Assembly (NCBI GenBank): GCA_010015585.1
Contig: ML975165.1
Direction: 5' to 3' (one strand)
Source: Eremomyces bilateralis CBS 781.70
Taxonomy: Eukaryota
Length of the DNA stretch: 64,000 nt
The notes under the pieces: generated by a model
What the model was told of the DNA's origin: nothing
The model's input: the letters and a program-made list of their open reading frames with translations, nothing else
Databases searched by the model: none
Position numbers and translations under genes: made by a program
Part shown: positions 1 through 64,000 of the stretch, one piece after another
Numbering within the stretch: the stretch's first letter is position 1
Layout: each line of letters opens with the position of its first letter

Positions 1-577
1 CAGGGGGTTGCTGATGAGGTTTCATGATGGATGTACGTCGGCGAGAGCGCGAGATAGGGGGGTGCTCAGGTTGATTGTGGGTAGGAGAGGACATGTTCGG
101 GCGTGGCGATGAGAACCGTAGTTAGTGAGGATCCAAACCATATTAGCATGCTTTTGCAGCAGAGGAACGATTATAAATGCGAAACGGCCACAAGTGAAGG
201 TAGGTATGAGCAAGCGATCTCTGTTCCACGGACGAAAAACTCGATCACGTTAACAGCAAACGGTCACTGGCGATGAATCACGTATCAGAGGACACCTCGG
301 GGGAAGCAGGAAAACGACTCAGATTTTAGTACACATGTCTAGAGAGCTACGCATCTTCACCAGCCATCAACCAAACAAGAAAGGAGAGCTGTATCGACAA
401 TTGTGGTGAAAGGGAACTGGGACAATGGCACCGCAGTCCATGAGCACTCCCGTGGACTGACGGCGATGTCCACGCTGGCGCTTTGCTTGGAGAGGTGTTA
501 AGGCATATTATACATTTCCTGAGGACCGTTAGTGGTGAGCACGAACTGGGGAATATAGCACGTACCTAATCTCACAC

Positions 578-1064
578 TCATAGGAAGCTCTTGGTGAAGG
601 TGACGACGACATCCTTCAACTTGCCCTCCAACTCCTTGCTCAACGCACCCTCACGCTCAATCTGGGACAGCAGCTCGGACTCGTTGGCCTTCAAGTGGGC
701 AATGAAGTCGGACTCCCACGTGAGAATCTTCGCAACCGGGACGTTGTCCAGGTGCCCGTTGACACCGGCGTAGATCAGCGGCACCATCTCGTTGACGGCC
801 ATGGGCGAGTACTGCTTCTGCTTGAGGAGCTCGGTCAGACGCTCACCACGGCTCAGGGTCTGCTTGGTCGACGCATCCAGATCGGAACCGAACTGGGCGA
901 AGGCAGCGACCTCACGGTACTGGGCCAAGAAGAGCTTCAGCGATCCGGCGACTTGCTTCATGGCCTTGAGCTGCGCGGCGGAGCCGACACGGGACACGGA
1001 CAGACCGACGTTGATGGCCGGGCGGATACCCTTGTAGAACAACTCGGCTTCCAAGAAGATCTGG

Positions 1065-1102
<38 letters not shown>

Positions 1103-2634
1103 AGACACGTCACCACCCTGGGTCTCGATGATGGGAAGCGCAGTGAGGGAACCACCACCGTGCTTATCGTTCATCTTGGCAGCACGCTCCAGAAGTCGGG
1201 AATGGAGGTAGAAAACGCTAGGATGGTCAGTACGGTGTTATCAGACGTGACGGGACAACTTACTCGCCGGGGTAAGCCTCACGACCCGGAGGACGACGGA
1301 GCAGCAGGGACATTTGACGGTACGCGACGGCCTGCTTGGACAGATCGTCGTAGATGATGACGGCGTGGCGGCCGTTGTCACGGAACCACTCACCCATGGA
1401 GCAACCGGTGAAAGGAGCGATGTACTGCAGAGGAGCGGCTTCGGAAGCGGTGGCCGCGACGATGATGGTGTACTTCATGGCATCGTTCTCCTCCAGGGTC
1501 TTGACGAGCTGGGCAACGGTGGACCGCTTCTGACCAACGGCGACGTACACGCAGTACAGCTTCTTGGTCTCATCGGAAGTGTCGTTCCATCGCTTCTGGT
1601 TCAGCATGGCATCGAGAGCGACGGCAGTCTTTCCGGTTTGACGATCACCGATGATCAACTCACGCTGTCCACGACCGATCGGCACCATGGCGTCGATGGC
1701 CTTCAGACCTGTCTGCACGGGCTGGTTGACGGAGTGACGAGGCAAGATACCGGGAGCCTTAAGCTGAGCACGGCGCTTCTCGGAGGTGTTGAGAGGACCT
1801 TTGCCGTCGATGGGGTTACCCAGAGCATCGACGACGCGGCCAAGAAGTTCCAGACCAACGGGGACATCGACCTTTGGATACGTTAATCACAATTTTCCCA
1901 TCATCATGGCGGCAAACATACAATCTCTCCGGTACGCTTGACGGTCTCGCCTTCCTTGACCAATCGATCGGAACCGAAAAGCACCACACCGACTTGGCCG
2001 GCTTCCAAGTTCATGCACATGCCCTTGACACCGGAAGCGAACCTAACGAAGGGTCAGCGGAGAATCACGACGAAGGGAACGAGGCAACACATACTCGACC
2101 AACTCCTCGGCCTGGACATTGCGCATGCCATGGACACGGGCGATACCGTCACTGTCGCGTCTTAGCGTTGATGAAAAGCAATGGCGGTTGTATCTCCTAC
2201 CCGACGGAGAGGACACGGCCAGTCTCGGCAAGGCCAGCTTCCTCCTGAACGCCACGGATTCGCTGCTCCAAGATCGAGGAGACTTCGGTCGGGGCGGCTT
2301 TGGCATCGGTGGCGTAGCCGTTGGCGGATCTTGATGCGATGTTGAGAGCAGCCGGACCGGATCGGGTCTGTTGTGGCAGCGCCAAAACTTTTGTCAGTGA
2401 TCGGATGTCGACAGCGGACGGCGAACAGCTTCCATCAGTCGACCAACATCATTCCATCATCGATCCCAAAGCTCAATCCACGATTGATGGCTCGTAAAAG
2501 GCAACGATGATGAGAATTGAGATGCAATTGATCGAAATCGGGGACGGAAAAGGATGGGCACTTACAGCAACCCTGCCAGAGGCAGAGACAGCACCGACGG
2601 CGCGAGACGACTGTCGGAGGGCGTTCCTGAACAT
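578..2634 (-). CDS. ATP1: Mitochondrial F1 ATP synthase subunit alpha (6 exons: 2634-2566, 2367-2201, 2151-2095, 2042-1922, 1871-1264, 1217-578)
   Basis: Mitochondrial presequence [14 protein letters not shown]-loop [39 protein letters not shown]. All introns are GT-AG with branch points and the exons join in frame. Confidence 0.98.
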
Positions 2635-3256
2635 GGTGACTGTGCTCAAGAAGCTCTGATGGAAGGCTCCGCTACCAATTGAAATGAAAAGGGTAGAAAG
2701 AGGGAGGTGATGGTTGGTGTAGATGGAGCTTGGAGATGGAAGCAAAGGTTGTACTTGCTGGTCTTTCCTCGGGTTGAAGGTTTCGTCGCACCGGATGAGC
2801 TGCTGACTAAGGGGGTGAGCTCCGTGCTTTTATCGCTGCACAGAACACTGTTCCCTTAAGGGTCAACGCGAAGGTATGCCGTTATGCCATACACATTCAC
2901 AGTTCACTTTTTGAAGCATACTTAATTAAAATTTAAATCCAGGACTCCTTCCATTCGAATGAAACAAAGTAAATAATCTCATATCTTCGTTGCTAGTTAA
3001 ATTTGGAAATTGAACCTGAAGGCACTGCATGCCCAGTCTCCCACGCTCCCGTCACGTGTGCCTGGAATCCCTCTCTACCCGAGCCACGCTTCAAAGGCTT
3101 GCAGTTACATTTACATTGGAATCGTACTATGAAGTCCAAGAAGAATCAGCCATAGGGAATAGAAATGTAGCAACCGCTTAACCCCCGCCAAAAGGTGTCG
3201 CACGCTTGCACAACTCAAGTCCTTCCTCTCACCAGCCACCATATCAACAGCTCGCC

Positions 3257-4007
3257 TCAGTTCTTCGTCCCATTCGCCGCCCCCTCCGCCTTCCCCCCCT
3301 GCTTCGACTCCCGAAACTTCTTGATCTCCTTCTCCACCGCCTTCTCGAGCCTTGCCTTAAGCTCTGGCCGGTACCCGAAGAAGAACAGGATCTCGAACCA
3401 CACGAAGAACGGCGCCAGGAAGAGCGCCTGCACGAGGTTGTCGAGGAGCGCAGGCGCCCGGCCCTCGAACGCGCCGTGGCCGACGAACTGGGCGAGCCAG
3501 GAGACGACGTGGACGCCGAGGGCGAGGTAGTTCGCGGTCATGCCGTAGGCTTTGGTGAGGTGGTTGGCGTAGGCGGTGCCGCCTAGCAGCAGGGGAGCGA
3601 GGAGGCTTCCTGCGACCGGTTCCATTAGGATGTATAGGCCCGAGTATAGAACGGCGGCGACGGTTCCGGCGTTGAGGGGGAAGGTTTCGGAAGAAAGGTA
3701 AGGTGGTAGGGGAATCGAGGGAGAGTTGGTGCCCTGTCCAGTTAGAATCATGTTGAGATAGAGATAGAGATATACCATACGAAGAGGAAGGCCGTCAACA
3801 AGATCGCCGGTACGCAGGTGATATGGATTCCGACATTGACCTGTTCGTCAGTCAATACTGAGGCCCGAAACGGGATATCGAATGCGAGTTGGCCTCACTG
3901 GATTATGATGGTAAGCACCATACTACGCTCTGTTAGAACACGATCTCCAAACATCATGGTACAATCATCCATACGAAAAGAAGCTGTTTCTCCAGATTGA
4001 GTGCCAT
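3257..4007 (-). CDS. MPO1: Mpo1/DUF962 (YGL010w-like) ER membrane protein, putative 2-hydroxy fatty acid dioxygenase (4 exons: 4007-3975, 3922-3899, 3840-3781, 3733-3257)
   Basis: Spliced N-terminus MALNLEKQLLFYGAYHHNPVNVGIHITCVP; family motif WLAQFVGHGAFEGRAPALLDNLVQAL. Confidence 0.88.
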
Positions 4008-4830
4008 GGTGCCGTCAAGCCCACGCTGGAGATGTCGACCACGCGGGAGTGTTGGTAGGTACAAGTGAATGCCCTGGAGGAATGACGGCGGTTTCTACGC
4101 GCCCATAATAGAACTGTGGAGGGGTCCGAACACTTTGGCGGAATTGAGATATAGAAAGGAACGAGTGATATACGGATGATGCCGGCCGAAGGTTCCACGG
4201 TGTCTGCACTCTTAACGCTTACAAGCCGCGGTGTTCGATTCACATGACAGATGGAGAGACGGGCAGCTTATCTGACTTTCCTGTCCCTTGCGCTTTCCCT
4301 TGCAAGCACGCGAATCATGCGGTTGGGGGTGAAAAGGATTTCGGCCTTGTGGCCTTGTAGCCTGAGCGCATGTCTGTCAACCACCATCGATAGCACAAGC
4401 AGAACATGCATCGCAGGATGCGTACTGGTAGTGTCTGGACATTTTCGACGCATCCGCCCACCCATATCCACACATTTCGGAGACGGAACGTTGGCCGCTA
4501 CTATTTGCTACACTCATTTGATCGATTTGGACCGCGAAGAAAGGAATTCCTCCCTTGTGTGGGCGTGGATCCGCCTCGTTCGACTCCATTGCGTCCGCCA
4601 CGAGTAAACACCCAGCACCTTAGACGATATCTCTATTGACATACGCTCCGAAGCGAAGACACCAACATCGATACCCGGAGTTGTAGGATATCCATCCGTC
4701 TATCTCCTCCCAGGATCCGCGAAGAGCGCTTCCGAGGCGCACGCCTCGCCGGAGTGCCCTGCGTTCTTCCTCCACCCCACCCGACCTCTCGCTCTATCGA
4801 ACGTGACGATTCGTCCTCCCCCCTTTCACA

Positions 4831-5548
4831 ATGTTCTTCATCCACGACATGGAGCGCACGATCACGCTCCACCCGTCATACATGGGCCCGCACGTGAAAG
4901 ACATCCTCCTCCACCGCCTGCACGCGGACGTCGAGGGCGCCAACATGGGGAACTTCTACGTGGTGTTGATCATGGATACGGGGTATGAGGTATCGGAGGG
5001 GCGGATCATGCCGGGGACGGGGTTCGCGGAGTACACGGTGCATTACCGGGCGGTGGTGTGGCGGCCATTCAGAGGAGAGATCGTCGGTATGTTGGCTGGG
5101 AGCGAAACCGTGGAGAACAAGGTTAACGAAGCGCAGATGGGGTGGTGAACTCGGTCGTTGACGGCGGATTCTTCGTCAACGTCGGCCCGCTGAGTGTATT
5201 CGTCGCGAAGAGTGTAGGTGGACATGGACCCGGCGCCCCGGATATGGAGCTGACCGTCGACAGATGATCCCCGGCGAAATCAAATTCGACGGCAACGCCA
5301 CGCCGCCGCAGTGGACGGACAACGGCGACCAGATCATCGAGAAGGATACCAAGATCCGCATCAAGATCAAGGGTCTGCGGGTGGAGATGGGTACCATGTA
5401 TGCGATCGCGACGATCAAAGAGGTACGCACTCCCTATGTTCTGTGTTTGAAGTAAAACTGACTTATGCGATCTAGGATTATCTTGGGTAAGACGGAATGT
5501 GTTCGACTGCGCGTGTCATTGCTAACTTCCTCTAGACCTCTACCTTGA
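4831..5548 (+). CDS. RPB7: RNA polymerase II subunit Rpb7 (5 exons, including an 11-nt micro-exon GATTATCTTGG)
   Basis: MFFIHDMERTITLHPSYMGP...VVWRPFRGEIVDGVV...GFFVNVGPLSVFV...AIATIKEDYLGPLP*, matching Rpb7 N- and C-terminal signatures. Confidence 0.95.
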
Positions 5549-6209
5549 GTGGCTGGAAAGACCCTACAAAGTTGATACCCGCACAAGCGCGAAGGAAACC
5601 CACGTTCGGAGGGTTGGAACCCCCACGTTTAAAGCAGGAAGAAAAGGAAGAAAAGCCAACCGTTGGAAACATAGCCGGAAGCGAAAAAGTGCTTTGTGAT
5701 GCTCAGTTCATACTGGGAGAGGCTGGACAGCAGGCCTCCCTTGAGGAGTGCAAGGCAGGGAGGTTGTTACGATGAAGCAATAAATGCAGCTTCAGGAGGA
5801 AGAGGATGCTTCACACTAGCTCTATTGAGATCAAAGAGCCGTTTGAACAATTCAACAAATGAGGACCAAATCTTCTTCTACGCCTTGTATTCAGTGCATG
5901 AATTGTTTCAGTTTCCGTACGTATTATGCATTTATGTCTCATGCGGAATATGAAATATCCCGGAAATGGGGACCAATAGGAAGGCCAAACAGAGAACCCT
6001 CCCCATTGGCCGGTCTTCGGTATATTGATTGTTGCCATCTATTCCCACATGCCGACAACTAGACACATCTCGAACTACGATTAAAAGCAGGATATCCATA
6101 AAACATCTAAGCGTTGTTCTTGTCGTTCGCTCCATCTGCTTTGCTATATACCTCCCATACAGCATGTTGTGAAGCCCACTACACACCACATCCTCCGCAG
6201 TCCGCAACC

Positions 6210-8998
6210 ATGGGTCGAGACGACGAGCTCGAGGAGACCAAGCCATTACGGCAGGACTCCGACGACGGCATCTCCCCTCGCCCCTCCACCTCGACCATCT
6301 CCACCACCTCTCTCGTCTTCGACCACCTCGACTCCTCTTCTCGCAAACACCCCCATCCAGCCCGCTACACCGACGACGATCCCAACGACCACCACAAGCT
6401 CCCCTCCCCCCTCCAGATCGAAGACGCCGCCTCATATCCCATCACCCCCGTCTCCCGCTCCTCCAAGCGTTGGCTCTGGCTCATCGGCTCCCTCGCCTGT
6501 GCCGGCTGGCTCGTCGCGCTCGCCGTGCTCCTCCACCGCGGCGACTACTTCCACGCGGCGCACCCCCGCCCGCACGACCCCGAGGCGACGAAGACCGTGC
6601 GCATCGGGAAGAAGGTCACGCTGGACCAGGTGCTAGGGGGCACATGGAGGGCGCGGCGGCACGAGATTAGCTGGATCGAAGGGGCCGAGGGGGAGGATGG
6701 GTTGTTGTTGGAGCAGGGGGGGACGGGAGGGCGGGATTATTTGGTGGTGGAGGATGTGCGGAGGAGGAATGAGACTAAGACCGCGCTGATGAAGAATGGG
6801 GGTTTTTTCGTGGGAGAGCATTGGGTGCAGCCCGGGAAGGTGTGGCCGAGTCCGGATTTGACGAAGGTGTTGGTGGCGAGCGATCGGGAGCAGAATTGGA
6901 GGCATAGCTTCACGGGGCTGTATTGGATCTTCGACGTCGCGAGCCAGACGGGCGAGCCGCTGGATCCGGCGAATCCCACGGCCCGGATCCAGTTGGCGCA
7001 GTGGGCGCCGACGAGCCGCGCGGTGTCGTTCACGAGGGACAATAACCTGTATATCCGGCCGATTCGGATGCAGGAGGCATATAAGATCACGGAAGACGGG
7101 GGTCCGGAGACGTTCAACGGCGTCCCCGATTGGGTCTATGAAGAGGAGGTGTTCGCCGGCAACAGCGCGACCTGGTGGTCTGAAGATGGCAAATACATCG
7201 CGTTCCTCCGCACCGACGAGTCCCAGGTTCCGACGTATCCCATCCAGTACTTCGTTTCGCGGCCGAGCGGCGAGCAGCCCGAGCCCGGGCTGGAGAACTA
7301 CCCGGAGGTGCGCCACATCAAGTATCCGAAAGCGGGGGCGCCGAACCCGGTGGTCCAGCTGCGATTCTTCAGCGTCACTGAGAATCGCGTGTTCAACATC
7401 GACGTGCCGGATGACTTCGCCGACGACGATCGGTTGATCACCGAGGTCGTGTGGGCGGGGCGCAGTGGGAAGGTGCTGGTCCGCGAAACCAACCGGGAGA
7501 GCGACCTGCTGAAAGTGGTGCTCATGGACGTCGACCGCCGGACGGGGAAGACGGTGCGGACGGAAGATGTCAATGCCTTGGATGGCGGCTGGATGGAAGT
7601 ATCGCAAGAGACGACGTTCATCCCCGGTGATCCGCGTAGAGGCCGGAACCACGACGGGTACATCGACACCGTCATCGTCGATGGGTTCGATCATCTGGGC
7701 TATTTCAGTCCCGTGGACAGCGCGGAACCGGTCCTGCTGACCAAAGGAGCATGGGAAGTGGTCAAGGCCCCGTCGGCCATCGACCTGAAAAACAACTTCA
7801 TCTATTTCGTCGCCACTAAAGACGGCTCCATCGAACGCCACGTCTACAAAGTCAAGCTCGACGGCACCGGCCTCGAGCCCCTGACTGACGTGAGCAAAGA
7901 CGGATACTACTCCGTTTCCTTCTCCTCCGGTGCCGGATACGCCCTGCTCTCCTACGATGGACCCGGCATCCCGTGGCAGAAAGTGATCAGCACGCCGAGC
8001 ACCCACGAGCAGTTCGATGCCACCATCGAAGAAAACAAACAGCTCGCCACCTTCGCCGCGAAGCACGAGCTGCCCATCTACAACTACCAGACCATCACCA
8101 TCGACGGCGTCGAGCTCAACCTGTTGGAACGCCGCCCCCCGCACTTCAACGAGAAAAAGAAATACCCTGTCCTCTTCTGGATGTACCAAGGCCCCGGCTC
8201 GCAGACCGTCGACAAGAAATTCAACGTCGACTTCCAATCCTACGTCGCCTCCAACCTAGGCTACATCGTCGTGACCCTCGACGGCCGCGGCACCGGGTAC
8301 CTCGGCCGCGATGTCCGCTGCGCCACGCGCGGGAATATCGGGTATCTCGAGTCGTTCGACCAGATCGCTGCGGCGAAGATGTGGGCAAAGAAGAAATACG
8401 TGGATTCCGAGAAGATGGCGATCTGGGGATGGTCGTACGGCGGGTTCATGGCGCTCAAGACGCTGGAGCGCGACGCGGGAGAGACGTTTAAGTACGGGAT
8501 GGCGGTGGCGCCGGTGACGGACTGGCGGTATTATGATAGTATCTATACCGAGCGGTACATGCACACGCCACAGCACAATCCGGGAGGGTACATGAACGCG
8601 ACCGTCGCGGACGTCGATCGGCTAGGGAGAAATGTGCGGTTTTTGATCATGCATGGCGTGGCGGACGATAATGTGCACATGCAGAGCACGTTGACGCTGC
8701 TGGATCGGTTGGATTTGAGGGGGGTGGAGAATTATGATATGCATATGTTTCCGGATTCGAATCATGGGATTTACTTCCATAATGCGAATCGGATTGTATA
8801 CGATAGTGAGTACTCATTTCCTGAGAGGATAGGGGTTGCATGATACTGACGGACACAGAGCTGAATAACTGGCTTATCAATGCGTTCAATGGAGTGTGGT
8901 TAAAGACGGCAAACCCTACTCCGGTTGCACTCGAGGAGAAGAGGAAGGAAAGAAGGCAGCTACTCGATCACGCACGGGCGGCGGGGGTTTTGGATTGA
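6210..8998 (+). CDS. DAP2: Membrane-anchored dipeptidyl aminopeptidase B / DPP-IV (peptidase S9B); intron 8806-8858
   Basis: N-terminal transmembrane segment (WLWLIGSLACAGWLVALAVLL); DWVYEEE motif; catalytic GWSYGG; DDNVH and DSNH elements of the catalytic triad. Confidence 0.95.
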
Positions 8999-9090
8999 CA
9001 TGGAGACCCTCTGTTTGATGGTTCATAAATGCTGCATTGAAGGCGTTGGCAAGTCGCTTTATAGCGCTGGAAAGGCGTTAAAGCCAATAT

Positions 9091-10297
9091 TTATCCTTGT
9101 ACCCTGAAGGTACGGCCACTGGCCGTCTTGCGTTCCTTCTCTTCGTTCTCCGGTCGAGCGCGGCGAAGCACTGAGATTTGTTAGCTTCGTGTGTATAAGC
9201 GGACAATGAGAGCATACCTTGAAGGAAGTCGGCCGTTCTTCTTCTCATCCGCGAGTGGATGTAGGCTTTTGATGCTTTGATGTGGTAGTGGAAGTAGTCA
9301 CGGAAGGTTTGGATGTGAGAAATGACCTCTTCTCGTCGTTGCTTGGTCAGATGTCGTGGGAAGAGAACTGGGGTCGGTTAGCTACAGTGAGGAGACAGGT
9401 TAGGGGATATTTACCAAACGTGATGTACCCAACCTCGCCAGTATCAGGATGCCTAAAACCGGGAACATTCTGGAGCTCGAGTGGAGGGTCGTGCCTGAAG
9501 AGGACCTGAGGCGCATTTTGTATCGCTCGCCGTCTCGCATCCACGAATTCCTGAAACTGTTAGCATACGTACATGATTGCATTCGGAGTACCCACCTGGA
9601 GGAACACTTTGCCAAACACCCGATCTGTCTCCTCCCGGAAAACAGTACTGAATATGACGGTCACCCGGTCATGGCTGGCCTGGATGTAGATGGCTTCTTC
9701 CTCCCGGTAGTGGATGGCGCGGATTTCTCCTCCTTCTTGAATGCCCTGCGGAGCCGATTCGGAGGTGAATTTTGACGCTTCTTCGTGCAATTGCGCGTAT
9801 TCATCGAATGCTTGCTCGAACGGTGCTGCCATGGCGTTCCGCTTCATCAATGATAGTCGCCGAATGAGGTCATCTCGCGACTCTGCGGCGTGCTCTATTA
9901 GCTCGACATCTCGCCAGATATACGACTAGGGTAATCGAACCTTGATCAGCGGGGAGGTTGTCTAAATCCACTTGGACCGAGAAATCATAACCCGACTCCG
10001 GGGCGACAATATACGGGCCATATTCCCGCTCCAGTACCTGTTGAGCCCCATACCGAACCAGGTCCTGGAAGCACTTTATTGATATGGAAATGAGGATCTT
10101 CGACTTCGATTCCTGGGTCGAGATGTGGAAAGTGACATTGTCGAAGTCGGAGACCACTTGATCGATCGAAGTGGGAGCGGCACTGGCATGGCGTTAGGCG
10201 GACTACGAGGTCATCTGGGGATCGTGGATACCGACCCGCTGAAGCGGTCCTTGAGTAGAGACTCAATCAGGACATTTTGATAGTCTAGGAGGAGCAT
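9091..10297 (-). CDS. ARC35: Arp2/3 complex 34 kDa subunit (ARPC2), about 6 exons
   Basis: [11 protein letters not shown]...[74 protein letters not shown]; ends [14 protein letters not shown]. Confidence 0.95.
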
Positions 10298-10588
10298 GGT
10301 GTCGGAATTATTGCTAGACCACCTTGTCCTGAGTAGAGAATGCGGCGTTATGTAGAGGTAGTTTCAACTGTACTGTGTAGAGGGGTTGATGGAACGGAAG
10401 GAGAACCATACGTCGGACAACAGCAACAATTCTTAGTGCCTTGTGGCCTAAATGCCTGAGTGGCTGTGCAGATTGTGGGGCGCCAAGATTTCGACGTGAG
10501 TAGCACCCCTGTCATGTCAAGATCCATATCAAAATTATTATGCGCTGCGACAACCCGATTATTTTCATCCGCGTGTAAATATCCGACC

Positions 10589-13514
10589 ATGGTGAAATCC
10601 TATACGAAGTATGAGCAATCCAATGCCTTCGGCGTAGTCACCTCCGGCTCGTCGAACATCGTCTGGAGTGCGGACGAGTCGGCGCAGAACCGCAATGGGT
10701 TGCAGACGAGTACGGGCCTCACCTTCGTGGGGGCGAATGAAGATGTTCTTTGCTGGGACTTGAAGAAAGGCGATCTGATTTCCAGATGGCATGATAGCGG
10801 ATGCAAGAGCGAGGTTACGGTGATTGCGCAGAGCAAAACGGATAAAGATATATTCGCTGTGGGGTGAGTACTCCGACTCGATCGCAACATTGAAGAGTAT
10901 TGACTAGTGCAGGTACGACGATGGCAGTATACGATTATGGGACTCGAGAATGGGCTCGCAGCTGATCACATTCAATGGCCATAAATCAGCAGTTACCTCA
11001 CTCGCCTTCGATCTGTCAGGGGTTCGGCTAGCGAGTGGTTCCAAAGATACTGATATTATAATTTGGGATCTGGTGGCTGAAACCGGGGCTTTCAAGTTGC
11101 GAGGTCATAAGGACCAAGTCGTCTCATTGCATTTCATTATCCCGAAAGCTTCTGCAGACGAAGAGGAGGACCAGGCTGCACTCAATGACGATGCGACTGG
11201 CGGGTACATATTATCTGCCAGCAAGGACGCGCTGATCAAGCTATGGGACCTCTCTTCTCAACACTGCATCGAGACTCATGTCTCACAATCGAATGGAGGA
11301 TGTTCCGCTATGGGACTATCAGCGGACGGCAACGCATGCATCACCGCGGGGAGTGAAGGCGAACTCAAAGTCTGGTTGATCGATCAAGCCGGGCTCCGAG
11401 AAGCGTCACGAAATGTCCAAGACTCGACCGGGAAGAGTTTCATCCATGATCGAGGTACCTTGAGACGGTACGAGAAGGACCGCGCCGTCGGTGTGAGCTT
11501 CCATCCTCGGTCGAACTATATCGCCATCCACGGCTCGGAGAAGGCAGTCGAGATATGGAGGATGAGGTCCGAAGAAGAGGTGATCAAGGTGCTGGCGAGG
11601 AAGAGACGGCGAGCTCGGGAGAAGGCTCTGGTCGAAGGAAAAGAGGAAGATGCCTTGAAAGATGTGGCCACCGCCCAATTGACCGATCTATTTGTTCTGC
11701 ATGTCATCGTCCGGCCGTCCGGCAAAGTTCGATCATGCGACTGGATGAACGTCCGCTCTTCGAACGCCATCCAACTAGCCGTTGCCACCCGAAATAACCT
11801 AGTGGAAACGTTCTCAATATCCACGAAGGAGAAATCAAAAAAAGGCAAGACGGAAGACGAGCCGAATTACGATCGCACGCATTCCGTGGATCTGCCGGGT
11901 CATCGCGCAGATGTGCGCGCGCTGACATTAAGCTCGGACGATCGCATGCTCGCATCGGCGTCGAATGGTGGACTGAAGATTTGGAATGTCCAGACGCGAA
12001 ATTGTCTGCGGACGCTCGAGTGCGGATACGCGCTTTGCGCCGCGTTCCTTCCTGGCGACAAGATTGTGGTGGTGGGGACGAAATCCGGCGAACTGGAGCT
12101 CTTCGACATCGCCACGGCGACCCTGATTGAGAGATTCCAGGGCCATGAAAACGCGGTCTGGACGTTGCAGGTGCACCCAGATGGACGGTCACTGGTCACC
12201 GGGGGTGCCGATAAAACCGCCAAATTCTGGAACTTTGAAATCGTGCAGGAGGAGATCCCCGGCACTCGACGCACGACGCCGCGCCTTAAATTAGTCCACA
12301 AACGAACGCTGAAGGTCAACGATGACGTTCTGAGCGTCCGCTTCACACCCGATGCCCGGTTACTGGCTGTCGCGACGCTGGACAACACCGTCAAAGTCTT
12401 CTTCGTCGATTCCCTCAAGCTCTTCCTCACCCTCTACGGCCACAAGCTCCCCGTCCTCAATATGTCCATCTCCTCCGATAGCAAGATCATCGCCACCTGC
12501 AGCGCTGACAAGAACGTCCGCCTCTGGGGCCTCGACTTCGGCGACTGCCACAAGGCCTTCTTCGCGCACAACGACAGCATCCTGAACGTCGCCTTCATCC
12601 CGCACCCGGTCTCCAAGGAAGACGCCCACTTCTTCTTTAGCGCCAGCAAGGACCGCCTGATCAAAACATGGGACGGTGACAAGTTCGAGCACGTCCAGAA
12701 ACTCGACGGCCACGCCGGCGAGATCTGGGCCATGGCCGTCAGCCGCACCGGCGACTTCCTCGTCACCGCCTCCCACGACAAGAGCCTCCGCATCTGGTCC
12801 CAGTCCGACGAACCCATCTTCCTCGAGGAAGAGCGCGAGAAGGAACTCGAGGACCTCTATGAATCCACCCTCGAGGCCAACCTCGCCGACGACGTCGACG
12901 GTGACGCTGGCGACAAATCCGAGGTCGCGGCTGCGTCCAAACAGACCGTCGCGACGCTCACCGCCGGCGAGCGCATCGCGGAGGCGCTCGAATTGGGGTA
13001 CGCGGACCTGCAGCTGGTGAACGAATGGACGGCGCAGAAGGCCACGAACCCGAAGCTCGCGCCGCCGGCGCGCGACCCACTGTTCCTCGCGCTGAACCAA
13101 ATCTCGGCGGAGAAGCACGTGCTGAACACGATCATGCGGATCCCGGCAGCGCAGCTGCAGGACGCGCTACTCGTGCTCCCGTTCGCGACGGTGGGGCCTT
13201 TGTTCACGTTCGTGGGGATCTGGCTGCGGCGGCAGTGGGCGACGGGGATAGCTTGCCGGGTGCTGTTCTTCATGCTGCGGACGCATCAGCGGCAGGTGGT
13301 GGCGAGTCGGGAGCTGAAGGGGATGTTGGAGGCGATGCGGGGGGATTTGGGGCGGACGTTGGGGATCGCGAAGGATGTGATGGGATTTAATCGGGCGGCG
13401 TTGGGGTTTGTGGCGGAGAGGGTGAGGGAAAAGGGGGAGCGGCGGATTGAGGATGTAGAGGCAGCGGATGAGAGTAAGGGGAGGAGGAAGCGGGCGTTTG
13501 TGGACGTGGGGTGA
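10589..13514 (+). CDS. UTP12: U3 snoRNP/SSU processome WD40 protein Utp12/Dip2 (one intron, about 10864-10912)
   Basis: MVKSYTKYE start; many WD40 repeats; LYGHKLPVL and WGLDFGDCHK motifs; C-terminal Utp12 domain (LQDALLVLPF). Confidence 0.95.
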
Positions 13515-14228
13515 ACGAGGCGGATGGAAAAGCAGGGACGGCGAATGGAGCATGGGTTCATGGGATTGTCGTGTTGGATATTGGGAATTCGTATTTTTCA
13601 ATGTGAACTAAGTGGAAGGATCTACTCCATTAACTACCTACTGAACACCCCTCCGGCCAGAGCAACACCGTGAAGCATGAGCACTCCAGCCGACGCGAAC
13701 CACGAACCGAACCGGTATCTTTGTAATTAATTAACAAAATCCATGGACCGCACCCTCGCCACCGCCCTTCCGCATGCAACGGCCGCAGTTGGTCGACGGT
13801 TGCGGGACCGCGTGGAGAAAAAAGCCGATCTCGAAAGATCCGAAGCAAAATACAATCTGGTATCTTCAGCGCTGAAGGGGAGAAAAAAGAACGGGATAAG
13901 AAGTACAGGCAGGGACAGCGAGGAATGGCGAACAGCAAGTGAAGCCCGCCGCGGATGGTCGAAACAAAGGGGGAATGAGAAGGTGAACTGAAGCGAACGA
14001 CGGGGTCATTGAGAGCGTAAACAACGGCGACTGGAAAGCCTGGGGGTCCATCCGTAACATTTTGTACCGGGAAAAGAAGGAAACTCATGGAACGTTCGGC
14101 GGTGACGTCGATGGAAAAGTATGGGGGAGACCAATAATCATAGCCGACCGACCATCTCATCCTGTAATTTCGTTAGTCCTCAAACTCCTTCCCAAACCAT
14201 AAACAGAGCCAAGCTCACTCACCTCCAT

Positions 14229-17200
14229 CTACCGCTTCGCCCCGCCTCCAGCCGTCGTGATATTCCCCGACGCGTCCATATTCCCCGTCAACTCCGCCAC
14301 CCGCGCCTTAATCCGCGCCACCCGTGACTCGATCGTCTCCTCCCCGCTCGTGTCTCCCTCCTCCGTCTTATCGTCGCTCTGGCTGCGACTTCGCCCCGTC
14401 GTCTGCTCCTCGCTCATTCGCGCCGCCCGCTCCTGCGCGTTCTTGCGGATCTGCGCCCATCGGTCGCCGACCGGGATCGGCTTGGCTTCGGAGGTGGGTT
14501 GCTGCGGTGGTGGTGCTGATGCGGCGGCGGCGGCGGGCTCTGGGGTGGGTTCGGGAGAGGGTTTGCGGACGGGGCGGGTGAGCGGGACGGCGGGGGCTTC
14601 GCGGGTGGGCTGTGCGTGGGCTGGCTGCGGGACCGGCGGAGGGGATTCGTGGCGGTAGGCGGGCTGGGGGTCGGGGGAGGGGGCGCGGACGGAGTGGTCG
14701 GAGGCGGAGTCCGGGACGTAGGCGGGGACGTCGGCGAGCGGGCCTTGGTCGAAGCGGGAGAACTCGGCGTCAGCTTCTTCCTGCTCGCTGGTGCCGATGC
14801 GGGAGGTTTGCTGCGGGCGGGGGGCGGGGTCGACGTAGGTGTGGGAAGGGTGCGAGGGCTGCGTCGGGGCGAAGACATGGTCCGGCTTGGTAGTCGGGGG
14901 CGAGGGTTCATCCGGCTCGTTGTATTCGATGATCGGCGCGGAGATGACCTTGCGTTGGGGTTCGGCAGGCGGCGCGGAGTCGTCCTTGGTCGACGGGCCA
15001 TCGGCCTTGTTCTTGCGACTGAAGATCCGCTTGAACCCGCTGCCACCGGACTGCTTCTGGAGCTTCTTCGGCTCTTTGCCGCCTTTGACGGATTCCGGGC
15101 TGGAGGAGCCTTTTCTCCAGGCCGCGTGATCGCGCTCCTCAGACGCAGACTCCTTCTTTTCAAGCGACGGAAGCGGAACGCCCGCGGCTTCCTGAACAGC
15201 GGCGGTACGCGTCGGCGTCTCCACTGGAGGCGTCGCGGGTAAAGGCGGTGGAGATGGCGATCGCACCGGCGTAGCTTCTCTCGGGAGCGCAGGCAGCTCA
15301 CGGTTGGACGCCTTCCGCGGAATGGGGGGCGACAAGGACCCGTTCGACGCCCCCAAGTCGACCCAGCTCCCACCGAGATTCTCCCTGGAGCCGCGACCGG
15401 CGTTCGGGTCGCTCAAGTACGCGGACTTGATCGCGCCGCGGTCGAACTCTTTCGCCCATTTCATCGCGGGGGCAGCCTCGCTCATGATCACTGGTTGTAG
15501 GGTCAGGACGCTGTTCGTCTTCTGCGACACGTCGTCGTCGTTTCGGGACCGACGCCCGTTCGATTTCTCGGCTTGGCGGTCGCGGTCTTTCTTCGCTAGT
15601 GCGGCGGCCGCGGCTTGGATCTTGGCTTGCTGGTCCGGTCCGATGGAGCTCTTCATCGGCGTGCTCGACGCGGCACGGTTGTACGGCTCCTTGATCGTGG
15701 GCGGCTGGTTCTTGGACTTCTTGCGCGCCAGTCGTCCGCGTCGGGAGAAGCTGAATCGGCTTTTCTTCTCAGCGATGTATGCGCCTTCTTCCGGGCCCGG
15801 CGAGGCACCCTTCACTTGCTCTTCGATGAGCAGCCATCGAGCGCCGGAGATGTCCGTCTCGATGAGCGCGCAGCGGCCGAAGACGGCTTTTCGTTGAGCG
15901 GGCTCTTCGCCAGCCAGGCTGGTGATCCACACCCACCAGAAGGTGTCGTCGAGGTCGAACTGCGTGATGCTCGCCAGCTCGCCCGGTTCAAGGTTGCCCT
16001 CCGGTTGAAAATGGCGAACATGCGACTGAGAACTATGTCCACGCTGCTCACCGATGGGTGGAAGCACTTTGTCCGGGGGAAGCAGCAGAGAGGATGGACC
16101 GGATTTCTTGTCGTCAACGAACCCGGTAGACAAGAAGTCCGCCCAGGAAGGCGTGGTCGGCCGCCCAAACGCCGTGTGAGACTGCGGAGTTCCACGCAGA
16201 CCTGCCGAAAATCCAGCCAGATCGCCAGCGCCCGAGGAGTTGCCATTCGCCTTGTTTACAAATCCGTCCGCGCCCGTGCCTGCGCCGGTATTGAAGCCGA
16301 GGTCTTCAAATCGGGACCACGACGGGTCACTCGCCCCCTCGGCTTTGGGATTGACTGCGGTCGACTTCGATTCATTGGTATGTGAGATGGCGTTCAACAC
16401 ACGACAACATTCATCGGTGAGGGCTTTGACCGGGTCTTCGTAAGCCGAGAACGTCTGCAGGGCCTCATCGTCATCGCGATATTCGAAATTCTTGGATCTT
16501 CGGAGCAGAGCAAAGGGGGTCGGTGACACGGCGTCGACGATCATCACCACCTTCGAAGTGGTGGTCTGAAGAAGGGTCGGTGTCTCGGGTGGATATTCGG
16601 TCTGTGAAAGCAGAGCTTGTAGTGATCTGGGAATTGCAGAGATCCCGCTGATGCCCCCTACGGAGTCTGGGGAGAGCGATCGAAGGTAGGCAAAGAACAG
16701 ATGACTGCAGGCGTCGGCGGCACTTTTGATCCGTTAGCATCATATCGCCCAGAACGACAAGGGATTCCATACTTTGTCCAGGACTTGTATCCTCCATCGA
16801 AACCATTCCCCTGGTCCGTATGTTCAAAGGCCCACCATCCGGCCATGCGCGATAATTTGCGTCCACCCAATCCATTAGTTTTGCTTCTGGCAGCCACTGC
16901 AGCGAGGAGGTCGAAGAAATCAAAGATGATTTGTTTCCGAGCATCGGAATCGACGCTCAGGGGGATGAAGGTGTCGAAGGCGTTGCGGGCCATGTTCGAG
17001 TCTATCGGGTGTCAACGCTTGAATTCCGGGTATATCTCACTAAACTCACCTTGTTCGCCAATCTTGAAAACCTCATAAGCGTCCCAAGTGACAAGGCCGC
17101 CAGCGAGTCGGCTCCAGCACCATTTGAGGACACTGCAGAGGACCTAGACAAGTCAGGACTTTTCTTAGGTATCAGCGAGCCATAACTCACCATTGGCTCC

Positions 17201-17611
17201 GTCAGGCGCAGCTCCTGCTGCAGATGCGTGCCGGTATATAGTCCGCTCTCCTCGTACTGTGCCTTGAAGAAGTTCCTGACCAAACTCTTCGCGGAGCTGG
17301 TGTCGCTGTCGGGACGGAAGGGAAGCATGACGAAGGGGGTGTCGAGGGCTATAAACATCCGATTAGTCGACCGAAAAAATTCCATGAAACAATGCGCCAG
17401 GATGCGTCGGACAGGTGGAAGCCATACCCCTTGATTTCATCTCGTGAGTACACTCGTGGATAAGCTCGCGGACCTCCTCCGAGGCCAACTCGGTTCTCGA
17501 CCACGCATCTTCCCAACGCGGTTTGGGCTTGGAGACGGGGTCATTCTGCGGGAGGGCATTCTTCTTCGAGGCAGCGCCCTTGCTCCTAAACACGCGGGAG
17601 AAGAAGGACAT
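14229..17611 (-). CDS. Msb1/Mug8-domain (DUF1708) morphogenesis/polarity protein, 4 exons
   Basis: WEDAWSR...LIHECTHEMKSRALDTPFVMLPFRP; SKTNGLGGRKLSRMAGWWAF; AADACSHLFFAYLR; FWWVWITSLAGEEP; C-terminal ETIESRVARIKARVAELTG. These are typical of Pezizomycotina Msb1 homologs. Confidence 0.82.
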
Positions 17612-19668
17612 GGCGTCGAGATGGGTCGGGGGAGTTCGAGGCCGGGGATGTTGCCTTCTCCCAGCGAGACAGTAGCACGGTGCGGTGCAGCAGGAACGAT
17701 GGCGAGGGAAGTGTGAGGACGTCTAAGTAAAGTTCTGGCGCAAGATGACGACCGTGCTCGGTTGCATGGAAAATCAAAAGCAAGAGTTTAATTAGAAGTG
17801 GTGGAAATCGAAAGTGAACGGGTTCAAGTGACAAGAAATTGATGCGGTTGGGGGAGCGAAGCAGGGGGAAACGCGGTCGACACGTCAAGGGGAAGAGAAT
17901 GCCAATCAATGAAGGCAACGGTGCGCAGATTCACAGGCAGAAATGGAGTAGATGGAGCCTATTCGGTGCCAGGCAAACGGTCGCAAGAATCGAAGGCAAA
18001 TGAAGGAGTGTGATTGCGGAAATGTCAGATGAATTTCATAAGGGAGTGAATGAAATCGAGGATGTTGGACCTCCTGAGTCTGGAGCATTTTCCAGGAACC
18101 AGTAAGGATGCCAACAAAAGGATGCTAATAAGAAGGGATTGTTAAGGACTGACCATTAATTTGGGCTAGCCTGGTTTCAATTCGGTTCTGATCGTCTTCC
18201 TCGAGCCAACTCATCGCCGCCGTCCACCACTTCCTCGTCCGCCTATGAAATATCAAATACTGCTATTTTCTGCGTGATATGCACTCCATGCGGTTACGTT
18301 GAGACCTCTACTATGTCCATTCGCAGAGAACTGGCACAAGAACTCTCCGAAGCGGTGGAAGGTCCTAGAGGCTAGAACACGGCTTCGGAGCCACGTCGAC
18401 GACTTATATTCGCTGTTAAGCCATAAGGGTTCTCCTTTCCACTCGACCGAGACTCCGATCCATCTCATAGGGGCGCTTTGTTGTTGTTCGCTGGAGTGCT
18501 TTTCTCCAGCTTCTGCAAGAACCCAATATCAATCCTTAGCCATCTCAGGGGATACGAACTCCAGTAATTGCTCCTCCTCTACTGCAGATAGCGGAACGCC
18601 CCATCACCAGATTTCCCAATGCGTGATAGCGTTCTCCCCACCAGAACATCCAATCTCGCCCTACAAAAGCTCCTGTCCCCTACCAAGCAGCTTTGCAAGG
18701 AACCTCCTGGACTGCTGAACTCCTGGTAATTACATAGTAAATACCATTGGGATTTTGGTAATGGTTTCAATGGAGTCCCATCCAACAATTACTTCCTCGG
18801 TTATCCCCCCAGACGTTCCACAACATGGCGGCCTGGATTTCGATTTTGGTATCACATTCCCCTCAGGACCACGAAGAGCCCCTCGCTAACGTAGATGGGC
18901 ATCCTGCAGCGGCTGCTCGAGCTCAATGCGGTCTGGGGATGGTATGACACCACATGTGAGCCTCCTTACGGTCTCACAGCATCATTTGTCTATTTTCATC
19001 CTCAACCGAAGCTGGTGTTATTACCCCTTGGAGACAATAACAATGGTACATATTAATCCGCTCTGACACCGGGCCTGGATCTATGCGAGCGGTTGCAGGG
19101 ACTAGGCATAGTACCAACATCCCCTTGATATCCAGGTATCAACCTCTCCATAATACTCATTTACTGTTTTTCTGGTTCCAAATCTCCTCATAGTTGTCGA
19201 ATTGTGTTTCCATGTCATCGTAAATTCTTAGGATCCTGCCATTGCCTGGCAAGTTGAACATCGGCCTGCGCACTGATCGCTTCATATTGCCCATGCCTCT
19301 TCGCTTTCAATCGGCTCCGCGTCGAAGCATCCACGCTAGCACTGGATGTGAGTGCTCGACATCCAAACTGCGTAAATCTGATGCGCGACCATACCATTGG
19401 ATTCGAGAGGACCAGACCCTTCAAGATGAGGGGATCGACCTCGTCGTCGTGCGAAGCGTACCCCGTTTCACTCGACAAGATTGGTGATGTCATACTAACC
19501 GAATCGTGAAGCCATAAATATAACCACCTTTTGTTGAATGTCGACTTGCTCATGTGGTCTTCTTTTGCTGTCGGAAAGAGATTTCAATTTCGACCCGTGT
19601 CTGGAAGAGCTAATATCACATCCCAAACAAACCATCTCCATCACCATTCCCTCCGCTGGTCCTCTAAA

Positions 19669-20130
19669 ATGGTCAAAGACGCCGACACGGTTATCAAGTA
19701 CTCAACCCCCACTTACCAACGACCCCAACTAACACCTCCCCAGAGAGTTCAACGAGCTCGTCAACATGACAGCCCCCGAGCTCCAAACCTGGCTCAAGCA
19801 ACCCGAATCTACCGACGCCGGCTACTCCAAATCCGACAACTCTGGCGAGACCATCGGCCACGAGAGGTACGGCACCTATCCCCCCTCCCACACCTTCCAC
19901 GCCTAACCGCCCCGCTAACCGCTCCTAGCGGCCGGAAAATACTCTCAATCCTCGAGAAGAACCCGACCAAAGACCCGGCGCAGTACGGCGATGAGGACAT
20001 CGATCATATGCGGAAGGTCGTGGCGTATAACAAGCGGCATTTGGCGCAGGAGGGGGCGGCGAAGCGGGATGAGGGGAGTCGGGCGTGTCGGTCGTTGAAG
20101 AATTGGGGACATGATGCGCGGAAGGAGTAG
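19669..20130 (+). CDS. DUF3140-family small protein (exons 19669-19697, 19744-19866, 19929-20130)
   Basis: Spliced product MVKDADTVIKEFNELVNMTAPELQTWL...GETIGHESGRKILSIL...DIDHMRKVVAYNKRHLAQ...SLKNWGHD carries the VNMT..EL..WL, GHESGR, HMRKVV.Y..RHLAQ and SL.NWGHD motifs. Confidence 0.85.
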   Translation: MVKDADTVIKYSTPTYQRPQLTPPQRVQRARQHDSPRAPNLAQATRIYRRRLLQIRQLWRDHRPREVRHLSPLPHLPRLTAPLTAPSGRKILSILEKNPTKDPAQYGDEDIDHMRKVVAYNKRHLAQEGAAKRDEGSRACRSLKNWGHDARKE

Positions 20131-22467
20131 GGAGGTGAGGACTGAGGAAGTAGTTTGCTGTCCAAGAATAGACGGTGGGTTGGTTGGGGCTGTTTCTGAT
20201 CGACGTGCTGGTCTTGCGGCTGGTGCCACGCTACTACGTGATCAAGTCATCTGGAGATTCATTTTCTTTGGCAGTATCAAAATGATTTCGACCATCGCCC
20301 AAACTGATCCCAAAACACGAACAACCGTCAGCCGACATGTAGGAATGCGGCGTATAAGGCATTCCACCTCGCCACACCGTATCTGAACTTGTCTCCACCA
20401 ATTGATATCCTATCAACAGTTATCTGATTCCCCAAAGCGACATCAGCCAGTTCAGCAACGCCGGGCATCCTCACCACGACCAGCGAATCAGATCCCGGAC
20501 CCGCCGATCTCATCCAGCAGCACAGCATCACCCCCCGTCATTGGCCGCCGCGCTAAATTCTGAAACACCCTACACCTTCGATTTGAAGGCGTTGGCAGTT
20601 GGCGGTTGGTTCCGGAAGATCCCCTGAACGGCTTGAGGATGGATATGCATAAGCCTGGCATAGCCACGATCGTCTGGTAGATACGCGACAGCCAGGTCTT
20701 CTCATCTCCAGCCTCACTTCACTTCGCACAGATTGCCCTCGTCGGAGACCGATCCCCCGCATATTCCTATTCGACCTGGACTCTAATATGTAATATATTA
20801 AGGACTAGGCAGAAGCAGGAACAGGCCGCGAAGCGAGCAAATCAGCACGGTGATGTCCGGTCATGATGGTATATATCTGAAAGCCAATCGATCCTGAACC
20901 ATCACTCTAACTAACGACTGGAATGTTTTTGGAGGAGGAAGATGGACAGACCGCTCAGTGCTAATCGGGAAGTTCATGTTCCCAGTTCCTATGATAGCTT
21001 TTCGAAGTGCCTGATTCCAAATCGAGGTATCCTGTACTGGTTCGCATAAGGTATCTCTTACGTACCTCACCGCAACTCCGTCCGCTGTTCACCTCAGTCA
21101 TCAACTAGCAGATAGACTATTGGCAGTCCCTTGATTGAAGGTACATACGGTATTATCCTGATCACGGCTGTACCTGCTCAGTGCTCAGAGCAGCGATGTC
21201 ACGTACCCCTCGCGCTCAGGTAGCAAACAGGAGGCGTTAGTACTATGGACTGTTGCCATTGGTAAGGAACTCTACTCTCGACACGCCTGGTGGGGCTGTG
21301 TAATGTATCGAAATATTTATATACTGTATTGTAACTTATATGTTCTGACTAAACTGTACAGCTCCTTGTAATAGCGGCATACACATTGAACTAGGTAATT
21401 ATCATCCATATTCATTAATGCCTAATACCTCCTAGGTAATTAGATGTCGCAGGCCAAGGCATGAGCTCTAGGAGTCCAAGGCTGCAAACTGCATTAACCA
21501 TCTTGCCGTGATTCTCGTATATCTGTAGCGCCGGGGGACTAGGCATTCAGCTAGAACACACAGCTTACACACAACTTACACAATACAACAACTTCGCTGC
21601 TGTAACAACAGCACCTAACTCCCAACCATTTTAGCACATCACGTGCGACATTAGACTATGGTTGGTATTTACTCTATGAGGACAACAATACATGTAAGTT
21701 GCACAGAAGGTGTAAAATTGGATTCCGGTCAATAATTCCAACATAACAAACCCATTAGTAAGTAGTACTAGGGAATGAACCAATGGTGACTAATGAACCT
21801 AAGTCAAGCACTCAAGAGTCAAGCATATATTATTTGAGTGTTTATTTTAGGCATATTCACGTGATTGAACCTGAAACTCACAGCCATACGATACCAAGCT
21901 GTATTTCGACTAGTGGTCCATGTGCACAGTGCAGTGGCGTCCGTGATTGATTGACTAATGATTCACTAGCTACAGCAACTGGCTATTTGGCTCCCCCCCT
22001 CCCCCCAAATGGCATTGTCCAACTCTGGTCTCAGTCTTCCCGTCATCTGTCCGTCTGTCCGTCTCCCAGCCTGCAGGTCGAAGGCGTTCATCCTTTGCTA
22101 TCTTTAGCATCAACAATTCCACCCTTCAACCAGCCCTTGACGCTTGACGACACACCCGCCATCCCACTCCCAGTTAACTTAGTTGTCAGTCGTGAAGTCG
22201 TGAACTGCGTGCCCTGCAGAGCCTCACCACCCGTGCCTTGCTTGCGACCGTTGTCCGTTCTCCTTCTGCCGCTTTTCACCACTCATTCTCCATTCCAATT
22301 CCCATCATCTGCCATCCAAGTGGGTCAGCGGATTGCTTCTCGTCATTCACTTCTGCATTTTGGCGACAGCGCATTCGGCCAACGGTTCTTCATCGCGTTG
22401 GCTGTCCGTTGCGCGCTTGTCCCCGTCGAACTCGACCCTGTTTGCATGCGTATGACCACGACGAGCC

Positions 22468-24278
22468 ATGGGTAGACGGAAAATCGAGATCAAGGCGATC
22501 AAGGATGATCGGAATCGCTCTGTGTAAGTCTGCCCCTCCGCGCGGTTAGATGTATACCTCCATCGGACAATATCTAACGGATGTACCTGTAGGACGTTCT
22601 TGAAACGAAAAGGCGGGTTATTCAAAAAGGCACACGAACTGTCCGTATTATGCTCCGTCGACGTCGCAGTCATCATCTTTGGCCACAACAAGAAGCTCTA
22701 TGAATTTTCATCCGGCGACATCAACGAGACGTTGGGAAGATACCAATATGTTCGCTCGCAAGTATGTGGCAAGAATAACATGATCGGGACGTAACTGATC
22801 GCGCGTAGTTCGGCGGTGCTCACGAGCACAAGGGACCGGAAGATTTCATGGGAAAGAAGGACATGGACGACGAAGAAGAAGACGACGAAGGTCCTCCATC
22901 AATCCGGGATTCGCATACTCCTCCCGACCATCCCATGATGCGCCATCATCTCCAAGCACCGGCTTTCCAACATATCAATCAACACCACGCACCGTCACAG
23001 TCGCCGCCGATGCACAACGGTATGGGTTTCCGTGGACCGTCCCCTCAACCGCCAACGTCAAGACCCGGGTCGAGGACACACGTCCGAAGGACCAGCTCAA
23101 ATCTAGCTCCACCCCATGCTCAAGCGTCCGGACCTCCTCCTCAGCAGAGCTATGCATATATGCCCAATCCGCCCATTTACAACCCCCAAGCGGCAGCCGC
23201 GGCAGGCATGCCGGTCCGACCACCAAGCGGACCGCCGCCTCAACATGGAGTTTCCTACCCCCCGCAGTATCAACAGACCTACCCTCCACCGAATCCCCAT
23301 CTCCAACAGGCGATTGCACAGGAACATCGACGACAATCGATGCCAGCATCCGTACCCGCGCAAGATCAACGACAGGGCCCGCCGCAGTCGCAGCAACGAC
23401 TCCAACCTCCCCAACCGCCACCGCACCGTTCACCGCAACCCGAGCAGCAAAACTTCCAAAGCCCCCCGATGCCGCAGCCGAAACCGCTTCCTTCGTCCGC
23501 ACGAAACAGCATCTTCACCCCCATCGACGACAAGCGGTCCTTACTAGCGCAACACTGGGGCGAGCCCTCCCGCCACGACCCCGGCGCCAAACCCGACGGC
23601 CGCTCCACCTCCATCGACGTCTCCTCCATCAACCGCGACCTCTCCAGCGCACCCCCTCCCCGCACCAGCTCCATCACTTCTGTCCCCACCCTCAACCCCT
23701 CCAGCCGCACCAACAGCCTCCAAACCGACCTCAAGCGCCCCCGCCTTCGCGTCGAGATCCCTTCCGAACACTCCGACAGCGACCCAGGCTCCTCCGCCTC
23801 CCCCAAGGACCCTACCACCGCCCTCCGCACTCCCGTCCGCGGACCCGGCGAATCCGGCGTCGTCCTCCCCCCGCCCTCCCCCTCTGCTAGCGCCCTCCTC
23901 AGCGCTGGCGCCGCCGGGCCGCCTAACCCCTTCGCACGTCCGCCCCCACCCAACTCCACCGCCAATAACAACAACAACAACAACAACAACAACAACGGCA
24001 ACCCCGCCGCCTACCGCGCTGGCAGCGACATGGAGACCCCTATCTCCGCGCTGCCGAGCCGGTTCGTCTCCGATCAGCTGCTGCCGTCGCCGTCGAGCTT
24101 CTATCCCGAGTGGGGGTTCGGGCGAGAGCCGAACATGTTGCCGAGCCCGTTGGCGTTCCCGACCCCGGTGGGACAAGGGGGCGGCGGGTTTCGGGGGGAA
24201 GAGGGGGAGGCGGAGCGGGAGAGGAAGCGAAAGGGGGAGGAGGGGGAGGCCGGGGATGTGAAGAGGACGCGGACGTGA
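22468..24278 (+). CDS. RLM1: MEF2-type MADS-box transcription factor (Rlm1/RlmA-like), 2 introns
   Basis: [52 protein letters not shown] box; C-terminal [11 protein letters not shown] and [12 protein letters not shown] motifs. Confidence 0.95.
23964..23996 (+). repeat. AAT(AAC)10 microsatellite encoding poly-Asn in Rlm1
   Basis: Visible trinucleotide repeat, in frame within the CDS. Confidence 0.95.
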
Positions 24279-25224
24279 GGGGCTGCTTTACCTAGCATCC
24301 GCCCTCATCTCCACACCCTTCTTTGTTGTTTTCGGATCATCGTTGCTCGTTCCTTCCTTTCGAGCGGAAAATGTTAGGTGGTTTCATCACGGTTTCATCT
24401 TCGGCGACGATTTTACTCTTTATAATTCCGGTATTTACGGTTGGCGCAATATCTGGTTCGAAAATGATGGGTTCTATGCTCTATTCTATCCACACGCTCC
24501 TTTTCTTTGATCACGGATACGGACACGGACAAGTGGTCATTCATGGTCGGGTATTACGCGATGGGAATCAATCGCGGCCCGAGATATCGGAGTTTGTGTA
24601 GATTGGTGCGTTTTTTCTCGGACGGCCTTGGTAGTGTGATATCGGATAACTACAAAATGTTAAGATGGTACTCTTCTCTGTGTCTCGTGAAGTAATTGCG
24701 TGCTAGGCAGTATCAGGATTGATATCCCTGAGCTCGCCGAGGAGGTAACTGTAGTCACAGGACCCTGATGACCCGATCGATGCCCAGCCCACATTGCAGC
24801 CTTGTGTCCTCATCACCATCCTCCCATAACAGTGCCACAGAAGCGAACCCTCCTTGCAATCAATCGTCACAATCAGTGCTACTCTGTTGACTCCAACTCT
24901 CCTAAATTCCCACCCTCCTCTTCCCAAGTAAGCCTTACCGCACCCCTCATTCCTACCGCACTGTCCCCCTTCCTCGCCCTGCCAATCGCCTACATCGCCT
25001 TATCATCCGCTTTAGCGCCCGCCAGTCTCGCAAGGCTGGCCTATTGCGTCAAAGCCGGAGATCGGTCTGCACTCTGGAGGCTAAGTAGGACGTAGGTCAA
25101 CGCGGAGCCGCATCGGAGCTTCCGACGTGGATGTGCATGTAAGGAGGGTCGTTTCCGGCCCCCGAGCCTTGAACACAGCGAAGGGACGCTCTTTTGACTA
25201 AAGGACGTGCAACAATCCGAAGCG

Positions 25225-26654
25225 ATGGCGTATAACAAAGGATATAACCCAGATGCGCTTCCCGCGCACGCGGAGCCGGAAGAAGTGAGTACCTACCATG
25301 GCCAACCATCCCACCCACCATCCCCTCTCACCCCCCGCTCAACCCCTCGACCCTCCCACCCCCACTAACGCCCCCTAGGCCGCCCAAATCCTCCACTCCA
25401 AACCTCCCGGCACCCGTCCCCCCCCCCCCTCCCCCCCCACCCCTACGCCACCAAACCCCCGCCCCCGCGCCCGGACGACCGTCGCCGCGACGACCGCGAC
25501 CGTCCCCACCACCGCTCTGATAGCTACCGCCGCGACGACCGCCCGCCCCCGCCCAGCGGCAGCGGCGGGAGACACGCAGACGGGCGCGATCCACGGGATG
25601 ATCCGCGCGCGTATGGATACGGGAGCCCGCCGCCAGGGAGTTTTGGGTATCAGAATTTGGGGGGGGTGGCACAGGGGGGTGGTGGCGGAGGGGGGTATGG
25701 GAGGACGGGGTCGCAGAGGTTGTCGGGGGCAGGGGCACCGGCACCGGCGCCGCCGAGGGATGCGAATGATCGGGATGCGTTGTGGCCGCTGTTTAAGGCG
25801 GTGGATAAGAATGGTGAGTTTGGATGGGTGGGCGGTTTTTATTTGGCGAGAGGGGAGGGGTTCGGAATGGTGGATGTGGCAGATGCTGACGATGGATAGA
25901 CAGTAATCAGTTGTCGGAGAAGGAGCTGTCAACGGCGCTGGTCAATGGGGATTACTCGAGCTTCGATCCGCATACGATACGGATGATGATCCGGTGGGTT
26001 GCGTTTGGTCTACACGTGCGACTCTGTCCGGAATTATACTGACTGCGCGGCTTGAAGGATGTTTGACATAGATCGCTCGAACACGATCAACTTCGACGAG
26101 TTCTGGTAAGTTATGGCTGTGCTCCGTTTTAGAGTTGCTTCCTGGAGGATCCATGGCGCATGATGCTTCATTGAGACTAATATGACGTCTCTAGTGGTCT
26201 ATGGGGCTTCCTGCACGCCTGGAGAACACTGTTCGACCGCTTCGACGTTGACCGATCAGGAAATATCCAATACACCGAGTTTTCCGATGCCCTCGTTGCA
26301 TTCGGCTATCGGCTCTCTCCCCAGTTCGTGACGCTCATCTTCAGGACGTACGACCGCCGGAACGAGAATGCAATATCCTTCGACCTCTTCGTGCAAGCGT
26401 GCATCAGCCTCAAGCGGATGACGGACGTCTTCAAGAAGTACGACGAGGATCGGGATGGGTATATCACGTTAAGCTTGTAAGTTCATCCGAGCCATTGCTT
26501 CTACCATCGCTGTAGGCAAACGTCGCCGGAATTCACGCTAACTGCCTGATAGCGAGCAATTTCTCACAGGTGCGCAAGAACTCTTCCTTTTCAACAGCAT
26601 CTCCTCGGTCACTGATACTGGCCTGTACTAGAAATCCTGACGCAAGCTCAATAA
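25225..26654 (+). CDS. PEF1: Penta-EF-hand protein Pef1/peflin (7 exons; apparent 1-nt frameshift in exon 2)
   Basis: MAYNKGYNPDALPAHAEPEE; LWPLFKAVDKN; RMFDIDRSNTINFDEFCGLWGFLHAWRTLFDRFDVDRSGNI; SFDLFVQACISLKRMTDVFKKYDEDRDGYITLSFEQFL. Confidence 0.92.
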
Positions 26655-27011
26655 TGGGCGATTGGAATGGCAGAGTAAGATGGTTGGTACCTTCAAAATG
26701 GAAGTTGGATGCGGCGTAAGGAGGAAGGAATTGGCACTTCTTACCCTCAGAACTCGGGTATTAGTTGGGCATGTCAAATTGGCATGGACTCAAGCTCTTA
26801 TTAAAAGCGCATCGAGCCACAGATAGTTCAGATAGGAGTGAAGACGGAGGATGAAACGATTGCTTGTTCTTCATATGCCTTTGAGACCAATGCACGTGAC
26901 CACGCGATGTTCCTGTTTCCTGGGCGTTTGATTGTTTGAAGCTCCATCCAAATATGTCTTGTTGATAACTTACCTCTCCACCACGCAATTGAACTACACG
27001 ACCCTCCAAAC

Positions 27012-28428
27012 ATGGCATCCACCTCAGACATTCCCTGCCCGATCCCCCAGGTCCAAGAATCCCTCCACCCATACCTCCACTCCCGCCCCACCACACACCA
27101 CATCCGCCGCCTCCTCACCGCCCACCTCGCCTCCTCCCTCCGCGACTCCGANNNNNNNNNNNNNNNNNNNNNNNNNNNNNNNNNNNNNNNNNNNNNNNNN
27201 NNNNNNNNNNNNNNNNNNNNNNNNNNNNNNNNNNNNNNNNNNNNNNNNNNNNNNNNNNNNNNNNNNNNNNNNNNNNNNNNNNNNNNNNNNNNNNNNNNNN
27301 NNNNNNNNNNNNNNNNNNNNNNNNNNNNNNNNNNNNNNNNNNNNNNNNNNNNNNNNNNNNNNNNNNNNNNNNNNNNNNNNNNNNNNNNNNNNNNNNNNNN
27401 NNNNNNNNNNNNNNNNNNNNNNNNNNNNNNNNNNNNNNNNNNNNNNNNNNNNNNNNNNNNNNNNNNNNNNNNNNNNNNNNNNNNNNNNNNNNNNNNNNNN
27501 NNNNNNNNNNNNNNNNNNNNNNNNNNNNNNNNNNNNNNNNNNNNNNNNNNNNNNNNNNNNNNNNNNNNNNNNNNNNNNNNNNNNNNNNNNNNNNNNNNNN
27601 NNNNNNNNNNNNNNNNNNNNNNNNNNNNNNNNNNNNNNNNNNNNNNTGGTGTATCGGGTGAAGAGGGAGGTGTTGGAAGCGAAGAAGGAGGTGGAGGGGT
27701 GGGAGGGAAGGGTGGAGGAGGTGAGGAGGGCGGTGGTGGAAAGGGGGGAGGTGGGGATGGAGGAGAAGATGTGGGCGCTGGGAAGGGCGAGGGATGAGTT
27801 GATTGGGTGGATTGAAGGGGAGTTGGCGAAGGTGCCTGAAGCGGACGGGGAGACCGATGACGATGGGCGTCTGGGAGCTACGGGCGGGCAGCTGGAGAAC
27901 GATCCTGTTCCATCGAACGAGCAGATCGACGCGGCGTACGAACACTATCTTGAATCACGAAGAGCCTTACTCAAAACGATGGCATCTATTCCATCACTCG
28001 ACCTCCCCACAGAGCAACCACCTCCCCAACCCCTCTCCCAACTCCCGCAACCATCCACTAAACCGGCTCCGCTCCAATCTCACCACATCCTCCCCCACCT
28101 CCCCGCCCTACTCAGCTGCGTCGACGACGAACGCGACCTAATGCAACAAACCGCGTACCTCCGCCGCCGCCTCGCGGCCGGCGCGGACGAGAACGCCAAA
28201 ATTGTCGATCGCCTCGCCGGGGAGAGCTATCTGCTGCAGGACGCGAATGCGATGGAGATATCCATGGCGTCATGGGCAGAGGCGTCGGCGGCGAAGCGGG
28301 AAGAGCTGGAGCGGTTTCTCGATGAGAATTTTCGGGCGGGGGAGAGCGGGTTGCGGAATGCGGAGGAGGTATTGCGGCGGATGGAGGGGAGGAAACAGGC
28401 GTGGGAAGAGATCAAAGGTGATGTATGA
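27012..28428 (+). CDS. Uncharacterised, probably coiled-coil protein interrupted by an assembly gap
   Basis: N-terminal MASTSDIPCPIPQVQESLHPYL...HIRRLLTAHL with good ATG context. After the gap, an open helical-looking frame (RARDELIGWIEGELAK; YEHYLESRRALL; DRLAGESYLL) runs to TGA at 28428. Confidence 0.7.
27152..27646. other. Assembly gap (495 N)
   Basis: Run of N. Confidence 1.
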
Positions 28429-28531
28429 GTCACGGGTATGGCTATGGTGCAGTAGAAAACTTCAAAACGACTTCGCTGGAGGGTATCTGGTACATGCGTG
28501 ACAAACATGACGCGGTCACTCGCACAATGCT

Positions 28532-29965
28532 TCAACTGAACTTCTGCACCCTCGCTTCCAGATCTTTCACCCATCCGCCCACGACATCCATGTTCTCCTT
28601 CAACACGCCCTCGCCATCTTTCAGTGCCTCCTTCACCTTGTCCAACGCCTCTCTCCATGCCTTGATCTCCGCCTCCTGCTCCTGCTGCCGCGTCCGCATC
28701 TCATCCAGCGTCGTGCTCGCATCGCCGGCCGACGCGTGGATGAGCCGCAGTGACCGGAGCCGCTCGACGACGAGTGGAAGCGTTGGTGCCATGGATTCGA
28801 TGGCGGGGAGGGCGGAGTAAAGCGCTTTGATGGCTTCGGCATTGGTAGGGTCGTCCAGGTAGGATTGCGCAGCGTCGGCGGATGGCGTGCCATTCGCCTT
28901 CGATCCACCCGTCGAGTTGATTTTGATTTTGGATGTAGCTTCATCCTCGACCTCGATTTCTCGGCGTTGACGTTGGAGGTCCTGGAGTCGTCGCGCGGCG
29001 GTCTCGTAGGTCGATGGAGCATTCGCGATGATCGAGAGCTGCTGGTCGAGGCTCTCGATCGTCTTCAAAACGGGGTCCTGGGGGACCAGGTCTTGCGGCG
29101 TCGAGCTGGAGACGCCTAATGAGGTTTCCAGCTGGGCAAGCCGGCTGTCGAATTCGGCCGCTTTGGCTAGGATCTCGCTCAAATTGCGATCATACTGAGC
29201 AGCTGCAGGTGTTTTGGTCATCCCCATCCGTTCTCCGTTCGCCACTAAGCCATTGGCATCGTGTAATGCTGGAGCCGCGCCCAAGGGTCTGCTCAATACG
29301 CTGGCGAGCTGTGTTTCAGCGCTGCTTGATCTCCCGCCTTGTGTGTAGACGGAATCCAGCATCTGACTGAGCTTAGCGATTTCGGAGGCTGCATCAACAT
29401 CATGATCTTCGGGGGATGTCTGTTCGTTCTGCTCGCACTCCGCCTTCGCCTCTTCGATTTCTTGTCGTAGCCGCCGGAGTTTCCTTTGAAGGCTTTCCTC
29501 CTCACTCTCATCATCCGATGGATAACCGGAGTGTTTTCGGGTTACTCGATTTGCGGTTCGATACGAACCTTTCTTGCGTCGGATACGGTCTGAGAAATCG
29601 GCTTTGCGCGCATCGACCTTGCTCGATCCAAATCGTAATCGAGCGTCGTCGGTCTTGAGCCTCCTTCGATCCACACCCGATTCGACGCCCTCGGAATCTT
29701 CGTCATATGATGATTCGCCGGATGACCTTTCTGTTGTTGAAGCCTAGGCATGTGTAAGTCTTCACCCAGGAGCTCTTTATATATACATGTATGCGCTCAC
29801 CTGGGTTGTGGATACATCATCGGTCAATCCGGGCGTTTCGTATACGTCTGGTGCAGAATCCTTGACGGGTCAGACATGGAGCTTCAAACGGTCTACAGTA
29901 CTCAGAAAGAGACGAATTAATCATACTAGGTCTGGTAGATTCGCGTACTTGCGTATTTGTGTCAT
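28532..29965 (-). CDS. Dynactin subunit 2 (dynamitin/p50), 2 introns near the 5' end
   Basis: MTQIRKYANLPDLDSAPDVYETPGLTDD N-terminal signature; ESLQRKLRRLRQEIEE; LPLVVERLRSLRLIH. Confidence 0.88.
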
Positions 29966-30632
29966 GTTTGCGACCTCAGGAAGGAATGGGAACACTCTCT
30001 ACGATCTGTTGCTCGCGTAGGTGTTGGCCAGCAGCTTCTCTAGGATTCAACGGTAGCAGCAAGCCAATAAACGTCATTCCAATCATCCGATATGACCCAA
30101 AGATGTATGTTCCGTGCTGGTCACCGTGGAGGTCAACACATGTGTGCGGTGTCCAAGACGCTGGTAGTGTGGAGGTGGACTCAATGTAGTTGGAGCGTCA
30201 TGTGATTTGAATCGTCGGTTGAAATCGATATCTCCAGATCGGGAGATAAAGCAAGGAGGAGAGGCAAGGGAGAGTAGAGAACACCGGGCCAGAAGTTCTT
30301 GTGCAATGCATGAATCCTGATTCCGAATTACCTACTATTACAGCTTATTCCCATATTCGAGGATTCGAGGTTCAAACGGTTAGCGTAACCTCTTCAAATC
30401 TCGCCGGCTGATTCGCTGGCTTCTTCTCAGCCATCGCTCCCTCTTACGGTTTCACTTCATCTCGACTCGCCATATCAGAGCCAACCATCCTCGACGATTA
30501 ATTGAACGACTCAATCTGTGCATTATCAGTCTTTTATAGATGGTCGCAGCTCTGTAATGACGTCAGAACATCTTTCTATCCACTTTGCGGTTGAGAAATG
30601 AAAGGTGCCCCTGATCAATCTCATCTCATCAA

Positions 30633-33600
30633 ATGGTGTCCATCCACGACGATTCGGCTCGCAATGGGCAACCGGCCTCCACTTCATCGTTTCTGCTGGA
30701 TCCATCCGGAAACCTTCAGACCACCTTGTTTGGAGAGGTTCCGTCCAACAATTCTTCCGATATAAAAGCTGCGCTGGGCGTGGGGCAAGGGCCATATGGG
30801 TTTTTCAATGAAAGCAGACCCTATCCATCATATAGCGAGTCACAGCAATCATCGATTATCGGTGGAGACGGGCATGTTACTCCAAATACGTCCGATACTC
30901 ATCTGAGTATCAAGACAGAATCCCAAAAGGCTCCGTCGCCGAGTCAAAATGGCTATCATATCAATGGCACTCAGAGCTTGGACCGTCAGTCGGAATCACG
31001 ACCAATTGATACTGTCGAAGGCGCTACAAACAATGGGATATCAACCTCCACGAAGAAGCTGCCCACTCTCAAGATACGAAATCCATTATTTCGAACGCAA
31101 TTCGATGCGACCACGCCCGCCAAAGCCCCGGTGCAGAAATTCACCCCATCTACAGGCACATCTCCTGATATTCATCACACCGGAAATTTTACTTCAACAC
31201 AAAGCGCCAGCCCGTCATCAACGTTACCTAACTATGCGAATAATTCAACTCCAAGGAAACGCATCAGGCTTGATGAAGAACCGTCGAGTCGCAGGGCATC
31301 AATGAAAACGGCTGAAATCTCCCAGCACCGAGCCAAGATTAGCATACCTGCAAATGTCCCAAGCGAGGAGTATGCCAGGCAGTGTATATTTGCAGCATCA
31401 TGGTCTAGGCTGAACCCATACGCCCTGCACCCTGGGGAGTACCGGATGTTGCGCCAGTATATTACTGGACCACAGGTAACGACTTACGTTAACATACGCA
31501 ACGGAATCCTTCGACTGTGGGTCAGGAATCCAATGGTGTGCGTCTCAATAGAAGAGGCAGCTGGGTGTGCAAAAGAATCTCGCTTCTTCGGACTCGCATA
31601 TACCGCCCACGAATGGCTCATCCGAAATGGCTACATCAACTTTGGATGCGTGAGATCACAATCGCCCTCGGTTCCGGCGCGACTCAAACCGTCGAAGCCT
31701 AGGGAGACGATCGCCATAATTGGAGCTGGCATGGCCGGACTGGCATGTGCTCGTCAGCTGGAAAATCTTTTCGAACACTTTTCTGAGCACTGGTACAAGC
31801 GAGGCGAATTCCCACCGAAGGTCACTATACTCGAGGGGAGGAATAGAATTGGCGGTCGAATATATTCGTTCCCACTCCATGCCACGGCCAACGGCACACA
31901 TCCACCAGGATCACGGTGTACGGCGGAGATGGGCGCACAGATCGTCACCGGATTTGAGCGAGGCAATCCGCTCAACGCGATTATTCGAGGCCAACTCGGA
32001 CTACACATGCATGCGATCAAGGAAGGTACAGTGTTATACGACATTGATGGGTCCACCGTGGATAAGCAGACCGATGATCGAGTGGAAGGTCTATTCAACG
32101 ACGTTCTGGAACGAGCGAGCAAGTTTCGAAATCAGGCCGTGCAAGCATTGACGCTTGAAGGTGACATCAAGTTGATAGAGGCTGGAAAAGATCCTACGAC
32201 CGACGGAGGCGAGTTTATTTCAGTCTTGGAGTCGAGAGGCGAGCCTGTCAATGTCGTTGCGTCGCAAGGCCGGCCCAAGAAGAATAGACAAACAAACGCC
32301 CCCGTGACGATGGAGAAACTGACCGGAAGATCATATCAAGCGACCGAGACAAAGGATTTGCTTGCTGCAGCTGCTGCCGAAAAACTCGGATTCAACCTCA
32401 CAGCTGGAGTCTCGAAGTTGTCGACGCTGCAACTGGAGCAAAAGGCGCAAGAGCACATGTCAAACCTGGGCGATGTGATGGACGAAGCATGCAGACAATA
32501 CCAAGACATGATGAATCTGACCGAGCAAGATTTACGGTTATTGAATTGGCACTACGCCAACCTCGAGTATGCGAGCGCCGCCCCTGTTGGATCCTTGAGT
32601 CTTACAGGCTGGGACCAAGACTCCGGTAACGAGTTCGAAGGCGAGCATACTGAGGTCATTGGAGGATACACGCAAGTCCCGCGTGGCCTCTACCTGTTCC
32701 CAACACCTCTGGATGTCAAACTCGGGCGCTGTGTCGAAACTATCGAGTATCACGCGTCGACTGCTACAACGGAAGGCTGCGCTACAGTTACTTGCAGCGA
32801 TGGAGAATCAATCCGTGCGGATCGAGTCGTTCTGACTGCGCCGTTGGGCGTGCTAAAGGCCGGAACGATTAAGTTTGAGCCGCAGCTACCGGATTGGAAG
32901 CTCGATTGCATTGATCGAATGGGTTTCGGACTGCTTAATAAGGTAAGATAACCAAATCCGATTTGATCGACCCCTCTAACTCGAATCAGCTTGTTCTTGT
33001 CTACGATACGCCCTTCTGGGAACAGGATCGAGATATGTTCGGTCTCCTACACGAGTCTATCATTCCACAAAGTCGTAACATGAAGGACTACGCAGCACAA
33101 AGGGGTCTCTTCTACATATTCTGGAATACAATGAAGACCAGCGGAGCACCAACTTTGGTTGCGATGATGGCAGGCAACTCGGCTTACGCGGTCGAAAACG
33201 TCACGGATGCACAGCTCGTCGACGAGGCTCAAACCAGCCTTTCAAAAATCTTCGGGCAGATTCCGAAACCAAAAGAGACCGTCATCACGCGATGGAGGAA
33301 GGATCCGTTTGCTCGAGGCTCATATTCCTACGTAGGACCGAACACCCGATCGGACGACTACGAGAATATGGCGACGTCGGTAGGTCAGATTCATTTCGCA
33401 GGCGAAGCAACCTGTGGAACCCATCCCGCCACCGTGCATGGCGCATACCTTTCCGGTCTCCGAGCTGCGTGCGAGGTGATCGAGACCTTCATCGGCCCCA
33501 TGGATCCCGGCCAGCCACTGGTTGGGACGAAACTGCGACAGAGCAGCACCGACGGCACGCCGACCCAAGCCGTCAAGCGACCCATGGCCGATGCCGTGCA

Positions 33601-34045
33601 GATCCCTGAACGGCAAAGCCGTGCCGAAATGAACAAAGCTTGGGAAAACGGGCTGAACCAGAAGATCCAGGATGCGATTGGCGCGCGGCCGCTGAAGCCC
33701 ATCCGCGCCGGCACGAACCCGTTTCTCCTCTGGCAGCGCGACCAGTGGCAGGCGGCGAAGAATAAATGCGACGACGCGAAGCGGGCGAGGCATCCCAAGG
33801 ATCTGAAGGCGAAGGCGGGGAAGGACGATATCCGGAAGGAGCTGGGGCGGTCGTGGATGGGTGCGTCGGCGGAGGAGAAGAAGCCGTACTATGCCATGAC
33901 CGAGGTGGCGCGGGAGCAGAGTAAGAAGTGGCACGCGGATTTCAAGGAGCTGATTGAGAAGTGGGATCGGGATGCGGAGGTGATTAAGAAGGCGTATACG
34001 GAGGAGAATCCGCTGTCCGAATGGGCGGTCGGCTATGGGTTGTGA
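30633..34045 (+). CDS. LSD1/KDM1-type lysine-specific histone demethylase (SWIRM + FAD amine oxidase + C-terminal HMG-box-like); intron 32943-32989; start codon uncertain
   Basis: SWIRM (YVNIRNGILRLW...WLIRNGYINFG); IIGAGMAGL FAD-binding motif; LEGRNRIGGR; GFGLLNK with the catalytic Lys; ARGSYSY; FAGEAT...ATVHGAYLSG. Confidence 0.92.
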
Positions 34046-34299
34046 TCTGGAGGAGCATTTTCAAGGTATCACTTGAACTGGCATTATTATTATCATCCTA
34101 TGGCCGATGGGTAGCATTTCAAGGGCGCAAGGTAGGGCAGGCAAACTACTTGCATGCATACACCAGGAGTACATGTATTCAATTGCTATTCACACGCTTC
34201 GACGCTTGGGATTCGCCCAATCCCGAGTACATATCTTCAAGCCCGAATTCTCTGCCACTGTATTTGAAAGGTTTCTCAGAATCTACCCGATTGTGGGAA

Positions 34300-35902
34300 T
34301 TATACTGTGGTCAACACCGATGCGTTCTGGTACCAGCCGAGGAGCGGATTCTCGCCGTTCTTCGTCTGCGTATCCTCCACGTACGCCCACCGCCTCATAA
34401 AGTCCTCGTGGGGATAGACACGGGTCAACTTGCCCGTGATCGCGCGATACACATCTTCCATGACCGCGAAGTCGGTCGGGAAGAGGATGTCGAAGTACCC
34501 TTGATGGACCTATGGAAGACTGGGGTTAGTTGCGCGAGATTCTTCGTCGGGAATGGAATGCTTACCAAAGGGGTGGTGACTGGCACGGTCCGACGCTTGT
34601 ATCGCGTCTGCACCACGGGCGCGTTGATCCCCGGAGTCGCGTCCGGCAGGCTATGGAAATCGCTCGTGACAAGCCTATGGCCCGGGAAGTACCGATGTAA
34701 AATATCGAAGAACTGCATCAGCCGCGTGGGGATGTATTCCGCCGCCGTCAGGTTCATGACGAGAGGGAGGCTATGGTACAGCTTTTGCAGCGCGCGCGGC
34801 GATTTCAAAGGATGGCTGTACGGCGAGGAGACGGCAGCGTTTCGCACGCGGAGATACCGGGCGGCGATCGGGTCCAATTGGCGGCTGTAGAACTCGTAGA
34901 AGTCGCCCTCATGGTCGATGAGGACGCTGCCTTGCAGCGCTTCGTCGGTGTACGGGTCGTATCGGATGGCGTCGTGCGCGAAGTTGTCGAACACCTCCAG
35001 GGCGATGAAGAAGCACGGCGACGACACGTAGGTGTCCCAATCGAAAATGGACTTGTTGATGATCTCCACCTTGTCCAGATGACCGGCCGCGTGCGCGGAT
35101 TGTCGCAGCTGGTGTAGTTGCAACGACGCCAGGGACGAGGAAATTTCGATGACCTTATATCTCGTGCATTCGTAGACTTCCGGGTGCATCTCGCGGAGGT
35201 AGTCCAGGATATTGAGCATCATCGTGCCGTTTCCGGCTCCCATTTCGTAGATCAGGAGGTCGTGGTATGGGTAGAGTGAGAGCTTGTAGTTCGTGACGAG
35301 GTATCGGGCAATGGCTTCGCCATAGTACGGTCGGAATAGTTCGGTCGGCGTATGCCACAGCTGTCTTGTCTCATTCTCCTCCTGATTATCCAACGCATCC
35401 TCGAACTCAGTGTAGCGGACGCCGAGCTCCTTCTGGAATTCCGCTTCGCCTTTCAATACACCGAAATCAAAAGGAGCACCGGGCGTGAATATCACGGCTT
35501 GCTTCGGAAAGTAGCCATAATGGGGGTTGTATAAGGAATCTTCGGCAGAGTTAGATCTTGAGCTTCTTCCCTAGCGTATTGACCCTTACCATCAATGAAG
35601 TCCCTCATCAACATCTTCACCCGCTTTGGCCGCTGCCTCGAGCTCTTGAGTTGCTCGGCCGTGACCCATGGATATCGATTGAACTCCTCCGTTCGATCGG
35701 GAGGCAACAACAGACTCCGCTGCGACCAATCGCCCTTGTCCTTTTCCTGCGGCTTCCTAGGAACAGCTCCATAGCGGACGGTTCTGTAGAGTTGCGGCGA
35801 TGCTCCGCCTGGCGCTCGTGGCCGTCGGGCAGCCCTCAGTGATGAGCATGTCTCATGAGCGAATAGTCGCCGAAATATTCGGCTAACCAAGGGGGAATCC
35901 AT
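34300..35902 (-). CDS. NDUFAF7/MidA-like SAM-dependent methyltransferase (DUF185), 2 introns
   Basis: Mitochondrial-like N-terminus; MRDFIDDSLYNPHYGYF; IYEMGAGNGT SAM-binding motif; ALEVFDNF; VHQGYFDILFPTDF. Confidence 0.88.
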
Positions 35903-36191
35903 GCGGAGCAAGAAGGTATTCCCGTAGGCGTAATACGGATGGGATGGATGGAGGTGAAGCATCTCAAGACCCTGTCGTCTGAATTTGCTCCTAGAAGGGA
36001 CGAGAGCTTTGACCAATCGTCATCATAACTCGAAAGCTCAAACTTCAATGGTTAACTTCGGCTTGTCGTACTTTGTAGAAACAAACTGAGAAACAAACTT
36101 CGTGAAGAAAATGTGCGGGAATATGATTTCCGGGCGACCGTAGCCTAAATATATCATTCTCACTTTCGCTGCCTCCAATGGCCTCCTTGCG

Positions 36192-37573
36192 ATGCAGACC
36201 AAGTATCAGCTCTACATCGGCGCGTCCGTCCTTGCGGGCGTGCTTCTCACTCTTGGATTCAAGGACGTATATCCGGATCTAGAACGGCGATATCGACAAA
36301 GAAAACGGCGTGCTTCGGTCGTTCGTGATGCACCGACTCCAAGTGCAAAACGGAGACTGTCTCTGAGGGACAATACTTCCCGCTCTCGGTCCCTTGCCCC
36401 CGGTGGTCCCATTCCCGAAGGCGTCGAAGGTCTGATCGGAAATACTCCACTGTTCAAAATCAAGTCTCTATCCGACGAAACCGGCTGTGAGATCCTAGCA
36501 AAAGCAGAGTTCCTGAACGGGGCGGGAAACAGCCCCAAAGATCGCGTGGCGCTCAGCATCATCCAAATCGCCGAAGAGGACGGCCTCATCTCGCCGGACT
36601 CGGGCGACACGATCTACGAAGGCACGGTCGGGAGCACGGGCATATCGCTGGCGGCGATATGCCGCGCGAAAGGATACCTCGCGCACATCTGCATGCCGGA
36701 CGACCAAGCGGAGGAGAAGTACTCCCTCCTGCTGAAGCTGGGGGCCGTGGTGGACAAGGTCCGACCGGCGCCGATTGTCGATCCAAACCATTTCGTCAAT
36801 CGCGCCAGGTCGCTGGCGGAGGCGCACACTAACGACCCGGAGAAACGTGGGAGAGGGATCTTCGCGGATCAATTCGAGACGGATGCGAACTGGATGGCGC
36901 ATTTCAACGGAACAGGACCGGAGATCTATGAGCAAACGACTGGCCGACTGGATGCGTTCGTCACGGGGGCGGGTACAGGCGGTACCATTTCCGGGGTGGC
37001 TCGGTATCTCAAACCACGAATTGAGCGCCTGAAGGTAGTTCTGGCGGATCCTCAAGGAAGTGGTCTCTATAATCGGATCAAGTTCGGGGTCATGTTCGAT
37101 CCGAAGGAGCGGGAAGGGACGCGGCGACGACACCAGGTGGACACGATCGTGGAGGGCATTGGCATCAACCGGGTGACGAGGAACCTGGAAGCTGGACGAC
37201 AGCTCATCGATGATGCGGTGCGGGTCACGGACGCGCAGGCGTCGGCGATGGGACGCTGGCTGGTGGAGAAGGATGGCTTGTTCGTCGGGAGCAGCAGCGC
37301 GGTGAACTGTAAGCATGGGATCAGGAATGGCGGGATCGTGGCTAATATCTCCGTAGGTGTTGCGGCTACGAAAGTGGCACGTCAATTAGGTCCTGGCCAC
37401 ACAATTGTTACGATACTATGCGATTCAGGTCAGTTTAGTCCGTTGTTGAAAAGGACTCAATTGACACATCTCCAGGCACGAGACATCTGAGCAAGTTTTG
37501 GGCAAAGGCTGGAGATATTGGCGGGTCAAACGAGATGACACTCGATGCCGTCCTTACTGCCAGCGATTCCTGA
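36192..37573 (+). CDS. Cysteine synthase-like PLP enzyme with N-terminal membrane anchor (Cys12/Mcy1-type), 2 introns near the 3' end
   Basis: IGNTPL; KAEFLNGAGNSPKDRVAL with the PLP Lys; GAGTGGT; VEGIG; VTILCDSGTRHLSKFW; hydrophobic N-terminus. Confidence 0.9.
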
Positions 37574-38012
37574 TCGGATTTATCTATCTAACGACTTGGC
37601 AATTGTACAGTTCGTTGGGCATGTATCAACACGCTTGTTTGAGATACCCATGTGAATAGTTCATCCTCTGATCCGATTCGCACACTGCATGATCGGATAA
37701 CATGGGACTTCCATAAACATACCATTACTAAACTTGTCCATGCCTCTTTCTATCCCTTCGAGGGAAAAGCCCGAGGCATGGTTTCTCGTAAAACATATTC
37801 CAAAAGTGACGGACTAATCCGTCCTAGGATCGCAACTAAATATCCCACGATGAACGCTGTCATCAAGGGTTGCGATCCTGTGTAGTTGGCGTGTTGTTGC
37901 GCAGCGTCAACTTTGATGAGCATTATTTGTGAACGTCCTATCCTTGGCGTCGGGTAAGAAGGTCGTTTCATCCTTCCTGCAGGGCAATGTGAGCAACCAA
38001 CGGACAAAGTTC

Positions 38013-41000
38013 TTAAGCCAGTTCATCTTCCGAACCAGAGAACTGCGGGAGTCTTGTTTTGCGTCTTGAATGACCACGAGTGATGGGGACGGGAGGGATA
38101 TATTTCGGTGAGGGAGGCTCCAGTTCAACTTCCATAGATTCGGATCGGACATGCAAGGCGCTGGACGGTTGAGGGGCCTCTGATCGGAACAGCCTGTTTT
38201 CTTCGTCCTCGTGCGGGATATCCGGCACGTTCTCGACCTTGTCAGATAATTCATCGAAGGGGTTGTCATTGATCTCAACGTAATCCATTGCGCCGTCCAA
38301 TGACGCGTACTTGAGGTTGCTAATGCCTTTGCGCATCCGAGATTGTACCGGTTGAAGAGCCCGTCGCGGACTAGATACCGTTCGTGCGGAATCATCGCAC
38401 ACTGCCGAAAGATTTTGAGATGCCGTGGTCGCGTTCGCCCAATCACTGATCTCGACACCTTCGTTCCGTTTAATGTCCGACGCATTCTTTTGATTAAACT
38501 GGGCCCACTTTTGATGCTGAAAGTCTGTCGCATCACTGGAACCGAGCGTATAGTATGGGTGTTGCGTGGCCGGCGAAATTAATTGGTGCTTGAACTGGTT
38601 GACCGAAGCCCTGTTGGAGAGAGGTGTGGCAGCGGAGACTTCGTCTGGCGTGTTGGGTGTCGATGGCGTTGCCGATGGTGTCTCTGTCGTATTGGAAGGG
38701 CGAGAAGCCGACGCAGAGCGTGATAAAGATTCTAGACTGGCCCGAATTGAGGGCTCTACAACCAATGCATCGACGCTATCTGGAGCAGGAGTTGGGTTCT
38801 GGGACAGAACACGAGGAACATCGGAAGTGTATGCTTCAGGGTCCTTTGGTGAAAGAATCGCGGCGATCTGATTTTTCATTGCTTGTTGGCCAAAGGTTGG
38901 AGGCAGCCCTTGCTCGTGAGGTACGTCATCGAATGCTCCTCGATGTCCGTGTTGGTGTATCTCGCTAGTCGGCGTAGGTAGTCGTCCATGGCGAGAGGGA
39001 TTTAAGGTGGAAGGATTAATCCCCTGATCAGCTCGTGGCTGAAGTACTGAGATCTTATTGCCCCCAAAACGAGATGGATCTACAGGAACGGAAAAGCGAC
39101 CTGTAGGTGGAAGATTCTTAGGAGCAGAGAGTAGATGGTTTGCTCCAACGTGCCCCTGCCACGGTTTACGAGAAATGTTAATGAATGCATTCCCCGGTCC
39201 GCCTTGCGATGAAGCACGAGAAGCCGGTCTGGAGACGGTCTCAGCAGCAGACACCGTTTGGAAAGAGGAAGCACGAGAAGCCGGTCTGGAGGTCTCAACA
39301 GCAGACTCCGTTTGCAAAGAGGAAGCAGTGCCCGGTCGTATGTAGGGAGAACATGGTATGCGATGAGTTCGCTGTTGGAGGTCGAAGTAATCAGTAGGGG
39401 TTGGGGCAGCGGCTGGCAGTCGAGGTGGTAGCAAATGAACCGGCGTTTTTCTCTGCGCCTCGAAGAATTGCGCCCGGCCAAATTCTTGATGATAAGAACT
39501 GTATGCGGTGGCATCACCCATACGTAGATCCGGAGCGAAAGGGTCCTTTGTTTCGCGTGACAGTATCAGGCGTGGGTCGGGGCCGGGCAGGCTATGGACC
39601 AGCGGAGAGAGCTTCGGTACGATCTTTCGCTCCCATGGTTTCCGTGGCTGCGTTGCCAGGAATTCGGGATCACATTGGGAGAATAGCACAGCGATATCCT
39701 CACTACGCGACAGCTGGTCCACAAGTCCTGCATCTAGGTTCTCGCCGTCCGCGCCCATTTTCTCTGATTCAATAGGAACTGTAAGTGTGCCCGGAAACGT
39801 CGATACGGATGCCCAGGCGCCGCCATCCGGATGATCCTTCATGGGACAGAATTGGTGGGCGACCCAATATCCTCGCACTTCCTTGTATGGCTGATCTTGG
39901 TGATCCATGTAGCCATAGAATGGCGGGTTCATGATAATAGAGGAGGGTACATAGGCTGCAAAGGGGTCCACGACGGGCTCCGGTGGTAGCAGCGCAAAAG
40001 AAGGGGGGTGTTTCAGTGCCGGTTCCTGCATATACGCTCGGTCGTCGTGTTCATTGGCCGCTGACTCCGATATCTTCGAGCCCGGGTGTTGCCAGTTCGT
40101 AGCCCCAGTAACCGTAACTTTCACATAACATGGCACCTCCAATGAAGGATACCCCGGCTTGGAGTAGATTGAGAAATACGACAAAGACTTTGGCTTGCGT
40201 GGTATCTTCCAGATCAAATCGAACATTTTGTCTTGTAGCTCCTTTCGGAAAACGCATGTTCGTGAAGCTTGGGCATCCCTTTCATGTTGTCGTCTCTCGG
40301 CAAGCAGCTCGGCCTGGGCGCCCTCCTCATCTGCACGGCCCCGTTTCTCTCTCCAGTCGTCCGAGCGGATCTTCGTGTAATAATGGTATTGGATTTGGTT
40401 AAGGTTCTTGTCCGTGAAATACGATGCAATATCATGCCACCCAAAGTTGCAATGGTCTCGTAAGTGAGAAATGAGCTCCTCATCCTTGGGTGTGAACGGC
40501 AGAAGCTTCCGAGGACGCTTAACATTTTGAGGATAGCGAGATCGGGCCACAAAGTTCAAATCGAATATGCCAAACGGATCGTAGCTATCTGCAACATCCT
40601 TCCAGGAATCGCAGTGATCGGGTGGTTCGTAGTCATCAATCGAGTCATCCGCGGCATCGTACTCCAGCTCCTCAGAATCGTAATCGTTCCGCTTTCGTTT
40701 CTCTGGACGACTGAATGTCCACACTGAAGGATTCTTCTTCGCCTTCAGTGGTGGCACTGCAAGCTGGCTCTGCTGCATCTGGAGAGCGGCCCTTAGAATT
40801 GACTTCTGCTTCTTTTGCCGCTCATCCGATGGAAGTTGGGCAATGAAGTTAGATACTTGGGATACCAGCGTCTTCGCGTAGCGTTGTAAATATGAGCCAT
40901 CAAGTGGCTTATCTTGAGGGGAATGATGCTGGGTGACAGGACTTGAATACCTCTCTATCGGAGGTGCATCTTTCCAATCCACAGGCCCTTGGATCACGTC

Positions 41001-41675
41001 GCTGTTTGGCTCGTCTAATGCTGGATCGAGAGGGATCGTATTCGACGCTTCGGCGGATTGGGAGGGCCACAATTCGAAATGGTCAACGTCGGCACTGTCG
41101 TTCGGAGGTGTATCTTGGCCAGGAGCGCCGGTTTGTATTCGTGTCTGCCTCAATATCGCTTCGACCGAGTGAGCGTATGCTTCGGCCGCAGCGTTTCCCT
41201 CGTCGCCAACATCCTGAAAGCGAAATGTCAGTGAAAGCGTGCAGTTGACGGATGTAGATCTCCCCACCGTCCTCAAATCCTCCCCGTTCTCATCCACCAG
41301 CTCATCTACCAGCTCATATTCGCTACTCTCCTCTTCATCGCCACTGTCGTCTTCACCGCCAGTGTCGATTTCATCCTCCCGAAATTGTTCTGCAAAACTT
41401 CTTAGAAATGCAACAGCATCGTCTTCCTCATCTGCAGCGCCCACGTCGTTCTCATCTCGCATGTGGGAGAGGTGGCCATTGTCGACGACAATCTGGCCAG
41501 TCCGTAGGTCAATCTCATCGCCGACTGCACTAAAGTCCCGGGAATATTTAAGAATAATGGACTCGAATGCAGACTTGAGTCGGTGATCGTTCCGGCGCCG
41601 GTCATGCTCGAGGTTGTCAGTACCTGTTTCGTCCGGATCTTGAGACGTTCGGCGCCTCTTCAATGGCCTCTCCAT
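38013..41675 (-). CDS. SCM3: Scm3 (CENP-A chaperone, HJURP-like) domain protein with a Myb-like segment; probable 54-nt intron 41214-41267
   Basis: Scm3 core RRRNDHRLKSAFESIILKYSRDFSAVGDEIDLRTGQIVVDNGHL; Myb-like PFTPKDEELISHLRDHCNFGWHDIASYF; C-terminal SEDELA. Confidence 0.82.
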   Translation of the reverse strand: MERPLKRRRTSQDPDETGTDNLEHDRRRNDHRLKSAFESIILKYSRDFSAVGDEIDLRTGQIVVDNGHLSHMRDENDVGAADEEDDAVAFLRSFAEQFREDEIDTGGEDDSGDEEESSEYELVDELVDENGEDLRTVGRSTSVNCTLSLTFRFQDVGDEGNAAAEAYAHSVEAILRQTRIQTGAPGQDTPPNDSADVDHFELWPSQSAEASNTIPLDPALDEPNSDVIQGPVDWKDAPPIERYSSPVTQHHSPQDKPLDGSYLQRYAKTLVSQVSNFIAQLPSDERQKKQKSILRAALQMQQSQLAVPPLKAKKNPSVWTFSRPEKRKRNDYDSEELEYDAADDSIDDYEPPDHCDSWKDVADSYDPFGIFDLNFVARSRYPQNVKRPRKLLPFTPKDEELISHLRDHCNFGWHDIASYFTDKNLNQIQYHYYTKIRSDDWREKRGRADEEGAQAELLAERRQHERDAQASRTCVFRKELQDKMFDLIWKIPRKPKSLSYFSIYSKPGYPSLEVPCYVKVTVTGATNWQHPGSKISESAANEHDDRAYMQEPALKHPPSFALLPPEPVVDPFAAYVPSSIIMNPPFYGYMDHQDQPYKEVRGYWVAHQFCPMKDHPDGGAWASVSTFPGTLTVPIESEKMGADGENLDAGLVDQLSRSEDIAVLFSQCDPEFLATQPRKPWERKIVPKLSPLVHSLPGPDPRLILSRETKDPFAPDLRMGDATAYSSYHQEFGRAQFFEAQRKTPVHLLPPRLPAAAPTPTDYFDLQQRTHRIPCSPYIRPGTASSLQTESAVETSRPASRASSFQTVSAAETVSRPASRASSQGGPGNAFINISRKPWQGHVGANHLLSAPKNLPPTGRFSVPVDPSRFGGNKISVLQPRADQGINPSTLNPSRHGRLPTPTSEIHQHGHRGAFDDVPHEQGLPPTFGQQAMKNQIAAILSPKDPEAYTSDVPRVLSQNPTPAPDSVDALVVEPSIRASLESLSRSASASRPSNTTETPSATPSTPNTPDEVSAATPLSNRASVNQFKHQLISPATQHPYYTLGSSDATDFQHQKWAQFNQKNASDIKRNEGVEISDWANATTASQNLSAVCDDSARTVSSPRRALQPVQSRMRKGISNLKYASLDGAMDYVEINDNPFDELSDKVENVPDIPHEDEENRLFRSEAPQPSSALHVRSESMEVELEPPSPKYIPPVPITRGHSRRKTRLPQFSGSEDELA
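39211..39328 (-). repeat. Imperfect tandem duplication (about 54-57 nt units) inside the Scm3 CDS
   Basis: gaagcacgagaagccggtctggag...cagcagac.ccgtttg.aaagag occurs twice plus a partial copy; protein reads ASSLQTESAVETSRPASR / ASSFQTVSAAETVSRPASR / ASS. Confidence 0.9.
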
Positions 41676-41790
41676 CGCCTCAAAATGCGGATTGAAGGTG
41701 AAGGTGGGGCGGGAGCATCGAAGGGGATGTTTAGGGTGGTGTTTAGTTGGTGTTTAGACTGGAGGGAGTGAGGTCTGGAGGTGGAAGCGG

Positions 41791-41819
41791 AACGCGTTCA
41801 TGGATTCACTGGTCGCGAC
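41791..41819. promoter_or_regulatory. MCB-like elements (AACGCGTT, GTCGCGAC) about 120-140 bp upstream of SCM3
   Basis: Exact ACGCGT at 41792-41797 plus a second CGCG core; function inferred from the yeast MBF consensus. Confidence 0.4.
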
Positions 41820-42303
41820 TGCTAAATGGAGTGACACCCCTGCATGTACCCAACCCCACGCCACGTGACATGGACGTGTTTACAAGTACATCCTGCGGCC
41901 TTATCGCCTCGAAATATATTAAGGCATGAACCCAACCTCGTGCTCACTGCTCAACAGCGTAACACAAATCCCTGCAGTCCATGTCTACTACATATTAGTA
42001 CACCTTCTGATCCGTGTGAGATGAAGGCAACACTGAATCCATCACCTGCTGGCCGAGCAAATAATTAACACTTGAACACTCACAGTGAGGAAATGGGCAG
42101 GATTCACAAACCCAAAGTAATGCCTTCTTGATGATATGATATGGATTTGCCCCATTTCTCAATGAAGCCCAGCAGCTGATGATGATATCCCATTTCCCTC
42201 TCTAATATTGCCTTTTGCCGGCGACAAATTCTTTATTAGAGGTCATTTATGATTTACCATCTGAACCGACCAATAACTTTGTGAACTGCTTGTCTCAAGC
42301 ATC

Positions 42304-43845
42304 ATGTATTGCCAAAAGTGCCGCTGTCCACTTAGGCCGGATGACACGTTGGCAAACCTAAATCCAGCGTCGTTCAAGCTACTTGCCGGTACGCTCCGCA
42401 TACGTCTTACACGGAGACATACTGACCATGAGATAGAGGCAAGCGGAGAGCTAACGACCTCGACAACCGCCGGCCCCGCAACTGGTACTGGGGCGGGCAT
42501 CACGCTAGATCGCCATGAGCACTACGTCAAGGCCTCAAAGGATGCAAGAACGCCGGCTTTCAAAAGAGCAGTGACGTCGAAGCCAAGCTATGGAGGATCC
42601 CAAAATCTACCAGGGATGGCAAGGAATAATCCCGCAATGTCTTTCGTTATGCTATCCGACTCTCAGGTGGCGCCTCCTGCGGATGTCAGTGATATGGGAA
42701 GATCTCCTAGGGGTCCCACAAGACGTCCAGTCGATCCGGCGGCGGATCAAGCTCACTTACTCTCAAGCCAAATGAGCACAACCGATCGGTTATTTGAGAT
42801 TCTTTCGGCACGCTCCGACATCGATCACCCGATTTGCGTAGAATGTACCGAAGTGCTCATTGAAGGCTTGCAGCAAAAGTTGGCGACCGCAACGAAGGAG
42901 CGGGACGCCTACGTCGATTTTTTACGACAGGCCAACGCCGATGTCCCATCGGAAGAGGAGCAAAGGCAGGCTCACGCAGAGTTGAAAGCTGCTCAAGACC
43001 GAGAAGAGGCGGCCTTCACGGAATTGGAGGGGTTGGAGCACAAGAAAGCAGAACTCGATGAAAAAATCCTCGCATTGGAACTAGAGGGACAGGAGCTAGA
43101 TCTCGAAGAGCACGAATTCTGGGCTGAGAGAAACGCATTCGCCGATAAACTGTCAGCGTTCCAAAACGAAAAGGATCGAATCAACAATAAACTTGATCAC
43201 GATACCAAGCAGCTTCACAAGCTGCAACGGACCAGCGTATACAACGACACGTTTTGCATCGGCCACGATGGCTATTTCGGCACTATCAACGGTTTACGCC
43301 TCGGACGCCTTCCTGACAAATCCGTCGAATGGCCGGAGATCAACGCTGCCTGGGGTCAGACTTGCTTATTGCTTGTCACGGTTGCAGAGCGGCTTGGCTA
43401 CTCGTTTAAAGGATATCGCATCTGTCCCATGGGATCCCATTCCATCATCGAGCGCATCGAATATCCTCAAACGCGGTCAAACGCCGAACAATCGCACGCA
43501 TCGAAGCCGAAGGTCACCCACCTCGATCTCTTCTGCACCGGAGATGCTCCATTAGGTCTGACGCTCTTCCATCGACGGTTCGACACTGCCATGGTTGCCT
43601 TTTTGGAATGCTTACGGCAACTGGGCGATTTCGTGGAGAGCGGTCAAGCACGACGACCGTCTGGCAGTTCCGTTCAGGCCATGAAGCTGCCGTACAAGAT
43701 CGAGAAGGACCGGATCAATGACGCAAGCATCAAACTGGGGGGGTTCAATCAAGAGGAGTCGTGGACAAAAGCGTGCAAGTTCACGCTAATTTGTTGCAAG
43801 TATCTACTAGCTCATGCTAGTCAGATGTCAACTCAGCCCGTATGA
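42304..43845 (+). CDS. ATG6: Atg6/Vps30/Beclin-1 autophagy protein; probable 48-nt intron 42389-42436
   Basis: MYCQKCR; ILSARSDIDHPICVEC; coiled coil; VYNDTFCIGHDGYFGTINGLRLGRL; VEWPEINAAWGQ; WTKACKFTLICCKYLLA. Confidence 0.96.
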   Translation: MYCQKCRCPLRPDDTLANLNPASFKLLAGTLRIRLTRRHTDHEIEASGELTTSTTAGPATGTGAGITLDRHEHYVKASKDARTPAFKRAVTSKPSYGGSQNLPGMARNNPAMSFVMLSDSQVAPPADVSDMGRSPRGPTRRPVDPAADQAHLLSSQMSTTDRLFEILSARSDIDHPICVECTEVLIEGLQQKLATATKERDAYVDFLRQANADVPSEEEQRQAHAELKAAQDREEAAFTELEGLEHKKAELDEKILALELEGQELDLEEHEFWAERNAFADKLSAFQNEKDRINNKLDHDTKQLHKLQRTSVYNDTFCIGHDGYFGTINGLRLGRLPDKSVEWPEINAAWGQTCLLLVTVAERLGYSFKGYRICPMGSHSIIERIEYPQTRSNAEQSHASKPKVTHLDLFCTGDAPLGLTLFHRRFDTAMVAFLECLRQLGDFVESGQARRPSGSSVQAMKLPYKIEKDRINDASIKLGGFNQEESWTKACKFTLICCKYLLAHASQMSTQPV

Positions 43846-44837
43846 TGGATAGGAACCAACGATATTGGTTCTTCCGTACGCAAATACACGCATATCACGT
43901 GATATATAACCACATGTCATTCACTGTTGATCGGGTTTCATATCTGCGTGCACGGCTAATACCGTATCTACCAGAGAATCCGGTGTTGGAGAAAGGGAGG
44001 ATGGCTGTGCGCCTATCCGTGTTGCTCTGAAAAGGCTCGGGGCGAGCCATAGGACCCTGCATGGTGCATTAGTGCCTAATATCTGTACGGCATGGATATC
44101 CGCTTTCAGGAGCTCTATGAGGCAGAAGGTGATTTGTCGCCTTGTCAGCTATGGATAGACTTCTTCGATACGATTCGTGGACTGCTCCACAGTACCTCCA
44201 TGTGCAGAATGCTGTTAGGTCCGGAGGGTTAATTCAAGGCCTGCTTCTCCAAAATGTTAGTATCATGCCAACTGCCTTTAGGTAGGAGTGTCGGCACTGT
44301 TGGCTAAGATGTTAAATTCTCTGTCGCCCAAACTAGCCTATCTTACGGATCTCATCAGCGCCAAAATTGCTGGAAACAATATCTTGATGAAACATTTGAA
44401 TTTATTGACAGCGGAAGAGTAATGAGATGAACAGTTACCGGTTCGAGATGAACGGCATTCAGAACAGACGACCACCCTCCATCAGCACTTTACGATGATG
44501 CTGCTTGCCAGGATGGCCGTCACGATTTCATGCAGCCCACCCAGCCCGAGATACCACGAATCAGACACTCCGAGAATGCTCAGTGGTTACTTCAATGCAA
44601 TGACAGTTCCGTATATCGCTTGTCCTTGGCTGATCGCCATTGGGGGAGAGGAGCGGCGTTCTCGCTCATCTCAACGTTCGGAGGCTGGCTCTGAGTTATC
44701 TATCGTCCATGGTTCACATACTTAACAACCTATTCAGCCGTCGTCACAATCCATGAGATGGACCCTCCGGCTATTCTTCTTTCTGGACACGAATACAACT
44801 CGACTACTAGTTCAGGACCTTGCTACCGGCACACCAG

Positions 44838-45813
44838 ATGGCCAGTTCAACTCCACAAACCCAGACGATGGGTCTCGCGCCTTTGAGTAGTCAAGGGAGT
44901 CACCCCTTCCCCGACTTCTCTGCGGCGCGTAGAGAAGCTGCATTTTTCATGGTGAATACTCCTCCAGAAGCCATTTTCCCCTCGCGGATGGAGGCCGTCC
45001 TTGAAATTGTGCTTCGCAAAAGTGACGAACATCTCCACGCGGAGCGCGAACTGCGAAGGCTAGAACGGCAGCCGACAGACAGGCATGAAATGGATGTCAG
45101 ACAAAAGCAAATGGAAGTGGAAAGTCGCCTTGCAGTATATTGTATGACCTCTTTCTCCTCATCTTGACACTGTTTGGTCTGATATTGGCAGTGGACTGGC
45201 TCCATCGAGCAAAACGAATCATGGAGATGCCGCAACCCCTTAGCCTCGATCATCGAGAGCTGCAAAATAACATATTTAAGTCTGTCGAAGGGCAGCAATA
45301 CATGCGATGGCAATCTCAAGATGGATGGGGGTCTCCCGACGATCGAACCGGCCACCGGCAAGACCTCGTCACGATTCAAGGGAGGTCCCGAGAAAGTATA
45401 TGGGCCAACTTGGCTGTTGGTCCGTTCCTCAGATGGTTCAACCGACTCCTCGGACGCAGAGACGTTCCGTATGATGAGAATGCTGTGCTTTTGGTCAGTG
45501 AGCGGGTTGCTGTTGTGCTTGGAGGCATCTGCCTGACCGGCTCAATCACCGTGCTGTACAATCTTGACTCAATGTGGTTCCGACTCTGGTGTATCAACGT
45601 TTTCACAGTGATATTCGCCGCCGTCTTGTGCATTATCTCTTCGGAACCGGCAAGCAAGACATTCGTTGGACTCTGCGGGTACGTGAAAGGCCATCCTTTT
45701 CTCCCCTGATTTCCGTGCGGTTTGTCTCAACAAGGCTGACTTCTCCAACTCTTACTAGATTTGCGGCTGTACAAGTCGTCTTTATCAGTGGCATTGAGGA
45801 CACATCATCCTAA
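44838..45813 (+). CDS. DUF6594-like fungal protein with three C-terminal TM helices (exons 44838-45141, 45192-45678, 45759-45813)
   Basis: Two canonical introns join three separate ORF-track fragments in frame. The C-terminus (ITVLYNLDSMWFRLWCINVFTVIFAAVL...FVGLCGFAAVQVVFIS) resembles the DUF6594 ending AAFAAVQVVFV. Confidence 0.72.
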
Positions 45814-48800
45814 GCCAGTCTCGGCTCGAGCGGAATTATTATTCCTAATGTTGCCGTCCGCGGAATGGGTTTCCCGCGGACCTAGGGGCTCTTTGTGCTT
45901 TTCTGATCTCTCTTTCGACATAAAAACTAGCGGCTGCCCCCGGACGGCACTTTTAGACGACATGAACGTCATCTCTCTGGAAACCTGCCGCAAATTCCCT
46001 AGATTAGCAATATTTTCTTTTGTTCGAGCTCATGAACCTACCAATGAACATTTTATTTCAGTCTAGGATGCTACATCTATGTCCGGACATGCTCGGAGCA
46101 TTCTTGAATACTCATTTCAAATGTGTACGACCCCGGACACGCTATGGGCAGCAGAGCCTCAACTCGTGGACAACAATGGCGTATCTCCGGCGTAGCAAAC
46201 ATGATGACACGACCTTACTGTCATTCCTATTCAGGATTTTGGCTCCAGGGGCAATTAATAACTCCTACACTGGCCTCCTCGTTTTAGATGACATTCTCTA
46301 CAACGGTGTGGAAGTACCACAGGTTCAGCCTCGACGTACCTCGAAGTCCATCTCGTGGGTCACAAACTATTATTAGTGGAAGCGAAACGGAAGTGGCATC
46401 CTATATTTTTGGGACCCAAGAAGAGGAGGGTTGGTCGGTGAAGCATTTGTACTCTCTCCGTACCCGAACGCATCCCATAACCATACCTGGTCGCTCATGG
46501 AACGATCTGCCTGGAACAACCACGAAATACAACGGCCTGGTCCTCAGGGGTATATTTCGGGTGTGACGGAGGAACCGTGCGAATGGGACACAAGTAGCTA
46601 GTGGCTCTCGTGGCCGAATCGCCATCTAAATACATCCAACGTTCTTCCGTTGGGATTAGAGTGCTCGATACCGCTTAGAATCGCCGGTCAAGCCAATTCC
46701 TTGGTTCCACAATGTTTCGTTGTTCTGCTTTTTTGTCTACGTCTCCGAAAGCAACGACGCTATCGAGTGATGTAACGTGTAGTTCGATGCTAGTCGCGGT
46801 GGGCTAGACTCTGATCTGGTCTATACGACGTCAGTGCGATGGCTCTTCTGCCGTTGAGACTGCTTCATGACCCATACTAGTCACTGGATTCCTTGTCTAA
46901 CCAGTCGGATCAGTCCCGACTAGGAACAATGAAAGTCAGTATGCCGGATACCAACACTGAACACGATGATGCGATGCTGAACAACGCTCGATTCCAGACA
47001 ATGGTGGACTCGAGAGTGCCTCCTCAATGCGTGTTGGGGTTGTCGGTGATCAGCGGGGAATCCTTTCATGTTGTGTTGTACCTAACCACTAGTCAGTAAT
47101 CACCGACTTTCTGTGTCGAGAGGAAGCTCACTGGCTATCACATCGGTGCACTGGATCCTATAAGTATGAGTAATAGCCCCCCTTTTTTTCCTTTGTCTTT
47201 GATATACGGCATACTTCCCCCCCCTTTGAACGATTGACAGCACGATCTTGTCCCTTGATTAATGGCCAGGCAACGAGGCTGTGTCTATTTCACTCTCATA
47301 AATGGCTGGTACCCAGGAGAATGGGGCTCCCTCGCCCACTGCAAACCGCAGCAAGTCTGATGACTATGCACCGAATAAGCCAAAGAAGGCTCTCAACCCC
47401 TCGTGTCTTGGGGAATCTGATTCTGAAGATACCAAGCCTTGCCGACCCAAGCTCCCTATCAAGGCGGCTCATAATACGGTATGTGGACTCCGGCATGCCG
47501 ACAACATTCCAGAGTTCTAATGCTTGGAAGCGGTCCAACTAGGACATATTAATGGGCTCCGAAATGATCAGTAAATGGAACGGTATCTAAGTGGGCGTCT
47601 CCCCTGAAGCCATGTCATGGTAGAGTCTACTAGGAACCTTGCCTGGACACTGAAGCTGGATCCAAACCCGGGAACCCTTCTAGTCTTGCGAGAACTCAGG
47701 GGATAGCGGAGAAGGAGGCGGTGCTAAATAAAAGCGCTTACATCTGTTACACCGTGGAGGTCATCTCCTGCGGCCTTCCGTATCCCATTCTTTCGGGTCT
47801 CGGACCGATATTGGCAGCACCACATCACTTATAGCGTTAAGACCTTTTACATAGGCCGTTTCACTGCATCCCTATATCCAATGTGAACTCACTAATGTGG
47901 ACTGATGCTCCCGAGACCAGCTGTATATTAGGCCGTGAAGTAGCTCATAGAGCAAGGCGATGCCGACTACCTTCCAACGGCCTCCACCCCTGAAGGAGGG
48001 CGACACATGATAACAGAACACTCTTCTTCCATCTCCTCCCATGTTTCCCACCTGGTACTGAGGATGTCCAATGATCTTTTGTTGTCGATAGTTCTTGCCA
48101 ATTATGATTCTATGTTGTGTCCCTGAAGTCTGATGAATTCACCCTTCTGTAGCGAGGTACAGTGAATTACCAGTGGCACTATATATATCTTCAACAGTGA
48201 GATTTATCACTAGCGAGGCGCCATGGCTGTGGGATGGAGGGAGGCCGTCTCCCTGGTAATAATGATCAGTTTCATCGGTTGGAAGCCCGGCCACTCCGGT
48301 CGAGGCTACAGTATTTGGATCATGTTCCGGCCGCCTCTGGTAACGATGGTCTGTAGGGAAAAAACGGCTATTACACTACCGGGCTGTTTTTGTAGCGTTT
48401 CCGCATATGCGGGGCGTGAGTATTTTGCTCTTTTTACTTTTTGATTGAACGTTGAAAGTAGTCAGAGGACTTTCTCTCTACTGACTCCATATTAGGATCT
48501 CGTGTCACCGATCACGACAGTAGATCCGCAAGGTCAACCACTTCTAAGTTCCCTGGTTTAACTGACCTAGTGATTTTTGATGCGTCTGGCGCAGTGTTTG
48601 ATCTCATCAGATAAAGCCATGATATTTGACTCAGGCCCGACGTGGAGAGGATGACCGAGGAACCATCAAGTTCACTGATGTTATGAATTAGATTGCACTT
48701 AGCGGCTAGGTGATCTATTATAGCCAAACGAGACGCCAAACTTCGAACATCCAAAAGATACCTGGTCACAGTTCGCCTTCTTGTGTAGCCGGCTATCGGC

Positions 48801-48946
48801 CTGGTTCACGTCAACCAGTATTAGCTTCGCCAAACAGTGCCTCGCCCGAGTTGACAACGTATCCAATCGATTATATGCATCCATGACCCGAGGTCAACCA
48901 AATGTTTGCCCACCAATATAAATGTGTGGATATCGTCATCCAATGA

Positions 48947-50967
48947 TCAAAGCAGCGCCAAGGAAACGATGCTCACAGCCGTCGCCAACATCACCATCGC
49001 AGCGGGCGACTCCCTCCGCAATGCCCCGGACTCGACCGACACCGGATCTAGCACAAACGGTGGATCATACTCTGCAGGAGTCGACGCATTCACAGTGCCG
49101 TCCCAGCAATACTTGGAAAAGCACTCGTTACACGCCTCCGGGATGGGAGTCTTCGTCCGCTCCCAGCTGCGGTGCAGCATGGCGCAGCCGACGCACACCG
49201 GCCATTGTGGATCGCGGGTGGCGTTGCCCATGGTGGCGACGTCCCAGCCGTTCTGGATGATGGCGTTGCGGTCGGTGTTGTTGATCTCGAAGGTGAAGGT
49301 GGTGATATTGGATGAGAAGACGTAGGGGTAGTTGGGGATGTAGACGATGAGCGGGGAAGGCCCGGTGGTGTTCGCGCTGTCGCACCCAAAGAACGTCGGC
49401 CGGGTGTTCAGGCCCAGGTTGACGAAGGTGACGTTGTCTGGGACAGCGGGGAAGGAGGTACCGGCGGCGATGTCTTCCTGGCTGCGTGCGTAGGTCGCGG
49501 CGGGGGAGGCGCCGTTCGGCCAGGAGTATTCCGTGTCGGCGGAGGAGTCGAAGCTGAAGATGACGTCGACGGCACGGGAGTTCTGGATGAGCGGATGGTA
49601 GGGAATGTTTTGGAGGTCCTCGCCGCCGTCGACAAGAGTCAGTCGCCTGCTGGAGGCGGAGAGATTGGTTTCGTTCTTGAAATTGTAGAAGGGGTTGGGG
49701 GTCCAGTCTGCGATATCATTCTCGTCGTCACCGATGTGGTTGAGGACGCTCTCCGCGAGGTTGACGAGAACCTTAGGGAAGCTGGCGGAGACGGTGTTGA
49801 TCTGGAGGATGAACTGGTTGAAGAGGGAGGAAGATGTCCCCATCACAAACCCGGCGTTATCAAAACCCTCGACACATTTCTCGTCTTTAGGAAGAAATCC
49901 TCCCGAGAAGTTCGAGCCGACGTATTTCAGAGGCACGAACCCTTGGAGGCCGGAATCAAATGACCCAAGTTCCCAAGGATTGAACTCGAAGATGGTGGTG
50001 TTGACGGGAATCAGCTTTTCGCCAGGAGATCGTCCGTCCGCCACGATCAGCGGCAGAGGCGCATTTCCAGACGAAAAGTCCTTGTCCTCTGCAATGGACG
50101 AGAAGGTGACGCCAATACCGCCATCTGGAGCATCAATGAGCTGGTAAGACAGCATCCGACCCCAGAAATCCGTAATGGAGATATTGTATCCAGCGCTCTC
50201 CTTTTCGTCGATAGCCGAATATACGTCACTGGCGTACGACACGATATTGATATCGCTCGGTCCTAGAGCAGCATGAGCGATCCATCTCCCAAAGAAACCT
50301 CCGTCCAATCTCACCTTCCGCAATCGATGCATTCAATTGCCAAACCTTCGAATTCGGCGCGATCGACTTCTCCACCGTGGTGAAGTTATTCGAATACAAA
50401 CTCCCCACCAACCATCCACCCCCGGACAACGCTGACAAATACGTCGCGCTCTGCAGCAGCCCGCCCAACTGCCCCTCCCCCGTCGCCCCCGTCGTCCGAC
50501 TATCCCACGCAGCCAGCATCCCGGCGCCGCACAGCATCGCACGATATCCGCCGCCGGACGCGGCTATCCCGATGTTCGGCAGCGCGGTCGCATCGGTGCC
50601 GACGTTGGCGAGGTAGGCTTCCGAGTCGAAGCCGGGGATGGCGACGCGACGCAGCAGGTCGCGGATGGCGGGCACGGTGGCATTGCGGCGGAGGGGGAGC
50701 CAGTCCTTTTCGGCCTGGGAGAGGCCGTCGGCGTTACGGATTTCGGGGCGGTTGGGCGGGCAGTCGACTTCGGTGGGGACGTAGCCGTTGGGGGCATTGG
50801 AGAGGGCTCGTTCGACCAGAGGGTTTGCTTGTGAAGGGTTAGGATAGAGAACGACAACGGCATGTGGATGTCGTGGATTGGATGCTTCAGTACTTACACG
50901 TGCCAGCAACGCCCTGGGATATTAAGGTCCAGGATAACAGCAGACCTGACAAGCCGTAGAAATACAT
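48947..50967 (-). CDS. Secreted, probably GPI-anchored lysophospholipase / phospholipase B (exons 50967-50898, 50827-50315, 50262-48947)
   Basis: Signal peptide MYFYGLSGLLLSWTLISQGVAG; SGGGYRAML; ALSGGGW nucleophile motif; EFNPWELGS; DNAGFVMGTSSSLFN; LVDGGEDLQNIP; hydrophobic C-terminal tail. Confidence 0.95.
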
Positions 50968-51849
50968 CTTGACGTACTAGACCTCCGCGCAAAGATGCTT
51001 CCTTCCTTTGTTTACAAGTCAAGGAATGGATTGAAGCGAAATAGATTGAAACAGTCAAATGCAGTGGCAGAGCTGACGTCGCTCTCCGTCCTGTACTCTA
51101 TCCAAGCAACGGTCCACAATCCACAGCTGTTTCACAGATCGGGGCTATTAAGGGGTGCTACGTACGCATATTTTGGTGCGCGATGCGGATGGCGCCGCCT
51201 CGTCCCGAATGACACACGTTTTTTCTCCCCGAGTAAGCACTTCATCTCTTTTCTCGACTGAAAGGGTTACAAGCGATAATTAGTGCGCCTTAAGCATTCC
51301 TAAGTCCTAACTACGTATAGTAATAATATTCCTAAGTGGTGGTCCCGCGGATGTACGGATCGGATTCAGGGGATCACCCTGGACCCATGAACCAACCCCA
51401 TGTTCGGATTTCAGCCTCAGACGCCAAATGCTTGAATAGCAAGCTTAAGTAAGATTATAATTAGATGCAGGTCAGATGAGGCGCGGATCGGTGCATGGAG
51501 CTGAAAAGATAGTAATATCAACTGGTATCAGATCACGCAAGCCGAAGAAACTTGATCAATTCATCCCGTGTGAGCAGTCCAGTATTGACGAATCTAGAGT
51601 ATTCCTAACCTAGCCGAAGCGAGTATATCCTGCATCCGAAATTCAAGCACTTTGAAGATCGAGCATCGAAGTCCGTAAGTCATATCGTCCGCAACCTCCA
51701 GACAACCCGAAATAGAAGACCGGCTTGGAGCATCGAAAGGGAATAATGGAAATCCGGCTTAAAAATGCTTCTACTTTGACCATCATGCGATTTGCCCCCT
51801 TGCATCCCTCCCCGTTCGACACGGGAAGCAACAGTCTTGAGCCATCCCG

Positions 51850-54762
51850 TCAATCCTGCCTCTTCCCATGATCCGTCTCCGGCTCCACCGCAGTATAGCT
51901 CCGACTCAACGGCTGCTGCTCATGCCCCCTCCCCTCCTCACTCGTCCGAATCGCCCCGGCACCCACATACCCCGTCCGCGGATCCATCCGCTCCCTCTCC
52001 ACCGCCTCCGGAATATCCGCCATCCCCGCCTCCATCAACTCCACCTCCTCCCCATCGCGCCCCCTCCGCCCAAAGAACCGATTCCGATGGCTCGGCCTTG
52101 CCCGCATCTCCGACGACTCCGTCGGGATCCGCCTTAGGCTTGTCGACCGCCCCACCGACCCCACGTCGTGCGAGCGGCGTCGGCCCATCTCGTCGCCCGA
52201 GCCCGACGGCCGCGACGGCGATGCCGAGGTCACGTTGACGGGGATCTTTATCGGTTGGCGCTCCTCAAACACGTCGCCGGTCCAGTCGCCGCTGGAGACG
52301 TCTTTCATGCCGAGGGAGAAGTCGTAGCGCTTGGACATCTCCGAGAGGCTTTCGCCGCGGCGGGTGCGGGTGCGGGAGTAGTCGGGCGCTTGGGAGCTAG
52401 CGCGGGAGGCCTTCGACGTGGAGCGGTCGGGGGGATTGGAGGGCTCGGGGACGAAGGGCTCGTCTTGGGGGACTTGTTCGCGGAAGCCGGAGGGGTTGTC
52501 AGGGGTGCCGCCTTGGCCGAGATTGGGGTTGGGAACGTGCGGGATGTGTTGCATGTACATCGGGAAGGATTCCTTCTGGCCGGGATACCGCATGCGCGGG
52601 CCTTCGATGCAGAGTTCTTGCATAGAGACCATGAGTGCGCAGATGAACTTGTTGCGGCGCTGGAGGCGGAGCAACTCGTTCTGCCAGTTGGACTTGTAGA
52701 AGAAGACGACGTTGAGCTTGAGGCTATGCGCTTCGCTGACTTCGCGCAGTTCGGTGAGAATCTTGCCTTGGTATTCGCGCTTTTCCTCCTGTACGAAGTC
52801 CAGGAGTCGGGTGCGCAGGTTTTCGATCTGCTCGAGGGTGGTGCCGAATTTGATGACGATCGGCACCGCCTCGGCTTGGCCGCCGGAGCGCCGCTGGTTG
52901 AGGATGAAGAGGGTGTTGAGGTAGCTGTTGGGCGCCTGCACGACCATGCCCTCCATCTTCTTGAACTCCGTGTAGAGGAGGGAGATCTTCTTGACGAAGT
53001 AGTCGTCGCCCTGGCCTTCCGCACCAGTGTTGCCGTAAACGCGGACGCGGTCGCCCACGTCGAACGGATGCTTGACGAAGACGAAGATGATCGATTGCAG
53101 AAATTCCTGCGCGGTGGCGGAGAACAGCCACGACAGAGCCAGGACGGCGGATCCGGCCGAAGTCAGGACACCAGCGGCGCTGGTGGAGATTAGGGAGACG
53201 AAGACGAGGATGGTGATGACGAGAACGATGAACAGGAAGACCGAGTCGAGCTTGCTGACAACGGAGTCGAGATCCTTCAGGGATGCCATAATCGACTTCC
53301 GTTCACGCCCAATCTCCACACACACCGCCTCGAGCTCTTCCATGCTGATATCGCCGTTCATATCCTTATCGAACATCGCGAACGCCGCCTCCGCCTCTTC
53401 CTCAATATCGAACGCGTGTTTGATCTCGTCGGCGCAGATCGTCTCGCATCCGTCGTGGACAAACGTGCGGTACAACCGACGCGCTAAGACCTGGGATCCG
53501 GAGGTGGTATGCAACAACGTCAGGATGACCTGCTGCGGATGGTCGGACGAGATGACTTTCTTGCCCGAGAAGTCTCCGGCGATCTTGCCCGCCACGTCGC
53601 CGACCTTGTTGAGGACCTCCTTGGCGCCCTTCTGGGCCTTCTCGACAAACACTCCCGGCGTTCGTGCGCCTGTCGCGGGGCCGGACGAACGTTCTTCGAA
53701 CTCGGAATCCTCCGCCTCGATCTTCCCTCGCGAGTACTCGTAAAGTTTGGTCAGGCTCCCAATCTGGAAATGGTTAAGTTCGATGCGGTCCTGGTAGGTG
53801 CGGAGGTGGAAGCTGATGGCGATCAACTGGATGATGATCTTCTCGACAAAATTAAGAATCATGCCGACGAAGATCGCGACGAGCACCTTGTTCATCGTCC
53901 GCTCCCAGTCTCGGACCGTCTTATTGCCGTCGATGTGGTGGTTGGCCATGGTCGGGAGGAACGAAATCTCGACCGCGAGCCACCAGAAGAACAGCGTTGC
54001 GGAAAATTCCAGCTCCTGGCCCATGTCCCGCCATTTCTTCGCGTTGTTCGTGAACAAGCTTGAGATCATCCCGATCGGATAGGGGAGCCCCTTGGCGAGG
54101 ATCCGTCCCGCCCACAGGGTCAACCAGACGATCTCCAGCCAGATGCAGAACCACATCAACCGCACTCCCCCGACCGTCGCCTCTTCAAACACGAACACGC
54201 CCAGAAGGAGCGGGATCAGGATGATGAGCACGATCGGTGTGATATAGGTGACATACCGCACCAAAAAATTCGACCCATGAATCTTCTTAAACACCTTCGC
54301 GAAGTTCGTCGACGGGTTCTCTGGCGGCCGAAATACATTCCCCTGATGCACCGGATTCGTACTCACATCGAACTCATCCATCGGCTCCTCCCGCTTACTC
54401 CGGCTGCGGTTCATGCTCTTCCCCCGCCCCAGCTCCGCCTGCGCCTTCTCGTCCTGGCTAACCTGCCGCTCCACCTGCAGCAGCGCGAGGTCGTCATCCA
54501 GCCGTGTCGCGTAGTCGCGCACCTGGCTAGGCGACTTCATCGACGGCATCCGAGAGAACTCCCGTGGGTCGGCGGTATGTACGGTGAGGTAGGAGGCGCT
54601 GCGTCCGCGAGTGGGGGAGGGCTGGAACGGTACGGAGCCGTCGCCTACGGCAGTGTTGTCATCTTCGTCGGCGGGTCGAGGGATGTGGGAGCTGGAGGGG
54701 GGGACGGGAGGGTTGACATTTGTATTGATGGGGTCGAGCCTTTGATTGCTTGGGGTGGACAT
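51850..54762 (-). CDS. MscS-like mechanosensitive ion channel (Msy1/Msy2-type) with EF-hand, intronless
   Basis: Multiple TM segments; EF-hand [13 protein letters not shown]; MscS core [14 protein letters not shown]...APNSYL...ILNQRRS. Confidence 0.93.
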
Positions 54763-56089
54763 GGTGGAGGGGAACGAGGACTATGCCTCTATTCCGCGCG
54801 GGTTTGGGAACCGGAAATGAGGGGAATCTGATATTCGCCCGCGGAGGTGCACGACAATCCCGAAGGCATCAACTCGAAACGTGCCGGTGTTGAAAAAGCA
54901 GGACTTCTGGATTGTAGGATCAAATGATAGCCCGGAACCTTCAATGGAACTGAATTGGTGTCGAATTGGTGTCGAGTTGTCGTAGACGCGATAGAGGAGT
55001 GGTAACACGATCGAGCACGGTGTGATGCAATTAAGGAAACGAGTGAAACGACAAACGGTGATTGACGCTGCAGAGGAGCTGAAGAAACGAGAGACAAGTC
55101 GATAATATTATAGCGACCGGAAATATGACAGCCAGCAGTTCAGAATGTCTGATTACCTAGCAAGAGAACGAGACACCTGGAAATGTCAAAATTCCTGTCG
55201 ATCGGCCGACGGAGGGTCTTAGGCCTTGGGAGGCGACGACATTTTCAACTATTTTTCAGGTCCCGAAGAACCCGGTTCACGGATCTAATGACCCAATAGC
55301 CCAATTAGTTATTAGCATGTTGTTTATTCTAGTGGGCATGACGCAGCGGTTGCAGGAAAGTTGTGCAGACCAGTGGAAATGTTGAATTAATCTTAAGTTC
55401 GGAACGATACCCAAGAGTCCAAGCCAATGCCTGAGTGCCAGAAACCTTAATGGCGGCACGGCAGCAGCTGCGCATATTACTGCATAGGAACTTAGGAAGA
55501 GCTAGGAACGCCCCAACCGTTGAACCACCCAACGGTTGTGCTGTTTCACGGGAAACTCGAACTTCCGATTGCTACTAAGCCTCTACCAATCCTGCCATTT
55601 GCGATTTGTTCAGACTCTAGTATCCCCTATGCAGTATGCACAATGCATTGTCCTTGGAAGTGGATAAAAACAGGGTCGCTGACGTGAATATGGGGTCCGC
55701 TAATCACCTGAATTCTCGCCACCCCCCCTCATTGCGAAAGATCTGGATTGAATCTCCATCCCGTCTCCACCGTATGGCAGATTAGCAGGTAATCACTAAT
55801 ACCACGATTCGAGTTGCCATTTTGGTATGCCACGGCGTTCTGTTGGGAGACACAACATTGTTGACGGTGTCTATGGACGGGTTGGGCCGTGGTTCAGGGC
55901 GGAGAATCGGAGATATCCATCGTTGTATCATTGACTGGACCCGGAATTCGGAAACCTATCAAAAAATCGCTCAATTGATGCATCAATCATGTGAAGTGCT
56001 CTCCATTGCTCCATCCATCACCAACTCCGATCATCCCAGCAGCCAAACATCGCCAATCCAATCAAAACCCCAACATCTCATTCTAGAAA

Positions 56090-57440
56090 TCACCGTCTTG
56101 CCCTCAACACCCGTCCCCCACTCGTCCCAGTAGTAGGCGCAGCAGCAGCCACTTCCCCCCTCTTCCCCGTCCCCTTCCTCCCCCNNNNNNNNNNNNNNNN
56201 NNNNNNNNNNNNNNNNNNNNNNNNNNNNNNNNNNNNNNNNNNNNNNNNNNNNNNNNNNNNNNNNNNNNNNNNNNNNNNNNNNNNNNNNNNNNNNNNNNNN
56301 NNNNNNNNNNNNNNNNNNNNNNNNNNNNNNNNNNNNNNNNNNNNNNNNNNNNNNNNNNNNNNNNNNNNNNNNNNNNNNNNNNNNNNNNNNNNNNNNNNNN
56401 NNNNNNNNNNNNNNNNNNNNNNNNNNNNNNNNNNNNNNNNNNNNNNNNNNNNNNNNNNNNNNNNNNNNNNNNNNNNNNNNNNNNNNNNNNNNNNNNNNNN
56501 NNNNNNNNNNNNNNNNNNNNNNNNNNNNNNNNNNNNNNNNNNNNNNNNNNNNNNNNNNNNNNNNNNNNNNNNNNNNNNNNNNNNNNNNNNNNNNNNNNNN
56601 NNNNNNNNNNNNNNNNNNNNNNNNNNNNNNNNNNNNNNNNNNNNNNNNNNNGGGGCGGGAGGGTTGGTTGGTGGTGGAGGGAGGAGGCCCGAGTTTGGTG
56701 CGTTTTTTGGGAAGGGAGAGGTTGTGGTGGGTGGTGTTTTCTTTGTCAGAGGCGGCCATTTCGGAGCTGGTTGGTGGGTTAGGTTAGTTACGGATTCTGA
56801 GGGGATGGTGGATGCGGTCTTACCTTGGTCTCTTCTTTCCGAGGGATCGGAGGGGACTGTTTTCTTTATCTGCGCGAGCGGTCGTGGAATCTAGCCTGGG
56901 CATCTCGTGGTTCGTGATCGATCGCTCTCCGAGAGGTGCGGGTTTCACGGGCGACGGATTGGCGTATTTGTTCACCAATTCTTCAATGTTGGCGGATCTC
57001 AAGGACTGCGGTACACGGTTGATGCGCATCTCGAGTCTTGATCGGAGACCTTGCGCATGTAACGCGTAGATGGCACGAAGTTTGCGAGCTCGTTCGGTGA
57101 CTGACCGTCAGTTAGCACCGTCGTATTTTAGGATGCGAGACGACTTACCTTCAAGCTGCAGATTATCAATAAGCGCCTGTCTTTGGGCGACAGTAATCTT
57201 CGGATATCTGGCAACATCTCGTTCCGGAGTCTTTTGCTCCTCGCCGGTCTTCGTTGGAACCACCGCCGCTGGTGGAGCGGCTTCTGGGAAGGCTCCAGGT
57301 ATCGACATTTCGGCTACTTCAGTAGGAATCTGGATTCTATCGCGCTGTGGGGATCTCCAAATCGAGGCGCCAAATTGTAAGATTCGTTTGGCGGAGTTTG
57401 TGGTTTGATCCAATAGGTTTTGGGAGGTTGTAGAAGGCAT
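56090..57440 (-). CDS. Borealin/Nbl1-like chromosomal passenger complex subunit (spans assembly gap)
   Basis: Spliced QRQALIDNLQLEVTERARKLRAIYALHAQGLRSRLEMRINRVPQSLR matches the Borealin N-terminal domain; DKEN boxes; beyond the gap a plausible basic C-terminus GGRVLRARR* ends at 56090. Confidence 0.8.
56185..56651. other. Assembly gap (467 N)
   Basis: Run of N. Confidence 1.
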
Positions 57441-58564
57441 TCTGATAGTCGCGATGTCGACGAGCTTTGGTGGGCTCTGCTGTAAACAAACCCAAGCCAC
57501 GTATGTGAGGCGGTGCAAGTTTCAAGTCAGGTGATCAGTTCTGAGTTTGAATGAGCGGCGGATCGTTTTACCGGTCACCGGGATTGGCCGGCGTCGGATT
57601 TCCAACAAAACTCTTCACTTCTGGCAGAGAGTTTCTCTCTTTTCTTCTTTTCTCTTTACTGAACTACCCCTTCATATCCACTCCGTCTTTCGGTTTTAAA
57701 ACGCAGCAATGGGAGCTGGAGGGGAATATGAAGGGCAGATGAAATTTTTTCGAAAAGAAAAGCCAGCCTCTTACCCCTTACAAGTCGCGTCAAGAGACGG
57801 TCGGTTTGCGAGGAAAACAGTTGTTGGTACATCCCCTTGCTTGATGAGGAATCAGTGGCTTGTGTGTGGCGTGTGGCTGGTCACATGACTTGGTTCTCAC
57901 AGTCACGTACACGGTACACCTGCTTCTGATACATGATGAACCGTTGCAAATATGATAAAGTGCACCGTACTCAACTTTAAGCAATATAAATCGATGAAGC
58001 CATGGCGAGACAATGAGATGTCTGGTGCCTGTCCCGATATGAAACTTGGACGGTCCTGCTTGCTGCGTAGGAAGTACTGTAAACAAGAAACTATTTGCTA
58101 CTGTCAACCTGTGCCTTGACTTCGAATGCTCTATGAATTTCCCTCACGAGACCACTCTTCAACTGGGAATATGTATCAAGTGACAGATGACAGCTTTCTC
58201 TGGCCAACCAGCATGCTGCTAATGCAAGAAGTGCCTGACTGTATTGCTGCCCAGCGAGAACCGTCCAGCAAGTCCAAGTGACAATCCAACATTCGCCCCG
58301 CAACGATGACCCCTCCAAGTCCACTTTGCTACATCACCCACATATGACAACTCACTCCCGCTATTCTCTCTCTCCCATTCACCCAACACCACTTCCCTTT
58401 CGCCTCCTCCACCAACCTATTTACTTCAGGACTACTCTTCTGTCCAAGTATCAGCCCTCTTTTCTGATACAACTACACATCGCCATCCCCTCATCCAATT
58501 CGCTTAGCGAACCCCCCCACACAGTTCCAACACTACCCCTCCAAGACACCTCACCACCGTCACC

Positions 58565-59446
58565 ATGTCTTCACGCGGTCGCGGCGGCAAGTTCTCTAAG
58601 CCCAAGCGAGGCGGCGGACGACACTTCAACCGCAACCTTCAGCCCGTCGACAAGAACGGCGAGGCCATCAGCATGTGGGCGGTATGTAAATTCCCCGATG
58701 ACTCCCCCGCTCCCCGCCACTGCATCGTCACCAATCTCCTCCTCCTCCTCCTCCTCCTCCTCCTCCTCCTCCTCCTCCTCCTCCTCCTCCTCCTCCTCCT
58801 CCTCCTCTTCCCACCCTTTCAACCTCCCAGTAAGACAATAACCCACTAACATCATCCCTAGGACCCCGCCGACCGCAAAGATCCCGAAGACTCCGACGAC
58901 TCCTCCGAAGAGGAATCCTCCGAAGAAGAATCCTCCGAGGACGACGACCAACCCCAGTCTGCCATGACCCGCGAGGAGCGCCGCGCCGCCGCCAAGGCCC
59001 GCAAAGCTGCCGCCGCCGCCCGCTCCTCGGGTCGCCCGGAAGTTGGCGACCTGCCCCCGAACTCCTCTGAGGATGAGGACGACTCCGACTCCGACATGCC
59101 AGCGAACCCGAACCACACGACGAGCGCGCGCGCGCAGGCGTCCAAGGTGGCGAAGGCGCCGGGCGCTACGCCGGGCGCGGTGAAGAAGGCGGTGCAGGTG
59201 GCGAAGGCGGCGAAGGCGGCGAAAAAGGGGGAAGACTCGGAGGAGGATGAGGGGCCGGAGGAGGCACGGTTGGAGATGGAGAAGTTGCGGTTGGTGAGGG
59301 AGAGGCGGGAGGCGGAGGGGGCGAGGAGAAGGGCGGAGGAGGAGGAGAGGAGGGAGTTGGAGAAGGAGAAGAGGGAGCAGATGGAGAGGGAGGAGAGGAG
59401 GCGGGAGGCGGCGAGGGGACCGAAGGGGAAGAAGGGGAAGAAGTGA
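58565..59446 (+). CDS. PP28/PDAP1-family acidic-basic phosphoprotein (intron 58682-58861)
   Basis: RGRGGKFSKPKRGGGRHF; TREERR; GDLPP...SDMPANPNH; EKLRLVRERREAE. Confidence 0.78.
58736..58808. repeat. (CCT) microsatellite, about 24 copies, in the PP28 intron
   Basis: Visible perfect trinucleotide run between the GTATGT donor and the ACTAAC branch point. Confidence 0.97.
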
Positions 59447-59928
59447 GGGTTGAATCACTCACCGTTGAAATGCGAAGACCCCTAGCATTGGCGAGGATGG
59501 ATGTACCATCGATTGCATATGGACATTATGATGACTGCATAGAACTACTTAAAAAACGAAGCTTTCGCAATTGCTTTTCAAAATTGATGGAAAACTGGAA
59601 TATCTCGGCTCATACAAGTTACCACACGTCCCAATGATTCCAACCACATAATACGCTCTGCATATTCGTTTTTTACCTCTCGTCTAACATTGCTACAGGC
59701 CCCGCCAGTCGCTGGAGACGATTCATGGCCAAAAACCTTATATCCCACAATAACGACAGTGACAGTGCTCTTCAATGCGACAGTGTCCCTTGCCCGACCA
59801 AAACACGCTGAAAACATCCCATAGACATACATCACATATAATGTTACCAAACACCACGTCAAGAAGGGCGTACCTCCCCTACCAAACAAATCCACCCGTA
59901 GCGTTAACTCTGCCGCTTCCGAACGCAT

Positions 59929-61033
59929 CTACTCCTCCATCTCCCCTCGCTCTCGCCTCTCTTTAATCTCCCGTTCCGCCCTCTGCGTCGTCGTCATCCC
60001 CCTCCTCCCCTCCGCCCCCGGCCCCACCACCGGCGGCGTGCGATCCGCCGTATCGACCACGTTCGCATCGTACGTCATCCCGTCGATCAACCGCGCCTCG
60101 TTCCGCTCGCTCCCCGCCGCCACCTCCCTCCCCAGCGCGCTTTGTCCCGTCTCCCGCAAATGCACCGGCACCACGGCCGCCTTCCCCACCACCGGACTCC
60201 CCACCCCACTCGCCGCCCGCGCCGGCGTCCGCGCCCCCTCCCCAAACGCCACCAACGACCCCCCGTCGCTAAACCGATCGTCCCCCCCGTAATCCCCCAC
60301 GCTACTCGCCGTCTCCCCCATCAGGCTCTTCCCCTCCCCCTCATTCTCGTGCTCCAGGTCCTCCTCGTCCCGCATCTGCACCCCTCCGTCCTCGCTCACC
60401 CGGTCCGTCGTCGCCGTCGCCCCGTCGTCCATCCCCACGTCGCTCCCACTTGCCCACGTCGTCCGCCCCCCAACCGATCCCGTCGCCGACGCGCTTCCCA
60501 CTGTGCTGCGATCGCGCACCATGGTCGGCTCGCCCGCGCTACTGAAGAACGCCACGGTCGCATGGTGCCCAGCGCCGGGACCCGCGTGTGGATGCCCCGC
60601 TCCCGCGCCGCTGGGGTGTGTGGCGGCGGGGAACTGCGCGGGGCTGCCGGCTTGGACGGAGAGCGAGGTGTTGGAGGGGGCGAGGGAGCCGGTGGGGGGG
60701 CGGGCGGGTTGCTGGGAAATGCGTTCGAGGCCGGCGAGGCGGGAGATGCGGTCGGCGCGCTCGGCGTCGAGGGGGGCGGAGGAGCCAGGTTGGGAGGCGT
60801 GGTGGGGGAGGTGGCCGCGGTGGCCGTCTTTGATGGCGACAGTGCTGAGTTCGGACATGGAGGTGGTGGTGGAGGTGGGGGTGCCGCTGTTGGGGTTAGT
60901 ACAAGGTTTCAGGATGGCATGTGATGTTGGGAGCGGTCGAGAGATCTAGGAGAACTTACGGGCCCATCTCCGAGGGAGTGAGCGAGTCGGAAGGCGGAGG
61001 AGGGAGGTTTATGAGCATCGGAGTGTTCGCCAT
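59929..61033 (-). CDS. Conserved Pezizomycotina low-complexity protein, resembling proteins annotated RfeF-like (intron 60887-60959)
   Basis: Spliced LPPPPSDSLTPSEMGPGTPTSTTTSMSELSTVAIKDGH; AERADRISRLAGLER; STVGSASATGSVGGRTTWAS; ARLIDGMTYD. The RfeF name is from memory and unverified. Confidence 0.7.
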
Positions 61034-61360
61034 GATGGTTGTATATCCGTAGCTGACCTTAGCCGGTCCGATCAATGACGTTGATCGACGTTGTTATCGT
61101 GTTGAAAAGAGGATGCTCCAGCCTTCAGACTTCGAATGGTTTACAAAGAGAGGGATGATTCACGATCGGAAATATTCTTAAAGAACCTTTGAATTCCTTC
61201 CTAGCAGTTCTTGTAAGGTGGGATGAGTGAAAGTTGTATGACAGCAGAGCTGAGGGATGTGAGGGAGAGAGCAGCTCATTGGACCCTTTGACCCTTTCAC
61301 GCCGATCCACATCCCCCTCTCCCTCATTGGGAATTCACTGAACTCGAGGAACACTGTGTG

Positions 61361-61384
61361 ACTGCAAGACTGCAAGACTGCAAG
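61361..61384. repeat. (ACTGCAAG)3 short tandem repeat
   Basis: Three exact 8-mers between the POL2 stop and the RfeF-like start. Confidence 0.9.
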
Positions 61385-61654
61385 ATCGCTGGAGGTCGCA
61401 GATATCAGAGTAAGCTTCCTGTACTTGTCCAACAGGTCCGATGGATACAATGACGCGATGAAGAAATGCCTAAGAGTACATGTATGATGTAGGCTAATGC
61501 AGGTACATCGTAAAAGTAAGCTGTAAGACCGACACCCAGACGCCTTCCAAAATGCATTCCCATTTCCAACCAATCCAACCCTCCTGGTGACATGAATGTG
61601 TAACTCCATAGACATGACGACATGAACATTTGCATAGGAATGGGGATCCGTCAA

Positions 61655-64000
61655 TCAGAACCCATCGCCGGCCTCCGCCACCGCAGCATCGAGCATCTCC
61701 AGCCCATACCACCGCGCCACCTCCCTCAGCACCCGCATTCTCTCCCCCAGCTTCTCCCTACTCACCGTCCCCACCCACTCCCCAGCACAAGCACAATGCT
61801 CCATAAACTCATTCTTCCGGATCCGCGCACACTTCGCGCACTTGAGATCCTGTGTACACCACCGTACCACCATCGCCTGCACCTCCGCCACCAACGACTC
61901 CTCCACCCGCAACCGATCGAACTCTGCATCGCAATCACACCGCCACTTCGGAAGCGGCTGCACGCCTCTCCGCGACCCGCCCTCGCCGTCCCCGTCCACG
62001 TCGAACACCAGCGCCGACGCATCCCGACAGAGGTCGACGGACTTCGGCGCGCCGCACTCCTCGCACGTCATCTCGACGGGGCATTTCGCGCTAGGGTTCC
62101 GCCAGCGGGCTTCGGAGGCGAATTCGCGGACCTCGCAGAGGGAAAGGAGTTCTTTGCGGAGCATGCGCGCCTCGAGGGAGATCTCGCGGTCAAGGGAGAG
62201 GACTTGCATGAGCGACTTGATGAGCTGGAGGACAGGGTTGTTGTTGGCGGCGGAGGAGAGATGGGCGCCGGGGAGGGAGGGCATGGCATAGTCCGAGGCA
62301 AGGTCAGGATGCAGGAGCTCGGCGACCTGGCGACGGACGTGGCCTGCGATTCGCTTGGTGAGAGCCTTGGTGAAGGACTTGGGGAGGACGGATGTTATGA
62401 CTGCGGTATCTTGGGTCAAGCTTCGGACTGGGAGTTGCGTGACTCGCAGCGTTTCGCTTTCCCCTTCTCCTGATACCGTGGGCCGCTTGCGTCCATGCAT
62501 GAGATCGATGAACTGGATCACCCAGTCGCGGAAAACATCTTGAAGGTGCTGAGGAAGGACAGAGGCAAGTTGCCAATGCATCACGGTCTCCAATTGTTGT
62601 TCGGCCTCCGCGACGACCTCTTTGCAGCCAATGCCGCCGAAGTTGTAGTCATCGTACCAGACGAGGTAGTCCCAGTACTCTTGGATGTCGAGCTGAACAA
62701 AACTGAAGAGCGGTTTCGACTGCACGGTCTTGAGGATATACTGCGTGTAGGCAAAGGCGTTGCCAACCTCGCTCTTACTGGTCTGCAGGAGCAGTCGATG
62801 AGGGCTGGCGAACACGACCTGTGATCCAACCCGACGGAAGTCGCTGATGAGCTGCTGAAGCGCTTTCCGGGACATCATCTGGACGTAGTAGTGCAAGGCG
62901 CGGTCGTAGAGGAACGAACCCGGCGACTCCACCCATCGGACGAGGTGCTGGACCATGACGTCGGCCATCTGTCCGCCGTCGCGACATGCTTCGGACCACC
63001 ACGCCTTCACCATCTCGCGAAGCACAACGATTCCAGTCGTCGCGAACGCATTGTCACTGTAGATGACGTGGCCGTCGTCGGCGATATTCTTATCCGAAGG
63101 AGCGGCAGGGTTGAACGAGAACGAGTCGGCCCCTTCCGCGTCATTCACCAGCGAGGACGCTAGAATGGTGTTGATCGCAAGGTTTCGTAGGCTCAAGTCG
63201 ATGCAGACGGAAGAATACGTCCCCGGGTTGTTGACCTCGGGCATCTCAACCGTCTCCAGCGGCCCGACAATGTCGTCTTTCTCGTAGCCAGCATGATCAG
63301 GTTTTGACCCGGTGGACCACCACAAGACAACCCGCTCTTTGAGTAGACGTCGAGCATACGCCACATCGATCAGGAAGCGAGGGTCATGCCCTTCCATGTT
63401 ACATAGCGGAACGTTTCCGTATCGGGCGAGCTCGATGAGGTGCGATACCCACGCACCAAGGGTGAGGTAGTGCGTGACCAGCCGCTTCGCAACGAAGGTC
63501 TGCCAGCCCAGGGGCGGAAGGTTTTTGTCCGACTCATCGAACTTCAACGGAAGATTAGGGAACTCCTTCATGATCGGCACGACGTGAGGAAGAAGTCGGT
63601 GGTGCTGGCTCTGCACGACAAGGATGAAGCTCCCTTCCTTTTCGTCGTTCCGCATCTTCTTCATTGCGTCGCCGAGTTCTAGGTATGCCTTCCTTTTCGT
63701 CGTCACTTGGGTGGTCTTGAAGTGCATGTCGGTCTGGTACTCGAAGCACTGCTGCCATGACTGATCCTCGGCACTTTCAGTGACTCGTTTAGAGTACGCA
63801 TCTTTATAAAGCTTGTCGACATTCGGTAGACTCTGAGTGTCACGTCCTCGATTGAGGATGATGATGTGTCCCTGCGTGCCGGTACTGGAGCAGATGGCAA
63901 ACACCTGCCGATCCCCGACACTGACATGATAGAGGTAAAGGAATTTCAGCTGTGCTTGAGCGAGATACGGATCCGGCTTTGCCACCTGCCGCAATGCACT
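61655..64000 (-). CDS. POL2: DNA polymerase epsilon catalytic subunit, C-terminal part (gene continues beyond the window)
   Basis: ARYGNVPLCN; VNNPGTYSSVCIDL; YWDYLVWYDDYNFGG; C-terminal CEEC...DLC and QDLKCAKC...HCACAGEW metal-binding motifs. Confidence 0.96.
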   Translation of the reverse strand, partial: SALRQVAKPDPYLAQAQLKFLYLYHVSVGDRQVFAICSSTGTQGHIIILNRGRDTQSLPNVDKLYKDAYSKRVTESAEDQSWQQCFEYQTDMHFKTTQVTTKRKAYLELGDAMKKMRNDEKEGSFILVVQSQHHRLLPHVVPIMKEFPNLPLKFDESDKNLPPLGWQTFVAKRLVTHYLTLGAWVSHLIELARYGNVPLCNMEGHDPRFLIDVAYARRLLKERVVLWWSTGSKPDHAGYEKDDIVGPLETVEMPEVNNPGTYSSVCIDLSLRNLAINTILASSLVNDAEGADSFSFNPAAPSDKNIADDGHVIYSDNAFATTGIVVLREMVKAWWSEACRDGGQMADVMVQHLVRWVESPGSFLYDRALHYYVQMMSRKALQQLISDFRRVGSQVVFASPHRLLLQTSKSEVGNAFAYTQYILKTVQSKPLFSFVQLDIQEYWDYLVWYDDYNFGGIGCKEVVAEAEQQLETVMHWQLASVLPQHLQDVFRDWVIQFIDLMHGRKRPTVSGEGESETLRVTQLPVRSLTQDTAVITSVLPKSFTKALTKRIAGHVRRQVAELLHPDLASDYAMPSLPGAHLSSAANNNPVLQLIKSLMQVLSLDREISLEARMLRKELLSLCEVREFASEARWRNPSAKCPVEMTCEECGAPKSVDLCRDASALVFDVDGDGEGGSRRGVQPLPKWRCDCDAEFDRLRVEESLVAEVQAMVVRWCTQDLKCAKCARIRKNEFMEHCACAGEWVGTVSREKLGERMRVLREVARWYGLEMLDAAVAEAGDGF

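Follow-up and report, generated by a model that had tools for sequence, protein, structure and literature searches.

The window analysed here, a stretch of 64,000 nucleotides from contig ML975165.1 of Eremomyces bilateralis CBS 781.70 (GCA_010015585.1), is nuclear DNA of a Dothideomycete, and one of the encoded proteins matches an NCBI entry that bears this species name. It carries among others the genes for DAP2, UTP12/WDR3, MSB1, an RLM1-like MADS protein, PLB, an MscS-like protein and POL2, and its + strand repeatedly switches from C excess to G excess (Table 1). The initial annotation had listed about 20 centres of such switches. A C-to-G switch was found within 200 nt of 20 out of 20 of them, with a skew difference of 0.49-1.74 between 300-nt flanks, the two largest differences belonging to the switches that span N gaps. 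Centres were refined as the minimum of cumulative skew; besides those in Table 1, the refinement gave a weak centre at 33730 with a G half only. Furthermore, RNA contigs of a different sample and study showed 0 differences over 6053-8805 and 10912-16722. The C-to-G switches are thus confirmed.

Table 1. Skew units and flat control region of the window. Centres are refined positions; counts are bases within introns.
Type	Interval	Centre	Gene (strand) and position	Remarks
C/G unit	3200..3800	3403	Mpo1-like gene (-), near 3' end	
C/G unit	4600..5300	4923	Rpb7-like gene (+), 5' end	Two introns in G half, G19 C8 and G19 C14
C/G unit	6000..7100	6581	DAP2, 5'UTR and first 124 codons (C), codons 125-300 (G)	4-fold skew -0.79 to +0.64
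C/G unit	7770..8995	8326	DAP2, 3' part	Intron 8806-8858 in G half, G17 C9
C/G unit	12348..13634	12965	UTP12/WDR3 (+), 3' third	5' two-thirds of gene flat
C/G unit	14160..15000	14472	MSB1 (-), 3' end	
C/G unit	19600..20190	19976	DUF3140 gene (+)	
Long C block, then short G block	22900..24400	24107	RLM1-like MADS gene (+)	
C/G unit	25200..25900	25554	Penta-EF-hand gene (+)	Pro-rich, then Gly-rich low-complexity stretch; introns 25285-25378 G9 C53, 25814-25899 G41 C6
C/G unit	27000..27870	Inside assembly gap 27152-27646		Flank skews -0.68, +0.88
C/G unit	27880..28430	28218	Gene 26932-28428 (+), 3' end	
C/G unit	28532..29100	28726	Dynamitin (-), 3' end	Weaker than other units
Flat control region	29800..48800		LSD1-like, MTase28, PALP, SCM3, APG6, DUF6594	GC3 about 0.5; 4-fold bases near 25% each; no significant switch
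C/G unit	48947..49900	49139	PLB (-), 3' part	
C/G unit	50200..50921	50570	PLB (-), 5' exon	
C/G unit	51800..53300	52204	MscS-like gene (-), 3' part	+ strand 4-fold skew -0.73 to +0.58
C/G unit	54000..55200	54563	MscS-like gene (-), 5' part	4-fold skew -0.85 to +0.83
C/G unit	56000..56900	Inside assembly gap 56185-56651		
C/G unit	58200..59540	59118	PP28 gene (+), with C-rich upstream/5'UTR	
C/G unit	59600..61100	60609	Unnamed gene 59932-60945 (-) and its 3'UTR side	
C/G unit	61600..62700	62074	POL2 (-), 3' end	4-fold skew -0.81 to +0.66

The order of the blocks had been described as always C then G. "Always" is partly a matter of selection, since sharp G-to-C switches are present too, mainly at gene ends (20 against 21 C-to-G switches at a threshold of 0.5, and 7 against 13 at 0.7). 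A switch at 41540 (SCM3), absent from the earlier list, is an amino-acid effect only. The centres are indeed CG-dense: CpG observed/expected within 100 nt of them is 1.27-1.43 as compared with 1.06 for the window, total GC is highest there (0.68 vs 0.53) and GC3 is maximal at the jumps. No motif common to the refined centres was found in the 64-kb window, and the centres show no T/A skew.

Skew at silent sites, in introns and in untranslated regions

Base counts at 4-fold sites were summed over the 11 centres located within coding sequences, taking 100 codons per side in sense orientation. The C blocks contained A41 C468 G94 T49 and the G blocks A46 C75 G357 T23, as compared with 332/340/332/281 (A/C/G/T) in the flat genes. 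The flip that had been reported for third codon positions survives at these sites, where the skew passes from about -0.8 to about +0.7; its size is greatest here, and codon positions 1 and 2 shift too. In the G blocks, R sites are G192:A12 and Y sites C103:T83, while in the C blocks Y sites are C202:T27 and R sites G69:A60; both kinds are about 50:50 in the flat genes. T is the rarest base at the 4-fold sites of the G blocks (23 of 501). The bias pushes one strand to G from A, C and T alike and, because the complementary changes are left alone, it is not a symmetric AT-to-GC pressure. Close to stop codons, Y sites turn to T.

Codon-shuffled controls comprised 1000 synonymous shuffles per gene. 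None of the 1000 matched the observed switch in DAP2, MSB1, MscS, POL2, PLB, gene 59932-60945 and RLM1, where it amounts to 1.28-1.69 across 60-codon flanks, and the same result (0/1000) was obtained for UTP12, the eighth such gene. For the LSD1-like gene, SCM3, dynamitin, APG6, PALP and MTase28 the switch was not significant against the codon shuffles. Flanking introns and UTRs follow the flip, as the initial annotation had stated: introns are C-rich within a C block (G9 C53) and G-rich within a G block (G41 C6), 5'UTR and upstream skews are -0.37, -0.25 and -0.55, and those on the 3' side, read in sense, are +0.42 and +0.38. The ATP synthase gene uses C/T-ending codons and has no flip, unlike the G blocks with T-ending Y codons and the C blocks with A-ending R codons. 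The substitution bias is thus shown to work on the DNA, at silent sites, introns and UTRs, and not via codon choice, and these data support the long-lived strand-asymmetric process proposed at the outset.

Relation of the switches to gene ends

Contrary to what had been suggested, the centres are not independent of gene structure. Their mean distance from the nearest end of the coding sequence is 307 nt, while positions drawn at random within these genes average 523 nt (P=0.003), and they sit 140-670 nt within the coding sequence. Independence from gene strand is true in a trivial sense but uninformative, because C-then-G is invariant under reverse complement. The 4-fold skew is C-ward (negative) over the initial 80 codons, counted from the first ATG, in 9 of 12 genes and G-ward (positive) over the last 80 codons in 14 of 16. 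In all nine genes with a verified stop codon the G half rises up to it, and past the stop codon skew and high GC fade over 60-120 nt. The DAP2 mRNA contig starts 528 nt upstream of the DAP2 centre. RNA contigs continue over intergenic DNA, and the G half stops near the stop codon, not at a mapped poly(A) site. A short gene carries a single sharp C-to-G jump, a long gene two, with a slow G-to-C ramp between them. The skew is limited to stretches with GC3 of 0.8-0.95, and adjoining genes are untouched. On the sense strand, C predominates along the 5'UTR and the first codons and G along the last ones. The favoured strand shifts along the gene, from antisense at the 5' end to sense at the 3' end. 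The switch domains are probably gene-end skew near saturation, not free-standing points.

Metagenome orthologs of DAP2 with a protein identity of 56-67% were compared with regard to whether orthologous positions share the switches. A C-rich body that jumps to G at about residue 700-760 is present in orthologs L005, L007, L009, L010, L019, L011 and L034, and L002 and L013 have the C-then-G pattern at the 5' end. The same residues are involved in distant orthologs; those whose GC3 is near 0.5 show a flat profile. The L009 ortholog has three units, which speaks against a simple transcription model; its middle G block stops short of the end of the aligned coding region (residue 865) by about 350 nt, and the third C/G unit spans that point. 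As judged from these sequences, the skew pattern is persistent and gene-anchored.

Discussion

We consider it probable that the switches represent the gene-anchored GC skew of fungal genes, caused by a strand-asymmetric substitution bias and not by replication origins. As to the source of the bias, we tentatively suggest that transcription may repeatedly expose the non-template strand as a single strand; close to 3' ends this would be the work of sense transcripts, and close to 5' ends of antisense or upstream-directed ones. In abasic-site bypass of the Rev1 type, C is placed opposite a damaged base. Damaged bases on the exposed strand would get C refilled opposite them, and the exposed strand would therefore become G-rich; R-loops favoured by G-rich RNA could reinforce the skewed state. 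Several observations oppose a simple transcription model: the UTP12 transcript is flat for 1.4 kb before a full unit, the ATP synthase gene, presumably highly expressed, lacks a flip, no skew is seen in seven neighbouring genes at 29.8-48.8 kb, and the G half ends by the stop codon while RNA contigs cross intergenic DNA. Moreover, DAP2, MscS, PLB and gene 26932-28428 have a strong G block after the 5' C block and a strong C block before the 3' G block. Such mid-gene blocks are not predicted by a profile with C at the 5' end, intermediate values and G at the 3' end, and antisense or intragenic initiation would be needed.

An unlikely alternative is that meiotic double-strand breaks at stable hotspots, sited either in nucleosome-free gene flanks, which form the G-to-C boundaries, or else at the C-to-G centres, leave a resected single strand that gains C>G and A>G changes or is subject to biased repair. 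The pattern shows mirror symmetry about gene flanks, as expected of a strand-symmetric break process. The patchiness is regional rather than per transcript (half of UTP12 and the whole of 29.8-48.8 kb are flat), like recombination rates, which vary regionally along the genome; the GC and GC3 maxima at the jumps and the turn of Y sites to T close to stop codons would fit as well. In the available text of Hinch 2023 (PMC7615360), the 2-kb flanks of human hotspots show a strand asymmetry in their C>N and A>N changes, which fall on the single-stranded side; C>G and A>G stand out among these and affect one strand on either side of a point over 1-2 kb. These are the changes that give a G-rich strand, although there they form a mutation-rate footprint in rare variants and here a fixed composition. 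Their sign would place breaks at the G-to-C boundaries, the gene flanks; for breaks at the C-to-G centres the sign would run counter to the human data as understood here. If the breaks lay at the flanks, however, variable resection length should blur the C-to-G meeting points, yet precisely these are sharpest, while the G-to-C changes within genes are gradual. In RLM1 the C skew keeps increasing over as much as 1.5 kb away from the 5' flank, and long genes would require extra diffuse mid-gene break zones. A symmetric AT-to-GC push, as would be expected of ordinary GC-biased gene conversion, is absent.

It is improbable that the pattern reflects selection on the transcript or on events that accompany transcription. 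In a compact genome, a G-rich 3' end might aid pausing, R-loop formation and termination; McLean and Tirosh's ideas of CTP sparing or of collision avoidance might apply; or C block and G block might form a long hairpin. Unit limits respect gene ends, the same residues recur in distant orthologs, and changes to G are favoured from all three other bases irrespective of chemistry, which suggests preference for a state more than a single mutational lesion. On the other hand, seven units showed no extra folding beyond composition when compared with block-wise synonymous shuffles (MFE z -2.9, -0.8, -1.2, +0.2, +1.2, +1.3 and -0.3), the Y sites of the G blocks reveal no overall avoidance of C, and the pattern is wholly absent from many genes. 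Holding hundreds of silent sites per gene in the weakly expressed POL2 and UTP12 would probably need implausibly strong coefficients.

Replication origins, the earlier lead, in which forks leaving each centre in both directions would render the outward strand G-rich, are very unlikely. The C-then-G polarity and the sawtooth of sharp upward jumps and slow returns do fit origin-linked skew jumps, as known from bacteria and from human "N-domains", but the units described here are hundreds of times smaller and gene-anchored. Eukaryotic origins lie tens of kb apart and their skews are weak, whereas about 20 centres fall within 64 kb, 1.4-3 kb apart in the island regions with a 19-kb stretch without any, and their 4-fold skew of 0.8-1.0 is far higher. 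In addition, the centres are tied to the ends of coding sequences in GC-rich coding DNA, T/A skew is lacking, and the skew fades within some 600 nt with no replicon-wide span. An origin of the flips in amino-acid composition, in translational codon choice or in faulty assembly, suggested by the shift at codon positions 1 and 2, the Pro-rich then Gly-rich unit and the two units spanning assembly gaps, is refuted by the 4-fold sites, the shuffles, the introns and UTRs, the codon endings unlike those of the ATP synthase gene, proteins whose matches to Pfam domains and orthologs continue across the flips, and RNA contigs of another sample that are identical base for base.

The gene-anchored skew of the window can be compared with several known systems. 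Ginno and colleagues reportedly described GC-skew flips, linked to R-loops, at human bidirectional CpG-island promoters and at gene 3' ends. Such flips would share with the window a GC-rich, CpG-rich peak with C-then-G at its midpoint and, at some 3' ends, a G-rich sense strand, but they are said to lie at transcription start sites, whereas our centres are within coding sequence. The published C-skew peak at transcription start sites resembles our 5' C blocks in its sense-strand C excess around the start site and 5'UTR, but measures about 100 nt and has neither a flip to G inside the coding sequence nor 3' units. GRINS, defined as duplicated regions of >500 bp and >80% identity in which GC and TA skews are correlated, likewise show abrupt intense skews with a third-position maximum, recoded functional proteins and shifted amino-acid use; the units described here have no TA skew, and no repeats were found among them in the 64-kb window. 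The CG3 skew of grasses (Tatarinova 2010, PMC2895627; see also PMC8535453 for Brachypodium) is also a third-position preference between C and G that depends on GC3 class and position in the gene, but amounts to about 0.05-0.1 against 0.8-1.0 here, and the available text of Tatarinova 2010 describes no sharp flips.

The switches are probably an extreme form of the gene-end base bias known in yeasts, and the shuffle controls and the RNA contig match show that the pattern is not due to chance, amino-acid use or artefact. According to the available text of McLean and Tirosh 2011 (PMC3315797), the coding strand of yeast genes has a C bias at 5' ends and a G bias at 3' ends, strongest at the stop codon; 4-fold sites are affected, the bias reaches promoters and 3'UTRs, amino-acid use follows and there is no matching A/T gradient, all as in the window. 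In that text the cause is given as unknown, the mean skews are modest, 4-fold sites are no more affected than other positions, and the data are species-wide averages with a smooth three-part profile. Here, in a Dothideomycete of filamentous lineage, the jumps are sharp and 4-fold sites are far more affected. As far as the available text goes, the window extends the yeast pattern by a near-saturated skew, by jumps that are sharp and followed by a slow return, with two such jumps in a long gene, by restriction to GC3-rich stretches next to flat genes, and, in distant DAP2 orthologs, by its recurrence at the same residues.

Results

Skew switches are carried by silent sites

The initial annotation had listed about 20 centres at which a block of strong C excess gives way to one of strong G excess, and a C-to-G switch in skew, (G-C)/(G+C), was recovered within 200 nt of all 20, with sizes of 0.49 to 1.74 over 300-nt flanks. 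Refining the centres to the minimum of cumulative skew gave 19 positions, with 2 more inside gaps, in 64 kb; no common motif was seen at the refined centres. The switches are carried by silent sites, as 4-fold degenerate skew passes from about -0.8 to about +0.7 at several centres, and some G blocks hold just 0-1 C per about 20 4-fold sites (40-codon windows). In the codon-shuffle control, the observed jump (1.28-1.69) was reached by none of 1000 synonymous shuffles per gene in eight genes (DAP2, MSB1, MscS, POL2, PLB, gene 59932-60945, RLM1 and UTP12), and no remarkable jump relative to shuffles was found in six others (LSD1-like, SCM3, dynamitin, APG6, PALP and MTase28). The claim that the polarity is always C then G stands for every listed centre but not for the window as a whole, which also has sharp G-to-C switches, 20 at a threshold of 0.5 and 7 at 0.7, mostly at gene ends. 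Inside coding sequences the G-to-C changes are weaker (-0.17 to -1.24) and fell outside the shuffles, at the 3/1000 level, in RLM1 only.

Averaged over 18 centres, skew was -0.45 at -200 nt, +0.44 at +100 nt and about zero by about 600 nt, and T/A skew in this meta-profile was about zero. GC at the centres was 0.68 against 0.53, a peak in total GC that owes partly to non-coding DNA beyond one side, and GC3 at the jumps was 0.88-0.95. The centres are indeed CG-dense, with a CpG observed/expected ratio of 1.27-1.43 against 1.06. Units are limited to stretches with GC3 of 0.8-0.95. UTP12 runs flat for 1.4 kb and then holds a full unit within one gene. Short genes carry a single jump; in DAP2, MscS, PLB and gene 26932-28428 a slow G-to-C ramp connects two jumps.

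Sequence fidelity and content of the window

DNA contigs from the probable source agree with the window sequence. Stronger evidence comes from spliced RNA contigs of a different sample and study, which match it without differences over the two stretches covered; the skewed sequence is therefore no artefact. The RNA label of this second run is a guess, but the run behaves as RNA, since its contigs carry spliced joints. Both N gaps fall in the middle of the two most extreme units, a kind of sequence that may resist sequencing or assembly.

The window is nuclear eukaryotic DNA with short spliced introns. Genes were called by Pfam on ORFs together with GC3 phase; a crude coding score on codon positions 1-2 did not tell sense from antisense frames. 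By their Pfam domains the ORFs are ordinary fungal genes: ATP synthase alpha/beta, Mpo1, Rpb7-like, DAP2, ARPC2, UTP12/WDR3, MSB1, DUF3140, an RLM1-like MADS factor, a penta-EF-hand protein, dynamitin, an LSD1-like oxidase, SCM3, APG6, PLB, an MscS-like channel, borealin, PP28 and POL2. An Rfam search of the window gave no match. The DAP2 frame is 100% identical to the NCBI protein of Eremomyces bilateralis CBS 781.70 over 77% of its length, and its next-nearest relatives are Dothideomycetes at 60-74% identity. The public protein has 718 aa; an RNA contig starting at 6053 spans the entire frame and includes an intron, which places the true C-terminus downstream of it.

Features of the window and their positions
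Feature	Position	Observation
C-to-G centre, DAP2	6581	4-fold skew -0.79 to +0.64
C-to-G centre, MSB1	14472	4-fold skew -0.87 to +0.67
C-to-G centre, MscS	54563	4-fold skew -0.85 to +0.83
C-to-G centre, POL2	62074	4-fold skew -0.81 to +0.66
Sharp G-to-C switches (examples)	13588, 20277, 28501, 59543	at gene ends
Flat region	29.8-48.8 kb	each base about 25% of 4-fold sites
N gap	27152-27646	flank skews -0.68/+0.88
N gap	56185-56651	flank skews -0.64/+0.67
Spliced RNA contigs	6053-8805, 10912-16722	0 differences from window
DAP2 frame	6210-8995	877 aa
DAP2 intron	8806-8858	
Convergent pair DAP2/ARPC2	8805-9170	one RNA contig across, both-strand introns; 3' ends probably overlap
Convergent pair UTP12/MSB1	13514-14229	one RNA contig across, both-strand introns; 3' ends probably overlap
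Intron	14161-14221	directly past MSB1 stop codon
Stretch of about 2 kb between MSB1 5' end and DUF3140 gene	17600-19500	no Pfam match; RNA-covered; G-to-C change near 18150, then mild C excess over 1.3 kb, GC content ordinary
High-copy stretch of about 200 nt	21445-21650	word depth in the DNA run about 26,500 (rest of the window about 200); depth also up in the RNA run; many contigs stop or diverge at its edges; no Rfam match; resembles a dispersed repeat, for instance a MITE or LTR fragment
Penta-EF-hand N-terminal low-complexity region	25380-25800	Pro-rich (CCN) in C block, Gly-rich (GGN) in G block

Units are anchored to gene structure

Independence from gene strand, noted in the initial annotation, is uninformative as evidence, because the C-then-G order survives reverse complementation and thus looks the same in genes of both orientations. 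Read in the sense orientation, each unit consists of C-ending codons followed by G-ending codons, and the units are anchored to gene structure. The mean distance from a centre to the nearest CDS end was 307 nt (range 141-669 nt; 17 centres whose gene bounds are known) against 523 nt for random positions drawn within the same genes (P=0.003), and in long genes alone 354 against 705 nt (P=0.003). In the last 80 codons 14 of 16 genes, all but SCM3 and ATP synthase, had positive 4-fold skew, a count that includes weak values in genes flat elsewhere. In the first 80 codons, counted from the first ATG, 4-fold skew was negative in 9 of 12 genes, three of the 12 having an unreliable proxy start. The G half gains strength up to the stop codon in all nine genes with a verified stop, a set that leaves out DAP2, whose stop lies inside an intron, and Mpo1. 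Past the stop codon both skew and high GC fade at 60-120 nt.

One strand is pushed towards G

As proposed initially, introns and UTRs share the local skew: introns of the EF-hand gene hold G9 C53 in the C block and G41 C6 in the G block, and shorter introns lean as their host block does. Skew is -0.25 to -0.55 in 5'UTRs and upstream sequence, and +0.42 in the first 120 nt past the UTP12 stop. Counts at silent sites reveal a push to G on one strand, at the expense of A, C and T alike, with the complementary classes left at baseline. Since C blocks push only pyrimidine (Y) sites and G blocks only purine (R) sites, ordinary symmetric GC-biased conversion does not account for the pattern. Cytosine deamination as sole cause was rejected as well, T not being enriched overall at Y sites of G blocks (C103:T83 against 294:290 in flat genes), even though Y sites do become richer in T in the final windows ahead of stops.

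Sense-strand base counts at silent sites (C and G blocks summed over 11 centres)
Class	4-fold	Y two-fold	R two-fold
C block	A41 C468 G94 T49	C202:T27	G69:A60
G block	A46 C75 G357 T23	C103:T83	G192:A12
Flat genes	332/340/332/281	294:290	279:228

Codon positions 1 and 2 are also shifted, and in the penta-EF-hand protein the skew seems to have partitioned the residues of a disordered tract. Lineage-specific amino-acid replacements in DAP2, sorted by block into A>G-type and T>C-type, were very few (0-5 per class).

The bias in other fungi

The metagenome scan by DAP2 alignment covered 29 fungal loci. Loci L007, L009 and L010 are G-skewed across bins 3-7, C-skewed across bins 13-17 and jump at bins 17-18, the same residue bins as in the window DAP2. 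In loci L005, L019, L011 and L034 a C-skewed body jumps to G near residues 700-760, and loci L002 and L013 pass from C to G in the 5' part; DAP2 orthologs with GC3 of about 0.5 are flat. In the soil or plant-associated metagenome contig of L009, positions 1700-4650 hold three units, the last of which spans the point where the aligned coding region ends. The fungal DAP2 loci have, for every 10 kb, 0.65 strong C-to-G and 0.47 strong G-to-C switches, compared with 2.03 and 1.09 in the window, and none was found in 369 kb of bacterial loci. The bias persists over deep divergence. In a syntenic relative that carries the same species label, at 80-90% identity to the window, C-G exchanges make up 263 of 1087 differences, an unusually high share which shows that the C/G state itself turns over fast.

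Discussion

We show a gene-anchored, strand-asymmetric substitution bias towards G. The same gene-level pattern is described for unicellular fungi by McLean and Tirosh 2011 (PMC3315797), where the cause is left open between Pol II phase-specific mutation and adaptive CTP/C-avoidance. The window shares with their pattern C-biased sense 5' ends, G-biased 3' ends strongest at the stop, and an extent that takes in 4-fold sites as well as sequence outside the CDS, so neither a protein nor a translation effect is at work. It departs from their three-part profile with intermediate, more or less constant mid-gene skew in DAP2, MscS, PLB and gene 26932-28428, where strong G follows the 5' C block and strong C precedes the 3' G block. 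Our literature search found no paper on gene-end skew in filamentous fungi and, as a treatment of nuclear genes, McLean and Tirosh 2011 alone. Fujimori 2005 describes C excess at the TSS, and grass CG3 skews are about 0.05-0.1 in Tatarinova 2010 (PMC2895627). The flip of CpG-island-type bidirectional promoters is at the TSS, whereas the centres here lie 141-669 nt within the CDS and an RNA contig covers DAP2 from 6053 past the centre at 6581. GRINS look similar but are repeats with correlated TA skew, features that the units lack; window self-BLAST for duplications of that type (>500 bp, >80% identity) gave only short low-complexity matches, in SCM3 and PP28.

The mechanism that we rank first, tentatively, is transcription-linked: a single strand would be exposed, and C put in opposite lost bases would drive that strand towards G. 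A simple expression-driven form of it is at odds with the patchiness inside one transcript and with the flat ATP synthase gene. Next, and rather unlikely, comes exposure or repair bias linked to meiotic breaks. Human hotspot data (Hinch 2023, PMC7615360) provide the right kinds of change, but their sign places the breaks at gene flanks, which makes the sharp C-to-G jumps hard to explain. A meiotic hotspot with GC-biased gene conversion would likewise produce the local peak in GC and GC3, yet its symmetric AT-to-GC push is absent here and the unpushed class is at the level of flat genes. Neither the transcription nor the break model explains everything.

The sawtooth shape favours fixed initiation points located at the jumps. 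It is conceivable, though unlikely, that each unit records a fixed site of bidirectional initiation within a gene, some hundreds of bases from the gene end. Such sites might be intragenic sites of divergent transcription or R-loops, or stable recombination sites with strand-asymmetric repair bias. A process spreading outward from such sites would nearly saturate the outward 5'-to-3' strand with G, sharp jumps marking initiation and slow ramps distributed termination. Replication N-domains follow a similar logic of jump and ramp, but the units are about a thousand times smaller.

Selection on RNA is improbable, as folding of the C half with the G half into a hairpin gave no consistent excess over block-wise shuffles. 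Replication origins, the initial proposal, share the upward C-to-G jump on the + strand but are very improbable here, given the lack of T/A skew and of replicon-long persistence (GC skew is gone by about 600 nt), the ties to CDS ends in place of gene-independent positions, and 19 + 2 centres in 64 kb in place of a spacing of tens of kb.

Opposite skews at the two ends of fungal genes have awaited an explanation since 2011, and in Eremomyces bilateralis the effect is near saturation, which lets single genes reveal properties that averages over yeast genes conceal: a drive to G on one strand from each of the three other bases without symmetric GC pressure, sharp jumps with slow returns, and affected and untouched stretches adjoining within one transcript. 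This organism is therefore apt for testing transcription-linked against recombination-linked causes. The bias alters protein composition, as in the Pro-rich then Gly-rich tract, and may misguide gene callers (compare the public DAP2 model, which covers only 77% of the frame). If the units do mark fixed initiation sites, sequence alone would provide a base-resolution map of these sites, conserved in distant fungi.
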